This document shows positions 1 through 64,000 of a DNA stretch of 64,000 bases, one piece after another. The translations under genes and the position numbers were made by a program. Location of the stretch: positions 523,107-587,106 of the forward strand of contig JAQWEN010000001.1 of NCBI GenBank assembly GCA_028704885.1. Reading direction: 5' to 3'. Within the stretch, counting starts at the first letter, position 1; each line of letters opens with the position of its first letter. The notes below the pieces were generated by a model. The model was not told where the DNA came from, ran no database searches, and worked only from the letters and a program-made list of their open reading frames with translations. This DNA comes from Candidatus Shapirobacteria bacterium. GTDB lineage: Bacteria; Patescibacteriota; Microgenomatia; UBA12405.

Positions 1-2
1 TA

Positions 3-191
3 CCAGAAAACAAAACTATTAAAGGAGAAAAAAACTTCTTATATATGGTTCTAAACACAGTTAATTACGGTTATCGAGATAGGAAAGGAGAATGGCATCC
101 TTTTGTGGCTGAGCCTGGTGAAACTTTTTATGCTCCAGTAAAATCTGAAAATAACGAAAAAAGAGAAAAAATATTAAATCGAAAAAAGTGA
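3..191 (+). CDS. C-terminal end of an upstream gene; the 5' part lies outside the window. Function unknown
   Basis: Frame 3 is open from the window edge (...PENKTIKGEKNFLYMVLNTVNYGYRDRKGEWHPFVAEPGETFYAPVKSENNEKREKILNRKK*). Stop TGA at 189-191. Overlaps the uvrC 3' end by a few nt, as is typical here. Confidence 0.25.
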   Translation, partial: PENKTIKGEKNFLYMVLNTVNYGYRDRKGEWHPFVAEPGETFYAPVKSENNEKREKILNRKK

Positions 192-1421
192 TTTTTTGAT
201 TAGACTTTGGCGATAATTATTGGCAAAACGATGAGCTTCGTCTCGAAGTTGTTGAAGAAGTTGAAGAGAAGGCGAATTTTTAGGTAATTTAATTTCTTCC
301 CATGAATCCCCTGTTTTTATAACTATGATTTCTTCTCTTTTGGCTAATCCAATGACAGGAATATTGGTAATTGAGGTGGTAGATGAAACTTGAGGTTTAC
401 CACCATCAACTAAAATAAAATCTGGCAATGTCCATTCTGGGTGTTTAAGACGACGATAAACAATTTCTTTAATCATAAATTGATCGTCCTGAGTAACTTT
501 GGTATAAATCTTAAATTGACGATATTCATCTTTAGTAATTCTTCCTTGTTGAAAAACAACCATAGAACCAACAAAAAATTTAGGACCAAGATTGGAAATA
601 TCGTAGGCTTCAAAACGATTAATATTTTTTAATTTAGGAAAATAGGGAGCCAAAATGGTTTTTAAATCGCGAAGAGCTTTACTGATTTGATCTTCTTGTA
701 ATTCAACTTTTTGATAAAGATTACTCAAGTTTTTCCAGCCAGAAATAATGTAATTAAGAGAGCTAATTTGATCGCGACGAACTTTGGCCATTTCAAAATT
801 ATTTACTTTAGAAAAAATATTCATTTCTTTTTCTAATTTAAAAATTAATTTAGAAAAATTACCATTTAAAATATGTTTGATTCTAAGAACATTTTTTTTA
901 TATTCTTTTAGATCTGGTTCTAGGCCAGGACACAAACCAAGATGACAATAAAGACACTTTTTAGGCCCGTGAACAGACGAATAAAAAGGAAATATCGCTC
1001 GTATGGTTTTTAAAAGATTTCTGACGGCAGCACTGTCAGGAAAAGGACCATAAAAAAAACAATTTGGATTTAAGTTTGATTTAAAAGCTGGTTTAATTAA
1101 AGGAATTTTGTCTTTGGAGATGGTGATATAAATATAGCTTTTGTCGTCTTTTAATTGAGAATTAAATTTGGGACGATATTGTTTAATTAAACTGGATTCT
1201 AAAATTAAAGCTTCAATTTCTGAACCGACAATATAAAAATCAATTTTGGCAATTTGAGAAACTAATTGTTTGGTTTTATAGCCAAGAGCTTCATCACTTT
1301 TGAAATATTGAGAAACGCGTTTTTTTAAATTAATGGCCTTGCCAATATAAATAATTTTATTATCGGAATTTTTGTAAATATAAACGCCTGGTGATGAAGG
1401 AATTAATTTTAAATCGAGCAT
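174..1421 (-). CDS. uvrC: Excinuclease ABC subunit C (UvrC), compact form lacking the C-terminal (HhH)2 domain
   Basis: N-terminal GIY-YIG motif (GVYIYKN...IIYIGKAINLKKRVSQYF). C-terminal RNase H-like endonuclease motif (LRDEAHRFANNYRQ). 415 aa, versus about 600 aa in E. coli. Confidence 0.85.
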   Translation of the reverse strand: MLDLKLIPSSPGVYIYKNSDNKIIYIGKAINLKKRVSQYFKSDEALGYKTKQLVSQIAKIDFYIVGSEIEALILESSLIKQYRPKFNSQLKDDKSYIYITISKDKIPLIKPAFKSNLNPNCFFYGPFPDSAAVRNLLKTIRAIFPFYSSVHGPKKCLYCHLGLCPGLEPDLKEYKKNVLRIKHILNGNFSKLIFKLEKEMNIFSKVNNFEMAKVRRDQISSLNYIISGWKNLSNLYQKVELQEDQISKALRDLKTILAPYFPKLKNINRFEAYDISNLGPKFFVGSMVVFQQGRITKDEYRQFKIYTKVTQDDQFMIKEIVYRRLKHPEWTLPDFILVDGGKPQVSSTTSITNIPVIGLAKREEIIVIKTGDSWEEIKLPKNSPSLQLLQQLRDEAHRFANNYRQSLIKKSLFSI

Positions 1422-4078
1422 TTTTTCAAATATTGACCGGTATAACTTTTAGCAACATTCATAACATCTTGAACTGTACCAGTAGCGACAATTTCACCAC
1501 CTTTGTCTCCACCTTCAGGACCAAGATCGATAATCCAATCTGCATTTTTAATAACATCTAAATTATGTTCTATTAAAACGACTGTATTACCTTTATCAAC
1601 CAATTGACGTAAAACTTTAATTAATTTATCGACATCATAAAAATGAAGACCAGTGGTGGGTTCGTCGAGAATGTAGAGCATTTTGCCGTCAAATTGTTTA
1701 ACTAATTCACGGCTGATTTTAAGACGCTGAGATTCACCGCCAGAAAGAGTATTTGATGGTTGGCCTAATTCTAAATAACCAAGTCCGACATCTTGAATTG
1801 TTTTTAATTTGCGGCTTAATTTAGGTAAATTTTTGAAAAATTCTAGAGCTTCATCGACAGTCATTTTTAAAATTTCGGCAATATTTTTACCTTTATATTC
1901 AACCTCGAGAGTTTCATCTTTAAAACGAGAACCATGACATTCGTCGCAAGTGACATAAAGATCGGGCATAAATTGCATTTCAATTTTAATTTGACCTTGG
2001 CCTTCACAAACTGGACAACGACCATTTTTAACATTGAAAGAAAAACGATTTTTATCAAAACCGCGTAATTTGGCCTCAATAGTTTGAGCCATTAAAACTC
2101 GAATGTCATCAAAAATTTTAGTGTAGGTGGCTGGGTTACTGCGTGGAGTACGACCAACTGGAGATTGATCAACTAATAAAACATCAGAGATATTTTCACA
2201 ACCAGTAATTTTATCGAATTGACCAATGGTTCCATAATAAGCACCAAGAGTGGCTTTACGAACACCACCATACAAAGTGTCATGAATCAAAGTAGATTTA
2301 CCGGAACCAGAAACACCGGTGACACAAATTAATTTGTTGAGAGGAAAATCAACATTAATGTTTTTTAAATTCCATTGATGAGCATTAATAATAGAAATTT
2401 TTGGACTGGTTTTAATATTAACGGGGTTAATTTTAGATTCGATTTTTAATTTACCTGATAAATATTTACCGGTTAAAGATTTTGGATTATTTTTAATTTC
2501 TTCAAAAGTACCTTCGGCGACAATTTCACCACCAGCTTTACCGGCATATGTTCCAAAATCAACGATATGATCGGCATTTTTAATAACATCTTCATCATGT
2601 TCAACAATAACCACGGTGTTACCTAAATCTTTTAATTTTTTAAGAGTGCCGATGAGACGATCATTATCACGAGAATGAAGACCAATGGTTGGTTCATCAA
2701 GAATATACAAAACTCCGGTTAGACCAGTTCCAATTTGACTGGCTAAACGAATTCGCTGAGCTTCACCGCTAGAAAGCGTGCCGGCTTCACGGTCGAGACT
2801 TAAATAATCAAGACCGACGGCTAATAAAAACTCGAGACGAGAAGCTAGTTCTTTTTGAATAGGAATAACAATTTCTTTTTCTTTATCACTTTGCAATATC
2901 GATTCGAGATTATTAATCCAAGCGGATAATTTTTCGATAGGAAATTGGGTGACTTCATAAATTGTTTTTTCTAAGACAGTGATTGATAAAGCTTCAGGGC
3001 TAAGACGGGAACCATGACAAGATGGACACTCTTCTTTAATCATGAAATGTTCCAATTCTTCACGGACAACATCACTTTGAGAAGTGAGATAACGACTTTC
3101 GAGCATTTTAGCTTTCCACTCTGGAAATTGAGTGCGATCGATTTGAAATTTAGATCCTAAACCTTTACATTCAGGACAAGCACCTTCGGGAGAATTAAAA
3201 GAAAATAAACGTGGTTCAATTTCTGGAAGTGAAAGATTACAGATAGGACAGGCATAATCTTCAGAATAAAGAGTATCAGATATTTCTTTTGGTTGATCTG
3301 GAAATGTAAATCCGGGATCTTTAACTTCGGAAGCAATGACTAAACCGTTGGATAATTTCATGGCTTGCTCAACATCATCAATCAAACGATCATAAATGGC
3401 TTTTTCATTTTTAAGAGTGTCTTTACTAATAGAAGTACGATCAATAACAACATCAATGTTATGTTTGTTAGTTTTGGCAATACCAAAATCAGAGTAAAGA
3501 TCAACTAAATGATTGTCAATTCGAATAAATTTATATCCTTGTTTTCTTAAATTTTCAGTAAGTCCATGGAAATCCCCTTTTTTGTCGCGAATCACTGGAG
3601 CTAAAATTAAAAGTCGATAAATATTTAAACCATGAGCTTCAAGACGAGCAATATTTAAAATCTGGGTGACAATCTGTTTACTGGTTTGAGGTGAAACTTC
3701 ACGTCCACAATTTGGACAATGAGGATGACCAATGCGAGCAAATAATAGACGTAAATAATCGTAAATTTCAGTGACAGTGCCAACAGTTGATCGAGGATTA
3801 TGGGAAATAGCTTTTTGATTAATGGCAATTGCTGGAGATAGACCTTCGATTAAGTCAACTTCGGGACGTTTCATGTTGCCTAAAAATTGACGGGCATATG
3901 ACGAAAGAGATTCCATGTAGCGACGCTGACCCTCAGCAAAAAGGGTATCAAAAGCCATACTAGATTTGCCGGAGCCAGAAACACCAGTAAAGACAGTCAT
4001 TTTATTTTTGTCGAATTCGAAAGAAACATTTTTTAGATTGTTTTCTCGAGCTCCTTTTACAATTATTTTATCGATCAT
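1409..4078 (-). CDS. uvrA: Excinuclease ABC subunit A (UvrA)
   Basis: Two ABC ATPase modules (GVSGSGKSS... and GVSGSGKST...). Zn-finger Cys pairs, LSGGE signature. 889 aa. Confidence 0.95.
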   Translation of the reverse strand: MIDKIIVKGARENNLKNVSFEFDKNKMTVFTGVSGSGKSSMAFDTLFAEGQRRYMESLSSYARQFLGNMKRPEVDLIEGLSPAIAINQKAISHNPRSTVGTVTEIYDYLRLLFARIGHPHCPNCGREVSPQTSKQIVTQILNIARLEAHGLNIYRLLILAPVIRDKKGDFHGLTENLRKQGYKFIRIDNHLVDLYSDFGIAKTNKHNIDVVIDRTSISKDTLKNEKAIYDRLIDDVEQAMKLSNGLVIASEVKDPGFTFPDQPKEISDTLYSEDYACPICNLSLPEIEPRLFSFNSPEGACPECKGLGSKFQIDRTQFPEWKAKMLESRYLTSQSDVVREELEHFMIKEECPSCHGSRLSPEALSITVLEKTIYEVTQFPIEKLSAWINNLESILQSDKEKEIVIPIQKELASRLEFLLAVGLDYLSLDREAGTLSSGEAQRIRLASQIGTGLTGVLYILDEPTIGLHSRDNDRLIGTLKKLKDLGNTVVIVEHDEDVIKNADHIVDFGTYAGKAGGEIVAEGTFEEIKNNPKSLTGKYLSGKLKIESKINPVNIKTSPKISIINAHQWNLKNINVDFPLNKLICVTGVSGSGKSTLIHDTLYGGVRKATLGAYYGTIGQFDKITGCENISDVLLVDQSPVGRTPRSNPATYTKIFDDIRVLMAQTIEAKLRGFDKNRFSFNVKNGRCPVCEGQGQIKIEMQFMPDLYVTCDECHGSRFKDETLEVEYKGKNIAEILKMTVDEALEFFKNLPKLSRKLKTIQDVGLGYLELGQPSNTLSGGESQRLKISRELVKQFDGKMLYILDEPTTGLHFYDVDKLIKVLRQLVDKGNTVVLIEHNLDVIKNADWIIDLGPEGGDKGGEIVATGTVQDVMNVAKSYTGQYLKKCSI

Positions 4079-6069
4079 AAATTTTCTATGTTTTTAATTT
4101 TATCTCGGATACGAATTGCTTCTTCAAAATTTAAGTCAGCCGCAAAGGTACGCATTTGTTTCTTTAATTCTTTAATATGTTTAGTTCTTTGTGGTGGAGT
4201 GAGATCTAAAACGTCAACTTTATCAAGATCAGTTTTACCTTCGGACTGAATTAATTCTATTATTTGAGGACGGATAGATTTTACCACACTTTGGGGAATA
4301 ATGTGATTATCTTCATTATATTTTACTTGAATTTTACGTCGACGGTTAACTTCTTTAATAGCTCCATCCATGGCATCAGAAATTGAATCGGCATATAAAA
4401 TTACTTGACCATCAAGATGTCGGGACGCTCGACCCATAATTTGAATTAAGGCAGATTTAGAACGTAAAAATCCCTGTTGATCAGCATCAAGAATGGCAAC
4501 TAAACTAACTTCAGGAAGATCAAGACCTTCGCGCAAAAGATTAATACCGACTAAAACGTCATAATTTCCAGAACGTAAATCATCTAAAATTTTAGAACGT
4601 TCAAGAGTGACGATATCAGAATGAAGATAAGCAACTTTTAAATCGGTACCAGTTTTATTGGGATCAGATAAATAAGCTGATAAATCTTCCGCCATACGTT
4701 TGGTTAAAGTGGTGACTAAAACTCTCTCTTTATTAACGACTCGTTTTTTGATTTCTTCAATTAAGTCAGGAATCTGATTTTTACTAGATTTAACAGTAAT
4801 TTGAGGATCAATAAGACCAGTCGGACGAATAATTTGTTCAATAATATTATTTTTAGAATCATTAATCTCATATGGCGATGGAGTAGCGGAAAGATAAATA
4901 ATTTTAGAAACTCGAGAATTAAATTCATCAAAAGTTAAAGGTCGATTATCAAAAGCTGATGGAAGCCTAAAACCAAAATCAACTAAATTTTTCTTTCGAG
5001 CTTGGTCGCCAGCATGCATGCCGCCAATTTGAGGAATGGTGACATGAGATTCATCAATGATGGTTAAAAAATTGTCACCCCAAAGATGATGAAAATAATC
5101 AACAAGAGTATATGGTGGATCGCCGGGTTTGCGGTTTTTGTCAAAATAAATTGAATAGTTTTCAATACCGTTGATATAACCGGTTTCTTGAAGCATTTCT
5201 AAATCATATTCAACACGCTGTTGAATTCGATGAGCTTCTAAAATTTTATTTTGCTTTTTAAAAAGTTCGACTTGTTTAGCACAATCTTTTCTAATATTTT
5301 CAAAAACTTCTGGTAAATTTTTATCACCGCCAACATATTGTTTGGCTGGGAAAAGTTTAAAACTTTCCAATATTTGTTCTTGGGCAGTCAGCGGATGATG
5401 TTGAATAATTTTAATTAATTTTTCATCGTCAAATTCGAGAGATAAAAATGATTCTGTATAAGATGGCCAAATTTCAATATTTTCTCCTCTGACTCGAAAA
5501 GTGTTACGTTTAAATTCAAGTTCAGAACGAGTGTAAAAAAGAGAGATAAAAGATTCAAAAAGTTGACGACGTGGATAATTTTGACCTATTTTTAAGTCTA
5601 AAGCTTTGTTTTGAAATTCAGCCGGATCACCAATGTTGTAAATACAACTAACTGAAGCAATAACGATATTATCATTGCCTGACAAAAGATTAGACGAAGC
5701 TTCAAGACGAAGCCGATCAATCATGTCGTTAATTTGAACTTCTTTGGCAATATAAGTGTCGGAAGAAGGAATATAGGCTTCAGGTTGATAATAATCATAA
5801 TAAGAAACAAAATAGGAAACTTTATTGTTGGGAAAGAGTTCTTTAAATTCCTGATAAAGTTGACCGGCTAAAGTTTTGTTATGAGAAATTACCAAAGTTG
5901 GTAATTGAGTTTTTTGGATAACATTGGCAATGGTAAAAGTCTTACCAGATCCAGTAACACCCAGCAAGGTTTGGCGATTAATTCCATTGTTTAAATTAGT
6001 GACTAATTTATCAATGGCTTGGGGCTGATCGCCAGAGGGCTGAAATGATGAATTTAGTTCAAACGGCAC
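4075..6069 (-). CDS. uvrB: Excinuclease ABC subunit B (UvrB)
   Basis: Helicase motif I (GVTGSGKTFT). C-terminal UvrB/UvrC interaction helix (EEAIRIRDKI). 664 aa. Confidence 0.95.
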   Translation of the reverse strand: MPFELNSSFQPSGDQPQAIDKLVTNLNNGINRQTLLGVTGSGKTFTIANVIQKTQLPTLVISHNKTLAGQLYQEFKELFPNNKVSYFVSYYDYYQPEAYIPSSDTYIAKEVQINDMIDRLRLEASSNLLSGNDNIVIASVSCIYNIGDPAEFQNKALDLKIGQNYPRRQLFESFISLFYTRSELEFKRNTFRVRGENIEIWPSYTESFLSLEFDDEKLIKIIQHHPLTAQEQILESFKLFPAKQYVGGDKNLPEVFENIRKDCAKQVELFKKQNKILEAHRIQQRVEYDLEMLQETGYINGIENYSIYFDKNRKPGDPPYTLVDYFHHLWGDNFLTIIDESHVTIPQIGGMHAGDQARKKNLVDFGFRLPSAFDNRPLTFDEFNSRVSKIIYLSATPSPYEINDSKNNIIEQIIRPTGLIDPQITVKSSKNQIPDLIEEIKKRVVNKERVLVTTLTKRMAEDLSAYLSDPNKTGTDLKVAYLHSDIVTLERSKILDDLRSGNYDVLVGINLLREGLDLPEVSLVAILDADQQGFLRSKSALIQIMGRASRHLDGQVILYADSISDAMDGAIKEVNRRRKIQVKYNEDNHIIPQSVVKSIRPQIIELIQSEGKTDLDKVDVLDLTPPQRTKHIKELKKQMRTFAADLNFEEAIRIRDKIKNIENL

Positions 6070-6157
6070 AGTATATATTTTATCAAAGTTTTGGGTTTTA
6101 TTTGGTAAAAACTGACTTAGTTTGTTTTATTGAATAAAATTAAATTTAAAAATATAC

Positions 6158-6781
6158 TTGGCTTGTATGAAAACTGGACTTATTGAAGTAATTTACGGGC
6201 CAATGTTTTCCGGTAAAACCAGTGAATTAATTAGACAAATTGAAATGGCTATGATTTCTAAATCGGAAATAATAGCTTTTAAGCCAAAAATTGATGGTCG
6301 ATATAAAAAATATAAAATATGTACCAATAATGGGCGTTCTTTAAGATCGGTGGTAGTAAAAAATTCTTTAGAGATTATCGAAGTAATTAAAAAAACTAAA
6401 AAACCAATAACAAAAATATTTATCGATGAGGTTCAATTTTTTGATAAAAAAATTGTTGATGTAGTTACTTTTTTATCAAAAGATAAAGGTATTGGTGTAA
6501 CTGTAGCTGGCTTAGCTCAAGATTTTAGAGGAGAACCATTTGGTCAAATGCCAAATTTATTGGGAATGGCTCAAAAAGTTCAAAGTTTGACCGCTATCTG
6601 TGTTTATGAAAAAGAAAATGGCACTCTTTGCCAAAGACCAGCCTGTTTTACTCAAAGATTGATTAATGGGAAAGCAGCTTCTTATGACAGCCCAATTATT
6701 CTAGTTGACGGGGCTAATTCTTATACGGCAAGGTGCGAAAAACATTGGGAAGTTCCCAATAGGCCAGAAACTAAATTGTAA
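6158..6781 (+). CDS. tdk: Thymidine kinase
   Basis: P-loop (GPMFSGKTSELI) and C-terminal Zn-ribbon cysteines typical of type II TK. True start may be the Met at 6167. Confidence 0.9.
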   Translation: MACMKTGLIEVIYGPMFSGKTSELIRQIEMAMISKSEIIAFKPKIDGRYKKYKICTNNGRSLRSVVVKNSLEIIEVIKKTKKPITKIFIDEVQFFDKKIVDVVTFLSKDKGIGVTVAGLAQDFRGEPFGQMPNLLGMAQKVQSLTAICVYEKENGTLCQRPACFTQRLINGKAASYDSPIILVDGANSYTARCEKHWEVPNRPETKL

Positions 6782-6822
6782 TATTGTAAACAATAAATTA
6801 TACGTGTAATATTTTTGTAAAC

Positions 6823-8358
6823 ATGCTTACAAAAATATTGTCGATGGCAAATATTGGTTTAAAAACTGAAAATGTGGAAGTGGAAGTTAATGTGGCAGAT
6901 AAAGGTTTTCCTGGATTTGGAATTGTCGGTTTAGCCAGCAAAGCGGTGGAGGAAACAAAAGAGAGAGTAAAAACAGCGATTATTAATTCGGATATTGAAT
7001 TTCCAACAGCAAAAATTACAATTAATTTGGCGCCAGCTGACTTGGCAAAAGAAGGTTCTGGCTATGATTTACCGGTGGCAATCGGAATTATTTCTGCGAT
7101 TGGCGAATTAGTTTTACCAAAAGAAAAAGCTTATTTTTATGGAGAATTATCTTTGGATGGAAGTTTACGTCATACTAGAGGTGTATTTTTATTGGCACTT
7201 TTGGCAAAAGAAGAAGGTGTTAAAAATATTTTTGTACCAAGAATGAGTGCTAATGAGGCTAGTGTGGTTGAGGATATAAATGTTTATCCAGTTGATAATT
7301 TAAAAAGTCTGATTAGACATTTTAAAGGTGAAAAATTAATTGAAGCTTTAAAACCAGTAAATGTGACAGAAATTTTAAGCGACATAACTCCAGAATTCGA
7401 TTTTAGTGAAGTTTTAGGGCAACAACAGGCAAAAAGAGCTTTAGAAATTGCGGCAGCTGGCGGACATAATATTTTTATGATGGGACCTCCTGGATCGGGA
7501 AAAACAATGTTGGCTCGAGCAATGGCTGGCATTTTGCCAAACTTAACCGAAAAGGAAAGTTTAGAAGTGACTAAAATTTATTCCCTGACAGGAAATATTC
7601 CACCAGGCGGATCTTTGATTAGACAAAGACCTTTTAGAAGCCCACATCATACAACTTCACAAATTGGGTTGATTGGGGGCGGCAGTAATCCCCACCCCGG
7701 AGAAATATCTTTGGCTCACCGAGGGGTATTATTTTTAGATGAATTTCCTGAATTTGGGAGAAATTCACTTGAAGCTTTAAGACAACCATTGGAAGATGGT
7801 TATGTTTGCGTGTCGAGGGCAGCCGGCTCAGTAACTTTTCCAGCCCAATTTATGTTAGTGGCAGCGGCAAATCCTTGCCCGTGCGGCCATTTAGGTGATC
7901 CAAAAAAAGATTGTAAATGCAGCGGTTATCAAATTTTGAATTATCAAAAAAAATTGTCTGGGCCAATAATGGACAGAATTGATTTACATTTAACAGTGCC
8001 GGCAGTTGATGTAAATAATTTGATGATTGATAAAGAAAAAGTAAAAGGAGAAAGTTCGGTGGAAATTAAAAAACGAATAAATGAAGCTAGAAAAATTCAG
8101 AGTGAAAGATTCAAAAGTTTGGCTCATATTCACAGTAATTCGGATATGAAAAATAGCCATTTAAAAGAATTTGCTAAATTAAGTGATGAAGCAAATTTAC
8201 TGTTAAAACAGGCTGTTAATAAATTTGCATTGTCAGCTAGATCTTATTTTAGATTAATAAAAGTGGCTCGAACCATTGCTGATTTAGAAAAATCAGAAAT
8301 AATCAAAGAAGTTCATGTGGCGGAAGCGCTGCAATATCGTGTGAGGAATGATGGTTAG
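6823..8358 (+). CDS. comM: Mg-chelatase-like AAA+ ATPase ComM/YifB (competence protein ComM)
   Basis: N-terminal Lon-like domain. AAA+ Walker A (GPPGSGKT) and Walker B (LFLDEF). C-terminal ALQYR motif. Confidence 0.85.
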   Translation: MLTKILSMANIGLKTENVEVEVNVADKGFPGFGIVGLASKAVEETKERVKTAIINSDIEFPTAKITINLAPADLAKEGSGYDLPVAIGIISAIGELVLPKEKAYFYGELSLDGSLRHTRGVFLLALLAKEEGVKNIFVPRMSANEASVVEDINVYPVDNLKSLIRHFKGEKLIEALKPVNVTEILSDITPEFDFSEVLGQQQAKRALEIAAAGGHNIFMMGPPGSGKTMLARAMAGILPNLTEKESLEVTKIYSLTGNIPPGGSLIRQRPFRSPHHTTSQIGLIGGGSNPHPGEISLAHRGVLFLDEFPEFGRNSLEALRQPLEDGYVCVSRAAGSVTFPAQFMLVAAANPCPCGHLGDPKKDCKCSGYQILNYQKKLSGPIMDRIDLHLTVPAVDVNNLMIDKEKVKGESSVEIKKRINEARKIQSERFKSLAHIHSNSDMKNSHLKEFAKLSDEANLLLKQAVNKFALSARSYFRLIKVARTIADLEKSEIIKEVHVAEALQYRVRNDG

Positions 8359-8375
8359 CTTATAAGATTATCAGT

Positions 8376-8771
8376 TTGTCAGATTATCAGATAAAAATGT
8401 ATAAAAAAGAAAATTATAATAAGGGAAAAAACGGTGAGGAAATGGCTAAAAATTTTCTGCTAAAAAAGGGTTTTGAATTAATTGAAATGAATTATGAAAA
8501 TGTAATTGGTGAAATTGATTTGATTATGATAGATAAAGATTGGTTAGTATTTGTGGAAGTTAAATTAAAAGTTGGCGATAAATTTGGAAATCCTGAAGAA
8601 ATGATTAATAAAAGAAAATTATCACAAATTAAAAGAGTAGCCGAAAGTTATTTAGTTTTAGAAAATAAAATTGCTAAAAAATTTATGAAATATCGAATTG
8701 ATGCAGTGTGTATTGTATTAAATGAAGACCAGACAGTTAAAACCATTAATTATTATGACAATTTATATTAA
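8376..8771 (+). CDS. yraN: YraN-family (UPF0102) endonuclease
   Basis: About 130 aa. Motif GEEMAKNFLLKKGFELIEMNY...GEIDLI typical of the YraN/UPF0102 restriction-endonuclease-like fold. Confidence 0.7.
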   Translation: MSDYQIKMYKKENYNKGKNGEEMAKNFLLKKGFELIEMNYENVIGEIDLIMIDKDWLVFVEVKLKVGDKFGNPEEMINKRKLSQIKRVAESYLVLENKIAKKFMKYRIDAVCIVLNEDQTVKTINYYDNLY

Positions 8772-8816
8772 TTTCTTAAATTTTCGTTATAAATTTTTTT
8801 ATTTTTTAACAAAAAT

Positions 8817-9695
8817 ATGAACGAATGGAAAAAGTGGCCGATAAAAATAATTGAGAAAAAAGATTTTCCGAAAGGTCTTAAAAAAATTAGTGATTGTCCG
8901 GAAAAATTATATTATCGAGGAAATTGGAGTGATGAGATTTTTGAAAATACTTTAGCAATCGTAGGAAGCAGAGCTATGACAAGATATGGAAAAGAAATAA
9001 TTAGTAAATTTATGCCGGAATTAATAGTTCAAAAAATTACTATAATTTCAGGATTTATGTATGGAGTTGATAGTGAAGCCCATAGGGATTGTTTGGATTT
9101 GGGTGGAAAAACAATAGCCGTATTGGGAAGCGGATTAAATGAATTGTATCCATCACAAAATGACAAACTTTATAGTGAAATATTAGAAAAAAATGGATTA
9201 ATTATTTCAGAATATGAACCGGATTTTAAAGCAACGATCTGGAGTTTTCCTCAAAGAAACAGAATTGTATCGGCATTGTCGACTATTGGGGTGTTAATAG
9301 TTGAGGCTGGATTAAAATCGGGAAGTTTAATTACGGCAAAATTGGCTTTGAAACAAAAGAAAAGGATGTTTGCAGTTCCTGGTCAAATTGGATCTAAAAC
9401 AGCTGAAGGAACTAACTGGTTAATTCAAAGCGGTGGAGCCAAAATGGCAACAAGTGTTAATGATATTTTAGGAAATTCTATTCATTGCCCAGACCAACAA
9501 AATTTATTTAAAGATTATAGTAATTTAAGTGATTTAGAAAAACAAATTGTAGAAGTTTTAGAAAATGAAGAAGTAACAATTGATGAATTGTGTATGAAGA
9601 TTAGATCGCCGGTTAGTGAAATTTCGACAACAATTTCAATGATGTTGATGAGAGATTTAATAGTTCAAGAGAACGATAAAATATATTTGAGTTAA
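8817..9695 (+). CDS. dprA: DNA processing protein A (DprA/Smf)
   Basis: Rossmann-like DprA core (LAIVGSRAMTRYGKE..., GxDxxAH region GVDSEAH). C-terminal winged-helix-like tail. Confidence 0.85.
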   Translation: MNEWKKWPIKIIEKKDFPKGLKKISDCPEKLYYRGNWSDEIFENTLAIVGSRAMTRYGKEIISKFMPELIVQKITIISGFMYGVDSEAHRDCLDLGGKTIAVLGSGLNELYPSQNDKLYSEILEKNGLIISEYEPDFKATIWSFPQRNRIVSALSTIGVLIVEAGLKSGSLITAKLALKQKKRMFAVPGQIGSKTAEGTNWLIQSGGAKMATSVNDILGNSIHCPDQQNLFKDYSNLSDLEKQIVEVLENEEVTIDELCMKIRSPVSEISTTISMMLMRDLIVQENDKIYLS

Positions 9696-10828
9696 AGAAA
9701 GGCACCCCAATCGGCAATTGGGGCAACATTGCCAGCAACAAAATTAATGGCGTAAAGAAGAATGGCAGGAATAAGAATTATGAAAATTATTCTTAAAGAT
9801 TTTTTATTTAAAAATTTGGCAAAAGCCAACAATAAGAAAGGATAAACTGGGGCAATATAACGACTAATGTCGCGATGGGCAACAAAAAGAGTGGCGAGAG
9901 TAAAAAGTGCTGGAAAAATAGTAATGATGTCAAATTTATATTTTTTAAAAAGGCGATAGACACCATAAATGGCGATTAAATAGATATAAATAATATCTTC
10001 GAGCCAAATGGTATTGATCCAAGATTTAGTACTAATAAAAACTAAATAAGGCAATTGATTTAAGTGAAAGTTGTCGCCGCTATGAAAATAAGCCCAAAAA
10101 TCCCCTGTTTGCAAACGATATAAATTAAAAATAACAAAAATAGTAATTGGGGTTAATATAAACCAAAAATATTTTTTAAGGACTCCAATAAAATCTTTAT
10201 TTTTAATTAATTCATAAATGGCCATTATTCCATATGAAGCAAAAAGTAGAATAGCTGGAGTCTTTAAGGTTTGAGCCAAAGCAGCAAAAACAGCAGAGAT
10301 TAAATATTTACCTTTTTTAAAATAAAAAATTGAAGCAATAATTGAAGCTAAAAACAAAGTTTCTGGAGCACCAATTTGACGAAGGACAAAAAAACGAGCT
10401 GGAAAGAAAATAAAAAGAAGAGATAGCCAATAGGCTTTCTTTTCTTTAATAAATAATTTTAGAAATTCATATAAAATTAGGGTTAAAAAAATCGAACCAA
10501 AAAGAGTAATCAAAAGCATGGCTTTTGGGGTCGAGATAAAATTGGAAAGAAAATTAATTAAAATTGGATAGCCAGGAAGATGAGCTGGATAATATTCAAC
10601 TGGTTGAGGAAGAGAAAAATTAGGACCAATGCAATCTTTGTTATAGCCACATTTGGAAATAATCATATAGTTGGGGCCATCGTAATTAAAGAAAACAGTT
10701 TCTAAAGAAACATCATTAAAACCAATTTTGCCAGGAATATTGAAATAAAATATAAACCAAAATAAAACAGAAACTAAAAAAGTTATAATGGCTAATTCAA
10801 AATGCCTTAAATGTTTAAAGGATTTCAT
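9692..10828 (-). CDS. Polytopic integral membrane protein, possibly a GT-C-type glycosyltransferase. Function unknown
   Basis: 378 aa with about 10 predicted hydrophobic helices and a conserved-looking periplasmic loop (YDGPNYMIISKCGYNKDCIGPNF). No catalytic motif recognised. Confidence 0.4.
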   Translation of the reverse strand: MKSFKHLRHFELAIITFLVSVLFWFIFYFNIPGKIGFNDVSLETVFFNYDGPNYMIISKCGYNKDCIGPNFSLPQPVEYYPAHLPGYPILINFLSNFISTPKAMLLITLFGSIFLTLILYEFLKLFIKEKKAYWLSLLFIFFPARFFVLRQIGAPETLFLASIIASIFYFKKGKYLISAVFAALAQTLKTPAILLFASYGIMAIYELIKNKDFIGVLKKYFWFILTPITIFVIFNLYRLQTGDFWAYFHSGDNFHLNQLPYLVFISTKSWINTIWLEDIIYIYLIAIYGVYRLFKKYKFDIITIFPALFTLATLFVAHRDISRYIAPVYPFLLLAFAKFLNKKSLRIIFIILIPAILLYAINFVAGNVAPIADWGAFL

Positions 10829-10858
10829 TAGTTCATTTTATCCTAAATTAAGTAAAAA

Positions 10859-11254
10859 TTACAATATGCCTTGACGTTTCCATACTAAAAACTTAAGAGG
10901 ATTAGATTTTTCTCTGATATTTGGTTTATCAATTTCTTCAATAATTTTAGGATCAAAAAGAAAACTCCCGATTGGGATAAGATTGACTCTAATAAAATTT
11001 GAAATTGGATAATTGATTTCTTTATTTAAAATTAATGGTGATTCTAATCTATCAAGACGTCGATGTAATTCATTATGATCTCTAATTAATGATGGGTACA
11101 AATTAGCTTTAATATTTAAATCAAAGTCTGGAGGAACTATTCCTCTTTTTTTATCTTCACGAGTGACAATATGGTGACAATTGTAATTAGGGTTATTTAA
11201 ATCAATATTATAAATTTCAAAAACTCGGGCTCTATTAATTTTATAGCATTCCAT
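10859..11254 (-). CDS. Small hypothetical protein with a possible HNH-like nuclease motif
   Basis: 131 aa. The segment NCHHIVTRED...N...DHNELHRRLD resembles His-Asn-His spacing. Weak evidence. Confidence 0.3.
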   Translation of the reverse strand: MECYKINRARVFEIYNIDLNNPNYNCHHIVTREDKKRGIVPPDFDLNIKANLYPSLIRDHNELHRRLDRLESPLILNKEINYPISNFIRVNLIPIGSFLFDPKIIEEIDKPNIREKSNPLKFLVWKRQGIL

Positions 11255-11329
11255 ATTTACAGATTTAACTATCTGATAATAGATCTAAAAAGTTGCCTAA
11301 TTAAAGGAATATAATTGATGTTCGATTTT

Positions 11330-11338
11330 TGATATAAT
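11330..11338 (+). promoter_or_regulatory. Extended -10 promoter element (TGaTATAAT) upstream of tRNA-Glu
   Basis: TGaTATAAT sits 25 nt upstream of the mature tRNA 5' end. No good -35, consistent with an extended -10 promoter. Confidence 0.35.
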
Positions 11339-11363
11339 TTAATTTGTTCTCAATAGTTTAAGC

Positions 11364-11435
11364 GGCCCTATCGTCTAATGGTTAGGACGGCAGATTCTCA
11401 TTCTGCTAATCGGAGTTCGATTCTCCGTGGGGTCA
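11364..11435 (+). tRNA. tRNA-Glu (anticodon CUC)
   Basis: Hand-folded cloverleaf. Acceptor GGCCCTA/TGGGGTC (two G-U pairs), D-arm GTCT-AATGGTTA-GGAC, anticodon stem GCAGA/TCTGC with loop TTCTCAT, T-arm CGGAG-TTCGATT-CTCCG, discriminator A. No encoded CCA. Confidence 0.8.
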
Positions 11436-12050
11436 CAAAAGAAATCTCAGTTTAAGAAGTAGTACATCCAGGGTGTAGCTTGAGAAAAATATCCAAAAAA
11501 TAATATCAATTTGATGTTTGCGAAGTTTTTGAAGAAATTTGTTAAAAAAGGGATAAATAAAGTAAAGAAAAATGGTAGTTAAAATACCAAAAATGATCAT
11601 ATTTTGTAAATAAATATAACCATTAAGATTGAAAGGTTTGGAAGAATAATCCCAAAATTTGTTATAACCGTAAAACAATACGATAAAAGCAGCACAAAGA
11701 TATTCGACTGAACTTGAAACCAAAGTACACAAAATAAAAACAGAAAAGACGTTTAATTTGTATTTTTTAACTAAAGGAATAACTAAAACAATAATTGCAA
11801 CAACACCAAGTCCATAAGGCGGGGCTAACGGCATAATAGTGGGTGTAATTGGGTACCAGCCCGAGGGAAGTATATAAATCCAAATTAGCTCTAAAAAATG
11901 ACCCACTATTGAAAAAACCCAAAAATAAATAAACATCTTTTGAAAAAAAAGAAAAAAATGTTTTAAAAAAGTTATCTGCAAATCAATTTCGCCCGTATCA
12001 CCACTTAGAACCCGATATCGGAAGTTCATATCTATATTATATGCTAACAA
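11433..12050 (-). CDS. Hypothetical multi-pass membrane protein
   Basis: 205 aa and very hydrophobic. The ORF end touches the tRNA-Glu 3' end by 3 nt. Confidence 0.35.
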   Translation of the reverse strand: MLAYNIDMNFRYRVLSGDTGEIDLQITFLKHFFLFFQKMFIYFWVFSIVGHFLELIWIYILPSGWYPITPTIMPLAPPYGLGVVAIIVLVIPLVKKYKLNVFSVFILCTLVSSSVEYLCAAFIVLFYGYNKFWDYSSKPFNLNGYIYLQNMIIFGILTTIFLYFIYPFFNKFLQKLRKHQIDIIFWIFFSSYTLDVLLLKLRFLL

Positions 12051-12117
12051 TAAGTTGCTGTTTGGCTTTGTGATGTAAAAAGTTTTGGTATTTTTAAAAA
12101 AAATGTTATTCTAGATC

Positions 12118-12771
12118 ATGAAAAAAATAAACAAAAAAGAAACTGTTAAAGTCGCAGAAAAAAATATAGAAAAAGTTGTTAGCAAAAAATCTATAAAAAA
12201 ATCTAAAAAGGTAGCGATCCATTCAATTGCTTTTTTGATTTTATTAGCTTTAGTTGGTGGTTGTTTTTATAAATTTGGAATTGCAGCAACTGTTAATGGA
12301 AAACCAATTTATCGATGGTCTTATATCAAGGAATTACAAAAAAGCGATAAGAAGTCTGTTTTAAATCAAATGATCCAAGAGAAATTAATAAAGGAAGAGG
12401 CTAAGAATAAAAAAGTGGTTGTTGATCAAAAAGAAATAGATGCTGCTTTGACTGAAATTGAAGAACAAGTTAAAGCTCAGGGTGTAACTTTAGACGAAGC
12501 CTTGAAATCGGAAGGAATGACAAAAGATGAACTCATAAATAAAATTAGTGATCAAAAAATGGCGGAAAAAATGGCCTCTACCAATATTGAGGCTACCCAA
12601 GAGCAAATTGAGGCATTCTTAAAAGAAAATAAAAATTCCTTACCAACTGGAAAAACAAAAGAAGAACTACAAACATTAGCAAAGGAACAACTTGAGACTC
12701 AAGCCGAGAATACAGCTCTTAACACTTGGTACAACAACTTAGCAAAATCAGCCAAAATTATTTATAAATAA
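12118..12771 (+). CDS. Membrane-anchored SurA/PrsA N-terminal chaperone-domain protein without a parvulin PPIase domain
   Basis: N-terminal TM anchor. The segment ATVNGKPIYRWSYIKELQ...VLNQMIQEKLIKEEAKNKKVVVDQKEIDAALTEIEEQVKAQGVTLDEAL matches the PrsA/SurA N-terminal domain pattern. Only 217 aa. Confidence 0.5.
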   Translation: MKKINKKETVKVAEKNIEKVVSKKSIKKSKKVAIHSIAFLILLALVGGCFYKFGIAATVNGKPIYRWSYIKELQKSDKKSVLNQMIQEKLIKEEAKNKKVVVDQKEIDAALTEIEEQVKAQGVTLDEALKSEGMTKDELINKISDQKMAEKMASTNIEATQEQIEAFLKENKNSLPTGKTKEELQTLAKEQLETQAENTALNTWYNNLAKSAKIIYK

Positions 12772-12955
12772 TTTTAGTCTGGTTTATATTTACCTGAATT
12801 ATTCTTACGGCGATTAGTTTTAATGGAAAATTCATTTTTACAAGTCGGATCACAGGATTATTATATTGACTATAAATAGTATAGCTCGGAGAACAGGTAT
12901 ATTGTAATGGAATTAGGATTGGAGTAATACGTCTAGTATTAGAAGTAGAAACTAC

Positions 12956-13426
12956 TTATTTGATTGCTACTAATTCGACTTCAAAAATAAGAGTGGCCTT
13001 AGCTGGAATTGGACCGTAACCATTTTCACCATAGGCCAACTGATAAGGAATCGTTAATTTTCTTTTTCCGCCGACTTTCATACCAACAACACCTTTGTCC
13101 CAACCTTCGATAACTTGACCAACACCAATTTGGGTTTCAAAAGGTTCATTTCGATCGTAAGAACTGTCAAATTTAGTGCCATCTTCAAGAGTGCCAACAT
13201 AATTTATAGAAACAGTGTCGCCAGATTTAACAGCACTGCCAGTGCCGACTTTAGTATCTTCAATTATTAATTCAGTGACTTTGGATGGAGCGAGAGTAGG
13301 CATAGTTGTTTTAGTTGAATCAGAAATTTTTGTTTCTGTTTGACTAGGATTTTTGGTTAAAAAATAAAGGACTAAAATAAAAACAAAAATAATTAAGACA
13401 GTAATTATTTTATTATTTTTAGACAT
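12956..13426 (-). CDS. FKBP-type peptidyl-prolyl cis-trans isomerase, membrane-anchored
   Basis: N-terminal TM helix followed by a canonical FKBP domain ([85 protein letters not shown]). Confidence 0.85.
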
Positions 13427-13446
13427 GATTTATTATAGAACAAACT

Positions 13447-14646
13447 TTAGATTTGAAATTTACCAGATTTATAGAGAATGACTTCTTTTCCATTTTTTAG
13501 AGTCGCTGTGACGATGCGGTCGATGGTGGCAATAATATCAGTATGAACAGCCGAATCATTAAAACCAAAATCATCCCAATCTTTAGGTGTTAATTTTTTA
13601 ATATTTTTTGAATAAGTGTCTTTGTAAGCCGAGCCGAGGGCCAGATGAGTATTGCCAAATTCACCGCCAAAATTTTCATCAAATAAAGTTTCGGCCATAA
13701 ATTTATTGATTTTTGAAAAGCGTTTATCGGTTAAGGAGAACTCCCCTATTTTGTCGGAATTAGTAACTTTAATTAATTGTTTTAAAAATTTTTCACCATA
13801 ACCAGCTTCCGCGTTAACAACTAAACCATCTTTAAAAGTTAATTTAATATTTTTTATTAAATTGCCTTGGCGATAAAGCGGTTGATCAAAAAAAATGTAA
13901 CCATTGGTTCCCCGCCAATCGGGTGAAGTGAAAATTTCGAAACTGGGAATATTGCGACCACCGCCACCAAGCCATTGGCGATTTTCGCCAATAGTAATGT
14001 TTAAATCAGTATCTTTAGCTTTAATATTAACGCTAACTATTTCTAGTTTATTTAATTTTTTCCTGATTAAATTAGATTTATTTTGGACTCGGCGCCATTT
14101 GGCGACTGGATTTTGATAATTTAGGAAACAAGCTTTAATAATTTGCTGCCAGGCTTCTTTGAGAGTTAAATTAGCTTCTTTAGCCATGGCGGGAGTGGCA
14201 AAAAGACCAATAGTCCAGGTTAATTTGCCTTTATTTTCCTTGGCGTCACGCCAATCTTTATATGGTTTGAAAACCATATTTCGCTCCATAATTTTCTGAG
14301 GATCGATACCCTCTAATTCGTGATAATTTGTTTCGGCTAAGACCATTAAAAAATGATCAGCCTGTTTAACTCGGCCTTTTAAAAAGGTAGCTGGAAAAAA
14401 TTTTAATTGATCGTCAGAAGCTAATTCAAAAAATTCACGAGACATTTCGTCGGGTAAATATTGAATGATGGCATGAGCGCCGCTTTTTAAAACTGATCGT
14501 TGGAGTGAAGCCAAGAGTGGTTTGGCCGACTCGGGAACCTGAAGAAAAACGACTTCGCCTTTTTTAACACCTTGGCCACTATTTAGGGCAAAATTTACTA
14601 AAACATCGGCATACTTATCTAATATTTTTTGAGAAGGCTGATACAT
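13447..14646 (-). CDS. Aminopeptidase, M29 (AmpS/PepS) family
   Basis: N-terminus (ILDKYADVLVNFALNSGQGVKKGEVVFLQ) and overall length of about 400 aa match the thermophilic metalloprotease M29 family. Confidence 0.6.
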   Translation of the reverse strand: MYQPSQKILDKYADVLVNFALNSGQGVKKGEVVFLQVPESAKPLLASLQRSVLKSGAHAIIQYLPDEMSREFFELASDDQLKFFPATFLKGRVKQADHFLMVLAETNYHELEGIDPQKIMERNMVFKPYKDWRDAKENKGKLTWTIGLFATPAMAKEANLTLKEAWQQIIKACFLNYQNPVAKWRRVQNKSNLIRKKLNKLEIVSVNIKAKDTDLNITIGENRQWLGGGGRNIPSFEIFTSPDWRGTNGYIFFDQPLYRQGNLIKNIKLTFKDGLVVNAEAGYGEKFLKQLIKVTNSDKIGEFSLTDKRFSKINKFMAETLFDENFGGEFGNTHLALGSAYKDTYSKNIKKLTPKDWDDFGFNDSAVHTDIIATIDRIVTATLKNGKEVILYKSGKFQI

Positions 14647-14659
14647 TATTAATGAATAA

Positions 14660-16021
14660 TTAAGAATTAATAATTTTTAAAACCTCATCACGTTTTTGAG
14701 CCATAAGTTCTTCGGTGTTGGCTTCGAGATTAAGACGAAGAAGAGGTTCAGTATTTGAAGAACGAATATTAAAACGCCAATCGCCCATTTCAAAGGTCAT
14801 TCCATCCATTCTTTCGACCGGAGAAATTGCTTTAGCAGTATAAGTTTCTTCAATTTTTGATAAAACAGAGGGAACATCGGCAACTTTAGAATTTACTTCA
14901 CCGGAAATATGATATTTAGCCAACATCTCGTCAACGATTACTTCTAATGCTTTATCGCTTTTTGATAAAAAGTCGAGAAGATAGGCAAATGTGACTAGGC
15001 CGGTATCACATAAAAAGAATTCTTTGAAATAATAATGACCAGAAACTTCACCACCAAAATAGGCATTTTCAGCTTTCATTCTGGCTTTGATGTGAGTATG
15101 ACCAACGCGATTTGCAAGAGCTTTGCCACCACAAGCGGCGATAGTTTCGGGGACAACTTTTGAAGCACGAATATCGTAGACAATACTACAACCAGGATAT
15201 TTTTTAACAAAGTATTCAGACAAAATGGCGGTCATAAAATCACCTGGAACAAATCGACCTTTTTTATCAATCACAAAGAAACGATCACCATCGGGATCGA
15301 ACATAATACCTAAATCACTACCTTCAGCAGGAACTCTTTGTTGAATTTCTACCCTATTTTCGGCTAATAATGGATCACCGCCATGATTTGGAAAATTACC
15401 GTCAATTTCCCAAAACATAGGAATAAGTTCAACTGTTGGAAGCTTATCGTCAATTAATTTCAAAAATGGACCAACCATACCATTGGCAGTATCGGCGTGA
15501 ATTTTGAAATTTTTTAAATTGGCAACATCGATAAGAGATAAAACATAATCAACAAATTCTTGTCGAAGATTTTGAGTTTCTATTGTTCCTTGAATAGCCG
15601 CATCAGCAGGTAAATCGTCGGCTAAAATATATTCTTTTATTTCTTTAATACCAGCCTCACCAGATAATAATTCGGGAATTTTTTTAACCATTTTAAAACC
15701 GGTATATTCTTTAGGGTTATGGCTGGCAGTAACAGAAATCCCAGGAAGATCGTATTTTTGACAGGCATAATAGAACATGTCGGTTGAAGCCATATCAACA
15801 TCAATTACATTGACTCCAACTTTAGTTAAACCAGAGATTAAAGCATTTTTCATTGATTCACCAGAAACACGACCATCCCGAGCAATAACAACTTTTTTAG
15901 GAAAATTTAAATATTTAGCAAAGCCGCGACCGATTTTTTCAGCTAATTCTTCGTTGGCTTGAGTGGGGTAAACGGCACGAATGTCGTAAGATTTAAAAAT
16001 GGAAGTGTCTAGATTGATCAT
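14660..16021 (-). CDS. Phosphomannomutase/phosphoglucomutase (alpha-D-phosphohexomutase family)
   Basis: Active-site Ser loop TASHNPKEYTGFK, metal-binding DPDGDR, sugar-binding GGEVSGH. 453 aa. Confidence 0.8.
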   Translation of the reverse strand: MINLDTSIFKSYDIRAVYPTQANEELAEKIGRGFAKYLNFPKKVVIARDGRVSGESMKNALISGLTKVGVNVIDVDMASTDMFYYACQKYDLPGISVTASHNPKEYTGFKMVKKIPELLSGEAGIKEIKEYILADDLPADAAIQGTIETQNLRQEFVDYVLSLIDVANLKNFKIHADTANGMVGPFLKLIDDKLPTVELIPMFWEIDGNFPNHGGDPLLAENRVEIQQRVPAEGSDLGIMFDPDGDRFFVIDKKGRFVPGDFMTAILSEYFVKKYPGCSIVYDIRASKVVPETIAACGGKALANRVGHTHIKARMKAENAYFGGEVSGHYYFKEFFLCDTGLVTFAYLLDFLSKSDKALEVIVDEMLAKYHISGEVNSKVADVPSVLSKIEETYTAKAISPVERMDGMTFEMGDWRFNIRSSNTEPLLRLNLEANTEELMAQKRDEVLKIINS

Positions 16022-16097
16022 AATTTAATTAAGAATTAAAAATTAATAATTAATAGCAAACTGGGTAAGCTAAGAATAACACATTTAAGACTGTTTT

Positions 16098-16448
16098 TTG
16101 ATAAAATTGGGCATGGATCAAATTAAATATGATGATTTTGCCAAAATAGAATTTAAAATTGGTGAAATTAAAGAAGCAGTTGAGGTTGAAGGCTCAGAAA
16201 AACTGTTAAGATTGCAGGTTGATTTTGGTGAAGAAAAACTAAGAAATATATTTTCCGGAATTAAAAAATGGTATTCCCCGGCTGATTTAATTGGCAAAAA
16301 GACGGTTTTCGTAACTAATATTATTCCAAGAAAAATTATGGGTGAGTTGTCCGAAGCAATGATATTCGGGGCCGAAGATGAATCTAGTGAAAATATGAGT
16401 GTTTTATTTTTGGATAAAGATTTACCAGTTGGTTCAAAAGTTTTTTAA
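16098..16448 (+). CDS. tRNA-binding protein (CsaA/Trbp111/EMAP-like OB-fold domain)
   Basis: 116 aa. Motif FAKIEFKIGEIKEAVEVEGSEKLLRLQVDFGEEKLRNIFSGIKKWYSPADLIGKKTVFVTNI typical of the MetRS C-terminal-like tRNA-binding domain. Confidence 0.7.
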   Translation: MIKLGMDQIKYDDFAKIEFKIGEIKEAVEVEGSEKLLRLQVDFGEEKLRNIFSGIKKWYSPADLIGKKTVFVTNIIPRKIMGELSEAMIFGAEDESSENMSVLFLDKDLPVGSKVF

Positions 16449-16449
16449 T

Positions 16450-18165
16450 ATGAAAATTGTAGAAGATTTAAAAAAAATAATTATTGATGCTGGTAAAAAA
16501 TTAGATTTACAAATAGTTGAATCGGATATAAAAATTGAACATCCGGCAGCTGTAAATTTTGGCGATTATTCGACAAATATTGCCATGATTTTGGCTAAAA
16601 AAGATAAAATTAATCCAAGAGAACTGGCCAATTCAGTTTGTCAGTCTATCAGACTGTCAAATAATCAGTTATTGGAAAAAGTGGAAGTGGCAGGGGCGGG
16701 ATTTATTAATTTTTATTTAAAGCCGGAATTTTTAATTAAAGAAGCGGAAGAAATTAATTATGAAATTGAGTTTAGAAATAAATTAAGTGAAAATGGAAAT
16801 GGGAAAATAATGGTGATTGATTATTCGGCTCCAAACATTGCTAAACCGTTTGGAATTGGACATTTAAGATCGACCGATATTGGTCAAGCTATTTATAATA
16901 TCTATAAAATTTTAGGTTGGAATTGTATTGGTGATAATCATATCGGCGACTGGGGAACTCAATATGGAAAATTAGTGGCAGCTATAAAAAAATGGAATGA
17001 AAAAGATTTGGATGAATTGACAATTGAAGACTTGGAAAAACTATATGTCAAATTTCATAAAGAAGCGGAAACTGATGAAAAATTAATTGATGAAGGCCGA
17101 GAGTGGTTTGCAAAATTAGAAAAGGGAGATTCAGAGGCGAGAAAGATTTGGCAAAAATGTATTGATATTTCTTTAATTGAATTTGAAAAAGTTTATGAAC
17201 TTCTAGGAGTGCATATCGACTTTATTCATGGGGAATCTTTTTATGAAGATAAATTAGAAGAAGTAACTAAAGAAATTATTAAAAAAGGAATTACTAAAAA
17301 AAGTGAGGGAGCAGTGATTGTGGAATTTGAAAAGATGCCACCGGCAATGCTGCAAAAATCAAATGGAACAACTACTTATTTTACCCGTGATATGGCGACA
17401 ATTAAATATCGATTGGAAAATTGGAACCCAAATTTAATAATTTATGAAGTTGGAGTTGACCAGGAATTACATTTTAGACAGGTGTTTGAAACAGCTAAAT
17501 TAATGGGCTGGATGCCAGATCAAGGAATGATTCATATTGCTCATGGTTTAATTCGATGGACAACTGGAAAATTTTCGACCAGAAAAGGCGATACGATTCA
17601 TCTGTCCGAAGTAATTGATAAAGCGATGGAAAAGGCTAGTGAAATTGCTAATAAAAGTGTGGTGGATAAAAACTTAACCGCTACTGAAAAAGAAGAAATG
17701 ATTAAAGCAGTGGCTATCGGAGCTATTAAATTTAATGATTTGGCCAGTGATCCAAGAAAAGATGTAATTTTTGATTGGGATCAAATTATGAGTTTGGATG
17801 GAGATTCAGGCCCGTATCTGCAATACACCTATGCTAGATGCAAAAGTGTTTTAAACAAAAGTAAAGATAAAGAACAAAAAAATATTAGCGAGGTTCCCCA
17901 AAATATTAATAATGATGAAATGGCCTTACTTAAGGAATTTTATAAATTTGAAGAAAAAATTATAGAAGCGTCGCAACGTTACTCCCCGGCCGTAATTGCA
18001 GAATATTTACTCTCCGTCGCCAGAAAATATAATGAATTTTATGCCAAAAATAGAATAATTGATCAAAAAGAAGAAAATTTCAGAATCTTTTTAACCAGAA
18101 CCACAGCTAGTGTGATTGATACTGGATTGAACTTATTGGGAATCGAAACGATTGAAAAAATGTAA
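16450..18165 (+). CDS. argS: Arginyl-tRNA synthetase
   Basis: Class I HIGH-like motif (PFGIGHLRS), KFSTRKG (KMSKS variant), DALR anticodon-binding C-terminus. The listed ORF at 16399 was trimmed to the ATG at 16450, immediately after the upstream stop. Confidence 0.85.
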   Translation: MKIVEDLKKIIIDAGKKLDLQIVESDIKIEHPAAVNFGDYSTNIAMILAKKDKINPRELANSVCQSIRLSNNQLLEKVEVAGAGFINFYLKPEFLIKEAEEINYEIEFRNKLSENGNGKIMVIDYSAPNIAKPFGIGHLRSTDIGQAIYNIYKILGWNCIGDNHIGDWGTQYGKLVAAIKKWNEKDLDELTIEDLEKLYVKFHKEAETDEKLIDEGREWFAKLEKGDSEARKIWQKCIDISLIEFEKVYELLGVHIDFIHGESFYEDKLEEVTKEIIKKGITKKSEGAVIVEFEKMPPAMLQKSNGTTTYFTRDMATIKYRLENWNPNLIIYEVGVDQELHFRQVFETAKLMGWMPDQGMIHIAHGLIRWTTGKFSTRKGDTIHLSEVIDKAMEKASEIANKSVVDKNLTATEKEEMIKAVAIGAIKFNDLASDPRKDVIFDWDQIMSLDGDSGPYLQYTYARCKSVLNKSKDKEQKNISEVPQNINNDEMALLKEFYKFEEKIIEASQRYSPAVIAEYLLSVARKYNEFYAKNRIIDQKEENFRIFLTRTTASVIDTGLNLLGIETIEKM

Positions 18166-18166
18166 T

Positions 18167-20581
18167 TTAACTAAAAATCTTTTTATAGATTTCGAGATAA
18201 TGAGAAACGGGAATAAATTTAGTGGTTTTTTTAACTTCTTTAGGAATATTGATTAAAGTTTTTTCATTATCTTTAGGAATAAAAATGGTTTTTAAACCAG
18301 CTCGGTGAGCAGCAATGGATTTTTCTTTCAAACCGCCAATTTCTAAAATATTTCCCCGTAAAGTTATTTCCCCGGTCATACCGATATCTCGAGGAACAGC
18401 AACCTGTTTGAGAGCTGAAATGAGGGCGGTGGTAATGGCACCACCGGCTGATGGACCATCTTTTGGAGTAGCACCTTCAGGAACATGAATATGAATATCT
18501 ATTCTATGAAAATCTTGCTTAATACCAAATTCTTTGGCTTGACTGCGGATATAAGAAAGAGCGGCTTGGCAGGATTCTTTCATAACTGAACCAAGTTTAC
18601 CAGTCAAAATTAATTGACCTTTACCTGGCATGACATTAACTTCGATAAATAAAATTTCACCACCGACTGAAGTCCAAGCTAAACCAGTAGATAAACCAAT
18701 TTCATCTTTTTTACCTTTTAAAGTTGAAGTAAATTTGGCTGGGCCTAAAAACTTTTTAATAATAATTTGGTCGTTTAAATCAACACAATCGACATGATTA
18801 ACTATAATTTTTTTAGCAACTTTTCTGAAAAGACTAGCAAAAGTTCTTTCAAGTCCACGAACACCGGCTTCACGAGTATATTTATCAATAATATATTTAA
18901 TAGTATCGTCTTTTATTTCAGTAATATTATTTTCTTTTAAACCATTAGCTTTAAGCTCTTTTTTGATTAAATAATTTTTAGCGATGTGGAATTTTTCTTC
19001 TTGGGTATAACCGGAAAAATCAATAATTTCCAAACGATCACGAAGAGGACCAGGAACGGTTGATAAATCATTGCCGGTTAAAATAAAAAATACTTTTGAT
19101 AAATCTAAAGGAAAATCAAGGTAATGATCGGCAAATTCACGATTTTGTTCTGGATCGAGAGTTTCCAAAAGAGCGGCTGAAGGATCGCCGCGATAATCAG
19201 CTCCAATTTTATCGATTTCATCGAGCATAAAAACTGGATTCATTGATTTGGCATCTTTGAGACCCTTAACTATACGACCAGGCATAGCACCGACATAAGT
19301 GCGGCGATGACCACGGATTTCAGCTTCATCACGAATTCCACCAAGAGAAGCGCGAACAAAACTTTTACCCATAGCTCTGGCAATAGATTTACCAAGAGAA
19401 GTCTTACCAACACCCGGAGGGCCAATAAAACATAAAATATTAGCAGTTTGAGAAATTTCTTCGCCTTTCTTTTTGTTTTTATTTTTAAGGTTTAAAACAG
19501 CGAGATATTCGAGAATTCTTTCTTTAACATCTTTAATTCCATAATGATCTTGATCAAGAATTTTTTGAGCTTTAGTTAAGGAAATATTCGATTTGGAATA
19601 TTTACCCCAAGGCAACTCAACCACCATTTCTAAATAAGTTCTTATATAACTAGATTCTGGAGCCATGGAACCCATTTCCATGAGACGCTCTAATTCTTTG
19701 ACTAGTTTTTTTCTAATTTCTGGAGGAATATTTTTGTTTTTGATTTTCTTTTCCAGATCGGAAAATTCACCACCACTAGATTCACCAAGACGTTTTAATT
19801 CTTTTTCGATTTGACGTTTTCTTTCTTCTAAAACATTTCTTTTAACGCCGGTGTTAAATTTTTCCTGGGTTTTTTCTTCAATGGATCTTTCGAGTTCAGC
19901 TACTTTCATTTCCTGAATCAAATATTCAGTAGCAGCTTTTAATCTTTGACTGACAATTAAAGTTTCCAAAAGAACTTGTTTTTCGGGTATTTTGGCTTCA
20001 ATTGAAAAACAAACCTGATCAGCTAAATCACTACTGGAAACACCAGTAGAAAGCTGCATCATGGCGGGTAAATCAAATTGGCGACCCATGGCAAAAGCTT
20101 TTTTTAATTGGCTTAAAAGAGCTTCAGCGGATTGCTGAATCTCAGCCACTGGTTCAGGAACGACAGGAAGGTCGACATACTCAACCATAAAAAACGGATC
20201 TGTTTGAGTTAAATTTAAAATATTGACGCGAGAAATACCTTTAACGATAGCATGAAGACTACCATCGGTTTGAAGAATATGTTCAATTTTAGCCAAAACA
20301 CCAACAGTATAAAGATCTTTATATTCCGGCTTTTCAATACGAGAATTTTGTTGGGTAGCAATAATGACTAATTTATTAGTGTTATCGTAGGCATGAAGAA
20401 GCGAATTCATTGATTCTTTGCGACCAAAGAATAATGAAGTTTCAACTGAAGGAAAAAGAATAATATTACGAAGAGGAATAAGAGGCAATACTTTTCGAAG
20501 AGGCTGAAGAGTTTGGACTGGATTTTGATTAATGTTGTCTGGCATAATTAGCAGTCTAACACTTCTATTGCTAAGTGTCAA
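18167..20581 (-). CDS. lon: ATP-dependent Lon protease
   Basis: N-terminal LON domain, AAA+ Walker A (GPPGVGKTS), C-terminal Ser-Lys protease domain (PKDGPSAGGAITTALIS). 804 aa. Confidence 0.95.
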   Translation of the reverse strand: MTLSNRSVRLLIMPDNINQNPVQTLQPLRKVLPLIPLRNIILFPSVETSLFFGRKESMNSLLHAYDNTNKLVIIATQQNSRIEKPEYKDLYTVGVLAKIEHILQTDGSLHAIVKGISRVNILNLTQTDPFFMVEYVDLPVVPEPVAEIQQSAEALLSQLKKAFAMGRQFDLPAMMQLSTGVSSSDLADQVCFSIEAKIPEKQVLLETLIVSQRLKAATEYLIQEMKVAELERSIEEKTQEKFNTGVKRNVLEERKRQIEKELKRLGESSGGEFSDLEKKIKNKNIPPEIRKKLVKELERLMEMGSMAPESSYIRTYLEMVVELPWGKYSKSNISLTKAQKILDQDHYGIKDVKERILEYLAVLNLKNKNKKKGEEISQTANILCFIGPPGVGKTSLGKSIARAMGKSFVRASLGGIRDEAEIRGHRRTYVGAMPGRIVKGLKDAKSMNPVFMLDEIDKIGADYRGDPSAALLETLDPEQNREFADHYLDFPLDLSKVFFILTGNDLSTVPGPLRDRLEIIDFSGYTQEEKFHIAKNYLIKKELKANGLKENNITEIKDDTIKYIIDKYTREAGVRGLERTFASLFRKVAKKIIVNHVDCVDLNDQIIIKKFLGPAKFTSTLKGKKDEIGLSTGLAWTSVGGEILFIEVNVMPGKGQLILTGKLGSVMKESCQAALSYIRSQAKEFGIKQDFHRIDIHIHVPEGATPKDGPSAGGAITTALISALKQVAVPRDIGMTGEITLRGNILEIGGLKEKSIAAHRAGLKTIFIPKDNEKTLINIPKEVKKTTKFIPVSHYLEIYKKIFS

Positions 20582-20623
20582 TTGTTTTTAATTAGTCCTT
20601 TTATTTTACCTAGAGAATCTGAA

Positions 20624-20651
20624 TTGGCAACAGGACAATTTGAAGTATGAT
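20624..20651 (+). promoter_or_regulatory. Sigma70-like promoter candidate for the purA-like gene
   Basis: TTGGCA (20624-20629), 16-nt spacer, TATGAT (20646-20651). Lies about 15 nt upstream of the start codon. Confidence 0.35.
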
Positions 20652-20665
20652 AATATTCTGAATAT

Positions 20666-21751
20666 ATGGGAAAAGAAAGAGTAATTGTGGTAATTGATGG
20701 ACAAGCTGGTTCTTGTGGAAAAGGAAAGATAGCTGGATATATCGCTTTAAAAGAAAATGTTGACGCTGCTGTTACAAACGCAATGCCAAATTCAGGTCAT
20801 GTTTTTGTAGATGAAAAAGGAAATAAAAGAACTTTTAGGAACATTCCTGTGGCTTCAATTAATCAGGAAACTCAATTGTTTATGGGAGCCGGATCGGCAA
20901 TCGATATTGAAGTACTTAAAAAAGAATATGAAGAAAATTCTGATATTTTAAAAGAACGGGAAATAATTGTCCATCCTAGAGTGCCATTGATTGAAGAAAG
21001 ACACAAAGAATTAGAAAGAGAACGTATCCGTTCTGGTTCAACTTTTAAAGGCGGTGGTGCTTGTCTAGCGGAAAAAGTAATGAGAGACGAAAGATTAAAT
21101 TTTTTCGATAAATTTGGGAATATTAGATCAGATGAAACATATATTAAAAAAATAAATAAAGTTTTAGAAAATGGAGGTAGTTTATTAATTGAAGGATCGC
21201 AAGGTTGTGATTTAGATTTAAATAATGGAACTGATTATCCGCATGTTACCAGTAGACAATGCAGTGCCGCTCAAATGGTAGCGGATAGTGGAGTTCCAAT
21301 GTCGGCAGTAACAGATATTGTGATGGTAATAAGGCCTTATCCAATTAGAATTAGTAATCAAACTGATTTAGGAAAAATTTCCAGTGGTAAATATGGTGGG
21401 GCTAAAGAAATTAATTGGAAAGAAATAAATTCTCGATCTAGGGCTGACTTTGAAGAAATCGATTTTACTGAAACAACAACTGTAACTAAAAAAACCAGAA
21501 GAGTATTTGAATTGGATATTGAAAGATTAAAAAATAATATATTAATAAATAGGCCAACAGAGATCGCCTTGAATTTTTTTGAACATTTAAACGCTGATTA
21601 TTGTGGGGAAAAAGGAAATTATAAGGATATTTATATAACTAGATACGAAAGAGAATTTATTAATTGGTTGGAAAGTGAACTAAATGTTCCCATAACTATG
21701 TTGGGGACTGGACCTAAAAATGATGAGATAATTATAAGAAATAAAGGCTAA
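20666..21751 (+). CDS. Adenylosuccinate synthetase family protein, short and divergent (PurA-like; possibly PurZ-like or archaeal-type)
   Basis: AdSS signature blocks present: GKGK P-loop, SGH (His41 equivalent), EGSQGCDLDLNNGTDYPHVTS (Q224/D region), TTVTKKTRRVFELD (Asp-binding TxxxxRxRR), LGTGP. It is 361 aa rather than about 430, and the P-loop reads GSCGKGK instead of GDEGKGK. Confidence 0.7.
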   Translation: MGKERVIVVIDGQAGSCGKGKIAGYIALKENVDAAVTNAMPNSGHVFVDEKGNKRTFRNIPVASINQETQLFMGAGSAIDIEVLKKEYEENSDILKEREIIVHPRVPLIEERHKELERERIRSGSTFKGGGACLAEKVMRDERLNFFDKFGNIRSDETYIKKINKVLENGGSLLIEGSQGCDLDLNNGTDYPHVTSRQCSAAQMVADSGVPMSAVTDIVMVIRPYPIRISNQTDLGKISSGKYGGAKEINWKEINSRSRADFEEIDFTETTTVTKKTRRVFELDIERLKNNILINRPTEIALNFFEHLNADYCGEKGNYKDIYITRYEREFINWLESELNVPITMLGTGPKNDEIIIRNKG

Positions 21752-21774
21752 TTTAATGGTAGAATACAACGCTA

Positions 21775-22686
21775 ATGAAAAAGATTATTGAAAATAAAAT
21801 TAAATTTGGGCGAGTGGTAATTTTGGGGCGACCTAATACGGGAAAATCGACTTTATTGAATGCCATAATGTCTCAAAAAGTGGCAATAACTTCGCCAATG
21901 GCTCAAACCACCCGAAAAAATACGAGAGTAGTTTTTGAAAATGAAAATGGAAAAATTATTTTTTCTGACACTCCCGGAATTATCAATAAAGTCTCTGATT
22001 TGATCGGGAAAAGAGTTAATACTGAAGCACCAAAAGAAGTCGGTCGAGCCGATATAGTTTTGTGTGTGTTGGATATTTCCAGACCAAAAAATGAAGAAGA
22101 AAATAAAGTAATTGGTTTGGTTAGAAAATCAAAGGCTAAAAAGATTTTAGTTTATAACAAAATTGATCAGGCTATCGGCAGTAAAGACCATTTAGCTGAA
22201 TATAATTATTTAGAAGAAGAATTTGATAAAGTTATTTCGGTTAGTGCTATTAAAGAAAAAAATATAAAAGGATTGATTAACCTAATTTTTGAAATGTTGC
22301 CAGAAAAAGATAGTAAATCGACCGAAGAAGATGCAGAAATAATGCAAGCCAAGGGAAAACCAGTAATTGGACTTAATTCAAAAGATTATATTGCAGAAAT
22401 TATTAGAGAAAAGGCTTATTTATTTTTAAGAAAAGAAGTCCCCTATTCGGTTAATGTAGAAGTTGATAGTGTGGTGGATAAAAAGAAATTAATTTTAATA
22501 AAAGCCAGAATTTTAACTACAGCTGATAGATATAAAAAAATGATTATTGGAGTTGGCGGTAAAAAAATAAAAGAAATTGGTTATAACGCTAGAAAAGAAT
22601 TGGAATTAATGTCGAGCCGAAAAATATTTTTGGAATTATTGGTCGAAATAGACAAACACTGGGCAGAAAGGGATATTGAGAGATAA
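21775..22686 (+). CDS. era: GTPase Era
   Basis: G1 GRPNTGKSTL, G3 DTPG, G4 NKID, C-terminal KH domain. Confidence 0.9.
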   Translation: MKKIIENKIKFGRVVILGRPNTGKSTLLNAIMSQKVAITSPMAQTTRKNTRVVFENENGKIIFSDTPGIINKVSDLIGKRVNTEAPKEVGRADIVLCVLDISRPKNEEENKVIGLVRKSKAKKILVYNKIDQAIGSKDHLAEYNYLEEEFDKVISVSAIKEKNIKGLINLIFEMLPEKDSKSTEEDAEIMQAKGKPVIGLNSKDYIAEIIREKAYLFLRKEVPYSVNVEVDSVVDKKKLILIKARILTTADRYKKMIIGVGGKKIKEIGYNARKELELMSSRKIFLELLVEIDKHWAERDIER

Positions 22687-22710
22687 TTATTAATTAAAAA
22701 TTAATAATTA
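22684..22710. repeat. 27-nt perfect AT-only palindrome between convergent era and obg stops; contains a 20-mer also found at 16034-16053
   Basis: taattattaattaaaaattaataatta is its own reverse complement around a central AAA. The 20-mer aattaaaaattaataattaa recurs exactly at 16034-16053. Confidence 0.7.
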
Positions 22711-22715
22711 AGAAT

Positions 22716-23705
22716 TTACTTTATATTTTTGGCAATTAAATCGTTGAGTTTTTTAATACTGTCGGGGTCGATAATTGAAGTGCTGATTTGAGCTTTGATT
22801 AATTTTTGGATTTTTATAATTTCTTTTGGATCGAGAGTGTCTGATTTGGTAAGAACAATTATTTCTGGTTTATTAACTAAATTAGAACTATAACTGTTTA
22901 GTTCTTGACGAACTGTTTGATAATCTTTGAGAGGATCTTTAGACTCAGCCGAAACACAATGAATTAAAAGACTGGTTCTTTCGATATGTTTTAGAAATTT
23001 AACACCTAAACCTTTGCCATCAGCAGCACCTTCAATTAACCCTGGAATATCGGCAATAATTAAACCACCTTTAGTAACGCCCAAATTTGGTTCGAGGGTG
23101 GTAAAAGCATAATTGGCAACTCGAGCATTGGCTGGAGTTAATTCATTTAGAAGACTAGTTTTACCAGCATTTGGCAAACCGATAAGACCAATTTGAGCAA
23201 TAAGTTTTAATTGAAGAAAAAGACTTTTAGTCTGACATTTATAACCTAATTCTTTTTCCTGTGGAGTTTGATTAGTGGAAGACTTAAAACAAAAATTTCC
23301 TCGACCACCACTGCCGCCACGAGCCATTAAAACTTTTTGGCCAATTTCAGTTAATTCAATTGAAGTACCATTATCATAAGAAGCAAGAGTACCAACTGGA
23401 ACTTGAATAATTAAATCTTCACCATTTTTACCGGTACAATTGTTTTTACCACCTTTTTCACCTCTCTCGGCTGAATAAATTTTAGTGCTACGAAATTGAT
23501 TTAATTTACTAATATCAGAAACTGCTTCAAAAAAGACAGAACCGCCGTCGCCACCAATACCGCCATCCGGGCCACCTTTGGGGCGAAAAGCATCGTTATA
23601 GAAACTGACAGTACCATCACCGCCGTCGCCACCTTTAATTTTTATTCTAACTTCATCGATAAGCATGGCTATATTATACAGTAGCAAGCTGTCCGCAGGC
23701 AGCAC
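22716..23705 (-). CDS. obg: GTPase Obg/CgtA
   Basis: Gly-rich Obg fold (KGGDGGDGTVSF...GGPDGGIGGDGGSV), G domain (GLIGLPNAGKTSLLN). The likely true start is the internal Met at MLIDEV (about 23666), which removes the overlap with rlmN. Confidence 0.9.
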   Translation of the reverse strand: MLPADSLLLYNIAMLIDEVRIKIKGGDGGDGTVSFYNDAFRPKGGPDGGIGGDGGSVFFEAVSDISKLNQFRSTKIYSAERGEKGGKNNCTGKNGEDLIIQVPVGTLASYDNGTSIELTEIGQKVLMARGGSGGRGNFCFKSSTNQTPQEKELGYKCQTKSLFLQLKLIAQIGLIGLPNAGKTSLLNELTPANARVANYAFTTLEPNLGVTKGGLIIADIPGLIEGAADGKGLGVKFLKHIERTSLLIHCVSAESKDPLKDYQTVRQELNSYSSNLVNKPEIIVLTKSDTLDPKEIIKIQKLIKAQISTSIIDPDSIKKLNDLIAKNIK

Positions 23706-24666
23706 TTATATCTTGACCAAAAGAACGACGAAGAGAATACTCGACTCCTAATTTATTTAAATAGTCGATAAAGGTTTTTTGTTGATCTGGAGAGGCTGGG
23801 GTCATTCCCCCATCAACTGAATTTAATGGAATAAGATTTAAAAAGAAAAGACGATTGGAATTAATAAAATTTGCCAATAATATGGCATCATTTTGACTGG
23901 TATTAATATCCATTAGGGCATATTCGAAAAATAACTGACGATTAGTTTTGCCGACATAATAATTACAAGCATTTTTTAGTTGGGCCAAGGAATATTGTTT
24001 GGCAATTGGCATAAAAGATTCACGTGTTTTTTGATCGGCGGAATGAAGTGAAACGGCTAAATTTATTTGAGTGTCGAGATTGGCAAACTCGATAATTTTG
24101 TCGGCAACGCCGGCAGTAGAAACACTTATTTTTCTAGCACCGATATTTAATCCTTCGTTAGAATTGATAATATTGATGGCTGTCAATATATTTTCCCAAT
24201 TTAAAAATGGTTCGCCCATACCCATAAATACAACTCGGCCAATATATTTCGGATAAATTTTTTGATTCCAATATAAAATTTGGTCGACAATTTCTTCAGG
24301 AGTTAAATTTCTTTTAAAACCCATTTTGCCGGTAGCACAAAAACTACAGGCTAAAGGACAACCGACCTGGCTGGAAACACAAGCCGTTAACCAATCTTCA
24401 TAATCCATAAAAACTGATTCGATTTTTTGACCATCGGATAGTTCTAATAAGGCTTTTTGAGTGGATTCATTACCGACTATTGTTTTTTCAGAGACTGACA
24501 ATAGAGAAAGTGTTTCAGATAATTTTTGACGAAGAGGGAGAGAAAGATCAGTCATTTGATCAAAATTTAGGTAACGACCAGAATAATAGTTTTTAACTAT
24601 TTGGCGATAGCGAAAAGCGGGAAGCTCTAACGAATCTAAAGTTTTTTTAAGAAGAGATAAATCCAT
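23674..24666 (-). CDS. rlmN: 23S rRNA (adenine2503-C2)-methyltransferase RlmN, radical SAM
   Basis: Radical-SAM CxxxCxxC motif (GCPLACSFCATG). RlmN/Cfr family length and N-terminal domain. Confidence 0.9.
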   Translation of the reverse strand: MDLSLLKKTLDSLELPAFRYRQIVKNYYSGRYLNFDQMTDLSLPLRQKLSETLSLLSVSEKTIVGNESTQKALLELSDGQKIESVFMDYEDWLTACVSSQVGCPLACSFCATGKMGFKRNLTPEEIVDQILYWNQKIYPKYIGRVVFMGMGEPFLNWENILTAINIINSNEGLNIGARKISVSTAGVADKIIEFANLDTQINLAVSLHSADQKTRESFMPIAKQYSLAQLKNACNYYVGKTNRQLFFEYALMDINTSQNDAILLANFINSNRLFFLNLIPLNSVDGGMTPASPDQQKTFIDYLNKLGVEYSLRRSFGQDISAACGQLATV

Positions 24667-24669
24667 TGA

Positions 24670-24981
24670 TTATGCCTTATTTATGGCATTAATATAATCT
24701 TGTTTTTGCTTGAAGCCAATAAAAGTATCAACAATTTGGCCTTTGTTAAACAAAATAACAAGAGGAATCGAAGAGACATTATATTGAGTTGATAGTTCTT
24801 CGTTTTCGTCAACATTAATTTTGGTAACTTTAACTTTATCTGCCATTTCAGCGCTAATTTCTTCCATAACCGGGGTTAACATTTGACAAGGACCACACCA
24901 AGGAGCCCAAAAATCGACCAAAACTTTACCTTCAAAATCTAGAACTTCAGTTTTAAAATTTTCTTTAGTTAGATTAAGCAT
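24670..24981 (-). CDS. trxA: Thioredoxin
   Basis: WCGPC active site (FWAPWCGPCQ), 103 aa. Confidence 0.9.
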   Translation of the reverse strand: MLNLTKENFKTEVLDFEGKVLVDFWAPWCGPCQMLTPVMEEISAEMADKVKVTKINVDENEELSTQYNVSSIPLVILFNKGQIVDTFIGFKQKQDYINAINKA

Positions 24982-24996
24982 AGGATTTATTATACC

Positions 24997-25443
24997 TTAT
25001 TTGGTTTTAACTAATTTGGCAGTGTAGATAATTTGACGAAGAACACCATCTGGACCTTCAATTTGATTGGTGCCAGAAAGCATGACAAATTGGGCCAAAT
25101 AATCAGACATAGCAGTTTTTAATTCTTTAATTTGAATGTGGGCATCTTTCATTTTTTCAACCAACAGAGCGGCTTCGGAACGGGCCATAACTTTTTGTTT
25201 GGCAATGGTTTTAAGTTTAGCTTGCTTTTTAGCTTCTTGGGCCACTTCTTGATATTCAATATCGCTATCTAAAATAGAATCTAGTTGTGATTTTTGTTCT
25301 TGAAATTCTTTTTGGAGAACTTCAAATCTGGCAGTTGAGGAATTGATGAGAGATTCAATATTTAATAAATTAGCGACTTGGTTTGGATTTTGATTTTCGT
25401 TTGGCATACCTTTTACTTTATCAAGATAAAAAGTCACCTTCAA
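24997..25443 (-). CDS. Hypothetical coiled-coil protein
   Basis: 148-aa ORF rich in predicted coiled coil. Overlaps the dus start by about 20 nt. No recognisable motif. Confidence 0.3.
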   Translation of the reverse strand: MKVTFYLDKVKGMPNENQNPNQVANLLNIESLINSSTARFEVLQKEFQEQKSQLDSILDSDIEYQEVAQEAKKQAKLKTIAKQKVMARSEAALLVEKMKDAHIQIKELKTAMSDYLAQFVMLSGTNQIEGPDGVLRQIIYTAKLVKTK

Positions 25444-26488
25444 GTTGCAAAAGATCTTCGATTGAATTTAGTCGAACTAATTTTGATCTCAATTGTTTGG
25501 CATTGACCAAACCAGAGGCATAAAACAAAAAGTTTTTTCGAAGACTATCAAAACGGCGATTAGGAAAAACTTCCTTAAAAAACTGGGCATGAAGAAGCAT
25601 GGCGGAAAAACGCTCTTTTGGAGTGGCAATATAATCTTTGAAACACCAAGGGTTGCCGCAAGCAGCTCGACCAATTAAAACACCATCGACACCATATTTT
25701 TCACAAAATTCTAAGGCTTGAGATTTAGACTCAATATCACCGTTGCCCAAAATTTTAGTGTTAGTATTTTTGGCTAATTCAACTACATTCTGAATTTCTG
25801 ACCAGTCGGCAGTGCCAGCATAGCCTTGTTTAAGAGTGCGAGCGTGAATAGTTAGAAAATCTAAATCTTGAGCCAATAAAATTGTGGCCCAGGAATCGAT
25901 AATAGATTTATCAATGCCGAGACGAGTCTTAACAGAGATAGTGGGACGAATCCTCTCTGTCCCTTCGGGACATCTCCCTTTAACAAAGGGAGAAATATTT
26001 ATTTCGGAATATTTTTTGTTGCGATTAATTACATTAAGAGTTTTTTGATTAAGACCGAGGTCGGTGATTTTAATTTTATTTTCAAACCAATCATTAATCC
26101 CCTGTTTGGTTTTTTTAATAATTTCAACAGCTAAATCTGGTTTAGAAATTAGAGCAGCGCCGCTACCATTTTGGGTGACGGTTTTGGCGGGACAACCCAT
26201 ATTAATATCAATGCCATCAAAACCTAATTCAGATAAAATAATGGCTGATTTATAGAAACTATCTGGATTTTTGCCAAATAATTGGCCAATAATTGGGTGT
26301 TCTTGATTTGAAAATAAAAGAGTGTCGTACAATTTAACTCCACCATGACTGATGCCTTCGGCACTGACAAATTCAGTAAACATTAAATCCGGCTTGGCGA
26401 TTTGAACTTGGAGTAGACGAAAAGCTTCATCAGTAATTCCATCCATTGGAGAAAGAGCGATGATTGGAAGTTTGTTTATAAAACTCAT
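25421..26488 (-). CDS. dus: tRNA-dihydrouridine synthase (DusB-like)
   Basis: FMN-binding N-terminus (MDGITDEAFR) and catalytic Cys loop (INMGCPAKTV). Carries an in-frame insertion encoded by a palindromic repeat (see the repeat feature). Confidence 0.85.
   Translation of the reverse strand: MSFINKLPIIALSPMDGITDEAFRLLQVQIAKPDLMFTEFVSAEGISHGGVKLYDTLLFSNQEHPIIGQLFGKNPDSFYKSAIILSELGFDGIDINMGCPAKTVTQNGSGAALISKPDLAVEIIKKTKQGINDWFENKIKITDLGLNQKTLNVINRNKKYSEINISPFVKGRCPEGTERIRPTISVKTRLGIDKSIIDSWATILLAQDLDFLTIHARTLKQGYAGTADWSEIQNVVELAKNTNTKILGNGDIESKSQALEFCEKYGVDGVLIGRAACGNPWCFKDYIATPKERFSAMLLHAQFFKEVFPNRRFDSLRKNFLFYASGLVNAKQLRSKLVRLNSIEDLLQLEGDFLS
25943..26000. repeat. Double-hairpin palindromic element, copy A, inserted in frame in dus
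   Basis: gggacgaatcctctctgtcccttcgggacatctccctttaacaaagggagaaatattt. Hairpins GTCCC-TTCG-GGGAC and TCTCCCTTT-AACA-AAGGGAGA. Shares ctctgtcc...ggacatctccc...ggagaaat with copy B at 55030-55080. Confidence 0.65.
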
Positions 26489-27225
26489 TATTTATTTTTT
26501 TTGGATTTGAAGGCAAATTTAGCGCCAACTTTGGAACCAAAATTACGTTGTTTAAAAACAGATGATCTAACATGAAGATCAGAACTAGATTTATATTCTG
26601 GTTTTTGACCTGGCTTTGGTCTAAATTTCTTCTTATTAGGATTTAGATCAGGAAAAAATTTAGGAATATATTCGCCAGTGGTATTTCTATTTAGAGATTT
26701 ACCGACAGAATTGAAAACTGGCTTACCGCCTTTATATTCTCGGGATTTGCTTTTTTCGCCGAAAACCGGAGAATAATTTGATGATGGTCGACTAATAGAT
26801 TGTGGACGAGGTGGATATTGACGATTATCAAGAGATCTTTTTTGGGCTTGATAATCGGAAAGATCACTGTCAGGATGAGGTAAAAATGGCTGAGGTTGAC
26901 GACGATTTGGATGATCTTTTAGAGCTTCTTCATGACGAGCTTGACCTTCGGCGGTTAAAAACGGATCAGCTTCGGCATAATCAACAATTATAGTTCTATC
27001 ACCAATGTAGTAATTATGATATTTGGTTTTAGCACGAATAGCATCGTCAAGATTTTCAAATTCAACAAAGCCGATACCACGACTTTTGCCCCATTGATTG
27101 TGCATGATGCGAACAGAAATAATTTTACCTTCGGCAACAAAAAGGGAAAGTAATTCCCCTTCAGTAAAGCGATAAGGTAAACTGCCGATGAATAGGCGTT
27201 TTGAGACAGGTTTTGGTAATGACAT
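26488..27225 (-). CDS. RRM-type RNA-binding protein with a long disordered basic/Pro-rich C-terminal tail
   Basis: N-terminal RRM with RNP2 (LFIGSL) and RNP1 (KSRGIGFVEF). About 150 aa of low-complexity P/R/S/K-rich tail. Confidence 0.75.
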   Translation of the reverse strand: MSLPKPVSKRLFIGSLPYRFTEGELLSLFVAEGKIISVRIMHNQWGKSRGIGFVEFENLDDAIRAKTKYHNYYIGDRTIIVDYAEADPFLTAEGQARHEEALKDHPNRRQPQPFLPHPDSDLSDYQAQKRSLDNRQYPPRPQSISRPSSNYSPVFGEKSKSREYKGGKPVFNSVGKSLNRNTTGEYIPKFFPDLNPNKKKFRPKPGQKPEYKSSSDLHVRSSVFKQRNFGSKVGAKFAFKSKKNK

Positions 27226-27258
27226 AGATGTTTATATTATACCTGGTAAAATAGATTT

Positions 27259-27885
27259 ATGCTCAGCTATGAAAAAATATTGATTGGAGAGTTAGAAACT
27301 AACTGTTATTTGATCTGGGAAGAAGAAACAAAAGAATGTTTAGTAATTGATCCGGGTGATGATGGAGTGGGTATTAGTGAAGAAATAAATAATAAAAAAT
27401 TAAAAGTTAAAGCTGTATTTTTAACCCATGGCCATTTTGACCATTCAATGGGAGCATTGGATTTAAAATTAATTTACAATGTTGATTTTGGCTGCAGTGA
27501 AAAAGATGCTTTTCTTTTAGATAGACAAGATGAAACAGCTAAACATTTTTTAAAAAAAGAAATTCAAGTGCCTAATTTTATAAAAATAGATATTGATTTA
27601 GATAAAATAAAAAAATTTGAATTAGGAGAAGAAATAATAGAAATTATTAAAACTCCGGGACACACTCCAGGTAGTGTGTGTTTTTACAATAAAAAGAATA
27701 AATTATTGTTTAGTGGAGATACATTATTTGCCGGACTTAGGGGTAGAACTGATTTTAAATACGGATCAACCAAAGAAATATTTAAGAGTCTTAAAAAATT
27801 GATGAAATTAGACAAGAAAACATTAGTTTTACCAGGACATGGAGATGAAACGACAATCGAGAGAGAATCTAGACGTTACCTCTAA
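27259..27885 (+). CDS. MBL-fold metallo-hydrolase (hydroxyacylglutathione hydrolase-like)
   Basis: HxHxDH metal motif (THGHFDH), downstream Asp/His ligands. 208 aa. Confidence 0.8.
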   Translation: MLSYEKILIGELETNCYLIWEEETKECLVIDPGDDGVGISEEINNKKLKVKAVFLTHGHFDHSMGALDLKLIYNVDFGCSEKDAFLLDRQDETAKHFLKKEIQVPNFIKIDIDLDKIKKFELGEEIIEIIKTPGHTPGSVCFYNKKNKLLFSGDTLFAGLRGRTDFKYGSTKEIFKSLKKLMKLDKKTLVLPGHGDETTIERESRRYL

Positions 27886-28059
27886 GATTATCAATAGTTT
27901 CTTCAAAATTTTTGATGTGATCTTGTTTAATACTTTCCAAAAGCTCAATTAAAAGACCGTTGATGTAAGTTTCAATGGCTTTTGATTGTTCTGGAGTTAA
28001 TTTTAGATCTTGGGTTAGTTGTTCAATGGTTTGCATTAATTAGATTATAACATTTGTCG

Positions 28060-28065
28060 TATAAT
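28060..28065 (+). promoter_or_regulatory. -10 hexamer TATAAT 13 nt upstream of the duplicated tRNA-Gln 5' fragment
   Basis: TATAAT at 28060-28065. Its placement relative to the tRNA-like 5' end matches the tRNA-Glu and tRNA-Pro promoters. Confidence 0.3.
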
Positions 28066-28078
28066 AGGTTGTCTTTAA

Positions 28079-28154
28079 TGCTTCGTCGTTGCCGATTCGA
28101 TTAAAGTCGAATCGAGCATCCTCGATCTGAAGGATCGGGACTAATGGTAGGACA
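28079..28154 (+). pseudogene. Duplicated 5' fragment of tRNA-Gln (nt 1-25) split by a 51-nt hairpin-rich insertion
   Basis: tgcttcgtcgt (identical to tRNA-Gln nt 1-11), then a 51-nt insert with two internal palindromes (cgattcga...tcgaatcg; cctcgatc...gatcggg), then ctaatggtaggaca (identical to tRNA-Gln nt 12-25). Similarity ends after the D-arm. Confidence 0.55.
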
Positions 28155-28158
28155 AAAT

Positions 28159-28401
28159 ATGTATTACACTTATGTTTTAATTTCAGTAAAAGACAATTCT
28201 TATTACATCGGTTCAACTTCTAACATTGAACAAAGATTAAACTATCACAATACTGGAAGATCTAGCTACACAAAATTAAAAATGCCGTGGAATTTGGTAT
28301 ACTTTGAGGAATTTCAAACCCTTTCTTTAGCTAGAAAAAGAGAAACACAAATAAAAGCTTGGAAAAGCAGAAAAGCTATTGAAAGATTGATAAAAAAATA
28401 A
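28159..28401 (+). CDS. GIY-YIG nuclease-domain protein (YhbQ/UPF0213-like)
   Basis: MYYTYVLIS...YYIGSTSNIEQRLNYHN...R is a canonical GIY-YIG/URI domain of about 80 aa. The stop codon directly abuts nt 1 of tRNA-Gln. The listed ORF start at 28144 lies inside the tRNA-derived fragment, so the Met at 28159 is the more likely start. Confidence 0.8.
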   Translation: MYYTYVLISVKDNSYYIGSTSNIEQRLNYHNTGRSSYTKLKMPWNLVYFEEFQTLSLARKRETQIKAWKSRKAIERLIKK

Positions 28402-28472
28402 TGCTTCGTCGTCTAATGGTAGGACAGTCGGCTCTGAACCGACTAATTGTGGTTCGAATCCATACGAAGCAA
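28402..28472 (+). tRNA. tRNA-Gln (anticodon CUG)
   Basis: Hand-folded. U1-A72 acceptor (TGCTTCG/CGAAGCA), D-arm GTCT-AATGGTA-GGAC, anticodon stem GTCGG/CCGAC with loop CTCTGAA, T-arm TGTGG-TTCGAAT-CCATA, discriminator A. Confidence 0.85.
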
Positions 28473-28473
28473 C

Positions 28474-29044
28474 AAATATTGGTCGTAAAAAATAGTTTAT
28501 ACGGTAAATTTTGAAAATTACAGTCAAATAAAAAAAGGGCTTAACGTTGGTTTGTTGGTGGGTCGACAGAATGTCACCGCAAAACACGTATAAGCCCTTT
28601 ACTAGGAATGAAATGAGTTTGTGGGGTGGATAATCTGTTTATCATTAACGAGGTATTTAAAATAAAAACTGTTAATGATAACTGAATAAATTGGATTCAT
28701 TGACGGAGAGTGTTAAACGACTAAGTACAGATGCACATCTGTTTGTCGTAACACTACTTTGTCTTTCCCTCTGGAAGAGGAAAATTACCGAATAGGTATA
28801 TTCAGTTTTTTGGCCACGTCCGAGCTTTGGTTTCTCCGCAAAAGAGAAGAAAGTTTGGTTTTAACGGCCCTCCTTTCATAAATGAAAAGAATGAAAATAC
28901 CAGACAACTGAATCAACAATTTGGAAACGATGAAACACGCGCCACTTACTATAACATGAAGGTCAAAGAGCAACTGTTTAGAAGATCATCAAGATGATCT
29001 GATGTAATAATATGGCTTTTTAAAAGGAAAGAAAAGGGGGCAAA
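28474..29044. ncRNA. GC-enriched, highly structured 570-nt noncoding region; candidate large ncRNA or mobile-element remnant. Strand unknown
   Basis: No ORF over about 15 codons on either strand. GC is visibly higher than flanking DNA. Multiple perfect hairpins (aagggctta...taagccctt; gtttatcattaac/gttaatgataac; acagatgcacatctgt). Lies between convergent tRNA-Gln and the LCP gene. Confidence 0.3.
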
Positions 29045-30169
29045 TTAATTTAGATTAGAGGAACTAGTGGCAGTTGGTTGAGAAACAAAATTTTTAATAT
29101 CTGTCCAATTATTTTCGCCTATTTTTGGGATTAAAATAAATTGACCATCAAAACTTTTTGTATCAATTAAAAGATTATTATCGGTGATGGGATAGGACTC
29201 GATTTTGTAGCTTTGGTATTCATCAGCCTTACTAATTAATTGTTGCATTTGTTCTAAATTTATATCGGTAGTTAAATTGCCGGCTAAAGAATTTACAAAG
29301 GGAATTAATTTGGAAATAAAGTTTAAAGAAATAATTTTTTTCTTGAGAGCCTCGATGACTAATTTTTGACGGGCAGAACGATTGAAATCTCCTCCATCTT
29401 CTGGAGAATGACGGGAGCGAACAAATTTTAGAGCCGTAAGGCTATCCAGGTGTTGTAAGCCTTTGTCAAAATGAAGATTTTCATAGCGACAAGTAAACTG
29501 TTCTTCAAGTTTAGAAGCTGACATGGTGGCGGTTAAAGCAGCTATTTCTTCATCGGTTTTACCACAAGGATCATTTATATTTTCTTCAATTGGGTAAAGT
29601 GGATCATTAAAAGTTTTTTGAACATTAACATCAATGCCGCCAAGGGTATCAACTGTTTTTAAAAAACCATTAAAATTAATAGTGGCAAAATTATCAATAG
29701 AAAAACCCAAAACTTGAGACAAGACGGTTTTTGACATTTGACCACCACCAGCAAGACCAGTAAATTGAATTTCTTTATTTGGATAACGTTTATCATCAAG
29801 ACCAATAGTATAAGCCGCATTAATTTTTGACATTTTAGTAATACCGATAGCAACGGGAATTGGAATCCATAAATCACGAGGAATGGAAATTAATTTAATT
29901 TTTTTTTCGAGAGGAATAAATTGAGCTACTAAAATCGAGTCAGTTAGAGTGCCACCTTCGTGAACGCCACCGCCATAACCCATCAGAGCAATAGCAAATG
30001 GTTTATTAGGATCAGGAGTAGGAGTAACAGTGGGAGTAATTTCTTTAGAAATAGGATTTTTGTTTACTTTAACAACAACTTGGCGGTATTTTATAAAAGC
30101 AAAAATAGCAAAAAAAACAGCCACAGACAGGTTGAAAATAATAAAAACTATAAGAATTTTCTTGGCCAT
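29045..30169 (-). CDS. LytR-CpsA-Psr (LCP) family cell-wall polymer transferase
   Basis: N-terminal TM anchor, conserved LCP core (LISIPRDLWIPIP..., RSRHSPEDGGDFNRSARQ). Confidence 0.85.
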   Translation of the reverse strand: MAKKILIVFIIFNLSVAVFFAIFAFIKYRQVVVKVNKNPISKEITPTVTPTPDPNKPFAIALMGYGGGVHEGGTLTDSILVAQFIPLEKKIKLISIPRDLWIPIPVAIGITKMSKINAAYTIGLDDKRYPNKEIQFTGLAGGGQMSKTVLSQVLGFSIDNFATINFNGFLKTVDTLGGIDVNVQKTFNDPLYPIEENINDPCGKTDEEIAALTATMSASKLEEQFTCRYENLHFDKGLQHLDSLTALKFVRSRHSPEDGGDFNRSARQKLVIEALKKKIISLNFISKLIPFVNSLAGNLTTDINLEQMQQLISKADEYQSYKIESYPITDNNLLIDTKSFDGQFILIPKIGENNWTDIKNFVSQPTATSSSNLN

Positions 30170-30185
30170 TGGTTTATATTTTAGC

Positions 30186-31007
30186 TTATTTTTTGACTCG
30201 AATTCGATTCAAATATTTTTTTTCAAAACCATCGACGAAGTCTTTTTTGGATAATGGAACAAATTTTTGATAGATTTCAAAAAAATCTACCCATTGATCT
30301 AGATTTAATTGACTTGGTTTCAATTGATTAATTTTTAGGCTTTTATTAATGTTTTTAAATTGTTCATAAGAAAAAACTTTTTTATAAGCGTTGAAAATAT
30401 CTTCTTTCCATTGATTAAAACCAAAAATTACAAAATCGCGAAATTGTTGATAAATATCGGAGTCAATTGGATTTTGATCTTTTAGAATAAATTTAATAAA
30501 ACTAATATTTATTTGGGGTTTTGGGGTAAAAGCAGTTCGGTCAATTTGGCCTAAAATTTCAATATCGTAAAAAATTTTAGCAAGAATGGAATTTTGAGTT
30601 TCAATTTCAGCACCGACATATTTTTGAGCTGCTTCGGTTTGAAGAATTAAATAAATTTCAGTCGGTTTGTTTTCTGATTTGAGTAATTTATCAATAATTT
30701 CAGCGGTAATACTGAAAGGAATATTAGAAAAAATTTTATATGGTTTGTCTGGTAAATTCCAAATTAAAAAATCTTTATTGATAAGTTTTAATTTAGGGTC
30801 TTGGTTAAATTTTTCCAAAAGTCCTTGATATAAATCAGAGTCTTTTTCAATGGCAATTACCTCTTTAGCCCGGGAAAGTAATTGTTTAGTTATGATTCCC
30901 CTGCCTGGACCAATTTCGACAACTAAATCACTGGAATTAATAGAGCTAGCATTTAAAAGCTCTTTGACGACAAAAGGATCTTTAATAAAGTTTTGAGAAA
31001 GCAGCAT
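30186..31007 (-). CDS. rsmA: 16S rRNA (adenine1518/1519-N6)-dimethyltransferase RsmA/KsgA
   Basis: SAM-binding motif VVEIGPGRGIIT and NIPF motif. 273 aa. Confidence 0.9.
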   Translation of the reverse strand: MLLSQNFIKDPFVVKELLNASSINSSDLVVEIGPGRGIITKQLLSRAKEVIAIEKDSDLYQGLLEKFNQDPKLKLINKDFLIWNLPDKPYKIFSNIPFSITAEIIDKLLKSENKPTEIYLILQTEAAQKYVGAEIETQNSILAKIFYDIEILGQIDRTAFTPKPQINISFIKFILKDQNPIDSDIYQQFRDFVIFGFNQWKEDIFNAYKKVFSYEQFKNINKSLKINQLKPSQLNLDQWVDFFEIYQKFVPLSKKDFVDGFEKKYLNRIRVKK

Positions 31008-31537
31008 TAAAATTCTTCTGGTGGTAAATATTCTTCACCGGAATCACTAGAAACTTGATTGGCTTTGAGCCAAAGAACATAATCACAACCAGTGGCTTTT
31101 TTAGCTTCTCGATCCCAACCAGAGGTAGAGCATTTTTTCATTTTTTTACCATTGGCAGTAGTGAAAAGAACTAAAGGTTGGCCACATTTTGGACATTTTT
31201 CGTCTAGATTTTCAGTTGTACCATTGATCCATTCAACATAATCACAACCTTCAACTTTTTTAGTTTCTTTATTCCAGGTACCAGCACTACATTTCTTCAT
31301 TTTTTTACCAAATCGGGTAACTTGAAGAATTAGAGGAGCACCGCATTTAGGACATTTTTCGTCTAATTGTTGAGGTTCAACTTCGAGCCATTTAACATAA
31401 TCACAACCTTCGGTTTTATGGGTTTGAGGATTCCAAGAACCTTGGGAACAACGTTGAAGACGTTTACCAGTTGGAGTTTCAGTTACTTCACTTAATGGAG
31501 AATTACATTTTGGACAGAGATCTGTATTTTGAGTCAT
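31007..31537 (-). CDS. Triple tandem zinc-ribbon protein (topoisomerase-type C4 zinc-finger-like repeats)
   Basis: Three repeats of about 55 aa, each CPKCxxPL...GKKMKKCS..W.......GCDYVxW. The repeats are also visible at DNA level. Confidence 0.6.
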   Translation of the reverse strand: MTQNTDLCPKCNSPLSEVTETPTGKRLQRCSQGSWNPQTHKTEGCDYVKWLEVEPQQLDEKCPKCGAPLILQVTRFGKKMKKCSAGTWNKETKKVEGCDYVEWINGTTENLDEKCPKCGQPLVLFTTANGKKMKKCSTSGWDREAKKATGCDYVLWLKANQVSSDSGEEYLPPEEF

Positions 31538-31556
31538 ATTAATTATAGTAACACAA

Positions 31557-32285
31557 TTATTTTTGAGAGTTAGTTTTTTCAGCCATTAAATTGGCAACCC
31601 TTAATAATGAATCAAAAGTACCAGCATCTTCCCAAAGGGTATTAAAAACATTAACTTTTAATTCACCGTTTTTGAGATAAATATTATTAAGGTCAGTAAC
31701 TTCGATTTCACCACGAACAGATGGAGCTAAATTTTTAGCATATTCAACCACTCGATTATCATAAGTGTAAAGGCCAACAACGGCGTAATTACTTTTTGGA
31801 TTAACTGGTTTTTCTTCAATGGAAACGGCTTTCATATCTTTATCAAATTCAACCACACCAAAACGTTCTGGATCAGGAACCTGTTTGGCAAAAACCATGG
31901 CACCACCTTTGAAATTTTTAATTTCATTAGAAAAGTCTTGATCAAAAATGTTATCACCCAAAATCATAGTGACATCATCGTCACCGATAAACTCATCACC
32001 AATGATAAATGCATCAGCCAAACCTTTTGGTTCTTTTTGAACAGCATAGCTAAAATGAGCACCGAATTCTTTACCGTCACCTAAAAGATTTAAAAAATGA
32101 CCAGAATAATCCGGAGCAATGATAATTAAAATTTCAGTAATACCGGCTTTAATTAAAGTTTCGATTGGGTAAAAAATCATCGGTTTATTGTAAACTGGGA
32201 GAAGTTGTTTTGAAGTAATGGCAGTTAGAGGACGTAAACGGGTGGCTTTACCGCCAGCTAAAATAATTCCTTTCATATATATCAA
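31557..32285 (-). CDS. Sugar-phosphate nucleotidyltransferase (glucose-1-phosphate thymidylyl/uridylyltransferase-like)
   Basis: N-terminal GxGxR motif ([16 protein letters not shown]). 242 aa. Confidence 0.75.
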
Positions 32286-32322
32286 ATTGGGTTAATTTGT
32301 AACTAAAGATATTTTACTATAT

Positions 32323-33513
32323 TTATTTCTTTTTGTTTTTCCAAATGAAAGTGTTGTACATAAACCAATTGTAAGGAAGAACCAAAAAGACGATTATAAA
32401 TGGTAATAAAAGTTGACGAGATACTCCTAAGTATTTAACGCCAAGTGAGCCAACTACAGTTTGAATTAATAAAGCACCCGCGGACGATAAATTGAATTGG
32501 AAAAATTTACCAATTAAGGCAACTGGACCAGAAATACTTTGTTTTTTAAATGTCCAAATATTATTAAGGGTAAAATTACTAACTATAGCCAATTCTGTGG
32601 ATAGTAACCAAGCTAACCATTCAATTGACCAAGATTTAGAAAAAACATTTAAGAATATGGCGTTTACTAAATAACCGACAAAACCAACCGTGCCAAATTT
32701 TAAAAACTTTTGAGTAAAATCATCAAACCATCGAAGTAAAATAGCGACCCGAAAAATATCTTTGGCAGTTTTGGCTTCAATCTTTGATTCACCGGCATTA
32801 CGAACATGAAATTGGAGAGGAACTTCTTTAAATTTGGCACCCATTTTGAGAGTCTCAAAAAGAAGTTGAAGTTTATAACCAAAACTTTTAGTAAGCAAAC
32901 GATCACCAGTCCAGTCCAAATCCATCTTGTCAATAAAACCTTTAACTCTAGTTACCTTTAATCCAGTAGTTGGATCGGTAACTTTGAAAAAGTTTTTGAA
33001 AGGAAAAAATAAAATAAAGCGAGCAACAAAACCACCAAATTCACTGAAGAAAACTCGTTTAAAACCCCAACCTTTGGGATTGGAACCACCTTTAACTTTA
33101 CGAGAACCAATGACATAGTCATAACCTTCTTCCATGGCTTTAAGCATTAAAGGAATGGTTTCTGGCGGATGTTGAAAATCACCATCAAATTCAAAAACAA
33201 AATCAGCATCTAGTTTATCAATAGCGTATTTGAAACCCTTTAAATAAGCAGCACCAATTCCATCTTTACTAGTTTCCGTCAAAAGGAAAGTATTATTGTA
33301 TTTTTTAGCTTCTTTTTCGACAACTTTACCGGTACCATCGGGAGAATTTCCATCAACAACTAAAATTTTCATATTCCAAGCTTCAGTTAAATCCCCTTTT
33401 TTAGCAATTATGTTAGGAAAAGTTTTGGAATTTAAATATTCAATCATGCGACCGATATTATCGGCTTCGTTATATGTTGGAATAACAATGACGGCGACAT
33501 TTTGTTGTTTCAT
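32323..33513 (-). CDS. Family 2 glycosyltransferase (polyprenol-phosphate sugar transferase-like) fused to a GtrA-like membrane domain
   Basis: GT2 N-terminus (VIVIPTYNEADNI), DxD region (DGDFQH). C-terminal 4-TM GtrA-like segment (GFVGYLVNAIFLNVF...). Confidence 0.8.
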   Translation of the reverse strand: MKQQNVAVIVIPTYNEADNIGRMIEYLNSKTFPNIIAKKGDLTEAWNMKILVVDGNSPDGTGKVVEKEAKKYNNTFLLTETSKDGIGAAYLKGFKYAIDKLDADFVFEFDGDFQHPPETIPLMLKAMEEGYDYVIGSRKVKGGSNPKGWGFKRVFFSEFGGFVARFILFFPFKNFFKVTDPTTGLKVTRVKGFIDKMDLDWTGDRLLTKSFGYKLQLLFETLKMGAKFKEVPLQFHVRNAGESKIEAKTAKDIFRVAILLRWFDDFTQKFLKFGTVGFVGYLVNAIFLNVFSKSWSIEWLAWLLSTELAIVSNFTLNNIWTFKKQSISGPVALIGKFFQFNLSSAGALLIQTVVGSLGVKYLGVSRQLLLPFIIVFLVLPYNWFMYNTFIWKNKKK

Positions 33514-33550
33514 ATTAAATCAGTATAACTCAAAATGGTAAAATATTGAT

Positions 33551-34231
33551 ATGAAAATAGATATTGTCACATTGTTCCCTAAAATGTTTGAATCACCTTT
33601 TGCAGAAAGTATTATCAAAAGGGCAGTAAAAAATAAAATAATTGACCTAAAAATTTATAATTTGAGAGATTGGGCTTTGGATAGTTATGGATCAGTCGAC
33701 GATAAACCATTTGGCGGTGATGTGGGAATGTTAATTAGACCAGAACCTGTGTTTAATGCTTTAGAATCAATCAAAAAAGAAACTGCCGGTAAAACAAAAA
33801 TAATTATGATGTCAGCTAGAGGAAAGAAATTTGATCAAGCAAAGGCTGAAGAACTAGCGAAGTTAGACAATTTAATTTTAATTGCTGGACATTATGAAGG
33901 ATTTGACCAAAGAATCTCTGATTTTATGGTAGATGAGGAAATATCGATAGGCGACTATGTATTAACCGGGGGTGAATTGCCAGCCATGGTAATTACTGAT
34001 GCAGTGTCTAGATTAGTACCGGGAGTATTAGGAAAAGATGAATCAAGTCAAATTGAAAGTTTCAGCCAGAGGCTGATTGCAGGTCAGATGGTAAGAACAA
34101 TAGAATATCCGCAATATACCAGGCCAAGAGAATTTATGGGGCATAAAGTTCCAGAAGTATTAGTTGGTGGTGATCCAAAAAAAATTAAAGAATGGCAGAT
34201 GGAACAAATCAGAAAAGGGTTCCAGAAATAA
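33551..34231 (+). CDS. trmD: tRNA (guanine37-N1)-methyltransferase TrmD
   Basis: SPOUT trefoil-knot motifs (ILIAGHYEGFDQR, VLTGGELPAMVITDA). 226 aa. Confidence 0.95.
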   Translation: MKIDIVTLFPKMFESPFAESIIKRAVKNKIIDLKIYNLRDWALDSYGSVDDKPFGGDVGMLIRPEPVFNALESIKKETAGKTKIIMMSARGKKFDQAKAEELAKLDNLILIAGHYEGFDQRISDFMVDEEISIGDYVLTGGELPAMVITDAVSRLVPGVLGKDESSQIESFSQRLIAGQMVRTIEYPQYTRPREFMGHKVPEVLVGGDPKKIKEWQMEQIRKGFQK

Positions 34232-34469
34232 AGACAATTCCAATTAAAATTATCAATAAATATTCTATAACGATTGATATCTGTAAATCGCCTCTTTTGT
34301 AATGATGGTAAAGACTCCAGCAAAAATAAACAATACCGACACTATAAATAATCCATCTTCTGGCTTGAGAATTATCGATAAAAAAATAAAGACAAAGACT
34401 AAAAATAAGACTAGTTAATAAAGCTATATATTCAACCGGTTTTTGTTTGACTTCTTTTGGAATGATCAT
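34209..34469 (-). CDS. Small hypothetical membrane protein
   Basis: 86 aa with two hydrophobic helices. Overlaps the trmD 3' end by about 20 nt on the opposite strand. Confidence 0.3.
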   Translation of the reverse strand: MIIPKEVKQKPVEYIALLTSLIFSLCLYFFIDNSQARRWIIYSVGIVYFCWSLYHHYKRGDLQISIVIEYLLIILIGIVFISGTLF

Positions 34470-35386
34470 TAAAAAATACTCCCTTGTTGGTTATAAAGCA
34501 TTAATAAAAAGATAAAAATCAAAAAACCAATATGTCCAATATTGGAACCGGTAAGACGATGGGTATTATTTTTTAACGTAATAAAGCCGTCAACAAAAAG
34601 AACTATAACCAGAACTATAAAAATAATGGAACCAAAAATTTTACTGAGAGTTAAAGGACTAATTAATTTTTTATTATTTCCGGCTAAAACTTCAGTATTT
34701 TTAATTTCCGGAATATCTATTGCCTGTGGAATTATGTCTGAGACAGGTTGAGTTACAGCTTCTGGTTCGACAGCATCACTGGTCTGTTTGGAAACGGTGG
34801 TTTTTGGTGCGGCTTGAGCTACAAGTGGAGTTCCAAAATGTTGGACAACCAGGGTCGTTTTAATACCTCCAAGAGTGCCATTTACAACAGCAATACCAAT
34901 TTCTTTGTATTTCGGATGGATAATATTAGCCTTGTGGGTAGGAGAATTCATCCAAGCTTTAATTAAAGAATCAGTGTCATAAAAGTCTTTGGCTAAATTT
35001 TCACCAGCAACAGAATATTTATAACCAGCGGCATCAAAAAAAGTCCAAGGAGTTTTGCCTTGAGGTGAATTGTGAGCCCAATAATCATTTTTAAACATAT
35101 CTTCGGCTTTTTTTCTGGCAGATTCGGAAAGAGTAGCACTGTATTGAAGGGGTTCTAATCCAGCATTTTTCCTTTCATTATTGGTTTGATCTAAAACTTT
35201 TTGATAAGTAATTTCCGAAGAATAACCAAGAATTCCCGGCTTAACCATAACCAGAGTTTTAATAACCGACTGATTTAGTAAATATAAAATTAAAAAGAAA
35301 AGTAAAAAATTGGGTTTCAAAAGAGTAGCCCGATGGTTATTCCTTTCCTGAGGAATAAAATAATGAGTCCATAATTTCTTCAACAC
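34469..35386 (-). CDS. CAP/SCP/PR1-like (YkwD-type) domain protein, membrane-associated
   Basis: CAP-domain motifs (NNERKNAGLEPLQYSATL..., YWAHNSPQGKTPWTF, GENLAKDF). TM segments at both ends. Confidence 0.6.
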   Translation of the reverse strand: MLKKLWTHYFIPQERNNHRATLLKPNFLLFFLILYLLNQSVIKTLVMVKPGILGYSSEITYQKVLDQTNNERKNAGLEPLQYSATLSESARKKAEDMFKNDYWAHNSPQGKTPWTFFDAAGYKYSVAGENLAKDFYDTDSLIKAWMNSPTHKANIIHPKYKEIGIAVVNGTLGGIKTTLVVQHFGTPLVAQAAPKTTVSKQTSDAVEPEAVTQPVSDIIPQAIDIPEIKNTEVLAGNNKKLISPLTLSKIFGSIIFIVLVIVLFVDGFITLKNNTHRLTGSNIGHIGFLIFIFLLMLYNQQGSIF

Positions 35387-35765
35387 ATTATTAGTATAGA
35401 TGATTTTTTTTGTTTTTCAAAAAACGAATTAAAAGACATATATATACCAAGCATTTATAGAATAATTACTTTTGAAAGTGATAATTTAATTAAAAATTGA
35501 TACATATTATTTATGTATATAGATATTAAACCATTTAAGTATATTTAATGTAATGTATCAACAAATTTTTTGTTTTTAAATATTGTAATATTTTTTATAA
35601 ATGTTAATAATATATGGTAAATAAGGTAATATATTAATTTTTAAAAATTAAATAAAACACTTGACAACTATTCTATAGTTATGGTTTTATCTAATGTTGA
35701 TTAATAATGGATAATAAAAATATTTGACAGAATTTGATCAATTTTATTAATTAATTAGAAAATAA
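35387..35765. promoter_or_regulatory. 380-bp extremely AT-rich intergenic region upstream of the tasA-like/sipW operon; contains TTGACA-type -35 candidates
   Basis: Longest AT-only intergenic stretch in the window. TTGACA occurs at about 35659 and 35724. No convincing -10 pairing was resolved. Confidence 0.3.
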
Positions 35766-36398
35766 ATGAAAAAAAATTTTTTTATTCCGATAATGATTAT
35801 TACTTTAGTGGGGATCGGCGCTGGAATAACACTAACTAGAGCTTTTTTTAGTGCTAGAAAAACAACCTCTGGCAGTAAATTTACAGCAGGAACATTAGAT
35901 TTAGCAATTGGACAAGGTATTTCTGATCCTTTCGTTGTGGAAAATATCGGTGCTGAAGGAAATATTAGTGGAGGTAAAACTTGGACAATTAGAAATACTG
36001 GATCACTTCCTGGCCGATTATATATGAAGCTTACTAATTTAAAAAATATCTCGTCTGGATGCATTAATGAACCAAAAACATTAGCCGATCCATTATGTGC
36101 TGAAACTAATCATGAGGGTAATTTGGGTAAAGTTGTAAAAACAAAAATAACACTTGATGGTGTTGATGTTATTACAAATAACACTTTATCAACTGCCGAC
36201 CAAGATAAATATGGTACTCAATGGAATAATTTAACTCCAGTGATAATACCTGCCGGCGGTTCAAAAACTGTGGCTTTAAATTGGAGTGCATCTCAAGATG
36301 ATTATGGTAATGAAATCCAAGGAGATAATACTCAATTTGATATTGAATATAATTTAGTTCAATTAGATGCTGCAGTTAGTCCTACCGTAACTCCATAA
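35766..36398 (+). CDS. TasA/camelysin-like secreted protein with a SipW-cognate-class signal peptide
   Basis: N-terminus MKKNFFIPIMIITLVGIGAGITLTRAFFSA...TAGTLDLAIG matches the TasA/CalY signal peptide (AFFSD...AGTLDL) cleaved by SipW. A SipW homologue is encoded immediately downstream. Confidence 0.6.
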   Translation: MKKNFFIPIMIITLVGIGAGITLTRAFFSARKTTSGSKFTAGTLDLAIGQGISDPFVVENIGAEGNISGGKTWTIRNTGSLPGRLYMKLTNLKNISSGCINEPKTLADPLCAETNHEGNLGKVVKTKITLDGVDVITNNTLSTADQDKYGTQWNNLTPVIIPAGGSKTVALNWSASQDDYGNEIQGDNTQFDIEYNLVQLDAAVSPTVTP

Positions 36399-36402
36399 TA
36401 GT

Positions 36403-36927
36403 TTGATAAAAATGAATAATATAAAAAAAATTCTTCATTTTTTATTTGGAACAGTTACATGGCTGGCCATAGGGATATTAATAATATCCCTATTGGCCGG
36501 TTTTTTGTCTAGTTCCAGTGTTTTAGGTAAATATCATTTATATATAGTGCAATCTGGATCAATGGAACCATCAATTATGACTGGTGATATTATTATTACC
36601 AGTTCTCAAAGAGACTATAAAAAAAATGAGGCTATTACATTTACTGATCCATCAATTGGTATTGTTACTCACCGAATTTGGGATATAACTGGTGATGGAA
36701 AAAATAAACGATTTTTGACAAAAGGTGATGCTAATCGCTCTGTTGATAGTAATAATATTTCTTTGTCACAAGTTATTGGAAAAGTAGTTGGTGTTTTGCC
36801 TAAATTGGGATATGTGGTGGTTTTTAGTCGTAAACCGCTTGGAGTGTTGTTGCTGATAGGAATACCAGCTGTTGTAATTATTTTTGAAGAAATTTTTAAA
36901 TTAAAAAAGGCAATTAATTCACAGTGA
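36403..36927 (+). CDS. sipW: Signal peptidase I, SipW-like (S26B, ER/archaeal type)
   Basis: Catalytic Ser box (VQSGSMEPSI), TxxGD, conserved His (THRIWD), C-terminal TM anchor. Confidence 0.8.
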   Translation: MIKMNNIKKILHFLFGTVTWLAIGILIISLLAGFLSSSSVLGKYHLYIVQSGSMEPSIMTGDIIITSSQRDYKKNEAITFTDPSIGIVTHRIWDITGDGKNKRFLTKGDANRSVDSNNISLSQVIGKVVGVLPKLGYVVVFSRKPLGVLLLIGIPAVVIIFEEIFKLKKAINSQ

Positions 36928-37502
36928 AAGAATCTAGAAAGTTTATATTAAGAATTTTTTTTATTTTTATAGTCGTTCTTAATATATCAACAAAGGCAAC
37001 AGCTGCTGATTTAAGAGTAGAAAAAATAATTAAAAATAATAAATTTCAAACCACAACATTGTCTTTTTCTAGTAATTCAACAATTAATACTAATAAAACG
37101 AATGTTTTGTTTAAAACTATGGGATTAATTGCAAATGGTTTTGATGTTGGATCTATTAGAATAAAAAATGAAGGAAAAATGGATTTTTCTTATCATTTAA
37201 AATCTAATTTAAATGGTGAAGATAAGGCGTTGTGTGAGGTTTTAACTTTGGACGTTATTAAAGGAAAAGAATTTGTTTATCAAGGAAAATTAACAGACCT
37301 TTCATTGGAAATGAAAAGTAAATCTGGAAGTATAGATGATTATATTCTTATTTTATATTTAAATGATAACAACCGAAATTTGGTTCAAAAAAATTGTCAA
37401 TTTGATTTTTATTTTAAAACTTTTAACGAAAATCAAATCGAAGGTAGTGGTTTTAGTGACGAAAAGAAAATTAGTAATTTTATTAATTCGGGAAATTGGT
37501 AA
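36924..37502 (+). CDS. Secreted hypothetical protein, possible second TasA/TapA-like fibre or accessory subunit
   Basis: N-terminal signal/TM segment then a beta-rich sequence (IRIKNEGKMDFSY...). Co-oriented and overlapping with the flanking sipW genes. Confidence 0.35.
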   Translation: MKESRKFILRIFFIFIVVLNISTKATAADLRVEKIIKNNKFQTTTLSFSSNSTINTNKTNVLFKTMGLIANGFDVGSIRIKNEGKMDFSYHLKSNLNGEDKALCEVLTLDVIKGKEFVYQGKLTDLSLEMKSKSGSIDDYILILYLNDNNRNLVQKNCQFDFYFKTFNENQIEGSGFSDEKKISNFINSGNW

Positions 37503-37510
37503 ACTGAACA

Positions 37511-37981
37511 ATGAAATTAAAATCGGTGGTGTTTTTTGCAGCTATTTTTTTTATTTTTTTTATTACAATTTTAGTTGGTTTTAATAATGTTGAACTTCCA
37601 TTTGGAACAAGAATTATTTCTTTTGAATCTGATTCGATGGTTCCTACAATTTTCCCTGGATCTTTAATAATTATTCACAAAGAAGCTTGGTATGAAAAAG
37701 GTGATATTATAACTTTTTGGTCAAAAGTTAAAGAGAAAGAGATTTTGGTTACACATAGAATTAATAGAATAGGTGGAAATGTTTATGTTACTAAAGGAGA
37801 TTCAAATTATTATCAAGATTACACCTTGGTGGTTCCAAGATTAATTGATGGTAGGGTTGTAATGATAATTCCATATTTAGGGTTTATTTTAGAATTTTTT
37901 AGATCGAAAATTGGGTTAACTTTGTTTATGATTCCTGTGGTTTTTGTTATTTATAAAGAAATAAAAACTATTAAAAATTAA
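37511..37981 (+). CDS. Signal peptidase I, second SipW-like paralogue
   Basis: Catalytic Ser box (FESDSMVPTI), Lys/His box (VTHRINRI), TM helices at both ends. Confidence 0.75.
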   Translation: MKLKSVVFFAAIFFIFFITILVGFNNVELPFGTRIISFESDSMVPTIFPGSLIIIHKEAWYEKGDIITFWSKVKEKEILVTHRINRIGGNVYVTKGDSNYYQDYTLVVPRLIDGRVVMIIPYLGFILEFFRSKIGLTLFMIPVVFVIYKEIKTIKN

Positions 37982-38311
37982 AATTCCGATTAAAATTCCG
38001 ATTAAATCTATTAAAGTGTCTCTAAAACGACTGGTGCGACCTGGGACAAAAGATTGGTGAACTTCATCTGAAATAGCGTATAGATAGGCAATTAAAACAA
38101 CTAATTTCTTTTTTTGAATTGCAAAATAAAGAAGAATGGCAAGAAAAGCATATTCAATAAGATGAAAAGATTTTAAAATTAAAAATCGATCAGTTTCATT
38201 CGTACCAATACCGATGGTGGAACGTGAAGAAAAATAAAAAATTACCGACATCCAAATAATAGAGGGGACAAATCTAACTACTTTGTTAATTTTCATGTTT
38301 AATTTTAGCAA
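37916..38311 (-). CDS. VanZ-like family membrane protein
   Basis: 4-TM, 131 aa, with the VanZ signature SDEVHQSFVPGRTSRFRDTLIDLIGILIG. Confidence 0.65.
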   Translation of the reverse strand: MLKLNMKINKVVRFVPSIIWMSVIFYFSSRSTIGIGTNETDRFLILKSFHLIEYAFLAILLYFAIQKKKLVVLIAYLYAISDEVHQSFVPGRTSRFRDTLIDLIGILIGILIFNSFYFFINNKNHRNHKQS

Positions 38312-39056
38312 GTATGAGAGGCGTTAACAAAAAGAAAGCGCCGAGACAAATAAAAATCAAAGGGAGATAATTTTTATTATTAGTTTTAGTGACTCCTAAG
38401 ACTGAATTTGAAGTTGGGGTCGGATTTTCAGTTGGAGTATTTTGATCGGATAAATTGGTCAAAATTACTTCTTCTGGTGGGGTTGAAAAAGGAGTAACAG
38501 TTTCAGTAGGTGTAAGTGAAGGGGTTTTGGTTGGAGTTGGGGTTTTGGTGGTGGTTAGAATTGAAGTTGGAGTTGGAATAATAGTAGGAATTGGTGTTGG
38601 GGTGGAAGTCATGGTGGGGAGAGGTGCAAAAGTGGCGGTCGGAATAGGAATTGGAGTAAATGTTGGTGAGAGTGTTGGACTAGGAATACAGATATTATCT
38701 GAACGTGGATTATTACCTAATTGACCTTTAGTGTAATTCAATTGATCAATTAAATTATTACCAAGATCGTAAAGTGAAATAGTTTCAGGAGATGAATCAT
38801 TTAACCAACCAGAGTCGTGATAAAAAGTCACATAATTATGTGACGATAAACAACCAGTAATAGTTAAATCATCAGTAAGAATATTGTTGCCGTCTCGAAT
38901 AGTCCAGTTATTTATATCGACAGTAGTATCTGATTGATTATATATTTCCACCCATTCTGGTGATGAATTTGATGAATAATTGGAAATTTTAATGGTTGAT
39001 TCGACAGCAAAAATAGGCTCGGCAAATATAAAAATTAGTGGTAATAACATTAACAC
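38286..39056 (-). CDS. Cell-surface protein: lamin-tail-domain (LTD)-like N-terminal domain, Thr/Pro-rich linker, C-terminal TM anchor
   Basis: Signal peptide. LTD-like motif PEWVEIYNQSDTTVDINNWTIRDGNN. About 90-aa PT-rich low-complexity linker (PTPIPTIIPTPTS...). C-terminal hydrophobic anchor. Confidence 0.55.
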   Translation of the reverse strand: MLMLLPLIFIFAEPIFAVESTIKISNYSSNSSPEWVEIYNQSDTTVDINNWTIRDGNNILTDDLTITGCLSSHNYVTFYHDSGWLNDSSPETISLYDLGNNLIDQLNYTKGQLGNNPRSDNICIPSPTLSPTFTPIPIPTATFAPLPTMTSTPTPIPTIIPTPTSILTTTKTPTPTKTPSLTPTETVTPFSTPPEEVILTNLSDQNTPTENPTPTSNSVLGVTKTNNKNYLPLIFICLGAFFLLTPLILAKIKHEN

Positions 39057-39076
39057 AATAAAAGTGTAGCAGATTA

Positions 39077-40522
39077 CTAATTTAATTTAGAGATAGCAAT
39101 GTCAATTTTGCTTAAAGTTTTTTCTAGACCCAAAGCTGGCAAACATTCAATAACCGGAGGAGTAAAAACGGTGCCGCAAATTGCTACCCGAAAAACCATA
39201 AAAAATTCACCAATATTCCAATTGTTATCTTTGATTAAATCCGTTAATTTTGTTGATAAATCATTAAAATTTAATTTGATTATTTCCTTTGATTTATTAA
39301 GCATTTCAACAGCTAATTTAGGATCAGTCCCCTTTTTAAGTAATAATTCTTTGTCGTATTCGACATCTTCAAAAATAAATTTAGTCTGAATTTTCAAATC
39401 TGATAATTTAATAATTCTTTCTTTTAAAACTGGAATTAAAATTTTAATTTGGTCATCTGAGGCTTCCGGCAAAAACTTTTTAAATAAAATAAAAAGTTGC
39501 TCATCTGATTTTTGACGAAGATAATAGCCATTAAAATAATCTAATTTTTTGTGATCAAAAATTGGAGATTTTTTATGAAGATGTTCGACACTAAAAGCTT
39601 CTATAAATTGATCTAGGGTAAAAAATTCTTGATCAGTACCTGGATTCCAACCTAAAAGCATTAGAAAATTAAGCATAGCTTCAGGAAGATAACCTTCATC
39701 TAAGAAAGCCCTGGCGTGAGTTGATCCGGATCTTTTACTCATTTTTCCGTGACCATCAGCATTTAATAATACGGTTAAATGAGCAAAAATTGGAGCTTCC
39801 CAACCAAAATATCGATAAAGCAAAAGATGTTTTGGAGTTGAGGTTAGCCATTCTTCACCGCGAAAAACATGGGTAATTTTCATTAAATGATCATCAACGA
39901 CAGCGGCAAAATGATAGGTTGGAATTCCATTTGATTTGATCAAAACTTGATCATCAACTTCATTGGTATTGAATTTTATTTTGCCACGGATTAAATCTTC
40001 AAAAATTATGGTTTCATTTTTAGGAACAGCTAAACGAATAGTGTAAGGAATTTTATTGTCGAGATTTTTTTGAATTTCTTCTTTAGATAAATGAAGACAG
40101 TGTTGATCATAACGAGGTAATTGTTTGGCAGCTTTTTGAGTGGCACGAAGATTATCTAATCTTTCTTGAGTACAAAAACAATAATAAGCAAAACCCTTAT
40201 CTAAAAGTTCTTTAATATATTTTTGATAAATTTCGAGACGTTCAGTTTGAACATAAGGACCATAGGGACCACCAATATCTGGCCCTTCATCCCAATTTAA
40301 ACCATAATCTTTTATTGTCTCTAATAATCTGGTTTCAGAACCTTCGACATAGCGTTTCTGATCTGTGTCTTCTAGTCGAAAAATAAATTGGCCATTATAT
40401 TTTTTAGCTAAAGCATAATCATAAAGAAGAGTTCTTAAGGTGCCAATATGAAGCTCTCCGGTTGGACTGGGAGCAATTCTAGTTCTTACAATTTTATTGT
40501 CGATCATGGCTAATTCTATCAT
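39077..40522 (-). CDS. gltX: Glutamyl-tRNA synthetase
   Basis: HIGH motif variant (PSPTGELHIGTLRT), KMSKR, anticodon-binding C-terminus. 481 aa. Confidence 0.9.
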   Translation of the reverse strand: MIELAMIDNKIVRTRIAPSPTGELHIGTLRTLLYDYALAKKYNGQFIFRLEDTDQKRYVEGSETRLLETIKDYGLNWDEGPDIGGPYGPYVQTERLEIYQKYIKELLDKGFAYYCFCTQERLDNLRATQKAAKQLPRYDQHCLHLSKEEIQKNLDNKIPYTIRLAVPKNETIIFEDLIRGKIKFNTNEVDDQVLIKSNGIPTYHFAAVVDDHLMKITHVFRGEEWLTSTPKHLLLYRYFGWEAPIFAHLTVLLNADGHGKMSKRSGSTHARAFLDEGYLPEAMLNFLMLLGWNPGTDQEFFTLDQFIEAFSVEHLHKKSPIFDHKKLDYFNGYYLRQKSDEQLFILFKKFLPEASDDQIKILIPVLKERIIKLSDLKIQTKFIFEDVEYDKELLLKKGTDPKLAVEMLNKSKEIIKLNFNDLSTKLTDLIKDNNWNIGEFFMVFRVAICGTVFTPPVIECLPALGLEKTLSKIDIAISKLN

Positions 40523-40540
40523 TTAGTGTAAAATATTTTT

Positions 40541-41584
40541 ATGTCTTCTTTGACTTACACTGCTGATATTAGTCGAAAATTAATTAAATATGGCGGATCT
40601 GGTTTGATTGCTTTTGTTCTTTTATGGTCGATCGGCTCTATCTCAATTAAAGCTTATAAAATTGCTCATCCGAAATATATTCCGGCTACAGTTCGATATG
40701 GAGCTTTACCCAAAATTGTTTTTCCAGAAAAACAATTCGAAAAGAAAAACTTTAGTTTTGAATTTACTAATGATAAAACACCAACTTTTAGCGACCAATC
40801 AAAAGTCTATATTATTTACAGATCGACAACTAAAATTTTAGCTTTAGAAGAAGGTAAAAAAATAGCTAAACAATTTGGTTTTGAAAGTGATCCATTCGAA
40901 GTTAACGAGGGAATTTATGAGTTCAAAGATTCCAAAACCAATAAAACATTAAATATAAATGTTTTGGAAGGTGATTTTAAATTAAAATATCCTTATTTAG
41001 AGGATCAATCAATTTTGGAAACAAAAACAGTGCCAAATAAAAATAGAGCCATAGAAATTGCCTCTTCTTTTTTAGAATCTGGTAGTAAATATACAGCTGA
41101 TTTAAAAGATGGGGAAAAGAAAATATCTTATTGGAAAATTACTGACGGAACTTTAAAATCAGTTTTAGCTCAATCAGAGGCAAATGCAGTTAGGGTTGAT
41201 TTTTATAGAAAAAATCTAGAAGATAAATGGGAAATACTTTCTCCACAGAATGGTGAAGCTTCGGTTTCGGTTTTAATTTCTGGATCTGAAACAAATGAAA
41301 AACAAATAATTGAGGCTAATTTTAAATATGCTGATATAGATAGAGAATCTTTTTCCACATATCCAATAAAAACAGTCAAACAAGCAATGGAAAATTTAAC
41401 AGCTGGAAATTATTGGCCGTCTTCAGATGTTAATTCAAAAGATGTAGTTATTAGAGATATTACATTGGCTTATTACGAACCAATTACATTGACTCAATAC
41501 GTCCAACCTATTTATGTTTTTAAAGGTGACAATAATTTTATAGCTTTTGTTCCAGCAGTATTAGATAAATATATTGCCAAATAA
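40541..41584 (+). CDS. Hypothetical membrane-anchored extracytoplasmic protein
   Basis: 347 aa. A single N-terminal TM helix, then a hydrophilic domain with no recognised motif. Confidence 0.3.
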   Translation: MSSLTYTADISRKLIKYGGSGLIAFVLLWSIGSISIKAYKIAHPKYIPATVRYGALPKIVFPEKQFEKKNFSFEFTNDKTPTFSDQSKVYIIYRSTTKILALEEGKKIAKQFGFESDPFEVNEGIYEFKDSKTNKTLNINVLEGDFKLKYPYLEDQSILETKTVPNKNRAIEIASSFLESGSKYTADLKDGEKKISYWKITDGTLKSVLAQSEANAVRVDFYRKNLEDKWEILSPQNGEASVSVLISGSETNEKQIIEANFKYADIDRESFSTYPIKTVKQAMENLTAGNYWPSSDVNSKDVVIRDITLAYYEPITLTQYVQPIYVFKGDNNFIAFVPAVLDKYIAK

Positions 41585-42511
41585 TTAGGGTTGATAAGAT
41601 TGCCAAAAGATATTATCTTTAGCCCAATCGATTATTTTTTTGGTATCAGAAAAACGATCTTCACTTTGAGCCACCACACTAATTAAATAGTGACCGTTTA
41701 TATTAATTAAAGCAATAAAAGAACCACCAGCTTCAGGAGTCCAACCAGTTTTAAGGCCTTCAATCTCGGGAATAACTCCGAGAAGTTCATCAGTGGAAGT
41801 TAGTTCATGTTTGATGGTTTTATCAACATCTTCGACAGTAATGCTTTTTTGTTTAACAGTTTCGGTTACTATAGAATTTTTTATAGCAAGACGAGCGATT
41901 TGTGATAAATCGTAAACAGTTGAATAATGATTTTCGTTGTGAATTCCATCAAAATTAGTAAAATTGGTATTTTTTAATCCATATTTTTGAATAATTAAAT
42001 TCATTTCTTTAACAAAACCTATTTCTCCATTTTGATGATGGTTAGCCAAGGTGAAAGCGGCATCATTAGCGGAATAAACTAAAAGGGCATTGACTAAAGA
42101 TCTAATAGTAATTTTTTCACCCAATTTTAATCCCATAACTTGACCATCAGTATATTCTTGTTTAATAGTTAAAATTTCATCGAGTGGATAAATATTTAGA
42201 GCAGTTAGAGCAGTAATTAATTTAGTAGTTGAAGCAGGATAGATTTTAGCATTGGGATTATTAGATAAGACAATTGTATTAGTGGCAGCATCAAGAAGAA
42301 TATAATTTTGAGTACTTAATTGGGGTTTATTTGCCAACTTTAAAAATAATTTGGCTGGATGCTGATATTGAATTAAGTCACTATTGGTGGAAAAAAAAGA
42401 ATTTTTAGGATAAATCCCCCAAAAACTAAAAGTTGGAAGCCAAAAAAGATTAAGAAAAGCGATCAGAAAGATAATGATAAATTCAAATGGTTTACGTTTT
42501 AGAATCGACAT
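41585..42511 (-). CDS. D-alanyl-D-alanine carboxypeptidase (peptidase S11, low-molecular-weight PBP)
   Basis: SxxK ([11 protein letters not shown]), SxN (YSANDAA), KTG (LKTGWT) active-site triad motifs. N-terminal TM anchor. Confidence 0.75.
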
Positions 42512-44288
42512 TTTCTTCCTTTAAAGCTGCTTTAGTTTCTGGTTTTAACATTAAACCAACATCGTCGAGTTGTTTTTGATCTATTTCACTTGGAGCATTC
42601 ATTAAAAGATCAACTCCGTTTGAATTTAAGGGAAAAGCATAAACATCACGAATATTTGGTTCATCTAAAAGCAACATTAAAAGGCGGTCTAAACCGATAG
42701 CCCAACCACCGTGAGGTGGAGCTCCATAATGGAAAGCATTATACATGCCACCGAATTTTTTAATAACTTCCTCCCTGCCATAGCCAATAATTTCAAAGGC
42801 TTTAACCAAAGTCTCTGGTTCGTGATTACGAATTGAGCCAGAGGCTAATTCAAAACCGTTTAAAGTAAGGTCATATTGATAAGATTCAATATCTAATGGA
42901 TCTTTATTTATTAAAGATTCCATACCACCTTGAGGCATAGAAAAAGGGTTATGACCAAAATCTAATTTGCCTTCATCATTAATTTCGTAAAAAGGAAAAC
43001 CAGTAATCCAATTGAAATATAAAATATTTGAATCACGAAGATTTAGAATATCACCCAACATTAATCGAATATTACCTAAAACTTTGTTAGTGATGGATAA
43101 TTTATCAGCAACGAAAAGAATTAAATCCCCGACTTTAGCTGAAGTGGAATCAATAATTTCATTTTGTAGTTTTGGATCAAAAAATCTGGCTACACCGGTA
43201 TCTAGTCCACCATCGATAACTTTGGTATAAGCTAGTCCTTTGGCGCCTTTTTCTTTGGCTAAAGTTTCTAATTTATCAATTTGGGTTTTACTAAATTCAG
43301 CGCATTTTGGAGCGACAAGACATTTAATACTATCAGCATTATTAAAAACATTAAACTCGCTTTTACCTTTGATGATTTCGGTTACATCTTGAAGTTCAAT
43401 ATCAAAGCGAGTATCCGGTTTATCGCTGCCGAATCTGTTCATGGCATCCTTGTAAGAAATTCGAGGAAAAGGAAATTTGACAATAGTTTTTTGAGGAGCA
43501 ATTGTTTGATAAGTTTCTTTAATTAAATTTTCAGCGGTGGCAAAAATTTTATCGATAGTAGGAAAACTCATTTCAATGTCGATTTGATAAAAAGCACCAG
43601 CATGACGATCAGCCCGAGGATCTTCATCCCGCATACAAGGAGCAATTTGAAAATACTTGTCAACACCGGCAACCATTAAAAGTTGTTTAAATTGCTGAGG
43701 AGCTTGAGGAAGAACAAAAAATTTGCCTTTATGAATACGAGAAGGAATTAAAAAATCTCTGGCACCTTCAGGAGAAGTAGTGGTTAAAAGCGGGGTCATA
43801 ACTTCAGTAAAAGCATTTTTATCCATCCAATTGCGGACGGCTAAAATATATTTGCTTTTGCTTTGCATAATTTTGGCAAGTCGAGGACGACGCAAATCAA
43901 GATAGCGATATTTTAATCTTAATGATTCGTCTAATTCAGTACCATCGGTGTCGAGAGGAAAAGGAGAAACTTCACTTTTATTTAAAACCGTTAATTTTTC
44001 ACAAGTAATTTCAATGGTGCCGGTAGGAATTTTTTTATTAATAGCTTTTTCGTTTCTGTTGACAACTTTGCCTTCAATTTCAATTACCCATTCCATACCA
44101 ACAGTTGAGGCTAATTTATGAATTTCTTGACTATTATTGGCATCGATAACAATTTGAATATTTCCACTCCAATCTCGAAAGTCGATAAAAATTAATTGGC
44201 CATGATCGCGGATATTACTGGCCCAACCTTGAATTAAAACTTTTTCTCCTATTTTTTGGAGACAATCTATTGCAAGTATTCTTTCCAT
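42492..44288 (-). CDS. aspS: Aspartyl-tRNA synthetase
   Basis: N-terminal OB anticodon-binding domain, class II motifs 1-3 (..FRDE.., GLDRLLM). 598 aa with a GAD insertion. Confidence 0.95.
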
Positions 44289-44318
44289 GTGAGTATTTTA
44301 CTTCAGAACTAATAGGTT

Positions 44319-46040
44319 TTAAACAGGAAAAATTTCTTTAACGATAAGTTGGGGAGAAGTGGTGCCGTTCCAGATATTTAAATCTAAAGAGGCGACGAGG
44401 TTGACACAATCACCGACATTTAAAGTTTTGTCTAAATCCCCTTTTTTAAAAGCGATGGCATCAATATTGTCGAACTTTAATTTTAAATGATCACCAGTGG
44501 AACCGAGAATTCTTTTTTGAGTAATACAAAGATTTTTAAATAAAAATAAAGGTTTTGGATTATCAATTCCAAATGGCTCGAATTGATTAATTAGGTGGCA
44601 ATTTTTAATATTAACAGCCGATAAATCCATTTCAGCTTCGACAATTATTGATGGTTTTAAATCAATATTTTTAAGTTCTTTATTAATAAAATTGGTAATT
44701 TTAGTTTTAAATTTGGTTATATTTTCGGTTTTAATAGTAAAACCAGCAGCACCGGCATGCCCACCCAGTTCGACAAGCTCACTGTCAAATTGGCGAAGAG
44801 CCTCAATAATATTGAATTCTTTTATAGATCGACAAGAAGCTTTGGAATATTCTTTGCCGATGCTAATAATAATTGAAGGTAAATAATATTTTTCAGTAAG
44901 CCGTCCGGCAATTAGACCAATAATTCCAGGTAAAAATTCTTTATGGGCAATAAAAACTAATTTATTTTGATTATTTAAATTATTTTCCTCGGCAATTTTT
45001 AAATTATCTTTTTGAATTGATTGGCGGTCTTGATTAAATTTATCTAAATTTTGGGCGTATTTTGAAGCTTGAAGTAAATTTTGGCTACATAAAAGCCTTA
45101 GGGCTTCAGTTGGATTGGAAAGACGACCGACAGCATTAAGACGAGGGCCAATGACAAAAGCTAAATCGTAGGCTGAAAGAGAATCCTGTTTGATACCACT
45201 GATTTCAACAAGTTTTTTGATGCCGAGATTGGGATTAAGACGCAAAGATTGAAGACCATGAATAACAATATTTCGATTAATACCAACTAATGGAAGACAA
45301 TCAGCAACGGTGCCGGCAGCGGCTAAACCAATGTCGGCTTTTTTGTCAAAATGAGAGGCAAAAAACCAAGAAAGAGCCGAACCGGAAAAATTAGTGGAAT
45401 GAATTATGGCTGATACTTTAGGAAGAGTTTCGGTTGGTAAATGATGATCAATAATAATAATGTCAGTATTTTTTTTGATAATTTTGGCTAATTCTTTGTT
45501 GGCTACAATGCCATTGTCAACCGTAATTAAAAGGTCAAAATGAAGATTTTTGGCGATTTCAAAATCGAAAAAAGATTTTGATTTAATGCCATAACCATCA
45601 GTTTCACGGTCAGGAATAAAGGGTAAAATTTTAGCGCCAAGTTGATGTAAAACCTGCCAAAGAATAGCGGTTGAGGTTAGACCATCAACATCATAATCGC
45701 CATAAATAAGGATATTTTCATTATTTTTTATAGCTTTATTTACCCTCTCTATGGCTTTTTTTAATTCTCTTTTATTAATATCAAAATCTGAAACAATGGG
45801 AAAATGAGGTTTAAAAAAATCTTGATATTCCGATTTTTTAAGTTGACGATTTTTTAGTAAAAGATCAATAAAATCTAACTCGGAAAAAGACTTGGTAATA
45901 ATTTGTTTATTTTTTAAAACGATTTGGGAAAACATGGAGATATTAAATTGTACACTTTTTTTATTTGAAATCAGTGTTAAACTAACAAGAAAATTAAGCA
46001 AAATAGCTTGCTTTATATATTTTCGAACATTGACAGACAA
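44319..46040 (-). CDS. recJ: Single-stranded-DNA-specific exonuclease RecJ
   Basis: DHH motifs (DYDVDGLTS, DHH at IIDHH), DHHA1 (GGHAGAAGF), C-terminal OB fold. The listed start is a TTG. The internal ATG at 45933-45935 (MFSQIV...) is an alternative start. Confidence 0.9.
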   Translation of the reverse strand: MSVNVRKYIKQAILLNFLVSLTLISNKKSVQFNISMFSQIVLKNKQIITKSFSELDFIDLLLKNRQLKKSEYQDFFKPHFPIVSDFDINKRELKKAIERVNKAIKNNENILIYGDYDVDGLTSTAILWQVLHQLGAKILPFIPDRETDGYGIKSKSFFDFEIAKNLHFDLLITVDNGIVANKELAKIIKKNTDIIIIDHHLPTETLPKVSAIIHSTNFSGSALSWFFASHFDKKADIGLAAAGTVADCLPLVGINRNIVIHGLQSLRLNPNLGIKKLVEISGIKQDSLSAYDLAFVIGPRLNAVGRLSNPTEALRLLCSQNLLQASKYAQNLDKFNQDRQSIQKDNLKIAEENNLNNQNKLVFIAHKEFLPGIIGLIAGRLTEKYYLPSIIISIGKEYSKASCRSIKEFNIIEALRQFDSELVELGGHAGAAGFTIKTENITKFKTKITNFINKELKNIDLKPSIIVEAEMDLSAVNIKNCHLINQFEPFGIDNPKPLFLFKNLCITQKRILGSTGDHLKLKFDNIDAIAFKKGDLDKTLNVGDCVNLVASLDLNIWNGTTSPQLIVKEIFPV

Positions 46041-46065
46041 TAAACTTAGAAAGGAAGTGATATAG

Positions 46066-46449
46066 ATGTCGGAACAAGGTCGGATTAAAGATTATCTGAA
46101 AATAGTAACTGAAAAACTGGAGTTTATTCAAGACAGTGAACGGTTCAATTCTGGCGATCCGATACACGACTTGGTGGCAATATCTATAGAAATTTCAAAT
46201 ATAAAAATGACAACAAACATTTATCGAGTCTATTTTTTAACCATGGGGGAAATACAATTTGCTAGTTTTAGAATGAATGTAATAGGTCCAATTAAAGATT
46301 TTTTCGAATTGTTTTGTAAAGAATCTATTGAAAAGACTGAACTTGATCCTGTTAAAGCAGAAATAATGTTAACGTACGCAAGAAAGAAAATAGGAATTTT
46401 TGTTCATGATCTGAAATTCAAAAAACTAACAAGTGCATTTGACGAGTAA
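46066..46449 (+). CDS. Hypothetical cytoplasmic protein
   Basis: 127 aa. RBS-like AGGAAGTG upstream. Followed by a hairpin terminator (ggaagaaaa...ttttcttcc plus T-run). No motif recognised. Confidence 0.3.
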   Translation: MSEQGRIKDYLKIVTEKLEFIQDSERFNSGDPIHDLVAISIEISNIKMTTNIYRVYFLTMGEIQFASFRMNVIGPIKDFFELFCKESIEKTELDPVKAEIMLTYARKKIGIFVHDLKFKKLTSAFDE

Positions 46450-46632
46450 TGTCTGTCTTGATAATTTAAAGGAAGAAAATAGATATCCAATTCATTTTGG
46501 ACATTTGTTTTCTTCCTTTTTTATTTTTTTTGATTAAAAATAAATTAGGGATATAATTTTGGTAGTTGAGATTTTTGCCAAAAATCTTAGCTTATTATTT
46601 TTGTAAAAACATTTAAGGAGCTTTTAAAAAAT

Positions 46633-46914
46633 ATGGCAAAAAAATTATTTATTGGTAATCTACCTTTTGCGATTAATCAAGATCAATTAAGGGAAATATT
46701 TGCTGTTTATGGATCAGTAGCTTCAGTAAATATTGTGATAGATAAATTTTCCGGCAGATCCAAAGGTTTTGGATTTGTGGAGTTTGAAAAAGATGAAGAT
46801 GCTGCAAAGGCAATTGAAGGATTGAATAATAGTGAACAAATGGGAAGAAATATTGCTGTGAAAGAGGCTATTCCTAGACCGGAACAGCCATTAGTGGAAC
46901 AACCTGCTGCTTAA
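46633..46914 (+). CDS. RRM-type RNA-binding protein (glycine-poor, cyanobacterial Rbp-like)
   Basis: RNP2 LFIGNL and RNP1 KGFGFVEF. 93 aa. Confidence 0.8.
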   Translation: MAKKLFIGNLPFAINQDQLREIFAVYGSVASVNIVIDKFSGRSKGFGFVEFEKDEDAAKAIEGLNNSEQMGRNIAVKEAIPRPEQPLVEQPAA

Positions 46915-46941
46915 AATCCCCTTTCCTTCGTTTTACTCAGG

Positions 46942-46972
46942 ATCTCCCCTTGAAGAAGGGGAGATTTTATTT
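46942..46972 (+). terminator. Rho-independent terminator of the RRM gene; also copy C of the double-hairpin repeat family
   Basis: Perfect 10-bp stem ATCTCCCCTT/AAGGGGAGAT with GAAG loop, followed by TTTTATTT. The stem-loop is nearly identical to the hairpin embedded in miaA (TCTCCCCTT-GATG-AAGGGGAGA). Confidence 0.65.
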
Positions 46973-46996
46973 AAATGAGGTAAAATATAAACATAG

Positions 46997-48319
46997 ATGA
47001 ATAATTTTATAATTCCTGAAAAGGTGGAAAAGTTGATTAAAAAGTTTAGAGAAAATGGAGCTGAAATTTATATTGTCGGCGGAGCTGTTCGTGACTTGAT
47101 TTTAAAAAGAGAAGTAAAGGATTGGGATTTTACAACTAATTTAGAGCCGGAAGAAATGCAAAAGATTTTTCCCAAAAATAGTTTTTATAATAATAAATTT
47201 GGAACCATTAGTGTGGTTGAAGGCGATGATATTTTTGAAGTAACTACTTTTAGAACTGAAAAGAGTTACTCCGATTCCAGACATCCAGATGAGATTAAAT
47301 GGGGAAAAACATTAGAAGAAGATTTACAAAGAAGAGATTTTACCATTAACGCAATTGCCCTAGATTGGGATAAAAAAATAATTGATTTGTATGAAGGACA
47401 AATTGATTTGGAAAATAAAATTATTAGAACTGTAGGAAATCCAGATGAAAGATTTGGTGAAGATGCTTTAAGAATGATAAGAGCGATTAGAATTGCCAGT
47501 CAAATTGGATTTTTAATTGAAGAGAAAACTTTTGAGTCGATTCGAAAGAATGCAGAACTAATTCAAAAAATAGCCGGTGAAAGAATTAGAGATGAATTAT
47601 TCAAAATATTAACCTCCCCTATTCCTAGCCAAGGAATTATTTTATTAAAAAATTCTGGCTTGTTGCATGAGATAATTCCAGAATTATTGGATGGATACGG
47701 AATGGTTCAAAAAGGTCATCACATTGATGATGTGTGGACTCATAACTTAAAAACTTTGGATCATTGCGATACTAAAAATCCAATCACAAAATTAGCGGCA
47801 ATGCTTCATGATGTAGGAAAACCAAAATCAATGATGGGGATCGGAAAAGCAAGAACTTTTCATAATCACGAAATTATTGGATCAAGAATGGCAATGGTTA
47901 TTGGAAAAAGATTGAGACTTTCCAATAAAGAATTGGAACAATTATTTAAACTAGTGAGATGGCATATGTTTACGACTGAGGCTACTCAAACAGATAAGGC
48001 AGTGCGAAGATTTATTCGAAATGTGACTTTAGACTATATCGATGAAATGATTGCTTTAAGACGGGCTGATCGCTTGGGAAGTGGGGCTAAAGAGAGTAGT
48101 TGGCGTTGGGAATTGTTTAAAGAAAGAATTGTGGAAGTGCAAAAACAGCCATTTTGTATTAAAGATTTGAAAATTAACGGAAAAGATGTAATGGATATTT
48201 TAAAAATAAAACCGAGCCGAAAAGTCGGAGAAGTTTTAACGGCTATCTTTAAAGAAGTGGAAGAAAAACCGGAATTAAATGAAAGAGAAATTTTGTTGAA
48301 GAAAATTGAAAATTTTTAA
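46997..48319 (+). CDS. cca: CCA-adding tRNA nucleotidyltransferase with HD domain
   Basis: Pol-beta NTase head (IVGGAVRDLIL...DWDF), HD domain (HNHEIIGSRMA..., LHDVGK). Confidence 0.85.
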   Translation: MNNFIIPEKVEKLIKKFRENGAEIYIVGGAVRDLILKREVKDWDFTTNLEPEEMQKIFPKNSFYNNKFGTISVVEGDDIFEVTTFRTEKSYSDSRHPDEIKWGKTLEEDLQRRDFTINAIALDWDKKIIDLYEGQIDLENKIIRTVGNPDERFGEDALRMIRAIRIASQIGFLIEEKTFESIRKNAELIQKIAGERIRDELFKILTSPIPSQGIILLKNSGLLHEIIPELLDGYGMVQKGHHIDDVWTHNLKTLDHCDTKNPITKLAAMLHDVGKPKSMMGIGKARTFHNHEIIGSRMAMVIGKRLRLSNKELEQLFKLVRWHMFTTEATQTDKAVRRFIRNVTLDYIDEMIALRRADRLGSGAKESSWRWELFKERIVEVQKQPFCIKDLKINGKDVMDILKIKPSRKVGEVLTAIFKEVEEKPELNEREILLKKIENF

Positions 48320-48330
48320 TAGGATGGCTT

Positions 48331-49194
48331 CTATTTTTTCTTTTTATTTCTTTTGAAGAAAAGAACTAGAGGAATGGCAACACCGGTTGACGAATAAGTT
48401 CCACAAACTACACCAATTAAAAGAGCAGTGGCAAACCATTTAGTAGTGGAACCACCAAGAACAACCAAAGAAAGTAACATAAAGACAATAGTCATGGAAT
48501 TATTAATAGATCGGCTTAAAGTTTCAGTGACAGCTTGATTGGCAAGATTAACCCAATCTAAGGTTAAATTTTTTAACTTTAATTCACGAATACGATTAAA
48601 AGTAACGACGGTGTCATGGACGGATGAAGAAAGAGTGGTTAAAAGAGCAGTTACAAAAAGAGAATCTAACTCGGCACCAAAAAAATGACCTAAAATAGAA
48701 AAACTTCCAATTAAAATAAAAGTATCGTGAAGCATGGCAATAATAGCACCAGCACCAAAAGAGAAATCTTTGAAACGACGACCGATAAAAAGAAGTAAAA
48801 ACAACGACGATAAAACAATGGCCATAACTGTTTTTCGTAATAATTCTTTTCCTAAGGTGGCACCAAGAGTTTCGAATTTTAATTCCTGATAATTTTGATC
48901 TATCTTTTTGATTTCATCATTTAAAATATTTTTTTGATCAGAAGTAATGTCTTTAAACTCCAAATGATATTTGGTGTTATTTTTGGTAATAACTAATTTA
49001 TCAATGTTATTTTTAGTAAAAATTTCGGTTATTTTTGAATTCTCTGGGGCAGATGGTAAATTTAATTCCCAAACAGCACCGCCAACGAAATCGATTGATG
49101 GTTTAAATCCCCAAAAAACTATTGATAGTAACGAAGAAATTAAAAGAAGTGAAGAAATAATTAAAAATAATGGCCTAAATTTCATGATGTTCAT
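48331..49194 (-). CDS. secF: Protein translocase subunit SecF
   Basis: 6-TM SecF topology with conserved periplasmic P1 region. Follows secD directly. Confidence 0.9.
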   Translation of the reverse strand: MNIMKFRPLFLIISSLLLISSLLSIVFWGFKPSIDFVGGAVWELNLPSAPENSKITEIFTKNNIDKLVITKNNTKYHLEFKDITSDQKNILNDEIKKIDQNYQELKFETLGATLGKELLRKTVMAIVLSSLFLLLFIGRRFKDFSFGAGAIIAMLHDTFILIGSFSILGHFFGAELDSLFVTALLTTLSSSVHDTVVTFNRIRELKLKNLTLDWVNLANQAVTETLSRSINNSMTIVFMLLSLVVLGGSTTKWFATALLIGVVCGTYSSTGVAIPLVLFFKRNKKKK

Positions 49195-50561
49195 TGTTCG
49201 ATTTTCTCCTTAGCTAAAACTCTTAATAAATTTCGAGTGACAAAAACACCGGTAAAAATACCAATACCAATTCCCAGAATTAGGGTAACAGCAAATCCCC
49301 TAACCATACCAGAAGTATTTAGAAAACTCCAATTAAAAGGATTAAATAAAATTAGACCAGTAATGATAGTACAAGCATTGGCGTCTTTAATTGAATCCCA
49401 AGCTCGACCAAAACCTAATTCCATGGCATTGTTCCAATTTTTACCTTTGCGAGTTTCTTCACGCATTCTTTCAAAGATTAAAATATTACTGTCAACGGCC
49501 ATACCAATTGATAAAATAAAACCGACAACCCCAGGAAAAGTTAAAGTAATAGGAATTAATCTATATAAAGCTAGAGTAATCAGTCCATAAATAATTAAAC
49601 CGATGTCAGCAATTAAACCAAGCTTGCCATAATTTCCAATCATAAAAAATGAGACTAAAATTAGACCAACAACACCAGCAAAAATCCCTTTATTAATGGA
49701 ATCTCTGCCAAGAGTGGCATCAATTTGTGATTGCTGGATTAGATTAATTGATAGAGGTAAAGCGCCGGCATTTAGCTGAACAGCTAATTCTTTGGCTGAT
49801 TTTGTAGTGAAACTACCACTAATAACTGCCTTACCATCGGTAATTTCGGTTTGAACAGTGGGAGGAGAAGTAATAGGATAATCGTCAATTAAAATAGCAA
49901 TTCTTTTGTTTAAAAATTCTTTGGTAGCAGCAGCAAATATTTTTGATCCTTCTTCATTAAATTCTAAGGAAACTTCTGGTTCGGAATTATTGGGATTAAT
50001 AGTGACAGAGGCTTTGGTTAAATGGGAACCATTAAGACCAGTGTCTTTAGTAAAAACATCATTAAAAGTGGCTGAGGCGGTGGCTTCTGGGGCTAATTCA
50101 ACCTCGCCTTTGAATTTTAATTGAGCAGTGGTGCCAATTAATTTGATAGCACTAGAGACGTCTTCAACACCAGGTAAATCCACTTTAAGTCGGTATTGAT
50201 TTTCTTGTTTAATAATTTGAACATTTGTTTCACTAATACCAAAAAGATTTATTCTTCTTTCAATATTACTTTTTAGTGATTCTAAGGCAGAAGAAAGATC
50301 TTCTTTTTTAATCTTAGTAGTATCAATGTCAAAAGTTAAAGAAGCACCACCGGCAAGATCGAGACCAAATTTAAGATCGAGATTTTTTTTGAATTTTTCA
50401 GAACCAAAACTAAAATCCGGACGATAAAAAGTGTGCTGCCAATTTATCTTTCCTAAATTGATACTAATAGGAATTTTTTTAGGGAAATTAATAATTAGAC
50501 AAACAAATGTCAATCCTAAAATAGTCCAAAAAATTCTGATGGTTTTGTTCTTATTTGGCAT
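49191..50561 (-). CDS. secD: Protein translocase subunit SecD
   Basis: N-terminal TM helix, large periplasmic domain, C-terminal 5 TM (GLDLAGG..., FTLPGVVGFILSIGMAVDSNIL). Confidence 0.9.
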   Translation of the reverse strand: MPNKNKTIRIFWTILGLTFVCLIINFPKKIPISINLGKINWQHTFYRPDFSFGSEKFKKNLDLKFGLDLAGGASLTFDIDTTKIKKEDLSSALESLKSNIERRINLFGISETNVQIIKQENQYRLKVDLPGVEDVSSAIKLIGTTAQLKFKGEVELAPEATASATFNDVFTKDTGLNGSHLTKASVTINPNNSEPEVSLEFNEEGSKIFAAATKEFLNKRIAILIDDYPITSPPTVQTEITDGKAVISGSFTTKSAKELAVQLNAGALPLSINLIQQSQIDATLGRDSINKGIFAGVVGLILVSFFMIGNYGKLGLIADIGLIIYGLITLALYRLIPITLTFPGVVGFILSIGMAVDSNILIFERMREETRKGKNWNNAMELGFGRAWDSIKDANACTIITGLILFNPFNWSFLNTSGMVRGFAVTLILGIGIGIFTGVFVTRNLLRVLAKEKIEQ

Positions 50562-50563
50562 AA

Positions 50564-50770
50564 TTACTTAGAACCAATGAAGGAAAGTTGGCGGGGATGT
50601 CCAGAAAAAATATAGCTAATTGAAGCTTTACTTTTATTAATTTTAACCAAAACCATATCCCCTTCTTTAATATTAAATTCTTTAATTGATTTAGAAGGAA
50701 TAGTTAGGGCTAAACTATTTCCAGTTTTAATAACTTTTCTTGCTTGAGTCATTTTTTTAAATACCAGCAA
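50564..50770 (-). CDS. AbrB/MazE/SpoVT-type swapped-hairpin DNA-binding protein
   Basis: Motif KVIKTGNSLALTIPSKSIKEFNIKEGDMVLV is a classic AbrB/MazE fold signature. About 62 aa from the internal Met. Confidence 0.6.
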   Translation of the reverse strand: MLVFKKMTQARKVIKTGNSLALTIPSKSIKEFNIKEGDMVLVKINKSKASISYIFSGHPRQLSFIGSK

Positions 50771-51362
50771 TTTCTGAGGAACTACCTATTATAACGATTG
50801 GACAGCTTAAAAAAAAGTCGACAATAAATTGATCTCTTTTTTGTTTGCGCATTTGAAATTCACTTTTATCCATAACCATATAATTAATTTCGTGGCCGCG
50901 AATTTCTTCTTCTTGTTTAACTAAAATACCAACTTCTTTAAGGGAAAACAAATCACCGACAATAATTAAGTCAATACCGTCTTCGTTTCTTTTTTCACCG
51001 ACAGCGAATTTGTAATTATATAAAACTAATTTTATCGGACTTAGAGTTTCATTTTTATGCTGAAGTTTTAAACCAAGTCCAGAATTTTTATTAGCTAATA
51101 TTAAAAGATCGTAAAAAATTGGAGATTGTTTATCAGCCCAGTAATAGAGACGATTACCACGCCATTCTGATTCAATAATTCCAGCTTTTTTTAGATTATC
51201 TAATTCGCGACGAACTGAATTAATTTCCTCTTCAGTCAAACGAACTAATTGACGGACATAATAAATCTCTTTTGGGTTACTAAAAAGAATTGTAATTAAT
51301 TTTAGTCTGGTTTGAGAAACTAATAACTGTTTAAGACTAGTTTGAATTTTCATAAGAAACAC
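50757..51362 (-). CDS. Winged-helix transcriptional regulator with a C-terminal domain resembling a minimal nucleotidyltransferase
   Basis: N-terminal HTH (TRLKLITILFSNPKEIYYVRQLVRLT), C-terminal ..KRNEDGIDLIIVGDL. Overlaps the AbrB-like gene by 14 nt. Confidence 0.45.
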   Translation of the reverse strand: MFLMKIQTSLKQLLVSQTRLKLITILFSNPKEIYYVRQLVRLTEEEINSVRRELDNLKKAGIIESEWRGNRLYYWADKQSPIFYDLLILANKNSGLGLKLQHKNETLSPIKLVLYNYKFAVGEKRNEDGIDLIIVGDLFSLKEVGILVKQEEEIRGHEINYMVMDKSEFQMRKQKRDQFIVDFFLSCPIVIIGSSSEIAGI

Positions 51363-52590
51363 TGGTGTTTAATGGTAATATTTCAACCCAAATATTACCA
51401 GGGATAAAATTAACCTCTTTATTGCTACTGTCTTTAAATATGGTTCTGGCAATTCGATTGGCTTTTGACCAAGTAATTTCAGTCTTGGTGCCATTTTGGA
51501 ATAAAATTCCTTTACCAGTGCCAATCATTTCATAAAGATTATGGCCATGTTCATCAATAGATCGACTTTCTTTTGTATATTGAATAACTATATTTTTGGC
51601 GGTAATGGCTTTTTGGGTATTAAAGTCGATGTGTTCTTTACCGCCATTACTTCGGGAATAAAGATTTAAAGATGGGTCATATTTCCAAGAAACAGAATAA
51701 GCCTTATAACCAGACCAGAAATCGAAAGCAATGGTTGATGAAGAACCAGCGGAAGTATCTTTTTGGGTAAATTTCCAAGCCTGATAAGATTTATCCCAGG
51801 CAGTTTTTTTGACTTCAGTCATATTAGTAAGGCCGCGATTGGCAGCAATATTGTAAAGTTCGCTACTAGAACAATACATAGTGTGTTCAGTGGCTCTATC
51901 TTGACCAGTTCGATCTGGTTCACGACGACAAGCCTTGTAAGATAAAGAGAATTGACTTAAATCGCCCCAAGTGCCTTGATTATTCCAACCGTATTTGGCA
52001 ATTTGTTCGATGGCCTGAGCTTTGGTGTTAGTAGTACAAGGACTTTTGGCATCAGCAGCACTACAGTTAGCACCACCAACATGGTTATAAAGAGGATAAT
52101 CAGCGTATTCGGAGGCAATATCTAAGAAATAAGTTCTAGCTGAACGAACTGGGCCAACATCATATTTATTTTCTGAGTCAGCTTCGGTAGCAACAATTCC
52201 ACAATAAAAAACACCCATAAATCGGGTAATACCACCTTCGGCGACAGCTTCGTAAACAATATCGGCTGATTGTAAACCGGATTGAGGTCGAGCCTCTTCA
52301 TGATTTTCAATCATGACGGTTAATGGTCGTCTTTTTGACCAAATAGCTTTTTCTTCTTTGGTATAAAGTTGACCATTAAGAGGACAGATTTCAGTTTTTG
52401 GACCGGAAAAAGCGGATGTTTTAGATGAAAGGTCGCCAGTTTTTTCATCTTTGGTAACTTTATTACCACTAGGAGAAAGTGAAATTTCTGAACCAGAAGG
52501 AATTAAGAAATCAAATAAATAATAAGAAATACCGGTAATAAATAAGAATACGCCTAAATATCCTATATTTTTTAATATTTTTTTATCCAT
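51337..52590 (-). CDS. Secreted or membrane-anchored hypothetical protein (possibly DUF3048/YerB-like lipoprotein)
   Basis: N-terminal TM/signal segment, then a large hydrophilic domain of 417 aa. Family assignment is a guess from size and architecture only. Confidence 0.3.
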   Translation of the reverse strand: MDKKILKNIGYLGVFLFITGISYYLFDFLIPSGSEISLSPSGNKVTKDEKTGDLSSKTSAFSGPKTEICPLNGQLYTKEEKAIWSKRRPLTVMIENHEEARPQSGLQSADIVYEAVAEGGITRFMGVFYCGIVATEADSENKYDVGPVRSARTYFLDIASEYADYPLYNHVGGANCSAADAKSPCTTNTKAQAIEQIAKYGWNNQGTWGDLSQFSLSYKACRREPDRTGQDRATEHTMYCSSSELYNIAANRGLTNMTEVKKTAWDKSYQAWKFTQKDTSAGSSSTIAFDFWSGYKAYSVSWKYDPSLNLYSRSNGGKEHIDFNTQKAITAKNIVIQYTKESRSIDEHGHNLYEMIGTGKGILFQNGTKTEITWSKANRIARTIFKDSSNKEVNFIPGNIWVEILPLNTSVSYENSN

Positions 52591-52597
52591 TTAAAAA

Positions 52598-52948
52598 TTA
52601 ATTTTTAATAGTTTTAACTATAGCGGATTTTTCTTCCTTTGACAAAGTGATATTTTCACCTAATCCATTTTTGACAGGTTTGGCATAAATTCTAGTAATA
52701 TCACGGTTATGGAGTGAAGTAATGATGGCTCCAGAGTTATTTTTATCTAAAATAGTCAGGATAAAGCTTTGATCACCACCAACATCGTCAAAAGGATTAA
52801 ATCTAGTTATGCCTATTTTAAGGCTATTATCTAATTTATCTAAATCTACAGCTTTATTTTTAGAATTATTTTTAATATAAACTAAGTACGTTAGGTAGCA
52901 AAGCCACAATAAATTGATTATTAATATTAAATATATTAAGAAAGACAT
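52598..52948 (-). CDS. Small membrane-anchored hypothetical protein
   Basis: 116 aa with an N-terminal hydrophobic helix. No motif recognised. Confidence 0.3.
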   Translation of the reverse strand: MSFLIYLILIINLLWLCYLTYLVYIKNNSKNKAVDLDKLDNSLKIGITRFNPFDDVGGDQSFILTILDKNNSGAIITSLHNRDITRIYAKPVKNGLGENITLSKEEKSAIVKTIKN

Positions 52949-53000
52949 CGATTACTAATTGTAGCAAAACAATATGCTATACTGGCGATAGAAACACATA

Positions 53001-53108
53001 ATGAACGAAAATAAATATATTAAAAAAGATTTATTAAGAAGTTTGATTTTAAGCGTGATTTCAATTGGGATTATCATAGTTATTTACTACCTAAAAAATG
53101 GTTATTAG
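53001..53108 (+). CDS. Candidate 35-aa single-TM micropeptide (not in the ORF track)
   Basis: ATG...TAG encoding MNENKYIKKDLLRSLILSVISIGIIIVIYYLKNGY. Weak RBS. Sits in an otherwise empty intergenic region. Confidence 0.2.
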   Translation: MNENKYIKKDLLRSLILSVISIGIIIVIYYLKNGY

Positions 53109-53141
53109 AAATTATTATTTTTATAAGGGGGGTGAAAATTA

Positions 53142-53318
53142 ATGCCAACAATTAAATTTTATAACGTTAAATCACGCAAATCTATCGAAATTGACGTAAG
53201 TAAAGTAGAAAAAGTTATGTTGAAAAACGGTAGACCAGCAGCTCAAACTATTGATCCAGAAACTGGAACCAAAATGTTTAAAATCTTATCAGCCGCTGAT
53301 GCAGCTTTATTGAAATAA
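53142..53318 (+). CDS. 58-aa small basic protein resembling archaeal Sul7d/Cren7 SH3-fold chromatin proteins (not in the ORF track)
   Basis: Strong SD (AAGGGGGGTG) 8 nt upstream of the ATG. Followed by a perfect rho-independent terminator. Sequence MPTIKFYNVKSRKSIEIDVSKVEKVMLKNGRPAAQTIDPETGTKMFKILSAADAALLK aligns by eye with Sso7d ([24 protein letters not shown]...) and Cren7 (...DPETGKYFRHKL). Confidence 0.5.
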   Translation: MPTIKFYNVKSRKSIEIDVSKVEKVMLKNGRPAAQTIDPETGTKMFKILSAADAALLK

Positions 53319-53340
53319 TAAAGAAATAGATTTAAGCTTA

Positions 53341-53376
53341 AACCCCCCGAAATTTCGGGGGGTATTTGTTTTTATA
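53341..53376 (+). terminator. Rho-independent terminator
   Basis: CCCCCCGAAATTTCGGGGGG perfect GC-rich hairpin followed by TATTTGTTTTT. Confidence 0.85.
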
Positions 53377-53394
53377 GATATTTAAGGCTATAAT
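53366..53394 (+). promoter_or_regulatory. Promoter candidate for RNase P RNA
   Basis: TTGTTT (53366-53371), 17-nt spacer, TATAAT (53389-53394). Lies 4-7 nt upstream of the P1 5' end. Confidence 0.4.
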
Positions 53395-53397
53395 TTA

Positions 53398-53662
53398 GAT
53401 ATCCTAAAGAGATTGAGAGGCTTATCCCGATTTCTAACGAAATCGCGGAAGGAAAGTCCGGACCACAAAAAGCACAGAAGTCCATACGGACCAGGGCGTA
53501 AGCTTTGGGCGCTGCTACAGAGACGAGAAATGTGAAACGCGCATCCTTCTGGTGGAAATCTCAAGATGAAACGTTAATATCTAGCTTTTGAGAGTTTCAG
53601 GTAGAGAGAGTAGATTGATGGCCTCTAAACAGAATCCGGCTTATCAATGTCTTTGGGATATT
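53398..53662 (+). ncRNA. rnpB: RNase P RNA (rnpB), unusually short (~265 nt)
   Basis: Universally conserved P4 halves GGAAAGTCCGGAC (5') and ACAGAATCCGGCTTA (3'). P1 pairing between atatcctaaagagattga (53399-53416) and tcaatgtctttgggatat (53645-53662). Internal GTGAAAC-type P11/P12 junction. Confidence 0.75.
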
Positions 53663-53663
53663 T

Positions 53664-54641
53664 TTATTCCGATTCTTTAGAAAGACCCTTAACAACGGCT
53701 TGGATAGTCAAAAAAAGTGGAATAGCTAAAAGAGCGCCAACAATTCCAGCTAATTGACTGCCGGTGATAATTAAAAGAATGGTGACCAATGGATTTAGGC
53801 CAACAGTACTTCTCATTATTTTGGGAACAATAAAATTGTTTTCTAGTTGTTGAACTAAAACCCCAAAAATAACAGTAAAAATGGCAGTTAAAGGTGAAAT
53901 TGTTAAAGCAAAAAGTCCGGCAATAACAGTCGTAACAATTGGACCAATATTGGGAATTGCTTCGAGCAAACCAGCAATAATAGCTAATGGAAGGGCATAT
54001 TTTAAACCAAGAATTAAATAACCGACATAGGAAAGAAGTCCAATAATGAGCATTAATAGAAGCTGAGCATTAACCCAACTACCAAGACTTGATTCTATAT
54101 TATTCATTATTCTTAAAAACTTTATCTTGCCTTTTTCACCAAAAAAATTGTCACCATATTTAGGAAAATTATTTTTTTCCAATAAAAGATAAAAAGTAAT
54201 GACGAAGATAATTAAACCAGAAAAAATATTTGAAGCTAATGAAACAGCAATTTTAGCAATATTTGAGGGAATAGTTTCCAAAATCTTAAATTGAGAAGAT
54301 AAATCGATAGTATTTTCGCTAAATATTTTGACGTTTTGAATAATTTGAGGCAAACTGTTAATTAGACCGGCAGTTTGTTCAATTAAAATTGGAATTATTC
54401 CGGCAATAGCAAAAGAAACAGCAGCAATAATTAAAAGATAAACAATTAAAATAGCAAATACTCTGGGGATTTTTATTTTTTCAAGTTGACGAACTACTGG
54501 ATTTACAGCCTCCATTAAAACAAAACCAACAAAAATTAAAACAAGGATACTTCTTATCTGCCAAAAAAAGGCCAGAGCCAATAAAAAAGCAACGGTAAAA
54601 ATTACGGTTTTGTGAGAAATTTCTATTTTTCTGGTTTTCAT
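53664..54641 (-). CDS. AI-2E family transporter (PerM/YhhT-like permease)
   Basis: 8-TM protein with the C-terminal AI-2E signature (LENNFIVPKIMRSTVGLNPLVTILLIITGSQLAGIVGALLAIPL). Confidence 0.7.
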   Translation of the reverse strand: MKTRKIEISHKTVIFTVAFLLALAFFWQIRSILVLIFVGFVLMEAVNPVVRQLEKIKIPRVFAILIVYLLIIAAVSFAIAGIIPILIEQTAGLINSLPQIIQNVKIFSENTIDLSSQFKILETIPSNIAKIAVSLASNIFSGLIIFVITFYLLLEKNNFPKYGDNFFGEKGKIKFLRIMNNIESSLGSWVNAQLLLMLIIGLLSYVGYLILGLKYALPLAIIAGLLEAIPNIGPIVTTVIAGLFALTISPLTAIFTVIFGVLVQQLENNFIVPKIMRSTVGLNPLVTILLIITGSQLAGIVGALLAIPLFLTIQAVVKGLSKESE

Positions 54642-55603
54642 AATTTATTGTACCATTCGGAAACTAAATTAAAAATTTTATCCTTAAACATAGGAAAAGT
54701 AATGTCAAAAAAAGAAGCTGTATTGGAATATCTGGATTTAAAATAAGTACTTTGGCGGCGGGCATCACTGTGTTCGGCATAACGCCATTTTTGAAGACAG
54801 GTGTTTAGTAGAGACGTTGCATGCAACGTCTCTACATCTTTGTTTTGAAAATATGGTTTGAGGCATTGGTAAGCAGCAATTTGAAGACCTGGATCGGACC
54901 AAGAATATTTTTTTAACAAATTTTTTATTTCATCAAAAAAGCCAATGTCTAGGCGCTTTTGAACACGGGTATTGATACGGTCATAAAGAAAATCGAGAGG
55001 AGCGATGAGAGAAATATGTAAAATATCAAACCCCTCTGTCCTACTGGACATCTCCCCTTGATGAAGGGGAGAAATTTTTGATAATTTTATTTCTATTTTT
55101 CTGGTTAAACGATAGTGATTATTAATATCAGAATGGTTTAATTTAGAAAAATTTTCTTTATCTAAAAAATTATAAATTTTTTGTAAAGTTTTGACTGATA
55201 ATTTTTTTGAAATTAAGCGCCAAAGTTTATTCGGCTTAATAGAAAAAGTATCGTAATTTTGATTAATCAAAGAATCTAAATAAAAACCGCTACAACCAAC
55301 CAAAACTGGTAATTTGTTTTGAGAATGAAGTTTATTGATTATTTCTAGACCAGCTTTTTGAAATTGAGCGACAGAAAATTTTTGATCTGGAGTAATTAAA
55401 TCAATTAAATGAATTGGAGTTTCACCAGGCTGATCTTTGCCAGTACCAATATCAAGACCTTTATAAATTTGACATGAATCAGTGGAAACTAGTTCGCCAT
55501 GGTATATTTTTGCCAATTCTACGGCTAAATCGGTTTTACCGGTAGCAGTCGGACCGGAAATAATTAAAATTTTGTTAAACATTGATTCTAAATTCAACCA
55601 CAT
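54638..55603 (-). CDS. miaA: tRNA dimethylallyltransferase MiaA
   Basis: P-loop (ISGPTATGKTDLAVELA) and DSxQ motif (VSTDSCQIYKGLDIGT). Contains an in-frame palindromic-repeat insertion and a 28-bp perfect palindrome. Confidence 0.9.
   Translation of the reverse strand: MWLNLESMFNKILIISGPTATGKTDLAVELAKIYHGELVSTDSCQIYKGLDIGTGKDQPGETPIHLIDLITPDQKFSVAQFQKAGLEIINKLHSQNKLPVLVGCSGFYLDSLINQNYDTFSIKPNKLWRLISKKLSVKTLQKIYNFLDKENFSKLNHSDINNHYRLTRKIEIKLSKISPLHQGEMSSRTEGFDILHISLIAPLDFLYDRINTRVQKRLDIGFFDEIKNLLKKYSWSDPGLQIAAYQCLKPYFQNKDVETLHATSLLNTCLQKWRYAEHSDARRQSTYFKSRYSNTASFFDITFPMFKDKIFNLVSEWYNKL
54808..54835. repeat. 28-bp perfect palindrome inside the miaA coding sequence
   Basis: gtagagacgttgcatgcaacgtctctac equals its own reverse complement. 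Encodes VETLHATSL. Centre is GCATGC. Confidence 0.8.
55030..55080. repeat. Double-hairpin palindromic element, copy B, inserted in frame in miaA
   Basis: cccctctgtcctactggacatctccccttgatgaaggggagaaatttttg. Hairpins GTCC-TACT-GGAC and TCTCCCCTT-GATG-AAGGGGAGA. Encodes KISPLHQGEMSSRTEGF, versus copy A which encodes NISPFVKGRCPEGTERI. Confidence 0.65.
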
Positions 55604-56645
55604 CGTCGGGGCGCATGATGTAATCGCGGCCTTCGTGGCGAAGTTTGCCGACTTCTTTGGCTCCTAATAATCCCTTATATTGGACAAAATCTTCATAAGA
55701 AACAACTTCGGCCATAATAAAACCTTTTTCAAAATCAGTATGAATGGCAGCGGCGGCTTTAGGAGCAGTATCCCCTTTTTTAATTGTCCAAGCCCGAGCT
55801 TCTTTAACCCCAGCGGTGTAATAAGATTGAAGACCAAGAGTGTCGTAGGCTTTTTGAATAACTCTTTCTAGTCCGGATTTTTCGACTCCTAATTCTTTTA
55901 AATAATCCTTCTTTTCCTCTGGATTTAATTCAGCTAAATCAAATTCAACTTTAGCAGAAACTGGAACTACAGATTCCCAATTTTCAATTTTTAATTTGAA
56001 ATTTTCAATGTCTTTATAGGTGTCTTCATCGACATTAGCGACAATAAAATAAGGTTTGGCAGTTAATAAGAAAAATTCTTTGATCATTTCTTTTTCTTCA
56101 TCATCTAATTTTAAATTGACGGTTAAATTACCTTTTTCTAATTCTGATTTTAATTTGGCGGCTAAAGCAAATTTTTTAGATTTATTTTCTTTGGCATTGT
56201 TTTTATTAACATCAAGATATTTATCAATAGTTTCTAAATCTTTGATAATTAATTCAGCACAAATGACCTCAAAATCGCCTTGTGGATCAACTGAACCCTC
56301 TTTGATAATATTAGAGTCGGAAAAGGCACGAACAACGTGGCAGATGGCATCACAATCACGAATATTGGTAAGGAATTTGTTGCCAAGACCTTCACCTTGA
56401 GATGCACCTTTAACTAGACCAGCGATGTCAACAAATTCAACAATAGCAGGAACAATTTTATCGGTTTTAACAATTTCGGCCAAAACTGGTAATTTATCAT
56501 CGGGAACTTCAACTACTCCAACATTTGGGTCGATGGTACAAAAAGGATAATTACTGGCATCAGCAACTTGCTTGCCAAGGAGAGCATTAAAAAGAGTAGA
56601 TTTGCCGACGTTGGGTAATCCAACAATACCGATAGATAATTTCAT
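55575..56645 (-). CDS. ychF: Ribosome-binding ATPase YchF/OLA1
   Basis: G1 GIVGLPNVGKSTLFNAL, G4 NVDE variant, C-terminal TGS domain. 356 aa. Confidence 0.95.
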   Translation of the reverse strand: MKLSIGIVGLPNVGKSTLFNALLGKQVADASNYPFCTIDPNVGVVEVPDDKLPVLAEIVKTDKIVPAIVEFVDIAGLVKGASQGEGLGNKFLTNIRDCDAICHVVRAFSDSNIIKEGSVDPQGDFEVICAELIIKDLETIDKYLDVNKNNAKENKSKKFALAAKLKSELEKGNLTVNLKLDDEEKEMIKEFFLLTAKPYFIVANVDEDTYKDIENFKLKIENWESVVPVSAKVEFDLAELNPEEKKDYLKELGVEKSGLERVIQKAYDTLGLQSYYTAGVKEARAWTIKKGDTAPKAAAAIHTDFEKGFIMAEVVSYEDFVQYKGLLGAKEVGKLRHEGRDYIMRPDDVVEFRINV

Positions 56646-56670
56646 GAGTGTATTTTACCAAAAACAAGGC

Positions 56671-57165
56671 TTATTTTTTGTTTTTAATAAAGTCAATTGC
56701 ATTTTGAGGGACGAGGGATTGCCAAGTGGAATTGTTGATGTTAATCATTTGGCGAACGTCGGTGGCGCGAGTATTTAAAATTTTTGGTTTAATAATTTGG
56801 AAATGATGGCCGTAATTTACAAAACAATCTGAAGTGTAATCATTGTCAGTAAAAAGACAGGTGTTGCTTTCGTTAATCTCTGGAAAAAAGGTTTTGACGT
56901 AATCGGCATATTTGGGAGGATTATTAATATCGGGAATAATAATAATTTGATAAGGAAAATTTAATTTGTCTAAATTGGGAATTAAAAGCGATTTAACTTC
57001 TTCCCCGGTTAAAAAGTTTTGAGAATCTAACGTGGTGGACTCACCTACTCCGATTAATAATTTTTTGATACCAGAATTGATAACTTCATTTAAAAATTGA
57101 AGATGGTGGAGACAAGGCGGTTGAAAACGACCAATAACTAGACCAAAATGGTGGGTGGTAAGCAT
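56671..57165 (-). CDS. Nicotinamide/nicotinate mononucleotide adenylyltransferase, archaeal NadM-like, with a degenerate HxGH motif
   Basis: GLVIGRFQPPCLHHLQ aligns with NadM IGRFQPFHKGHL. LIGVGES matches IIGIGSAQ. C-terminal TDVRQMI...W..LVP..AIDFIK matches SGTEIRRRM...W..LVP..VVDVIK. The first His of HxGH is replaced by Cys. Confidence 0.65.
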   Translation of the reverse strand: MLTTHHFGLVIGRFQPPCLHHLQFLNEVINSGIKKLLIGVGESTTLDSQNFLTGEEVKSLLIPNLDKLNFPYQIIIIPDINNPPKYADYVKTFFPEINESNTCLFTDNDYTSDCFVNYGHHFQIIKPKILNTRATDVRQMININNSTWQSLVPQNAIDFIKNKK

Positions 57166-57890
57166 CTTTTGTGTTCTGATGATTCGATTAATTTTTTGAT
57201 TTTAGATTCAATTTCCGGTTTTGTTTTTTCGCCTTGTAAAAAATTATCTAAATCAACATAAGTAAAACCGAGTTCGGTTTCGTCGGTTTGACTGTCCCAA
57301 AGACCAGCACTTGGGACTTTAACAATAATATTTTTGGGGATATTTAATAATTTGGCTAATTCGAAAATTTCAGTTTTATAAAGATTAGCAATTGGTTCCA
57401 GATCGCAACCACCATCGCCATATTTTGTAAAATAACCGACAGCCATTTCAGATTTATTGGTAGTGCCGATAACTAGGCCATTTCTGTGATTGGCATAAGC
57501 ATAAGCAATAGTCATGCGGACACGAGACATAATATTGCCATTAACAAATCTGTTGTCGGAAATTTTGAATTGATCAACAAGCGGTTTAATATCTTTTTTG
57601 AAATATTTAATATTTAGTTGATTAACCACAGTAATTGCGTCGTCGATATCAACCTGTCGACTATATGGCATTAAAATTCCAAAAACTCTTTTGTTTCCCA
57701 AAGCTTTAACACATAAAAAAGCGGTAACAGCCGAATCAATGCCGCCAGAAATGCCAATAAAAACATTTTTTGGACCTACATAACTTCTTATGCCTTGAAC
57801 AATCTTATTTTCAACGTCTTTTAAATCTCTCATAAAGAATTGTACCAACAAAAAGCTCCCTCGTTTCCAAGGGAGCTTTATTAAATTCAA
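57138..57890 (-). CDS. nadE: NH3-dependent NAD+ synthetase NadE
   Basis: PP-loop SGGxDS (GISGGIDSAV). The true start is probably the internal Met at about 57833 (MRDLKDV...), because 57844-57880 forms the hup terminator hairpin. Confidence 0.9.
   Translation of the reverse strand: MNLIKLPWKRGSFLLVQFFMRDLKDVENKIVQGIRSYVGPKNVFIGISGGIDSAVTAFLCVKALGNKRVFGILMPYSRQVDIDDAITVVNQLNIKYFKKDIKPLVDQFKISDNRFVNGNIMSRVRMTIAYAYANHRNGLVIGTTNKSEMAVGYFTKYGDGGCDLEPIANLYKTEIFELAKLLNIPKNIIVKVPSAGLWDSQTDETELGFTYVDLDNFLQGEKTKPEIESKIKKLIESSEHKRCLPPTILV
57844..57880 (-). terminator. Rho-independent terminator downstream of hup (minus strand)
   Basis: Minus-strand reading: AAAGCTCCCT-tggaaacg-AGGGAGCTTT followed by TTGTTGG. 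Lies about 20 nt past the hup stop codon. Confidence 0.6.
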
Positions 57891-57897
57891 AAATGAA

Positions 57898-58170
57898 TTA
57901 TTTCACCATTTTCTTGATTTTGGTACCTGGAATGTAGCGAGGCATTCTTCGGGCAACAATTTTCTTGGATTCTTTGGTTCCAATAGCTTTGATGGTTTTT
58001 GCTTTGAACATTTTGGTTTTGAAAGTTCCAAAACCAGAAAGTTTAACGGTTTCGCCAGCGGCTAATCCTTTCATTATTTCAGAGAGGAAAGTTTCAACTG
58101 CTTGTTTAGCTGCTTTTTTACTAAGCTTGGCTTTTTGAGAGACTGATTCGATTAAATCTTTTTTAGTCAT
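57898..58170 (-). CDS. hup: DNA-binding protein HU
   Basis: MTKKDLIESVSQKAKLSKKAAKQAVETFLSEI... and RMPRYIPGTK arm residues. 90 aa. Confidence 0.9.
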   Translation of the reverse strand: MTKKDLIESVSQKAKLSKKAAKQAVETFLSEIMKGLAAGETVKLSGFGTFKTKMFKAKTIKAIGTKESKKIVARRMPRYIPGTKIKKMVK

Positions 58171-58237
58171 TATTTTTTTATTAATAATTAATAATTCCCC
58201 TTAATTTTAGACGAATATTATCTAATTGCAATAGAAG

Positions 58238-59821
58238 TTATTCGTTTTTTACCGCATTTTTGTTGATTTTGCTGCCAACAATAACACTGCTAGTTCTAAC
58301 TTCTCTAATAACGGTAACTTTTATTTGACCAGCCCACTTTGCCTCTTCTTCGAGTTTTTCGGCAATATTTTGACTTAGAACTTCGGCTTCTGAATCAGAA
58401 ACTTGGGTAGGCTCGACAATAACGACAACTTCTCGACCGGCCTGATAAGCAGCAACACTAATGACACCTGGAAAGGTATTAGCTACTTCTTCAATATTTT
58501 TCATTCTCTTTAAATATTCTTCATGAACTTCGTAACGAGCACCTGGACGAGCACCAGAAGCAGCATCACCAATATAAACAATGACTGATTCAGTTGAAGA
58601 AAATTCTTTGTCTTCATGATGTTCAGCAACACAAGCAATAACAGCTTCCGACATTTTATATTGTCTAAGTAAATCGACACCTAGATCGACATGAGTTCCC
58701 TCTTGGTCGGTAATAACCTTTCCAATGTCGTGTAATAAAGCGCCAAGACGAACAGTATTAACATCTGCTCGTAACTCATAAGCAATGGCAGTGGCAATTT
58801 TAGTGGCTTCAATGGTATGTTTAGCTAAATTTTGACCATAAGAAAATCTAAATTTGTATTTACCAATTTCTTTAATTAAATCGATTGGTAAATTGAAAAC
58901 ACCAACTTCTTGGGTAATTTTTTTACCTTCATTTAGAAGAATTCGGTCCATTTCAGTTTTAGTTTGAGCGACAACTTGTTCGATTTTAAGAGGTTGAATA
59001 CGACCATCTTTAATTAATTTTTCTAAAGATAATTTGGCGATTTCCCTTCTGGTGGAATCAAAAGAAGAAATGCGAATATCATTAGTTTCGTCTAATTCAA
59101 TTTCAACACCAGTGGCTTTTTCAAAAGCTCTGATATTTCGGCCTTCACGACCAATAATTTTACCTTTGATTTTTTCATCAGGAAGAGAAATAGTAGAAAC
59201 GGTATATTCGGCGACATAATCAGTAAGACCATGGCGAATATTATCAATAATTACTTCTTTGGTGATTTCTTCTTCTTTTTGTTTAATTTCATCTCGCGCT
59301 TCTTCAATTTTTTTAGCTACCCAAGCAGACATTCTTTTTTCGGTGCTGCTCATAACCAATTGCTTAGCTTTTTCAACATCAAGACCAGAAATGGTCTCGA
59401 GTTTTTCCATTTGTTTTCGATAAACATCGTCAATACTGGCTAGTTTGGTTTTAATTTCGGCGCTTTGACTGTCAATAGATCTTTCTTTTTGAATTAAATA
59501 TCTTTCTTTTTCATCAAGTGATGATAATCTTTGAAAAACTTCAGCTTCTTTGGCTTTAGCTTCAGCTTCGATTCTTTTAGCATTTTGAAGGGCAGCGAGG
59601 GCAGCACTATTGTCGATTTCAACTACTGGCTTAACTTGAACTGGATTAGAAACTTCAGTTTTATTGGGTGAAAAAACGACCCGATTATTATCTTTTTCGT
59701 CTACTTTTTGGGTTTCTTTAACCTCTTTTTTAGAAATAACGGCTTTAGGAGAAACTTTTACATCTCCTGATTTTGGGGTAGAAAATAAACCCTTAACTCT
59801 CGATAAAAATACATCTAACAT
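58238..59821 (-). CDS. rny: Ribonuclease Y
   Basis: N-terminal TM and coiled coil, KH domain (IGREGRNIRAFE), HD domain (GALLHDIGK). Confidence 0.9.
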   Translation of the reverse strand: MLDVFLSRVKGLFSTPKSGDVKVSPKAVISKKEVKETQKVDEKDNNRVVFSPNKTEVSNPVQVKPVVEIDNSAALAALQNAKRIEAEAKAKEAEVFQRLSSLDEKERYLIQKERSIDSQSAEIKTKLASIDDVYRKQMEKLETISGLDVEKAKQLVMSSTEKRMSAWVAKKIEEARDEIKQKEEEITKEVIIDNIRHGLTDYVAEYTVSTISLPDEKIKGKIIGREGRNIRAFEKATGVEIELDETNDIRISSFDSTRREIAKLSLEKLIKDGRIQPLKIEQVVAQTKTEMDRILLNEGKKITQEVGVFNLPIDLIKEIGKYKFRFSYGQNLAKHTIEATKIATAIAYELRADVNTVRLGALLHDIGKVITDQEGTHVDLGVDLLRQYKMSEAVIACVAEHHEDKEFSSTESVIVYIGDAASGARPGARYEVHEEYLKRMKNIEEVANTFPGVISVAAYQAGREVVVIVEPTQVSDSEAEVLSQNIAEKLEEEAKWAGQIKVTVIREVRTSSVIVGSKINKNAVKNE

Positions 59822-59975
59822 AAAACCTCCAGATACTTTTTACAGCAAAAACACACCAAGAAAAATGGCTTAAGTTAACAATGAGTCGGTATTTTGACTA
59901 ATTTGAATAACATATTTCGGTGCTTTGGAATAAAAAGTTAAAATTATAATTTAATTAAAAACTAATTGGTCTATT

Positions 59976-60626
59976 TTATCTAAAATTGAGCCAATCGTCA
60001 ATTGCAGTGTTTATATCGGAAATATTAAAACCACGACGAAAAAGCGAAGATTTTAATTTATTTTTTTCGTTATAATCGGATAATTTTGATTTGTCTAGGT
60101 TTTTCTTATCCAATAGAGTTTTGATTTTATTAAGGTCGCTTTCTTGGTTAAATTTAATTGACAACAAAGAAGTTTGATCAATACCTAATTGTTGAAGCAT
60201 ATAAATAATCTGCTGGTGGGATTTTTTGCTATTTTTTTTGACAAAATAACGGACAAAATCGGCTTGATTAAAAAACTTTTTTGATTTTAAATAATCAATT
60301 ATTTCTTGACTGATTTCTTTCAAATTTAAATTATTAAGGTTTAATTTATACTTCAAAATCATCTTTCTAAAATATAAATTAAGTTTTTGATTAATATTTT
60401 TTTCAGTTTTAGGAGAAATAGCAATCTGACGAAGAGCAAATTCGCGACCTTTAAACTGCAAAGCGGTTTTGATAATTAATTGAAATTTTGAATCATCAAT
60501 ATCTTGGTTTTTAATTAATGATAATTTAACAACATCATCAATAAAAAACGGAATAAAAGAATGGTCGGAAAAAGTAAGCCAAACTTGATTTGGAGTTTTA
60601 CTGGCTTTAATACTGGTTATCTGCAT
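59976..60626 (-). CDS. recX: RecA regulator RecX (putative)
   Basis: 216-aa helical-repeat protein immediately downstream of recA and sharing its stop/start junction. No strong motif. Confidence 0.55.
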   Translation of the reverse strand: MQITSIKASKTPNQVWLTFSDHSFIPFFIDDVVKLSLIKNQDIDDSKFQLIIKTALQFKGREFALRQIAISPKTEKNINQKLNLYFRKMILKYKLNLNNLNLKEISQEIIDYLKSKKFFNQADFVRYFVKKNSKKSHQQIIYMLQQLGIDQTSLLSIKFNQESDLNKIKTLLDKKNLDKSKLSDYNEKNKLKSSLFRRGFNISDINTAIDDWLNFR

Positions 60627-61717
60627 TATTCTTCGACTGGAGCGTCTTCCGGAGGTTCTAATTTAACAGGTTCGGCATTTTCTTTAACCTTTTTCCAAAT
60701 TTGAGATTTAAGACTTTCGACTAATTTAGGGTTTTCTTTGAGGTATTTTTTAGTACCTTCGCGACCTTGAATATTTTGACCATCAACTTTGAAAAAAGCT
60801 CCGGCTTTAGTGATAAAACCATGTTGAATGGCAAGATCGACTAAACTGCCAAAAACAGAAATACCTTCAGTATTCATGATTTCAAATTCGGCTTCTCTAA
60901 ATGGTGGAGCAACTTTATTCTTAATTATTCTGGCACGGTGTTGAGAACCAATGGATTCACCGGAAGCAGTTTTAATATTAGCAATTTTACGCAAATCGAT
61001 TCTGACTGAAGCATAAAATTTGAGAGCTAAACCACCAGGAGTGGTTTCGGGATTACCAAACATAATGCCGATCTTTTGGCGAATTTGATTGGTAAAAATA
61101 ACAATAGTTTTGGATTTGGAAATGGCACCAGTTAATTTTCTTAAGGCTTGAGACATAAGACGAGCTTGGACACCCATCATAGAATCGCCCATATCACCTT
61201 CGATTTCGGCCTTGGGAACGAGAGCCGCGACTGAATCGAGAACAACCACATCAACGGCATTGGAACGGACAAGAGTTTCGACAATTTCGAGAGCTTGTTC
61301 GCCATTGTCTGGCTGGGAAATTAAGAGATTGTCTAAATTGACCCCAACAGTAACAGCACGGCTAGGATCGAGAGCATGTTCAACATCAATAAAAGCAGCT
61401 GTACCACCCATTTTTTGAGCTTCGGCAATAACGTGAAGACAAAGAGTAGTTTTACCAGAAGCTTCTGGTCCAAAAATTTCAGTGACACGACCACGGGGAA
61501 GACCGCCAACACCAAGAGCAATATCAAGAGGCAAACAACCAGTAGGAATAACATCAACGGTCATGCCGGCTTGTTTTTCACCCATTTTCATAATGGCACC
61601 ATCACCAAAAGCTTTGGTGATTTGCTCCATAGCAACACGAATGGCTTCATTTTTTTGAGTTTGATTGCCAGCAGCAGCTAAACCTTTGGCTTCTTTTTTG
61701 ATTTTCTTTTTGTACAT
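60626..61717 (-). CDS. recA: Recombinase RecA
   Basis: Walker A ([13 protein letters not shown]), L1/L2 loops, conserved core. 363 aa. Confidence 0.95.
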
Positions 61718-61819
61718 ATATTTTATTAATATTAACGTTACAGTTATAGTGATATCAAAAAGAAATATATCAAGTCAAGAAGCAAAACCGAAGAAAAGCC
61801 GAAGATAAAGTCTTTATAC

Positions 61820-62986
61820 CTAATTTTTTTGGTCTTTTTCAAATTTTGATGAGTATCTATATTTTAAAATTTCAAAAAGCTGATTGGCTGAAGTTCTACC
61901 AAGACCTTTGGCCGATTGAAAAATTAAACCTTTAATCAAATGCTCGGCATCTTCTGGCCTAAACCTAATATTAATTGTTTTGTGCGGTTTTTCGGATTTG
62001 CCATAATTTTCATAAGACAAAATAAAATCCCCGTTGTGAGCAATATAGACACCATATTCTGCTTCGCCATCTATTCCTAATGAAAAAGGAGTATGTTTTT
62101 CTGTCTCGTCTGAATTATCTAATACTGGAATTGAATATTCATATCCCCAAAAAAATTGTCTTGGATCGTGATCAAAACCACCTAAATGTTCTGTACATCC
62201 TCCTCCGCCTTGTCCTAAAGAATGTCCCCATTTAATAAGTGATTTAGCTTTATCTTCTTGATATTGAGTTTTTATACCTGTTTGTTCAACATATTTCATA
62301 ACAGCAACTAATAAGGATCCTTCAGTAGAATGATAAGGATCAATAAAATTATTATCAGAATCCAAGACTGGCCTCATTTCAATTTCATTATCAAAGGGGT
62401 CGGTGGTGGGATAAGGAGTAATATCGGTTTGATATATTCTTAAGTCATAGTGTTCGCTTCCAGTAATTTGATTTTTGACTTCAGAACCATCAACTCTTTT
62501 ACTAATCCATTGATAACCATTTCTGTAATCTGATGGACATTCTTTCGACCTTTGGGTTATATAGGCTCCAACGGTTGTGGCCAATTCTGAAGGCGAGGAA
62601 AAATTAAATTTAGAATAATCCCACAATTCTTCTGGAGTTAAAATCATGGAGGCAGTGTCTCCCGTAAATAAGTCCATATCTTCTAAAGCACACTTTTCAT
62701 TAAAAGTTCCAGACGGTTTTCTTATTAACCAATAAGAACCTTGAGGATTTCTTAAAATTTTATTTAGAGTGCTTTGATATTTTTGAGCAAATTCTTTGGG
62801 AAAATGTTTATAGAAACCACGCTGTTTTAGATCTTTTACGGAATTAATTACTCCATCTTTATAACGACAACCACCAATATATGGAAGGCCATCCTCTGAT
62901 TTATCTAGTTTATCCACTCTATCTCTAATCCCTGAAGATTCTATCTTTTCAACTGCATTTGGATATAATAAATACTCAAATCTCAT
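61820..62986 (-). CDS. Hypothetical cytoplasmic protein, 388 aa, unknown function
   Basis: No TM or signal peptide and no recognisable motif. Gly-rich patch HSLGQGGGGCTEHLGGFDHD. Sits between recA and tRNA-Pro. Confidence 0.35.
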   Translation of the reverse strand: MRFEYLLYPNAVEKIESSGIRDRVDKLDKSEDGLPYIGGCRYKDGVINSVKDLKQRGFYKHFPKEFAQKYQSTLNKILRNPQGSYWLIRKPSGTFNEKCALEDMDLFTGDTASMILTPEELWDYSKFNFSSPSELATTVGAYITQRSKECPSDYRNGYQWISKRVDGSEVKNQITGSEHYDLRIYQTDITPYPTTDPFDNEIEMRPVLDSDNNFIDPYHSTEGSLLVAVMKYVEQTGIKTQYQEDKAKSLIKWGHSLGQGGGGCTEHLGGFDHDPRQFFWGYEYSIPVLDNSDETEKHTPFSLGIDGEAEYGVYIAHNGDFILSYENYGKSEKPHKTINIRFRPEDAEHLIKGLIFQSAKGLGRTSANQLFEILKYRYSSKFEKDQKN

Positions 62987-63041
62987 ATGTGACAGAATAC
63001 TAACATACTTGTGAGTCTATTAAAATTATTGAGTAAATATT

Positions 63042-63050
63042 TGATAAAAT
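63042..63050 (+). promoter_or_regulatory. Extended -10 element (TGaTAAAAT) upstream of tRNA-Pro
   Basis: TGaTAAAAT ends 16 nt upstream of the tRNA 5' end. Same architecture as the tRNA-Glu promoter. Confidence 0.3.
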
Positions 63051-63066
63051 ATCTTGTTTGTTTAAA

Positions 63067-63140
63067 CGGGGATTGGCGCAATTGGCTAGCGCGCACGGAT
63101 GGGGTCCGTGAGGTTGCAAGTTCGAATCTTGTATCCCCGA
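63067..63140 (+). tRNA. tRNA-Pro (anticodon GGG)
   Basis: Hand-folded. C1-G72 acceptor (CGGGGAT/ATCCCCG), D-arm GCGC-AATTGGCTA-GCGC, anticodon stem CACGG/CCGTG with loop ATGGGGT (G37), T-arm GCAAG-TTCGAAT-CTTGT, discriminator A. Confidence 0.85.
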
Positions 63141-63181
63141 CTTCACTGAAGCTACGTCGGATAAACTAAATTTTAGAGAGG

Positions 63182-63187
63182 TATAAT
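63182..63187 (+). promoter_or_regulatory. -10 hexamer TATAAT placed for leaderless transcription of the downstream exonuclease gene
   Basis: TATAAT ends 7 nt before the ATG at 63195. No SD sequence is present. Confidence 0.3.
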
Positions 63188-63194
63188 TTGACAT

Positions 63195-64000
63195 ATGGCA
63201 ATTAAATTTGAAGCAAACGAATTGATAAGAGACAAACATTTTTTGGTTAAGAGCAAAGAGATAAGAAAAACGGTTAAGGGCGACGAATATTATATTCTGC
63301 AACTTTGTAATCCAGATGGAACAATTGAGGCTAAAATTTGGAATAATAATATTCCCCAATGCAATTTTGAAGAGGGAAAAGTTATTGAAGTTAATGGTAA
63401 ATCTCAAGAATATAACGGAAAAACAGGAATAATTATTGATAGTTGCCAAATTGTGACCACTGAAGAAGCCAGCGATTACTCTCCTTCTGTCCCCACTTTA
63501 GTTTTTGATATTGAAACTTTGGGTAAAAATTTTGAAGAGTTGGACGAGGTTGAACAAGATTATCTTTTGAATAATTTGGAAAAAAATGAGCCAGATAAAG
63601 AAATTGCTAAAAATAAAACAGCTTTATATTCTATTTTTGGAATAGTGTGTGCGATTGGAGCAGTGGATGTTACTAATAAAACTGGATTTGTATTAAGTTT
63701 ATCAACCAGAGAAATTAAACCAGAAAAAGCTAATTTTACTTATAAAACTTTTACCACTGAAAAAGAATTATTGGAAGAATTTTGGAAAATGACACCAAAA
63801 TATGAACAATTTGTGACTTACAATGGAGACACTTTTGATTTTCCTTATTTAATGATTCGATCGGGAATTAACCGAGTTAAAATGCCATTTGAAATAAAAA
63901 AATGGGGATCCGATAAATTTTTGGATTTACAAACTAGAATTAGACAAAGCCATGCTTTTAAGTTGGAAATGCTGTGTAAGGCTTTTGGAATTGAAAATCC
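63195..64000 (+). CDS. Predicted 3'-5' exonuclease (N-terminal OB fold plus RNase H-like/DnaQ-like domain, YprB/COG3359-like); 5' partial, continues beyond the window
   Basis: ORF open to the window end. N-terminal OB-fold-like segment (YYILQLCNPDGTIEAKIWNN). Exo I motif (LVFDIETLG) and downstream YNGDTFDFPYL. Confidence 0.6.
   Translation, partial: MAIKFEANELIRDKHFLVKSKEIRKTVKGDEYYILQLCNPDGTIEAKIWNNNIPQCNFEEGKVIEVNGKSQEYNGKTGIIIDSCQIVTTEEASDYSPSVPTLVFDIETLGKNFEELDEVEQDYLLNNLEKNEPDKEIAKNKTALYSIFGIVCAIGAVDVTNKTGFVLSLSTREIKPEKANFTYKTFTTEKELLEEFWKMTPKYEQFVTYNGDTFDFPYLMIRSGINRVKMPFEIKKWGSDKFLDLQTRIRQSHAFKLEMLCKAFGIEN

Follow-up and report, generated by a model that had tools for sequence, protein, structure and literature searches.

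We identified a family of short double-hairpin elements in the genome of Candidatus Shapirobacteria, a candidate-phyla-radiation (CPR) bacterium. Two copies (A and B) lie in frame within dus and miaA, and a third (copy C) lies behind an RRM-domain gene (Table 1). The family is multi-copy, genic as well as intergenic, and variable in site presence among close relatives; its pairing is conserved as the sequence changes, and the copies are fixed in orientation relative to the C-rich strand. Those within genes preserve the reading frame and, according to structure models, are located in poorly ordered loops. Sub-megabase CPR genomes are usually described as almost without mobile DNA. The best explanation, to which we assign a probability of roughly 0.6, is that the three copies represent a dispersed non-autonomous mobile element of AT-rich Shapirobacteria and other CPR genomes that probably uses a strand-specific route.

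Layout and detection of the family

The copies are about 50-58 nt each and consist of hairpin 1 (TCTCCCYTT-loop-AARGGGAGA), hairpin 2 with a variable GC stem, and a non-palindromic tail, GAGRGGWTT, with the element ends being AAG/TCTCCC... and ...GAGRGGWTT. A preliminary description of this DNA had placed three related copies here, and both model searches and shuffles agreed with it. When the window (the whole 64-kb stretch analyzed) was scanned with a covariance model whose seed excluded copy C, this copy was recovered full-length (44.7 bits, E~1e-14); copies A and B scored 56.8 and 65.9 bits, respectively. The patterns common to the copies had 0 expected matches in dinucleotide shuffles. No fourth copy was detected by the model in the window (best further match, E=0.13). 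The folds of copies A and B (-21.9 kcal/mol, z -2.8, and -23.3 kcal/mol, z -4.6) ranked 4th and 2nd in stability among 44-nt segments of the 64 kb. Adjacent GC-rich double hairpins occurred in the window only at A, at B and within RNase P RNA, and in 0 of 20 shuffles. The claim of two hairpins per copy held for A and B but not for C, which has one good hairpin; its second has a 4-bp stem and an 11-nt loop, and its homology to the family is based on its model score together with hairpin 1 and the tail. In Rfam 15, no copy had a covariance-model match at the gathering score, and at E<=1 there were none over A or B and two chance-level matches over C.

Further copies had been predicted, and the covariance model found at least 102 matches (E<1e-6), both genic and intergenic, across the loci collected; many of these matches were missed by a regular expression. 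The loci taken from a genome-collection scan were chosen by pattern, and figures based on them are lower bounds. In loci picked for other reasons, the density was approximately 1 per 40-75 kb, with 12 copies in 452 kb of loci selected only for the CCA-enzyme gene; the window has 3 copies in 64 kb. About 40% of copies were genic, and every copy was a single unit, with no inverted dimers. The ORFs hosting further genic copies were 211-787 aa long, and genic hosts were often tRNA-modification genes, such as those for Dus, MiaA, TsaC-TsaE, TsaD and the CCA-adding enzyme.

Table 1. Positions of the elements, their parts and neighboring genes in the window
Feature	Position	Strand	Remarks
dus	25421..26488	-	tRNA-dihydrouridine synthase, PF01207, 355-aa ORF
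Copy A	25946..25999	-	Full double hairpin, in frame within dus; sequence, fold, model
Copy A, tail complement	25949-25957	+	AATCCTCTC
Copy A, hairpin 2	25958-25972	+	TGTCCCTTCGGGACA
Copy A, hairpin 1	25973-25993	+	TCTCCCTTTAACAAAGGGAGA
RRM-domain gene	46633..46914	+	3' end adjoins copy C
Copy C	46912..46969	-	Intergenic, begins at RRM stop codon; model match, terminator-like on + strand
Copy C, tail complement	46913-46923		AAAATCCCCTT
Copy C, hairpin 2	46924-46942		Degenerate
Copy C, hairpin 1	46942-46965	+	ATCTCCCCTTGAAGAAGGGGAGAT, then TTTTATTT
miaA	54638..55603	-	tRNA dimethylallyltransferase, 321-aa ORF; copy B at loop site 1, palindrome at site 2
Second-family palindrome	54808..54835		Perfect, 28 nt, GTAGAGACGTTGCATGCAACGTCTCTAC; in frame in miaA (VETLHATSL)
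Copy B	55025..55077	-	Full double hairpin, in frame within miaA, site 1; sequence, fold, model
Copy B, tail complement	55028-55036	+	AAACCCCTC
Copy B, hairpin 2	55037-55050	+	TGTCCTACTGGACA
Copy B, hairpin 1	55051-55072	+	TCTCCCCTTGATGAAGGGGAGA

Occupancy of sites among relatives

Both genic copies keep the host frame, as had been stated, and encode the peptides ISPFVKGRCPEGTERI (residues ~165-180 of Dus) and ISPLHQGEMSSRTEGF (in MiaA). Genic elements are 16-19 aa long. Instead of the previously proposed addition of ~17 aa, the net gain over empty alleles is ~12 aa in Dus and only ~4-5 aa at the miaA site, part of an existing loop having been replaced by the element. The 1-nt compensation between copies was also observed (A has a 21-nt hairpin 1 and a 15-nt hairpin 2, B a 22-nt hairpin 1 and a 14-nt hairpin 2), and is most simply explained by survivorship of in-frame insertions. 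The peptides are lineage-specific and polymorphic, and solved Dus and MiaA structures of unrelated bacteria have neither of them. In predicted structures, both inserts map to low-confidence loops: pLDDT was <50 at residues 164-177 of Dus, between helix 148-158 and strand 183-189, and at residues 172-181 of MiaA (numbering of a 314-aa form), between helix 156-170 and strand 186-193. The Dus site ends an extension that is lineage-specific relative to T. maritima 1VHN.

Close relatives show very rapid turnover of elements, by gain, loss and exchange, at a small number of shared sites. One example involved the dus site, which was empty in L001 and L003 and carried the same element in L002. Among 120 Dus homologues, 43 had an empty site and the remainder held five or more element types, and at least 61 state changes at this site were required on a neighbor-joining tree. 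Dus proteins that were 96-97% identical outside the site nevertheless had different elements inside. In L005 and L007, whose DNA is 92.6% identical, the break was limited to ~100 nt at the dus site, with slightly higher divergence spanning ~150 nt around the swapped element. Sites 1 and 2 of miaA varied similarly, and many MiaA homologues had an empty site; at site 1, the same element was present in L188 and a different variant in L190, and L189 was empty.

A second palindrome family, unrelated to the double hairpins, was represented in miaA at 54808-54835. It carries GTAG (GTAGAGAC...GTCTCTAC), was also detected in dus of L005 and in miaA of L190, the latter with compensatory changes in the inner stem, and is absent from MiaA of S. 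epidermidis (3D3Q). In relatives, the two families compete for the same sites.

In L129 and L130, the closest relatives, nothing occupies the intergenic site of copy C, and the spacer behind the RRM gene is 17 nt, compared to 82 nt here. Hairpin 1 alone was present in L139, and L134 combines a new element with the adjoining right arm of an older hairpin. The three window copies resemble terminators when read on the + strand but not on the - strand; the RRM gene shares that orientation, whereas dus and miaA run against it. A and B fit the intrinsic-terminator pattern (GC-rich hairpin and T-run at a gene 3' end) solely antisense to their hosts. Copy C matches it for the RRM gene and is likely the intrinsic terminator of that gene, as had been predicted; this assignment is based on sequence pattern. 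Hairpin 1 also resembles ordinary terminators of this genome (57852-57879 and 53342-53363).

Conserved pairing, strand orientation and possible origins

Paired cells accounted for 87% of the alignment versus 78% in shuffles, none of which (0/500) reached the observed value, and changes on both sides of a pair were found in 124 cells versus 47 expected. Hairpin 2 showed free covariation: of 96 sequences, 81 were distinct, and the stem formed 4.7 Watson-Crick pairs on average, compared to 2.6 after shuffling. The earlier proposal that structure rather than protein sequence is maintained fits these data. Of the compensatory changes it listed, T-A versus C-G in hairpin 1 stands, whereas GTCCC/GGGAC versus GTCC/GGAC is a change in stem length. 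The only mismatch tolerated was T.G, on one strand; the variable hairpin-1 pair was T.G in 25 copies and C.A in 0, an excess that could have descended from one successful subfamily rather than from repeated selection.

The C-rich strand held 63 of 67 CPR copies, whether the gene was read in sense or antisense: 26/26 in Shapirobacteria-labelled loci, 25/29 in mislabelled Shapirobacteria-like loci and 12/12 in the CCA-enzyme-gene loci, counts that include orthologous and clustered copies and are thus not all independent. GC skew is one-sided in these genomes, with no flip at dnaA (PMC7143001); the strand lock is therefore stated for the C-rich strand, with no claim of coupling to replication.

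If the copies are mobile as proposed, the element would have spread through the AT-rich genomes of Shapirobacteria and further members of the CPR by inserting into A-rich tracts or pre-existing hairpins. Selection would then retain insertions that are in frame, in permissive surface loops and not terminating the host transcript, which genic copies may spare because the hairpin and T-run are readable on the opposite strand only. Where a copy lands just behind an opposite-strand gene, as C did, it may provide that gene with an intrinsic terminator. The strand lock, together with a mismatch restricted to T.G, would point to a single-stranded, strand-specific intermediate, and movement may resemble that of REPs by RAYT or of the IS200/IS605 family, with the enzyme acting in trans, which is the weakest step. 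A RAYT-like Y1 transposase in a distant relative (L170), flanked by identical hairpins unrelated to the double-hairpin element, provides a precedent for such an enzyme in CPR; no other transposase was found in the 64-kb window or in ~0.9 Mb of related loci.

That no cognate transposase was found there could also mean that none is needed. A somewhat unlikely alternative is that template switching during replication or repair copies terminator-like hairpins, with A and T runs at their flanks, into A-rich tracts or existing hairpins, with slippage-prone A-runs in permissive loops as hot spots; gene conversion between copies would then homogenize them, and homologous recombination following DNA uptake would carry them between strains. 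In agreement with this, no consistent target-site duplication was detected in empty-versus-filled comparisons at the dus, miaA and C sites, the element has no terminal inverted repeats, and all four empty sites have long A-runs. The likeness of hairpin 1 to ordinary terminators, the fusion of a new element with half of an old hairpin in L134, and the raised divergence around the L005/L007 swap, as a conversion tract would give, also favor it. However, the three-part layout and non-palindromic tail are kept at dozens of unrelated sites in several lineages, which exceeds the expectation from microhomology, and the strict single-strand orientation demands an extra assumption. There was no clear target motif around the copies; left flanks were rich in A and T, and many of them, though not every one, included AAG or AAGRYT.

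Another reading, which we regard as doubtful, is that the sites in the dus, miaA, tsaC/E, tsaD and cca loops and in the RRM-CCA spacer are landing pads for cassette exchange, in which strand-locked single-strand hairpin recombination would swap cassettes supplied by at least two families (double hairpins and GTAG palindromes) in CPR hosts with chromosome-wide strand asymmetry. Such exchange would imply continual surface-loop diversification in tRNA-modification enzymes and a supply of terminators. Near-identical double hairpins were also observed in cultured Flavobacteria and other phyla; if the exchange reading is true, they would be signs of a class of mobile hairpins that is old, widespread and so far undescribed.

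It is improbable that the hairpins arose or persist locally as host-selected functional structures (for example, polar chromosome motifs, antisense terminators, or sites that stabilize or process mRNA) rather than being selfish mobile DNA. The terminator-like strand of all window copies, the pairing conserved on one strand and a genome-wide co-orientation similar to that of polar motifs are consistent with a function, but many close relatives have empty sites, unrelated palindromes occupy the same position, the same element occurs at unrelated loci, and Rfam has no family for it. That the peptides are selected modules, such as RNA- or partner-binding loops, with incidental DNA palindromy is very improbable: the hosts are indeed often tRNA-modification enzymes, but this idea is largely refuted by the use of more than one frame and of either strand of the same DNA, which yields unrelated peptides, the intergenic copies, the disorder of the peptides in structure models, and the variation of hairpin 2 that keeps pairing but not residues. 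Chance similarity or an assembly artefact, favored by nothing but the short length of the element, is refuted by the shuffles and by recovery in independent NCBI, ENA, JGI and Logan assemblies, and its probability is negligible.

Comparison with known elements

The preliminary description recognized a hallmark of Rickettsia palindromic elements (RPEs), reportedly described by Ogata et al. in 2000. This is correct with regard to how the element works: it is a multi-copy palindrome of a small AT-rich genome, present between genes and in frame in housekeeping genes, including those for tRNA modification, with the host ORF and protein intact. It does not extend to family membership: the element belongs to a different host lineage, is low-copy and, at 50-58 nt, has a third of the length of RPEs. 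RPE-1 to RPE-10 are ~100-150 bp (30-50 aa) and Rickettsia-specific, with dozens of genic copies in R. conorii (PMC10969869, PMC3733652). The double-hairpin element differs further in its non-palindromic tail, strict strand lock, rapid hot-spot swapping and CPR host.

Small intragenic palindromes are also known outside Rickettsia, including GTAG/CGTC REPs (PMC3733652). REPs and REPINs share with our family small GC-rich hairpins that are mostly just 3' of genes and sometimes in frame within them, stem G.T pairs that mark one strand, and the lack of target duplication. However, the double-hairpin element is not a 20-40-bp palindrome with a GTAG/CGTC tag (the second family, at 54808-54835, does carry the REP-type GTAG), is not paired into inverted dimers and numbers in the tens instead of the hundreds, and neither the window nor the element-dense loci yielded a RAYT. 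The element has no terminal inverted repeats and no consistent target-site duplication, the features that define MITEs. The IS200/IS605 family transposes as single strands and has subterminal hairpins and miniature derivatives; its transposition was reportedly described by Ton-Hoang et al. in 2010. That family and ours have in common an orientation tied to one strand, hairpins in place of inverted repeats, and the lack of target duplication, but neither a cognate TnpA nor a conserved target tetranucleotide was found for our element, which is far shorter than the left and right ends of such an element put together.

Double-hairpin elements (DHEs) of Allomyces, reportedly described by Paquin et al. 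in 2000, are one mitochondrial analogue. Others are the yeast GC42 clusters (PMC4478555) and sponge repetitive hairpin elements (RHEs; PMC2800124). All are single or double hairpins, rich in GC, that spread in reduced genomes of very high AT content, with conserved stems, variable loops, presence/absence among strains and no known element-encoded enzyme; being organellar and unrelated in sequence, they are analogous rather than homologous. Ordinary terminators and the SPRITE repeat share the hairpin followed by a T-run, and copy C is at the expected terminator position, but ordinary terminators are not conserved three-part repeats located within genes. We know of no report of SPRITE in frame in housekeeping genes. 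SPRITE is a terminator-like dispersed repeat of pneumococcus (PMC10969869). The best reading is a mobile palindrome that works like RPEs or intragenic REPs and is a member of neither; in the literature searched, we found no report of such an element in CPR, which is absence of evidence only.

On this reading, CPR genomes of <1 Mb carry active selfish palindromes written into essential proteins. The hundreds of empty, filled and swapped alleles of one loop form a natural data set on site choice, protein tolerance and the origin of new loop sequence, and the strict strand lock is a starting point for studying the one-sided strand asymmetry, so far unexplained, of Microgenomates chromosomes. The elements account for differences in length and for unusual low-complexity peptides within CPR protein families; they are usable as strain markers and can mislead annotation and alignment.

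Three copies of a double-hairpin element

The window has a GC content of ~32%, and its host is Candidatus Shapirobacteria (CPR, Microgenomates). The Dus and MiaA that it encodes share 100% identity with NCBI proteins from a contig of 735,491 bp. We identified three copies of one ~55-nt family in it, one inside dus (copy A), one inside miaA (copy B) and one after an RRM gene (copy C), the last ending 27 nt from the start of the CCA-adding-enzyme gene. On the minus strand, the three copies have a common layout. Hairpin 1 consists of TCTCCCYTT, a 3-4 nt loop and AARGGGAGA; it is followed by the short GC stem of hairpin 2 (A, TGTCCC-GAA-GGGACA; B, TGTCC-AGTA-GGACA) and then by a non-palindromic tail (GAGRGGWTT). 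The preliminary description assigned two hairpins to each copy, which is not the case for C: hairpin 1 and the tail are present (AAGGGGATTT), and hairpin 2 is only a weak remnant. The GTCCC and GTCC stems, previously taken for a compensatory change, actually differ in length and show no compensatory substitution. The described compensation of a 1-nt indel between the genic copies was correct (hairpins 1 and 2 of 21+15 nt in A and 22+14 nt in B).

Shuffled sequences gave 0 expected occurrences of the shared patterns. Among the 44-nt segments of the window (mean -4.2 kcal/mol, sd 2.9), B ranked 2nd in stability (-22.8 kcal/mol) and A 4th (-20.0 kcal/mol). Adjacent GC-rich double hairpins occurred only in A, in B and once within RNase P RNA, and in 0/20 shuffles. 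We built a covariance model (R1) of 55 positions and 14 pairs on 24 copies from CPR, with C left out. Run with filters off, it found exactly three full-length matches in the window, all on the minus strand: B (65.9 bits), A (56.8 bits) and C (44.7 bits, E~1e-14); the next-best match had E=0.13. No Rfam family matched the elements, either when the whole window was searched at gathering score or when each copy was searched at E<=1.

Several other structured sequences were observed in the window. For the RNase P RNA, the top-scoring Rfam model was archaeal (RF00373, 102 bits) rather than bacterial, and a strong GC hairpin is located just upstream of it. The most stable 44-mer (-26.5 kcal/mol) is a palindrome with an 18-bp stem, which encodes a membrane segment (WLAIGILIISLLAG). 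Three diverged tandem repeats (period 159 nt, 70-75% identity) have no relation to the elements.

Elements and other structured features of the window
Feature	Position	Strand	Context	Basis
Copy A	25946-25999	-	inside 355-aa dus ORF 25421-26488	sequence
Copy B	55025-55077	-	inside 321-aa miaA ORF 54638-55603	sequence
Copy C	46912-46969	-	starts at stop codon of 93-aa RRM gene 46633-46914 (+)	sequence
Second palindrome, GTAGAGACGTTGCATGCAACGTCTCTAC (perfect, 28 nt)	54808-54835		in frame in miaA, VETLHATSL
RNase P RNA	53408-53652	+
GC hairpin	53342-53363		upstream of RNase P RNA
Most stable 44-mer	36459-36502		within signal-peptidase-like ORF 36403-36927
Tandem repeats	31065-31441		coding region

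Insertion and turnover at shared sites

Copies A, B and C are insertions with fast turnover. We aligned 120 Dus homologues (67-88% identical) and scored the stretch from 'KKYS' to 'PTISVKTRLG'. The site was empty in 43 of them and of the window type (SPFVKGR...) in 14; the remainder carried xPVKGGARRAEG (21), SPSSRGx (13), PFLKGE (4), an unrelated palindrome peptide, VETxHATSL (18), or other sequences (7). A neighbour-joining tree built without the site required at least 61 state changes, and different elements were found in proteins that were 96-97% identical elsewhere. Among the relative loci that we fetched (L001, L002 and so on), the dus site was empty in L001 and L003 (DNA …AAAGACAAAAAAATAAAACCA…), contained the same element as the window in L002, and joined the window's hairpin 1 to a longer hairpin 2 in L007. 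L004 had hairpin 1 of copy C together with a different hairpin 2, L006 yet another variant and L005 the palindrome GTAGAGACGTTGCATGCAACGTCTCTAC. Over 2.2 kb, L005 and L007 share 92.6% identity, with the break in their similarity limited to ~100 nt at the dus site.

Two loops of miaA behaved in the same way as the dus site, being empty, filled or swapped among relatives. At site 1, which holds copy B, the closest relative (L188) had B with one base changed, L189 was empty and L190 contained another variant. Site 2 holds the second palindrome, a member of a second, GTAG-tagged family; this site was occupied by a double-hairpin element in L188, was empty in L189 and in L190 had the GTAG palindrome, its inner stem altered by compensatory change. 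The GTAG-tagged family was present in relatives at miaA site 2 (L190), at the dus site (L005) and, in a related form, at the copy-C site (L131). The empty alleles in 43/120 Dus homologues and at both miaA sites of L189 bear out the earlier proposal that these segments are lineage-specific insertions. The genic copies are in frame, as had been claimed, but relative to empty alleles Dus gains a net ~12 aa and MiaA (site 1) a net 4-5 aa rather than ~17 aa.

The copy-C site was compared across 59 loci retrieved through the CCA-enzyme gene; proteins identical to the RRM gene product were found in the same strain only. In the closest relatives, which are 92% and 87% identical, the spacer was 17 nt long and the stop codon context was unchanged. 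Other loci contained hairpin 1 alone (L139), degenerate double hairpins (L136, L140), a complete new element adjoining the right arm of an older hairpin (L134), a GTAG-type palindrome (L131) or, in some cases, unrelated terminators.

Structure models placed both inserts in loops, as anticipated, with a helix-to-strand position and pLDDT below 50: residues 164-177 of Dus (overall pLDDT 80.7), between helix 148-158 and strand 183-189, and residues 172-181 of MiaA (77.8), between helix 156-170 and strand 186-193. In TIM barrels, helix-to-strand loops face away from the active site, and by this general rule the Dus insert loop would lie on the opposite face. Compared with T. maritima 1VHN, Shapirobacteria Dus has a ~50-aa lineage-specific extension (residues ~116-180), at the end of which the element is located. 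In staphylococcal MiaA, an unrelated loop of similar length occupies the same position, and the VETLHATSL segment is absent.

A hairpin-plus-T-run pattern matched A, B, C and the GTAG palindrome on the plus strand only, which is antisense to dus and miaA and sense for the RRM gene. Transcripts of dus and miaA should therefore pass the genic copies without termination. Copy C, exactly at the expected terminator position, is a putative RRM terminator.

Conserved pairing, strand lock and distribution

Because loops of 3 or 4 nt put the columns out of register, fixed-column covariation in a MAFFT alignment gave unreliable results and was replaced by two other tests. In an alignment fitted with the model, and biased towards its structure, 87% of cells were paired compared to 78% in shuffles (0/500 reached the observed value), and 124 cells were changed on both sides versus 47 expected. 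In a register-free test of 96 copies, hairpin 2 was represented by 81 distinct sequences, with a mean of 4.7 Watson-Crick pairs (2.6 when shuffled). These data agree with the earlier suggestion of selection on nucleic-acid structure rather than on protein. The one hairpin-1 position left free by the search pattern showed C-G, T-A or T.G (25 times) and never C.A, indicating that pairing is maintained only on the strand that reads from hairpin 1 to the tail. This one-strand pairing may be due to selection or to one successful subfamily.

The same strand was the C-rich one in 26/26 copies (18/18 loci) labelled Shapirobacteria and in 25/29 copies of a mislabelled group, both among the matches listed, and in 12/12 copies of cca loci, the copies in these counts being partly non-independent. 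This strand lock was independent of sense or antisense orientation to neighbouring genes. The plus strand of the window is G-rich throughout, the minus strand carries 44 of the 64 genes, and the skew has a replication-type component of ~0.16 and a coding component of ~0.12. In L061, a mislabelled contig, the sign of the skew was unchanged across dnaA. This one-sided skew resembles the strand disparity reported across whole Microgenomates chromosomes (PMC7143001). A 'lagging-strand template' interpretation of the strand bias was dropped because the skew keeps its sign across dnaA and most genes are on the C-rich strand.

A pattern scan of one genome per species identified at least 118 loci, which were by definition chosen by the pattern. 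With the model, at least 102 copies (E<1e-6, 73 sources) were found in the fetched loci, including several without a regex match; the family extends well beyond the original three. Some copies are clustered (4 in L018, 4 in L097 and 3 in L027). With weak ascertainment, densities were 3 copies in the 64-kb window, 2 non-dus copies in ~120 kb around dus and, for the 452 kb around cca, 12 copies (6/12 at the C site); by extrapolation, a genome would have on the order of 10-40 copies. Among the matches listed, ~40% of copies in Shapirobacteria-type loci were within ORFs of at least 100 aa. Additional host genes included a TsaC-TsaE fusion, TsaD, CCA-adding enzyme, a TPR protein and an O-antigen-ligase-like protein. 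Those for tRNA maturation (TsaC-TsaE fusion, TsaD and cca) were at L027:5951-7114, L097:5339-6481 and L164/L140/L171 (cca), with copies mostly antisense.

Apparent spread to 'Gammaproteobacteria' was rejected. Contigs titled 'uncultured Gammaproteobacteria' had low GC, and these labels appear to be wrong: L061 has a DnaA that shares 76-79% identity with its Shapirobacteria counterparts, one of which comes from the genome of the window itself. YidC of L061 is of the short, 262-aa type. Mislabelled-looking loci, among which L061 was the one checked, were L012, L017, L028, L041, L042, L044, L061, L066-L072, L081, L082, L086, L087, L098 and L121. Among the matches listed, genuine non-CPR carriers with the same layout included cultured Flavobacteria (L107, L114), Synergistaceae and Margulisiibacteriota; genic copies outside CPR numbered 0/14 in Bacteroidota and 4/19 in the remainder, strand bias was not visible in non-CPR carriers, and a distinct class was present in Dehalococcoidia. 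Phage carriage was unsupported (2 matches in 2.9 million viral contigs).

Possible route of movement and relation to known elements

The element is dispersed, insertion-polymorphic, strand-locked and structure-conserving, and has no duplication, inverted terminal repeats or gene of its own. Comparison of empty and filled sites revealed no consistent target-site duplication or terminal repeats. A long A-run at every empty site, together with the nested appearance of L134, suggests insertion into A-rich tracts or pre-existing hairpins. Survivors would be copies that keep the frame, lie in a permissive loop and have the non-terminating orientation.

Strand lock and one-strand pairing are generally known as products of single-strand HUH/Y1 systems, such as REP-RAYT and IS200/IS605 (see also PMC3733652), and suggest that the element may move by an HUH/Y1-like route. 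Pfam searches detected no transposase in 10 small ORFs of the window or 10 ORFs of element-dense loci. A transposase motif scan of ~0.9 Mb of related DNA found a single gene, in a distant CPR relative (L170:7902-8691), which codes for a 230-aa Y1 (IS200-like, PF01797) RAYT-like protein and has an identical hairpin (TCCACCTCTAAGGTGGA) on both sides, forming a REPtron-like unit. The GGGGWSAS motif, reported in TIRs beside RAYT-like genes (PMC3733652), is only approximate here (GGGGAGAT) and is a lead, not evidence. The main rival to HUH/Y1-like movement is copying without an enzyme, through template switching and gene conversion, and spread by inter-strain recombination.

The double-hairpin element acts like Rickettsia palindromic elements (RPEs) and like intragenic REPs, which have been reported in several phyla (PMC10969869, PMC3733652), and resembles two kinds of repeat from AT-rich organelle genomes, mitochondrial GC clusters and double-hairpin elements (PMC4478555, PMC2800124). 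However, it does not belong to the RPEs, REPs or MITEs: it differs from RPEs in length and lineage, from REPs in having no GTAG or CGTC tag, few copies and no dimers, and from MITEs in having neither inverted repeats nor duplication. The RPE-like reading of the preliminary description thus stands for the mode of action, an in-frame palindrome, but not for membership. No description of such elements in CPR was found in the literature searched, in line with its claim of novelty for CPR-like genomes. In-frame palindromic elements are already known as a kind. The new features are that the host belongs to CPR, that the double-hairpin layout has three parts, that the strand lock is strict and that differing palindromes are exchanged very rapidly at a few shared sites.

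What the first reader, a model, noticed from the sequence alone, without database searches (positions are those of the whole stretch)
28060..28472. tRNA-Gln locus rearranged around a GIY-YIG ORF: duplicated tRNA 5' fragment with a hairpin-rich 51-nt insert, then GIY-YIG gene, then intact tRNA-Gln
Downstream of a TATAAT box, 28079-28089 reproduces tRNA-Gln nt 1-11 exactly. Then comes a 51-nt insert made of two small palindromes. Then 28141-28154 reproduces tRNA-Gln nt 12-25. After that, similarity to the tRNA ends and a YhbQ-type GIY-YIG nuclease ORF begins. Its stop codon abuts nt 1 of a complete tRNA-Gln at 28402. The pattern looks like the original tRNA-Gln, with its promoter, was interrupted by an element carrying a GIY-YIG gene plus a replacement tRNA copy. 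It could be a homing-endonuclease-like or tRNA-targeting mobile cassette or its decayed remnant. A MITE-like mini-insertion sits in the old 5' fragment. No integrase is nearby.
Basis: seen in the sequence. Interest (0 to 1): 0.58.

Follow-up and report, generated by a model that had tools for sequence, protein, structure and literature searches.

The report
GIY-YIG nuclease cassette inside tRNA-Gln
A 323-base selfish cassette, made of a conserved double hairpin and a tiny GIY-YIG nuclease gene, sits inside this bacterium's tRNA-Gln gene and rebuilds the gene by supplying a second copy of its first 11 bases; it belongs to a widespread family of tRNA-nested elements for which I found no published description.

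Summary
28076-28089 (TAA + tRNA-Gln nt 1-11) and 28141-28154 (nt 12-25) exactly repeat 28399-28426. A 51-nt double hairpin separates them. An 80-aa GIY-YIG ORF (28159-28401) abuts the intact tRNA-Gln (28402-28473).

Close relatives (neighbouring MBL gene 97% and 89% identical) have the same promoter region and an identical tRNA-Gln but lack one 323-nt block (28090-28412). Another relative keeps only a scrap. These are empty, filled and remnant states.

The "MITE-like insert" is not independent. The same hairpin pair lies at tRNA nt 11|12 in all 12 distinct related cassettes, mostly at tRNA-Glu. It has compensatory stem changes and was never found without the nuclease gene.

The upstream nt 1-11 copy matches the host tRNA in 11/11 loci (0/121 mismatches), whereas the nt 12-25 copy drifts. 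The ORF is under purifying selection (dN/dS about 0.1).

Small UPF0213/YhbQ-type GIY-YIG genes flanked by tRNA fragments and CCCGA/TCGGG hairpins occur across many phyla. One element carries a whole foreign replacement tRNA.

Best reading: a homing-endonuclease-like mobile cassette. The enzymology and the hairpins' role are inferred. I found no published description.

The parts
28060..28065 (+). TATAAT -10 box of the native tRNA-Gln promoter, which now probably also drives the cassette
   Evidence: Sequence. A TATAAT lies 12-24 nt upstream of tRNA-Gln in the empty sites L053, L056, L058, L059 and upstream of the 5' fragment in remnant L054. The simple sigma-70 scanner did not call it because there is no good -35.
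28076..28089 (+). Displaced native 5' end of the tRNA-Gln gene: TAA plus nt 1-11 (left repeat)
   Evidence: Exact 14-nt direct repeat of 28399-28412. It sits at the same distance from the promoter as tRNA nt 1 in the empty sites.
28090..28118 (+). Hairpin 1 of the double-hairpin unit: conserved base UGCCGA / UCG-A-GCA with a bulged A, and a variable distal stem
   Evidence: Folds. Two independent compensatory changes occur in the base of the stem across relatives. Distal-stem covariation is shown.
28119..28140 (+). Hairpin 2 of the double-hairpin unit: conserved base UCCUCG / CGGGA and a variable distal stem
   Evidence: Compensatory AT/TA/CG changes occur at the same stem positions in nine units.
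28141..28154 (+). Copy of tRNA nt 12-25. It contains AGGA (28149-28152), the probable Shine-Dalgarno sequence for the nuclease gene.
   Evidence: Exact repeat of 28413-28426. The equivalent segment has drifted or been recruited as the start region in relatives.
28159..28401 (+). 80-aa single-domain GIY-YIG nuclease gene of the UPF0213/YhbQ type, including the stop codon TAA
   Evidence: Pfam PF01541, E = 7e-19. PDB relatives 1YWL and 1ZG2, then SLX1. Y16, G18, R26, H30 and E62 are invariant in 31 homologues. dN/dS is 0.06-0.12.
28090..28412 (+). The 323-nt block absent from empty sites. Under the preferred parse it is the inserted cassette: double hairpin + nt 12-25 copy + nuclease gene + a new copy of nt 1-11.
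   Evidence: Alignment of filled, empty and remnant sites. Because of the flanking repeats the boundaries can be slid by up to 14 nt.
28402..28473 (+). Functional tRNA-Gln(CTG). Under the preferred parse it is a chimera of cassette-borne nt 1-11 and native nt 12-72.
   Evidence: ARAGORN. Rfam tRNA, 61.3 bits. 72/72 identical to the tRNA in empty sites L053 and L059.
11364..11436 (+). The window's own tRNA-Glu(CTC): the unoccupied version of the site that carries the sister cassette in relatives
   Evidence: It has the same neighbours (ChlI, YraN, DprA, 378-aa protein) as L002 and L004-L009, but no hairpins and no nuclease gene.

Best explanation
This is a small selfish mobile cassette that lives inside tRNA genes.

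The cassette (window 28090-28412) has four parts: a conserved double hairpin, a copy of tRNA nt 12-25 that now serves as the leader and ribosome-binding region, an 80-aa UPF0213/SLX1-like GIY-YIG nuclease gene, and a fresh copy of tRNA nt 1-11 at its 3' end. It sits between nt 11 and 12 of the resident tRNA-Gln gene, in the same orientation.

The native nt 1-11 are left stranded next to the promoter. The cassette's own nt 1-11 join native nt 12-72, so a complete tRNA-Gln is still encoded.

**Shown:**
- the insertion polymorphism (empty, filled and remnant states);
- its exact boundaries;
- conservation of the hairpin structure;
- purifying selection on the nuclease gene;
- the same design at tRNA-Glu in relatives;
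- tandem re-insertions;
- a related element that carries a whole foreign replacement tRNA.

**Inferred:**
- Spread is homing-like. The nuclease breaks an unoccupied cognate tRNA gene in the D-arm region, and repair copies the cassette using the tRNA sequence itself as homology.
- The cassette is transcribed from the tRNA promoter, and RNase P separates the mRNA from the tRNA.
- The double hairpin is either the structure that the SLX1-like nuclease recognises or an RNA leader that stabilises the mRNA and occludes the ribosome-binding site.
For: **Empty, filled and remnant states**
- L059 and L053 (MBL neighbour 97% and 89% identical) share 45 upstream nt and the entire tRNA with the window, but lack exactly 323 nt.
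- L056 and L058 are also empty.
- L054/L055 retain nt 1-11 plus a 37-nt scrap upstream of an intact tRNA.

**Same module at another tRNA**
- L002, L004, L012, L038, L041, L044, L049, L065, L066 and L067 carry nt 1-11 | double hairpin | nt 12-25 | GIY-YIG | tRNA-Glu.
- L040 is a second locus with a tRNA-Gln-type 5' fragment (its contig ends before the tRNA).
- The window's syntenic tRNA-Glu is empty.

**The hairpin unit is part of the element**
- A scan with the hairpin motif alone returned only nuclease-linked copies plus high-GC chance hits.
- All six close protein homologues inspected have it.
- Fold z-scores run from -3.4 to -8.7 with compensatory changes.
- It differs at about 10% of positions between the window and L002, where synonymous sites differ by 50%.

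**Repeat behaviour**
- The upstream nt 1-11 copy equals the host tRNA in 11/11 loci, while the nt 12-25 copy drifts.
- In other classes the duplication always starts at tRNA nt 1, whether the junction is at nt 11, 22, 28 or 36. This fits a cassette-borne 5' segment kept by selection on tRNA function.
- L018's element carries an intact tRNA-Thr that differs from the outer tRNA-Thr it splits.

**Life-cycle signs**
- Tandem re-insertions occur in L041, L023 and L030, and L044 is a copy with in-frame stops.

**Protein**
- GIY-YIG with invariant catalytic-type residues.
- Nearest solved relatives are the UPF0213 proteins and SLX1.
- dN/dS is 0.06-0.12.

**Association with tRNA**
- At least 20 of 26 protein-ascertained loci from many phyla have a same-strand tRNA adjacent. 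The binomial P is about 2e-21 under an assumed 5% background.

**Precedent**
- Phage SegB, a GIY-YIG enzyme, cuts within tRNA genes. Microhomology between a tRNA 5' end and the segB 3' end gives tandem tRNA+segB repeats (PMC13096335; PMC2330249).
Against: - No enzymology exists. The protein is only an 80-aa catalytic domain with no DNA-binding domain, unlike I-TevI or SegB, so long-site recognition is unexplained.
- The rebuilt tRNA still contains the presumed target, so the filled allele is not obviously immune. Tandem arrays fit this, but it is atypical for homing.
- The nuclease's identity to relatives (87% and 77%) lies within the range of host proteins (64-90%), so there is no independent signal of horizontal transfer. 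Precise loss by recombination between the 14-nt repeats could also produce the empty sites.
- The switch between tRNA-Glu and tRNA-Gln is hard to explain by simple homing, because a Glu-type nt 1-7 would mismatch the Gln acceptor stem.
- 0/121 mismatches in a supposedly functionless relic is striking. It may mean that the relic has a function or that the duplication is target-derived.
- No close relative was found on viral contigs.
- Only one hairpin unit and one nuclease gene were seen in the 64-kb window.
Confidence: 0.68

Rival explanations
1. It is the same mobile cassette, but it moves by transposition-like insertion rather than homing. One route is staggered cuts at tRNA positions 0|1 and 11|12 that create an 11-14-nt target-site duplication. 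The other is excision as a circle by recombination between the nt 1-11 repeats, followed by Campbell-type re-integration. In this version the mobile unit is hairpins + nt 12-25 + nuclease gene, and both nt 1-11 copies come from the target.
For: - The upstream nt 1-11 copy is identical to the host tRNA in 11/11 loci with six different sequences, while nt 12-25 drifts.
- This route explains the move between tRNA-Glu and tRNA-Gln without breaking the acceptor stem.
- The 14-nt direct repeats would allow precise excision, which fits the clean empty sites.
- The hairpins with conserved single-base bulges resemble the folded single-strand sites used by other recombination systems (own knowledge: integron attC, IS200/IS605).
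Against: - The duplication starts exactly at tRNA nt 1 in classes whose junctions lie at nt 11, 22, 28 or 36. Fixed staggered cuts would not be expected to do this.
- L018 shows a plain split of the outer tRNA with no duplication and a cargo tRNA instead.
- GIY-YIG enzymes are not known as transposases in bacteria, and the known ones leave 2-nt overhangs (own knowledge).
Confidence: 0.18
2. It is a domesticated arrangement inherited vertically. The small GIY-YIG protein is a host factor co-transcribed with tRNA-Gln/Glu. The tRNA-like 5' fragment plus double hairpin is a cis-regulatory or processing leader, acting for example by RBS occlusion or as an RNase III/RNase P entry site. It is not currently mobile.
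For: - Strong purifying selection acts on the ORF and the hairpins.
- Orientation always matches the tRNA.
- Predicted leader folds repeatedly pair nt 1-11 with the purine-rich pre-start segment.
- The nt 1-11 copy is perfectly conserved.
- The element's divergence is similar to the host's.
Against: - Very close relatives lack the whole block cleanly.
- The occupied tRNA differs between related genomes (Gln here, Glu there).
- Remnants, copies with in-frame stops and tandem arrays exist.
- A family member sits inside a 23S rRNA gene.
- One element carries a foreign tRNA.
Confidence: 0.07
3. It is an RNA-level intervening sequence. The hairpin unit and the ORF-containing segment are intron-like or IVS-like insertions that are removed from a precursor, so that the upstream fragment contributes to a mature tRNA.
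For: - The inserts sit at structurally defined tRNA positions (D-stem, D-loop, anticodon loop, T-loop).
- Stems bracket the ORF and the inner tRNA in class II elements.
- The outer tRNA-Thr in L018 would be valid if the element were removed.
- CPR rRNA genes are known to hold introns that encode homing endonucleases (PMC10714607).
Against: - The downstream tRNA-Gln is complete and contiguous, so no splicing is needed.
- There is no room for a ribozyme core: 4 nt lie before the ORF and 0 nt after it.
- No Rfam intron or ribozyme hit was found.
- The outer tRNA in L015 has a 5-nt deletion, and several upstream copies have decayed.
Confidence: 0.04
4. It is a chance similarity, or an assembly artefact that duplicated part of the tRNA.
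For: Taken singly, the 11-nt and 14-nt matches have weak E-values.
Against: The same architecture appears in independent NCBI, ENA, JGI and Logan assemblies from many samples and in 12 distinct sequences.
Confidence: 0.01

Closest known systems
Free-standing GIY-YIG homing endonuclease SegB in the tRNA gene cluster of phages T4/T6
   Same: - It is a GIY-YIG nuclease gene embedded among tRNA genes, and it cuts inside tRNA genes.
[quoted passage not shown] This parallels the nt 1-11 repeat and the tandem arrays seen here.
   Different: - SegB is a larger protein with a DNA-binding region (own knowledge) and is phage-borne.
- It has no hairpin unit, does not split a tRNA gene, and leaves no stranded 5' fragment.
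- Sequence similarity to the window protein is limited to the catalytic motif. PHROG homing-endonuclease hits are weak, E = 2e-5 over 38 aa.
UPF0213/YhbQ proteins (PDB 1YWL EF2693, 1ZG2 BH0048) and the SLX1 structure-specific endonuclease
   Same: - They are the closest solved relatives by sequence (E = 8e-8 and 1.5e-6; SLX1 about 0.01).
- They share the single GIY-YIG catalytic domain of about 80-100 aa.
- SLX1 cuts branched and hairpin DNA (own knowledge), which suggests that the hairpin unit could be the substrate.
   Different: - The UPF0213 structures are deposited as hypothetical proteins with no assigned function, and I found no reported mobile or tRNA context.
- SLX1 has an extra RING domain and needs SLX4 (own knowledge).
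Integrase-mediated genomic islands and prophages that integrate into tRNA genes
   Same: They target tRNA genes and keep them functional by carrying a copy of the displaced tRNA segment, leaving a direct repeat (own knowledge). Relatives L006/L007 have such a serine-recombinase island beside the same tRNA-Glu.
   Different: - They use tyrosine or serine recombinases, are kilobases long, and duplicate the 3' part of the tRNA.
- Here there is no recombinase, the block is 323 nt, and the 5' part is duplicated.
Mitochondrial mobile endonuclease ORFs that bring a replacement gene terminus (Allomyces atp6-ORF360), and mitochondrial double-hairpin elements (DHEs)
   Same: - An endonuclease ORF invades a gene together with a replacement copy of part of that gene and leaves the original part as a pseudo-fragment (own knowledge: Paquin et al. 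1994).
- DHEs are two-hairpin, potentially mobile elements found in intergenic regions and rRNA genes (PMC10085805).
   Different: - These are organellar. The target is the 3' end of a protein-coding gene.
- DHEs are GC-rich and multi-copy, and are not obligatorily linked to the nuclease gene.
- Sequence relationship was not tested.
Archaeal tRNA introns at non-canonical positions, and split tRNAs
   Same: Insertions occur at D-arm, anticodon and T-arm positions, and some introns transpose between tRNAs (PMC10714607).
   Different: - They are removed by a splicing endonuclease at bulge-helix-bulge motifs, with no intact copy alongside and no nuclease ORF of this kind.
- Bacteria lack that endonuclease (own knowledge).
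- Here the intact tRNA makes splicing unnecessary.

Membership tests
GIY-YIG nuclease superfamily (Pfam PF01541) | Domain match above the curated threshold | tested here: met
   68.3 bits against a cut-off of 22.6, covering residues 6-76 of the 85-aa ORF.
GIY-YIG nuclease superfamily (Pfam PF01541) | Conserved catalytic-type residues (Tyr of GIY, Tyr-x-Gly of YIG, Arg, Glu) | tested here: met
   Y16, G18, R26, H30 and E62 are invariant and Y5 is nearly invariant in 31 homologues. The mapping onto I-TevI Y6/Y17/R27/E75 is from my own knowledge and was not tested structurally.
UPF0213 / YhbQ-type single-domain GIY-YIG proteins | Significant sequence similarity over the full length to characterised members, and a size of about 80-110 aa with no extra domain | tested here: met
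   1YWL, E = 8.4e-8 (query 2-78). 1ZG2, E = 1.5e-6. The protein is 80 aa with no other Pfam domain apart from an overlapping weak T5orf172 hit.
Free-standing homing endonuclease gene | Nuclease ORF not inside an intron or intein, with presence/absence polymorphism at one locus among close relatives | tested here: met
   Empty sites L059, L053, L056 and L058 against the filled window. No intron or ribozyme was found.
Free-standing homing endonuclease gene | Degenerate and lost copies (invasion-decay-loss cycle) | tested here: met
   L054/L055 remnant. L044 ORF with in-frame stops. Truncated upstream copies in L041 and L023.
Free-standing homing endonuclease gene | The encoded enzyme cleaves the unoccupied allele site-specifically | not testable with these tools
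   This needs purified protein and substrates carrying the empty tRNA-Gln or tRNA-Glu site.
Free-standing homing endonuclease gene | Separate DNA-binding domain that gives long-site specificity, as in I-TevI and the Seg proteins | tested here: not met
   Only the 80-aa catalytic domain is present. This lowers the claim that it is a classical homing endonuclease, but not the claim that it behaves like one.
Free-standing homing endonuclease gene | The occupied allele is immune because the insertion destroys the target | tested here: inconclusive
   The upstream copy is split by the hairpins, but the rebuilt tRNA restores nt 1-25 intact. Tandem re-insertions (L041, L023, L030) suggest incomplete immunity.
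Group I intron with an endonuclease ORF | Ribozyme core flanking the ORF, and exons that are contiguous only after splicing | tested here: not met
   There is no Rfam hit at E <= 1 other than tRNA. Only 4 nt lie before the ORF and 0 nt after it. The downstream tRNA is complete.
Integrase-mediated tRNA-targeting island | Tyrosine or serine recombinase gene, and duplication of the tRNA 3' segment | tested here: not met
   No recombinase lies within about 4 kb. The duplicated part is the 5' segment.
MITE (for the 51-nt insert alone) | Multiple dispersed copies, terminal inverted repeats, target-site duplication, and independence from the autonomous element's location | tested here: not met
   It is single-copy in 64 kb. 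No target-site duplication flanks it (TCGT|...|CTAA). In this subfamily the a/d ends are no longer complementary. Every true copy is followed by the nuclease gene. In other classes, mini units do occur at extra tRNA positions (L015).
Known structured RNA families (Rfam 15) | Covariance-model match to the double hairpin | tested here: not met
   There is no family match in the window region or in 10 related loci.

The most novel reading that the evidence does not exclude
UPF0213/YhbQ-type mini GIY-YIG nucleases are the engines of a previously unrecognised class of hairpin-bounded selfish elements that spans many phyla. These elements live inside tRNA genes, and occasionally rRNA genes. They neutralise their own damage by carrying either the 5' piece of the tRNA or a whole replacement tRNA. 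The bulged double hairpin would be the structure-specific substrate of the nuclease. If so, this gives the first biological role for the UPF0213 family and a new route by which tRNA genes are duplicated, replaced and exchanged between genomes.
Probability: 0.4. Interest if true: 0.82.

Novelty: new variant of a known kind. Interest (0 to 1): 0.72.

Why it matters
- **Function for an orphan family.** The family is large (9,341 clusters at 50% identity with E <= 1e-3), and its nearest solved relatives (UPF0213) are deposited as hypothetical proteins. This would give it a concrete, testable function.
- **A new way to invade an essential gene.** The element can enter an essential, often single-copy RNA gene in a tiny genome without killing the host, because it rebuilds the gene from its own 3' end or brings a spare.
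- **tRNA gene evolution.** It offers a mechanism for tRNA gene turnover, chimeric tRNAs and tRNA pseudo-fragments in Patescibacteria, Bacteroidota and other phyla.
- **Annotation.** ORF tails such as "ALSSNG" are read from tRNA sequence, and the tRNA fragments could be mistaken for split or intron-containing tRNAs.
- **Possible tool.** A compact nuclease that recognises a structure or a tRNA gene, paired with a defined hairpin partner, could also be of practical interest.

Tried and rejected
1. **Group I intron, ribozyme or known RNA motif.** Rfam searches by E-value on the window region and on 10 related loci found only tRNA, rRNA and one unrelated Flavo-1 RNA.
2. **The 51-nt insert as a multi-copy MITE.** A search allowing 3 mismatches and half-site regex scans of the whole window found only this copy.
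3. **Other nuclease copies or tRNA fragments in the window.** None were found.
4. **Hairpin-motif scan of the metagenome collection.** Eight of 17 hits were high-GC coding-sequence chance matches with no hairpins, and I discarded them. My motif also missed the TGCCGG/CCGAGCA variant, which later turned up through protein look-ups.
5. **Diverse protein alignment A1.** It was too variable for back-translation, so I used the close alignment A2.
6. **Horizontal-transfer test.** Comparing element and host protein identities gave no signal.
7. **Viral carriage.** No close relative was found, and four palindrome hits were chance coding sequence.
8. **Anti-phage defence membership.** PADLOC gave only sub-significant hits. 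NCBIfam gave only a weak sub-threshold hit to group I intron endonuclease.
9. **Literature.** Seven full-text searches, including the palindrome string and the terms YhbQ, UPF0213 and COG2827, found no description of this arrangement.
10. **T-loop-like recognition.** I considered and dropped the idea that TCGAATC in hairpin 1 mimics a SegB-type T-loop site, because it is not conserved in relatives.
11. **Sigma-70 scanner.** It did not call the TATAAT at 28060 because there is no -35. The promoter assignment rests on conservation in the empty sites.
Full report
**1. What is in the window**

- TATAAT lies at 28060-28065.
- 28076-28089 (TAA + tRNA-Gln nt 1-11) exactly repeats 28399-28412.
- 28141-28154 (nt 12-25) exactly repeats 28413-28426.
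- A unique 51-nt insert (28090-28140) lies between them and folds into two hairpins (z = -4.1).

The ORF is a GIY-YIG domain protein. Homologues and the deposited gene call place its start at ATG 28159, so it is 80 aa long. AGGA from the D-arm copy lies 6 nt upstream. The stop codon TAA (28399-28401) abuts tRNA-Gln(CTG) at 28402-28473. No recombinase lies within about 4 kb.

**2. The decisive comparison: empty, filled and remnant sites**

I used the neighbouring MBL-fold gene to retrieve syntenic loci. Relatives L059 (MBL 97% identical) and L053 (89%) have the same 45 nt upstream, including the TATAAT box, and a tRNA-Gln that is 72/72 identical. Their tRNA is uninterrupted.

In a formal alignment the window differs from them by one 323-nt block. 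L056/L057 and L058 are also empty.

L054/L055 show a third state: nt 1-11 of their own tRNA-Gln, then a 37-nt scrap, then the intact tRNA. The scrap contains GGGACTAG, which matches the last hairpin half-site plus tRNA nt 12 onward, and it has an ORF-end-like ...TTGAAA...TAA.

**3. The 51-nt insert is part of the element, not a separate MITE**

Close homologues of the nuclease (74-89% identical) have C-terminal tails such as ...ALSSNG...ALSSSG and ...GPIV. These are translations of tRNA 5' ends. The genes lie directly upstream of tRNA-Glu(CTC/TTC) in a different neighbourhood (ChlI-YraN-DprA).

Those loci have the same design: tRNA nt 1-11 | a homologous two-hairpin unit | nt 12-25 | GIY-YIG | complete tRNA. 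The window's own tRNA-Glu(CTC), at 11364-11436, has the same neighbours but is unoccupied.

A scan of the metagenome collection with the hairpin motif alone returned only two kinds of hit: nuclease-linked copies, and high-GC chance hits in coding sequence. One linked copy, L040, is a second locus with a tRNA-Gln-type 5' fragment. Three further homologues chosen by protein alone (L065-L067) also carry the unit.

That makes 12 distinct cassettes, all with the unit at nt 11|12.

**4. The hairpins are under selection**

The unit has the grammar a-[stem-loop]-b c-[stem-loop]-d. Here a is UGCCGA, b is UCGAGCA, c is UCCUCG and d is CGGGA.
- The a:b stem has a bulged A, and the c:d stem has a bulged U or a U-G pair.
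- The distal stems differ in length and sequence (mean identity 0.53-0.57) but always pair.
- Many double compensatory changes occur at the same stem positions.
- Fold z-scores run from -3.4 to -8.7.

In other Patescibacteria and in Bacteroidia the canonical skeleton is TCCCGA...TCGAGGA TCCTCGA...TCGGGA, which is symmetric under reverse complementation. The window's subfamily carries a compensatory pair of changes in a and b. This keeps a:b paired but breaks the a:d and b:c complementarity. A second compensatory pair (TGCCGG/CCGAGCA) occurs in L065-L067. Intrastrand hairpins are therefore what is conserved.

Between the window and L002 the unit differs at about 10% of positions, while synonymous sites of the adjacent ORF differ by 50%. 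Rfam has no matching family.

**5. The nuclease**

The closest solved relatives are the UPF0213 proteins 1YWL and 1ZG2, followed by SLX1. Catalytic-type residues are invariant. dN/dS among cassettes is 0.06-0.12, so the protein is functional. One copy, L044, carries in-frame stops.

The family is large: 9,341 clusters at 50% identity with E <= 1e-3, and 791 with E <= 1e-10. There is no DNA-binding domain.

**6. Behaviour of the repeats**

The upstream nt 1-11 copy equals the host tRNA in 11 of 11 loci with six different sequences (0/121 mismatches). The nt 12-25 copy has drifted in most lineages or been recruited as the start region.

In L041 and L023 the sequence upstream of the 5' fragment encodes the C-terminus of another nuclease copy, which indicates tandem re-insertion.

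**7. A wider family**

In 26 loci ascertained by protein alone, the GIY-YIG gene lies next to a tRNA on the same strand in at least 20. The loci come from Patescibacteria, Bacteroidota, Desulfobacterota, Acidobacteriota, Chlorobiota and others. The binomial P is about 2e-21 under an assumed 5% background. Duplicated tRNA fragments and CCCGA/TCGGG hairpins, or a 20-nt palindrome, accompany them.

I distinguish four architectures:
- **Class I** (the window): nt 1-11 | double hairpin | nt 12-25 | nuclease | tRNA.
- **Class II** (L014-L016, L018): the ORF lies in the loop of hairpin 1 and an intact tRNA lies in the loop of hairpin 2, all inside a split outer tRNA.
- **Class III** (L030, L035): nt 1-22 | palindrome | nt 23-... 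| nuclease | tRNA.
- **Class IV** (L022, L025, L028, L034): tRNA | nuclease | tRNA pieces in which a hairpin replaces the anticodon arm.

In L018 the two outer pieces join into a valid tRNA-Thr(CGT) that differs from the intact inner tRNA-Thr(CGT). That element therefore brought its own replacement tRNA.

In all classes the duplicated 5' segment begins at tRNA nt 1, whatever the junction position. One family member sits in a stem inserted into a 23S rRNA gene.

**8. Most likely mechanism**

Shown: this is a 323-nt insertion polymorphism that rebuilds the tRNA. The hairpins and the nuclease are selected. Decay, loss and re-insertion all occur.

Inferred: the cassette carries tRNA nt 1-11 at its 3' end and inserts at nt 11|12. 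This follows from the duplication always starting at nt 1, from the drifting nt 12-25 copy, and from the whole-tRNA cargo in class II.

I think it most likely spreads in a homing-like way. The nuclease would break an unoccupied cognate tRNA gene, and repair would copy the cassette using the tRNA sequence as homology. Phage SegB supplies precedent for a GIY-YIG enzyme that cuts within tRNA genes and for repeats mediated by microhomology at a tRNA 5' end.

Expression is probably from the tRNA promoter. The supporting points are the conserved TATAAT, the absence of a terminator between ORF and tRNA, and the invariant co-orientation. RNase P would then release the tRNA.

The role of the hairpins is unresolved. 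They could be the structure-specific substrate of an SLX1-like enzyme. They could also form an RNA leader: predicted folds repeatedly pair nt 1-11 with the purine-rich pre-start segment.

**9. Open problems**
- The rebuilt tRNA keeps the presumed target.
- The protein has no recognition domain.
- The Glu-to-Gln switch would break the acceptor stem under simple homing.
- The perfect conservation of the stranded nt 1-11 may point instead to target-derived duplication or to a function for the fragment.
- Element and host divergence are similar, so precise loss between the 14-nt repeats cannot be excluded as the source of the empty sites.

**10. Novelty**

Seven full-text searches found no description of UPF0213-type nucleases nested in tRNA genes, nor of this hairpin unit.

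The principles are known: free-standing homing endonuclease genes, tRNA-targeting elements that restore their target, mitochondrial double-hairpin elements, and endonuclease ORFs that bring a replacement gene end. The combination appears to be new, so I rate it a new variant of a known kind. The library does not cover all journals, so prior description cannot be excluded.

Noticed in passing
L006, L007 and L009, about 4254-8264 (relatives carrying the cassette at tRNA-Glu): A 575-aa large serine recombinase ORF on the opposite strand overlaps the end of the nuclease gene and the tRNA-Glu. A DUF87/TraG-like gene follows it. L004, L005 and L008 have a 109-aa ORF there instead. A second, unrelated integrative element seems to use the same tRNA-Glu.
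   Followed up: no
L031 1-1045 (Saccharibacteria MAG): A GIY-YIG gene of the same family lies in the loop of a long stem (CGCCCCGCTCATTTTGTGCT...AGCACAATATGAGCGGGG) inserted into a 23S rRNA gene. The Rfam LSU model matches positions 1337-2161.
   Followed up: partly
window 10859-11254 (- strand): A 131-aa ORF with no Pfam match lies between the conserved 378-aa gene and the unoccupied tRNA-Glu. It is absent from the syntenic loci L002 and L004.
   Followed up: partly
L049/L050 about 1391-1447: A second two-hairpin insertion (CACCGATGAACGAAGTTCATCGAGTGTGCACGATTCCGAGCTATTCGGAATCGGCAC) splits the D-loop copy between CTAGCGG and CTAGGACA. Hairpin units can therefore accumulate within one leader.
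   Followed up: no
homologues P0001-P0020: [quoted passage not shown] P0011's N-terminal extension is translated from the hairpin unit. These are annotation artefacts or genuine overlaps of ORF and tRNA.
   Followed up: partly
P0157 (214 aa), P0159 and P0198: Some family members contain two GIY-YIG domains in one ORF. This would fit fused tandem copies of the cassette.
   Followed up: no
L030 750-892 (- strand): A Flavo-1 RNA (RF01705, exactly at the gathering score) lies about 550 nt upstream of the Flavobacterium tRNA-Arg cassette.
   Followed up: no
window 27869-28036 (- strand): A conserved 55-aa ORF with no Pfam match overlaps the end of the MBL gene and is present in all syntenic relatives (70-100% identical).
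   Followed up: no
window 53344-53361: A CCCCCGAAATTTCGGGG palindrome. It shares the CCCGA/TCGGG letters but is isolated and looks like an ordinary terminator stem.
   Followed up: no

Follow-up and report, generated by a model that had tools for sequence, protein, structure and literature searches.

Small RNAs that are derived from 3' untranslated regions and share a terminator with the gene are known in the enterobacteria, where CpxQ, SroC and DapZ, of about 60-100 nt, are examples. A second group encompasses the much larger structured RNAs OLE, GOLLD, ROOL, raiA and HEARO. The genomes of the CPR bacteria, or Patescibacteria, are tiny and tightly packed, and to our knowledge almost no noncoding RNA biology has been described in them beyond the universal RNAs. 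Literature searches for noncoding RNAs in the CPR/Patescibacteria lineages found nothing, and those for Shine-Dalgarno use in Patescibacteria found nothing relevant.

The window, by which is meant the whole 64-kb stretch of Candidatus Shapirobacteria DNA analyzed here, has its longest intergenic gap at 28474-29044. This gap spans 571 nt (the median of 45 gaps is 30 nt) and lies, as the original prediction had noted, between two convergent features, tRNA-Gln and an LCP (LytR-CpsA-Psr) gene. It is made up of two parts, the relic of an ABC exporter gene in the ~65 nt proximal to the tRNA and a structured element of ~520 nt, and we consider it probable that the latter represents a lineage-restricted structured RNA that follows the LCP gene. 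The element is thus a candidate new RNA, either as the 3' end of an operon or as a small RNA. The features are listed below in the order in which the minus strand is read.

29045-30169, minus strand: LCP gene, the last of its operon (Pfam PF03816, E=4e-35).
28525-29044, minus strand: whole candidate RNA element, 520 nt, starting just past the stop codon of LCP and running through the terminator U-tract.
29032-29041, minus strand: C-rich box GCCCCCUUUU, for which the family consensus is GACCCCUUUU; it immediately follows the LCP stop and is nearly invariant in all members.
29007-29012, minus strand: -10-like hexamer TATTAT, possibly the element's own promoter, within the conserved block AAAAG.(A/C)ATAT(T/C)ATTA.
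28983-29000, minus strand: 5' hairpin H0, AGAUCAU-CUUG-AUGAUCU; all members have a hairpin here, of another sequence.
28929-28957, minus strand: 5' strand of the long-range helix P1, paired with 28608-28635 in the MFE fold.
28869-28877, minus strand: Shine-Dalgarno-like box GAAAGGAGG, where hairpins H2 and H3 join.
28812-28870, minus strand: long hairpin H3, which starts in the GG of the Shine-Dalgarno-like box and has an equivalent after the box in relatives.
28795-28806, minus strand: conserved tract ACUGAAUAUACC, with 16/16 nt identical to L012 and related tracts in L019 and L022.
28764-28784, minus strand: H4-like hairpin UUUUCCUCU-UCC-AGAGGGAAA, with 89% identity to L012 over 19 nt.
28639-28763, minus strand: three lineage-specific hairpins of the MFE fold (28702-28763, 28683-28699 and 28639-28681).
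28608-28635, minus strand: 3' strand of P1, in which 28623-28631 is the conserved C-rich tract AUCCACCCC.
28525-28600, minus strand: intrinsic terminator, a GC-rich hairpin (28534-28600) followed by the U-tract UUUUUUUAUUU, present in every member.
28489-28539, plus strand: relic of the ABC exporter gene, its last ~17 codons, identified by tblastn, blastn and alignment with translation.
28402-28473, plus strand: tRNA-Gln (CTG), given as context and outside the element; it stands beside a 55-aa ORF in all relatives.

Like the 3' UTR-derived small RNAs, the element is found directly after a stop codon, in the same orientation as the gene and at the only intrinsic terminator of the operon, and it harbors a possible internal promoter in its conserved block after the stop codon. 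The same arrangement, with the element downstream on the same strand and a common terminator, is found in all members. The candidate differs from these small RNAs in being about 5-8 times longer (~430-520 nt), with a long-range closing helix and at least six hairpins, and in belonging to a CPR bacterium without obvious Hfq-type biology. With OLE, GOLLD, ROOL, raiA and HEARO it shares a length of several hundred nucleotides, many stems, long-range pairing, conserved boxes between variable hairpins, a patchy distribution and orphan status. Unlike those RNAs, it matches none of their covariance models, has no prophage or tRNA association, and has so far been found in a single Shapirobacteria subclade, where it is bound to the 3' end of one gene, LCP.

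The interval had originally been singled out as long, GC-enriched and rich in hairpins. Its GC content is 35.4%, compared with 24.2% for the other intergenic DNA (pooled) and 32.9% for genes, and the enrichment is therefore clear relative to spacers and only marginal relative to genes. Both of the hairpins that had been quoted are present, AAAGGGCTTA/TAAGCCCTTT at 28534-28543/28591-28600 and the perfect 11-bp helix TTATCATTAAC/GTTAATGATAA at 28639-28649/28671-28681. The helix that had been described as closing does not enclose the region, and instead forms the base of a terminal hairpin that is followed on the minus strand by a U-tract. Dinucleotide shuffling of the interval gave z-scores of -3.65 for the plus strand and -4.01 for the minus strand. 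When MFE was regressed on G and C content over the window background, the interval ranked in the top 3-5% only (z -1.6 to -1.9), so that thermodynamic stability alone is weak evidence and the case rests on the comparison with relatives.

The ~65 nt nearest the tRNA (28474-28539), which had been counted as part of the predicted RNA, lie outside any RNA candidate, while the rest of the interval corresponds to the element. Here the sequence translates as NSLYGKF*KLQSNKK, compared with NSLYSKFWKLQSSK in the intact gene, a TGG codon having become TGA. The ABC proteins of L002, L003 and L005 match this relic in tblastn at E=0.001-0.004 in a 1.4-kb search, and blastn aligns it to the 3' ends of intact ABC genes at 79-86% identity; the similarity in the window is confined to the last ~17-28 residues. 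In relatives, an intact 578-aa ABC gene (1.7 kb) is found between tRNA-Gln and LCP, and in most members this gene is read towards the element and ends right at it. Since the gene is intact in relatives and a relic here, the adjacency of element and tRNA-Gln is a deletion scar: the ABC exporter gene was deleted in this lineage, leaving ~65 nt of its decayed 3' end.

The interval between LCP and tRNA-Gln is hypervariable and holds, depending on the relative, an ABC gene, a KAP NTPase, a 682-aa ORF, a holin or a GIY-YIG cassette, the last of which sits in the tRNA in the window. The proposed link of the RNA to tRNA-Gln and GIY-YIG proved incidental: in relatives, element and tRNA stand apart, with the 1.7-kb ABC gene or other cargo in between. 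The element travels with the LCP gene and not with the tRNA. The LCP gene is the last in a cell-envelope operon with the order GT2/GtrA, NTP-transferase, Zn-ribbon, KsgA and LCP.

Collinear homologous elements are found after the LCP stop codon in L003/4, L007, L011, L012, L014, L016, L019-21, L022-24 and L008, which amount to about nine distinct Candidatus Shapirobacteria contigs, with elements of 380-450 nt. Most of these members were obtained through exact-protein matches, while scans of genome and metagenome contigs with the LCP protein provided 4 and 5 loci, respectively. Position and orientation relative to LCP are constant in all members, which have in common an ordered series of sequence boxes, a 5' hairpin, a long-range helix, covarying internal hairpins and a terminator. 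A profile constructed without the window copy and L016 gave 29043-28795 on the minus strand as its top nhmmer hit (E=1.5e-7), a match that is obtained only with --max and is missed at the default filters.

In two pairs, conservation of the element equals or exceeds that of the LCP gene. Between the window and L016, the element is 91% identical and LCP 89.5% (82% at third codon positions), and between L003 and L007 the values are 85% and 77% (62% at third positions). In contrast, L007 and L011 have LCP genes that are 99% identical and elements that are only 91% identical, which points to a mosaic history and not simply to purifying selection. At least four losses have occurred in the clade, and the element was not found in more distant relatives, which makes it dispensable. 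It is kept without the ABC gene in the window, L014 and L008, and is missing where the ABC gene is present in L002, L005 and L013. In L025 the core is deleted and the terminal hairpin is kept directly after LCP.

The comparative alignment proposed along with the original prediction revealed compensatory changes among the relatives, in hand-chosen registers and about nine sequences. Independent MFE folds of the members give the same architecture, and P1 is found in every one. In a cross-pairing matrix of P1 arms, own pairs average -19.4 kcal/mol compared with -13.5 for cross pairs, and for the divergent L022, L014 and L008 the own arms pair best by both row and column. No other member has a P1 as weak as that of the window (-10.1 kcal/mol, two A.A mismatches), and this copy could therefore be decaying. 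H0 takes the form AUAUUAC/GUAAUAU in most members, with 4 of its 7 pairs changed on both sides. The long hairpin equivalent to H3 is present in L003/7/11, L019, L022 and L012 with a different sequence. The hairpins at the H4 position in other members covary, UUCUC/GAGAA in some corresponding to UGAUC/GAUCA in others around a common AAUGC loop, the homology of the H4 register between subgroups being our own assignment. The hairpins at 28639-28763, which contain the perfect 11-bp helix, have no alignable counterpart in other subgroups.

Because plain MAFFT misaligns the window copy relative to the other subgroups, the helices were aligned by hand. In this curated alignment, whose hand-chosen registers lean towards pairing, 92.5% of cells pair and 22 of the 34 pairs have changed on both sides; these values were reached in none of 500 shuffles, and slid registers pair at 39-57%. 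The family, with ~9 distinct sequences from one narrow clade, is too small for an R-scape-type test. When L003, L007 and L011 were aligned with MAFFT/RNAalifold without curation, 10.5% of paired columns vary compared with 38.9% of unpaired columns (Fisher p=1.5e-12). Compensatory changes of the kind expected of a structured RNA are therefore observed, within the limits of hand-chosen registers and ~9 sequences. The original prediction of a large structured noncoding RNA is supported, as a candidate, by the conservation and the compensatory changes in relatives; the RNA classes proposed and the association with tRNA and GIY-YIG are not supported, and the coordinates take in ~65 nt of pseudogene.

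A different explanation is that the interval is non-functional leftover DNA at a recombination or deletion hot-spot between convergent genes, in which only the terminator and a few boxes on the LCP side matter. The hypervariability of the LCP-tRNA-Gln interval, the losses, the deletion derivative L025 and the fast divergence of the interior between subgroups are all consistent with this explanation, as is the composition-corrected stability, which places the interval no higher than the top 3-5% of the window. So, too, is the comparison of the three closest relatives, among which single-sided changes break 12 pairs, about as many as are kept (9 through one-sided changes and 1 through a both-sided change). 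However, leftover DNA would not account for the same ordered boxes and helices persisting across subgroups whose interiors no longer align, nor for P1, H0, H4 and H5 staying paired through changes on both sides. Moreover, variability in L003/L007/L011 is about four times lower in paired than in unpaired columns, the two pairs in which the element matches or exceeds LCP in conservation place it far above third codon positions, and the GC content is ~11 points over that of other spacers. We therefore regard this explanation as unlikely.

The original prediction left the strand unassigned. We propose that it is the minus strand, as for the LCP gene. An intrinsic terminator is found at 28525-28600, where the hairpin is followed by UUUUUUUAUUU on the minus strand, and a U-rich tail after the terminal hairpin occurs in all nine full-length members on the minus strand only. 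A simple terminator scan omitted this site, the stem and loop being beyond its limits, and no other terminator was found between the LCP stop and the distal hairpin in the terminator scan or in the members' folds. The presence of the operon's only terminator at the far end of the element suggests that the element would be transcribed from the minus strand as the 3' end of the operon. As an intrinsic terminator it has a typical GC-rich hairpin and U-tract, and this unit is what L025 has kept; it is atypical in that the hairpin is unusually long (67 nt) and conserved in sequence in most members (GGGCUGGCGCC...CGCCAGYCC), and it accounts for only ~75 of the ~520 nt. In the covarying helices, read on the minus strand, there are 12 G.U pairs versus 2 A.C (one mis-registered row excluded).

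The alternative of a functional RNA on the plus strand, for instance an antisense RNA or the 3' untranslated part of the ABC exporter mRNA, carrying an anti-Shine-Dalgarno-like CCUCCUUUC box, draws on the folding energies. In 8 of 9 members the G-rich plus strand is the more stable of the two when folded, and its consensus fold has -100.6 kcal/mol and 129 pairs, compared with -86.1 kcal/mol and 105 pairs for the minus strand. It also draws on the ABC gene, which in most members reads towards the element and ends there. The difference in stability is, however, largely an effect of G-richness, and the composition-corrected z-scores are similar. The plus strand has no terminator-like hairpin with a U-tract at either end, the 12 G.U pairs of the minus strand would turn into A.C mismatches on it, against 2 the other way, and the element and the ABC gene occur independently of each other, as in the window, L014 and L008 on the one hand and L002, L005 and L013 on the other. 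Terminator polarity and the G.U pattern were thus preferred, the thermodynamic call was set aside as an effect of G content, and a plus-strand RNA is considered quite unlikely.

On the minus strand, transcription would proceed from the LCP operon through to the distal terminator. Alternatively, it may start from the -10-like box at 29007-29012, which would give an RNA of ~475 nt beginning at hairpin H0. This box is a promoter candidate on inferential grounds only: TAnAAT boxes are found close to gene start sites in the source genome, and the conserved block is kept although the adjacent H0 is wholly changed in the window. The site was not flagged by a consensus sigma-70 scan. The RNA would fold into the 5' hairpin, the multi-hairpin domain closed by P1, and the terminator, with GAAAGGAGG placed at a helix junction. 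The C-rich tracts GACCCCUUUU and AUCCACC, the latter within the 3' strand of P1 and conserved across members, would be kept as sequence. It may be, although we put this forward only tentatively and with low confidence, that the product is a stable regulatory or structural RNA derived from the 3' end that acts via its conserved single-stranded or junction boxes. Possible partners would be the anti-Shine-Dalgarno tail of 16S rRNA or an RNA-binding protein; a gene nearby, at 26488-27225, encodes an RRM protein.

The most distinctive of these boxes is GAAAGGAGG, which is the only AAGGAGG on either strand of the 64 kb. Each member has one such box, its position and orientation unchanged, and AAGGAG occurs elsewhere in the loci at 0.29 per kb. 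The genes of the source genome are without Shine-Dalgarno sites, a 4-mer core or better being found at only 8 of the 64 genes in the window. As in Shine-Dalgarno pairing, GAAAGGAGG(U) is complementary over 9-10 nt to the canonical 3' tail of 16S rRNA. Unlike a functional Shine-Dalgarno site, it is followed by no conserved ORF and by no ATG, GTG or TTG at usable spacing in any member; a possible 11-codon frame initiated by AUA behind the box in L003/7/11 is not common to the other members. The box is also predicted to be mostly base-paired, which weakens a role in ribosome binding. RNAalifold, applied to six members, pairs it with the C-rich box at 29032-29041, a pairing that, if formed, would be a pseudoknot with P1; it is not seen in single-sequence ensembles, and both boxes are invariant, which places the pairing beyond the reach of covariation.

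A more specific reading would make the element a new class of ~400-500-nt, Shapirobacteria-specific RNA that targets the ribosome via the invariant 9-10-nt Shine-Dalgarno mimic GAAAGGAGGU; we hold this to be very unlikely. Under this reading, the mRNAs, which lack Shine-Dalgarno sites and look leaderless, would leave the anti-Shine-Dalgarno tail of 16S rRNA idle. The mimic at the helix junction, perhaps unmasked from the C-rich boxes, could then engage this tail and sequester or modulate 30S subunits. Ribosome availability would thereby be tied to the envelope operon, which also encodes the 16S methyltransferase KsgA.

It is highly improbable that the element is a relic of mobile DNA, whether a MITE or a piece of an IS whose terminal inverted repeats would be P1, or the scar of an island integrated beside the tRNA. 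Presence and absence are polymorphic at one site, P1 resembles inverted repeats around a variable core, and tRNA genes are classical integration sites, in this case with a GIY-YIG cassette in the tRNA. Against this, no second copy was found by blastn and nhmmer in the 64-kb window or in ~170 kb of related loci, each relative having one per locus, and the position is fixed relative to LCP, not to the tRNA. The deletion in L025 ignores the boundaries of P1, and P1 tolerates G.U pairs and covaries, unlike a conserved protein-binding repeat. A blastn search of 50,697 phage records gave no match to the element, and of the 29 loci from motif scans of IMG/VR none was confirmed by the family profile.

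There is likewise very little chance that the whole 570 nt is a degraded protein gene or encodes a small protein. The earlier statement that no ORF exceeds ~15 codons was incorrect, as mechanical ORFs of 62 aa (minus strand) and 56, 40 and 34 aa (plus strand) are present, with stop-free runs of up to 81 codons, and both the Shine-Dalgarno-like box and the true gene relic at 28489-28539 lend the idea some substance. A pseudogene, which had been named as the outcome that would undo the RNA prediction, is found in part: translated searches match the ABC exporter at 28489-28539, where the similarity ends, and 28540-29044 is without such a match. Nine other proteins of the variable island gave only noise in a 1.4-kb search (E >=0.01), and Pfam found nothing in five small ORFs of the interval at E up to 1. 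Stop-free frames are not kept among relatives, the strand and place of the longest ones changing even among near-identical members, and the indels are not multiples of three. No member has a start codon at a usable distance from the box.

The RNA families that had been suggested were searched for directly. A cmscan of all 4227 families of Rfam 15 at gathering thresholds identified only three tRNAs and RNase P, elsewhere in the window. In an E-value-mode scan of 27900-29300, the best non-tRNA match was rli60, which scored 28.6 bits where the cut-off is 60, accompanied by miRNA models; in six relatives there was nothing inside the element but a 14.6-bit tmRNA fragment on the opposite strand of L012. 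ARAGORN found no tmRNA in the window or in seven relatives. A diverged GOLLD, ROOL, OLE, HEARO, tmRNA, 6S, SRP or group I/II intron, for which the size, the multi-stem appearance and the adjacency in the source genome of a tRNA and a homing-endonuclease cassette might have spoken, is therefore scarcely credible, as none of these models matches in the window or in the six relatives, the sub-threshold hits are weak and inconsistent, and the RNase P RNA lies elsewhere.

Whichever way the element is read, its apparent association with tRNA and GIY-YIG is a deletion artefact. If it is merely a long structured 3' UTR, it would be a modest addition to the catalogue. If the RNA reading is true, however, a multi-helix RNA of ~450 nt at the end of an envelope operon would be among the few lineage-specific structured RNAs known in the CPR, and it carries the only strong Shine-Dalgarno-like sequence in a genome region otherwise without such sites. 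Its repeated loss, together with the natural deletion derivative L025, provides ready comparisons through which its function may be approached.

No gap in the window is longer than the interval at 28474-29044, which is bounded by tRNA-Gln and the LCP (LytR-CpsA-Psr) gene and measures 571 nt (median gap, 30 nt); its GC content is 35.4%, compared with 24.2% in other intergenic DNA and 32.9% in genes. It is the unusually long, GC-rich gap beside tRNA-Gln that the original prediction took for a candidate large noncoding RNA of 570 nt, and both hairpins quoted there are found in it. The finding is real and needs to be redescribed: the tRNA-proximal end is the relic of an ABC exporter gene, and the LCP operon ends in a candidate structured RNA of ~520 nt, probably read from the minus strand and unrelated to any curated family.

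Features of the interval and its borders
28402-28473, plus strand: tRNA-Gln
28489-28539: ABC exporter relic, NSLYGKF*KLQSNKK against NSLYSKFWKLQSSK in intact proteins, TGG having become TGA
28525-29044, minus strand: candidate RNA (the element)
28869-28877, minus strand: Shine-Dalgarno-like (SD-like) box, GAAAGGAGG
29007-29012: -10-like box, TATTAT
29045-30169, minus strand: LCP gene

Elsewhere in the window, the third longest gap (35387-35765, 379 nt) has an extremely low GC content of 14.8%, and an unassigned gap of 459 nt and 28% GC (52949-53407) lies directly upstream of an RNase P RNA (53408-53652, +) that best matches the archaeal model RF00373 (102 bits, 245 nt) in a bacterial (CPR) genome.

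Relatives, gathered via their LCP homologues, share an ancestral layout of MBL, 55-aa ORF, tRNA-Gln, variable island and LCP. In many, the island includes a 578-aa ABC exporter gene, read towards LCP, of which the window has only the remnant listed. The adjacency to tRNA-Gln and GIY-YIG, to which significance had been attached, arose because a ~1.7-kb deletion removed the ABC gene that relatives carry there. Across L002, L005, L008, L022, L025, L026 and L027 this island is hypervariable; its cargo includes, in different relatives, the ABC exporter, a KAP-family NTPase with a 235-aa ORF, a 682-aa ORF, a 174-aa ORF, a phage-type holin, a 684-aa Glug-like protein and GIY-YIG. The 55-aa ORF (27869-28036, -) has no Pfam match and overlaps the MBL-fold gene at that gene's 3' end; every relative keeps it beside tRNA-Gln, and the L003 copy is 100% identical.

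On the other side of the tRNA, upstream of the GIY-YIG ORF (28144/28159-28401), lies a second copy of a 28-nt 5' segment of the tRNA (TAATGCTTCGTCGT + CTAATGGTAGGACA; duplication, 28076-28426), split by a 51-nt hairpin (28090-28140). In L003 and L007 the corresponding flank is joined directly to an intact tRNA; a ~323-nt GIY-YIG cassette was therefore inserted into the tRNA gene, regenerating the tRNA. L008 retains the relic and hairpin without the GIY-YIG gene, which is present in L025.

Membership of a known RNA family, such as the large noncoding classes first proposed, is rejected: Rfam 15 gave no match to the element in the window or six relatives, and ARAGORN found no tmRNA. Searches of phage records and viral contigs likewise gave no real match. 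A coding origin beyond the relic is also rejected. Mechanical ORFs of 62, 56, 40, 34 and 32 aa do occur, contrary to the claim of none over about 15 codons. No reading frame is conserved among members, even near-identical ones have their longest open stretches on different strands and at different places, and indels between the window and L016 are not multiples of three. The small ORFs had no Pfam match, and comparison with nine other island proteins gave only noise.

Fold stability by itself is too little to establish a structured RNA. Shuffling supports the description of the interval as heavily structured (z = -3.65 on the plus and -4.01 on the minus strand), but against the window's own composition-corrected background its fold energy falls only in the top 3-5%. 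The comparative alignment that had been proposed as a check is more informative, revealing conserved boxes and helices with changes on both sides. Independent MFE folds of nine members share a common plan: a 5' hairpin (H0), the 5' strand of a long-range helix (P1), a small hairpin whose last bases are the GAAAGG of the SD-like box, a long hairpin (H3) that starts from the GG of that box, hairpins H4, H5 and lineage-specific ones, the P1 3' strand, and a terminal hairpin. P1 encloses ~250-330 nt and is present in every member with differing sequence, the window's own being the weakest of the family.

P1 arms in four relatives (5' arm; 3' arm)
L007: AAGAGAGUGGUGGUG; CACCACCACUUUCUU
L022: AGAAAAGCGGUGGUG; CGCCACCUUUUUUCU
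L014: AAGAGUUUU; AAAACUCUU
L008: AAGAGAGGUU; AACCUCUCUU

When arms were paired across members in a matrix, L022, L014 and L008, the divergent ones, each matched their own partner arm best by both row and column. In H4, UUCUC/GAGAA in some members is replaced by UGAUC/GAUCA in others with the AAUGC loop retained, and in H5 GGUGA/UCAUC is replaced by GGUAA/UUACC. In a curated helix alignment, whose hand-chosen registers bias it towards pairing, pairing holds in 92.5% of cells, with both sides changed in 22 of 34 pairs; these figures were not equalled in any of 500 shuffles, and pairing drops to 39-57% when registers are slid. In an uncurated MAFFT/RNAalifold alignment of L003, L007 and L011, variable columns amount to 10.5% among paired against 38.9% among unpaired positions (p = 1.5e-12). 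In this trio, however, changes on one side only disrupt about as many pairs as they preserve.

The subgroups have little sequence identity with one another, yet common boxes recur in constant order.

Conserved boxes, 5' to 3' on the LCP strand (window minus strand)
Box 1: UUUGACCCCUUUU
Box 2: AAAAG.AAUAU(C/U)AUUA
Box 3: GUUCUUU
Box 4: (A)AGAGAGUGGUGGUG
Box 5: the SD-like box
Box 6: AAAACUGAAUAUACC
Box 7: AUCCACC
Box 8: CACCACCACUYUCUU
Box 9: GC-rich terminal hairpin, then U's

In each member the U-tract follows the terminal hairpin on the LCP strand only. In L025 (4117-4240) a natural deletion has cut down an L014-type element (L014, 4039-4418): the ~260-nt core is gone, and the first ~35 nt, the P1 3' arm and the terminal hairpin are left directly after LCP. 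From this polarity and retention, the hairpin is inferred to be the terminator of the LCP operon, so the element should be read on the minus strand, if only within the operon's 3' UTR. The covarying helices hold 12 minus-strand G.U pairs against 2 A.C mismatches (G.U on the plus strand), a count that leaves out one mis-registered row and in which several G.U cases share a column, giving fewer than 12 independent events. The G-rich plus strand has more stable folds, which is attributed to composition, and we consider the minus strand quite probably that of the element. The TATTAT box, which a consensus promoter scan did not flag, resembles the TAnAAT boxes that this genome has shortly before its start codons and is conserved while the adjacent H0 has changed completely in the window, making an independent ~475-nt transcript from H0 possible.

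Only 8 of 64 gene starts in the window have any 4-mer SD core, none has AAGGAGG or AAAGGAG upstream, and in many the ATG is preceded at 6-10 nt by a TAnAAT -10-like box, a pattern that suggests widely leaderless mRNAs. The sole AAGGAGG on either strand of the 64 kb is that of the element. The SD-like box occurs once per member in a constant place (AAGGAG elsewhere in the loci, 0.29 per kb) and has no start codon after it. It sits at the H2/H3 junction, where it is predicted to be mostly paired. Structure could explain its conservation, as could predicted pairing with the C-rich boxes, which are just as invariant; a role in contacting the 16S anti-SD tail is speculative.

The element occurs once per locus, with no second copy in the window. 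It forms a 430-455-nt spacer between the LCP and ABC stops in L003/L004, L007, L011, L012, L019-21 and L022-24, and is present without ABC in L008 and L014; in L016 (LCP 92% identical) it is 90% identical to the window's over 288 nt, up to the contig end. When the window and L016 are left out of the family profile, its best match is window 29043-28795 (-; E = 1.5e-7), detected only with filters off. For two pairs, conservation of the element equals or exceeds that of LCP and is far above that of third codon positions. L007 and L011 have LCP genes 99% identical in nucleotides and elements only 91% identical; the region is thus mosaic, a contrast that indicates recombination or mosaicism probably confined to the spacer. 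ABC directly abuts LCP, without the spacer, in L002, L005/6 and L013.

In the LCP tree the element is found in one clade, spanning L014 to the window, within which it is absent from L013 (sister of L003), L005, L002/L018 and L009/L025; it is also absent from the more distant L026, L027, L010 and L015. One gain followed by at least four losses explains this most simply, which makes the element dispensable. A conceivable RNA-binding partner is the 245-aa product of 26488-27225 (-), which carries an RRM_1 RNA-recognition motif of eukaryotic type (E = 3e-18) and whose gene keeps its synteny with the locus in relatives. The element is lineage-restricted, and our guess at its role, made with low confidence, is that it may act as a stable 3'-end-derived regulatory or structural RNA.
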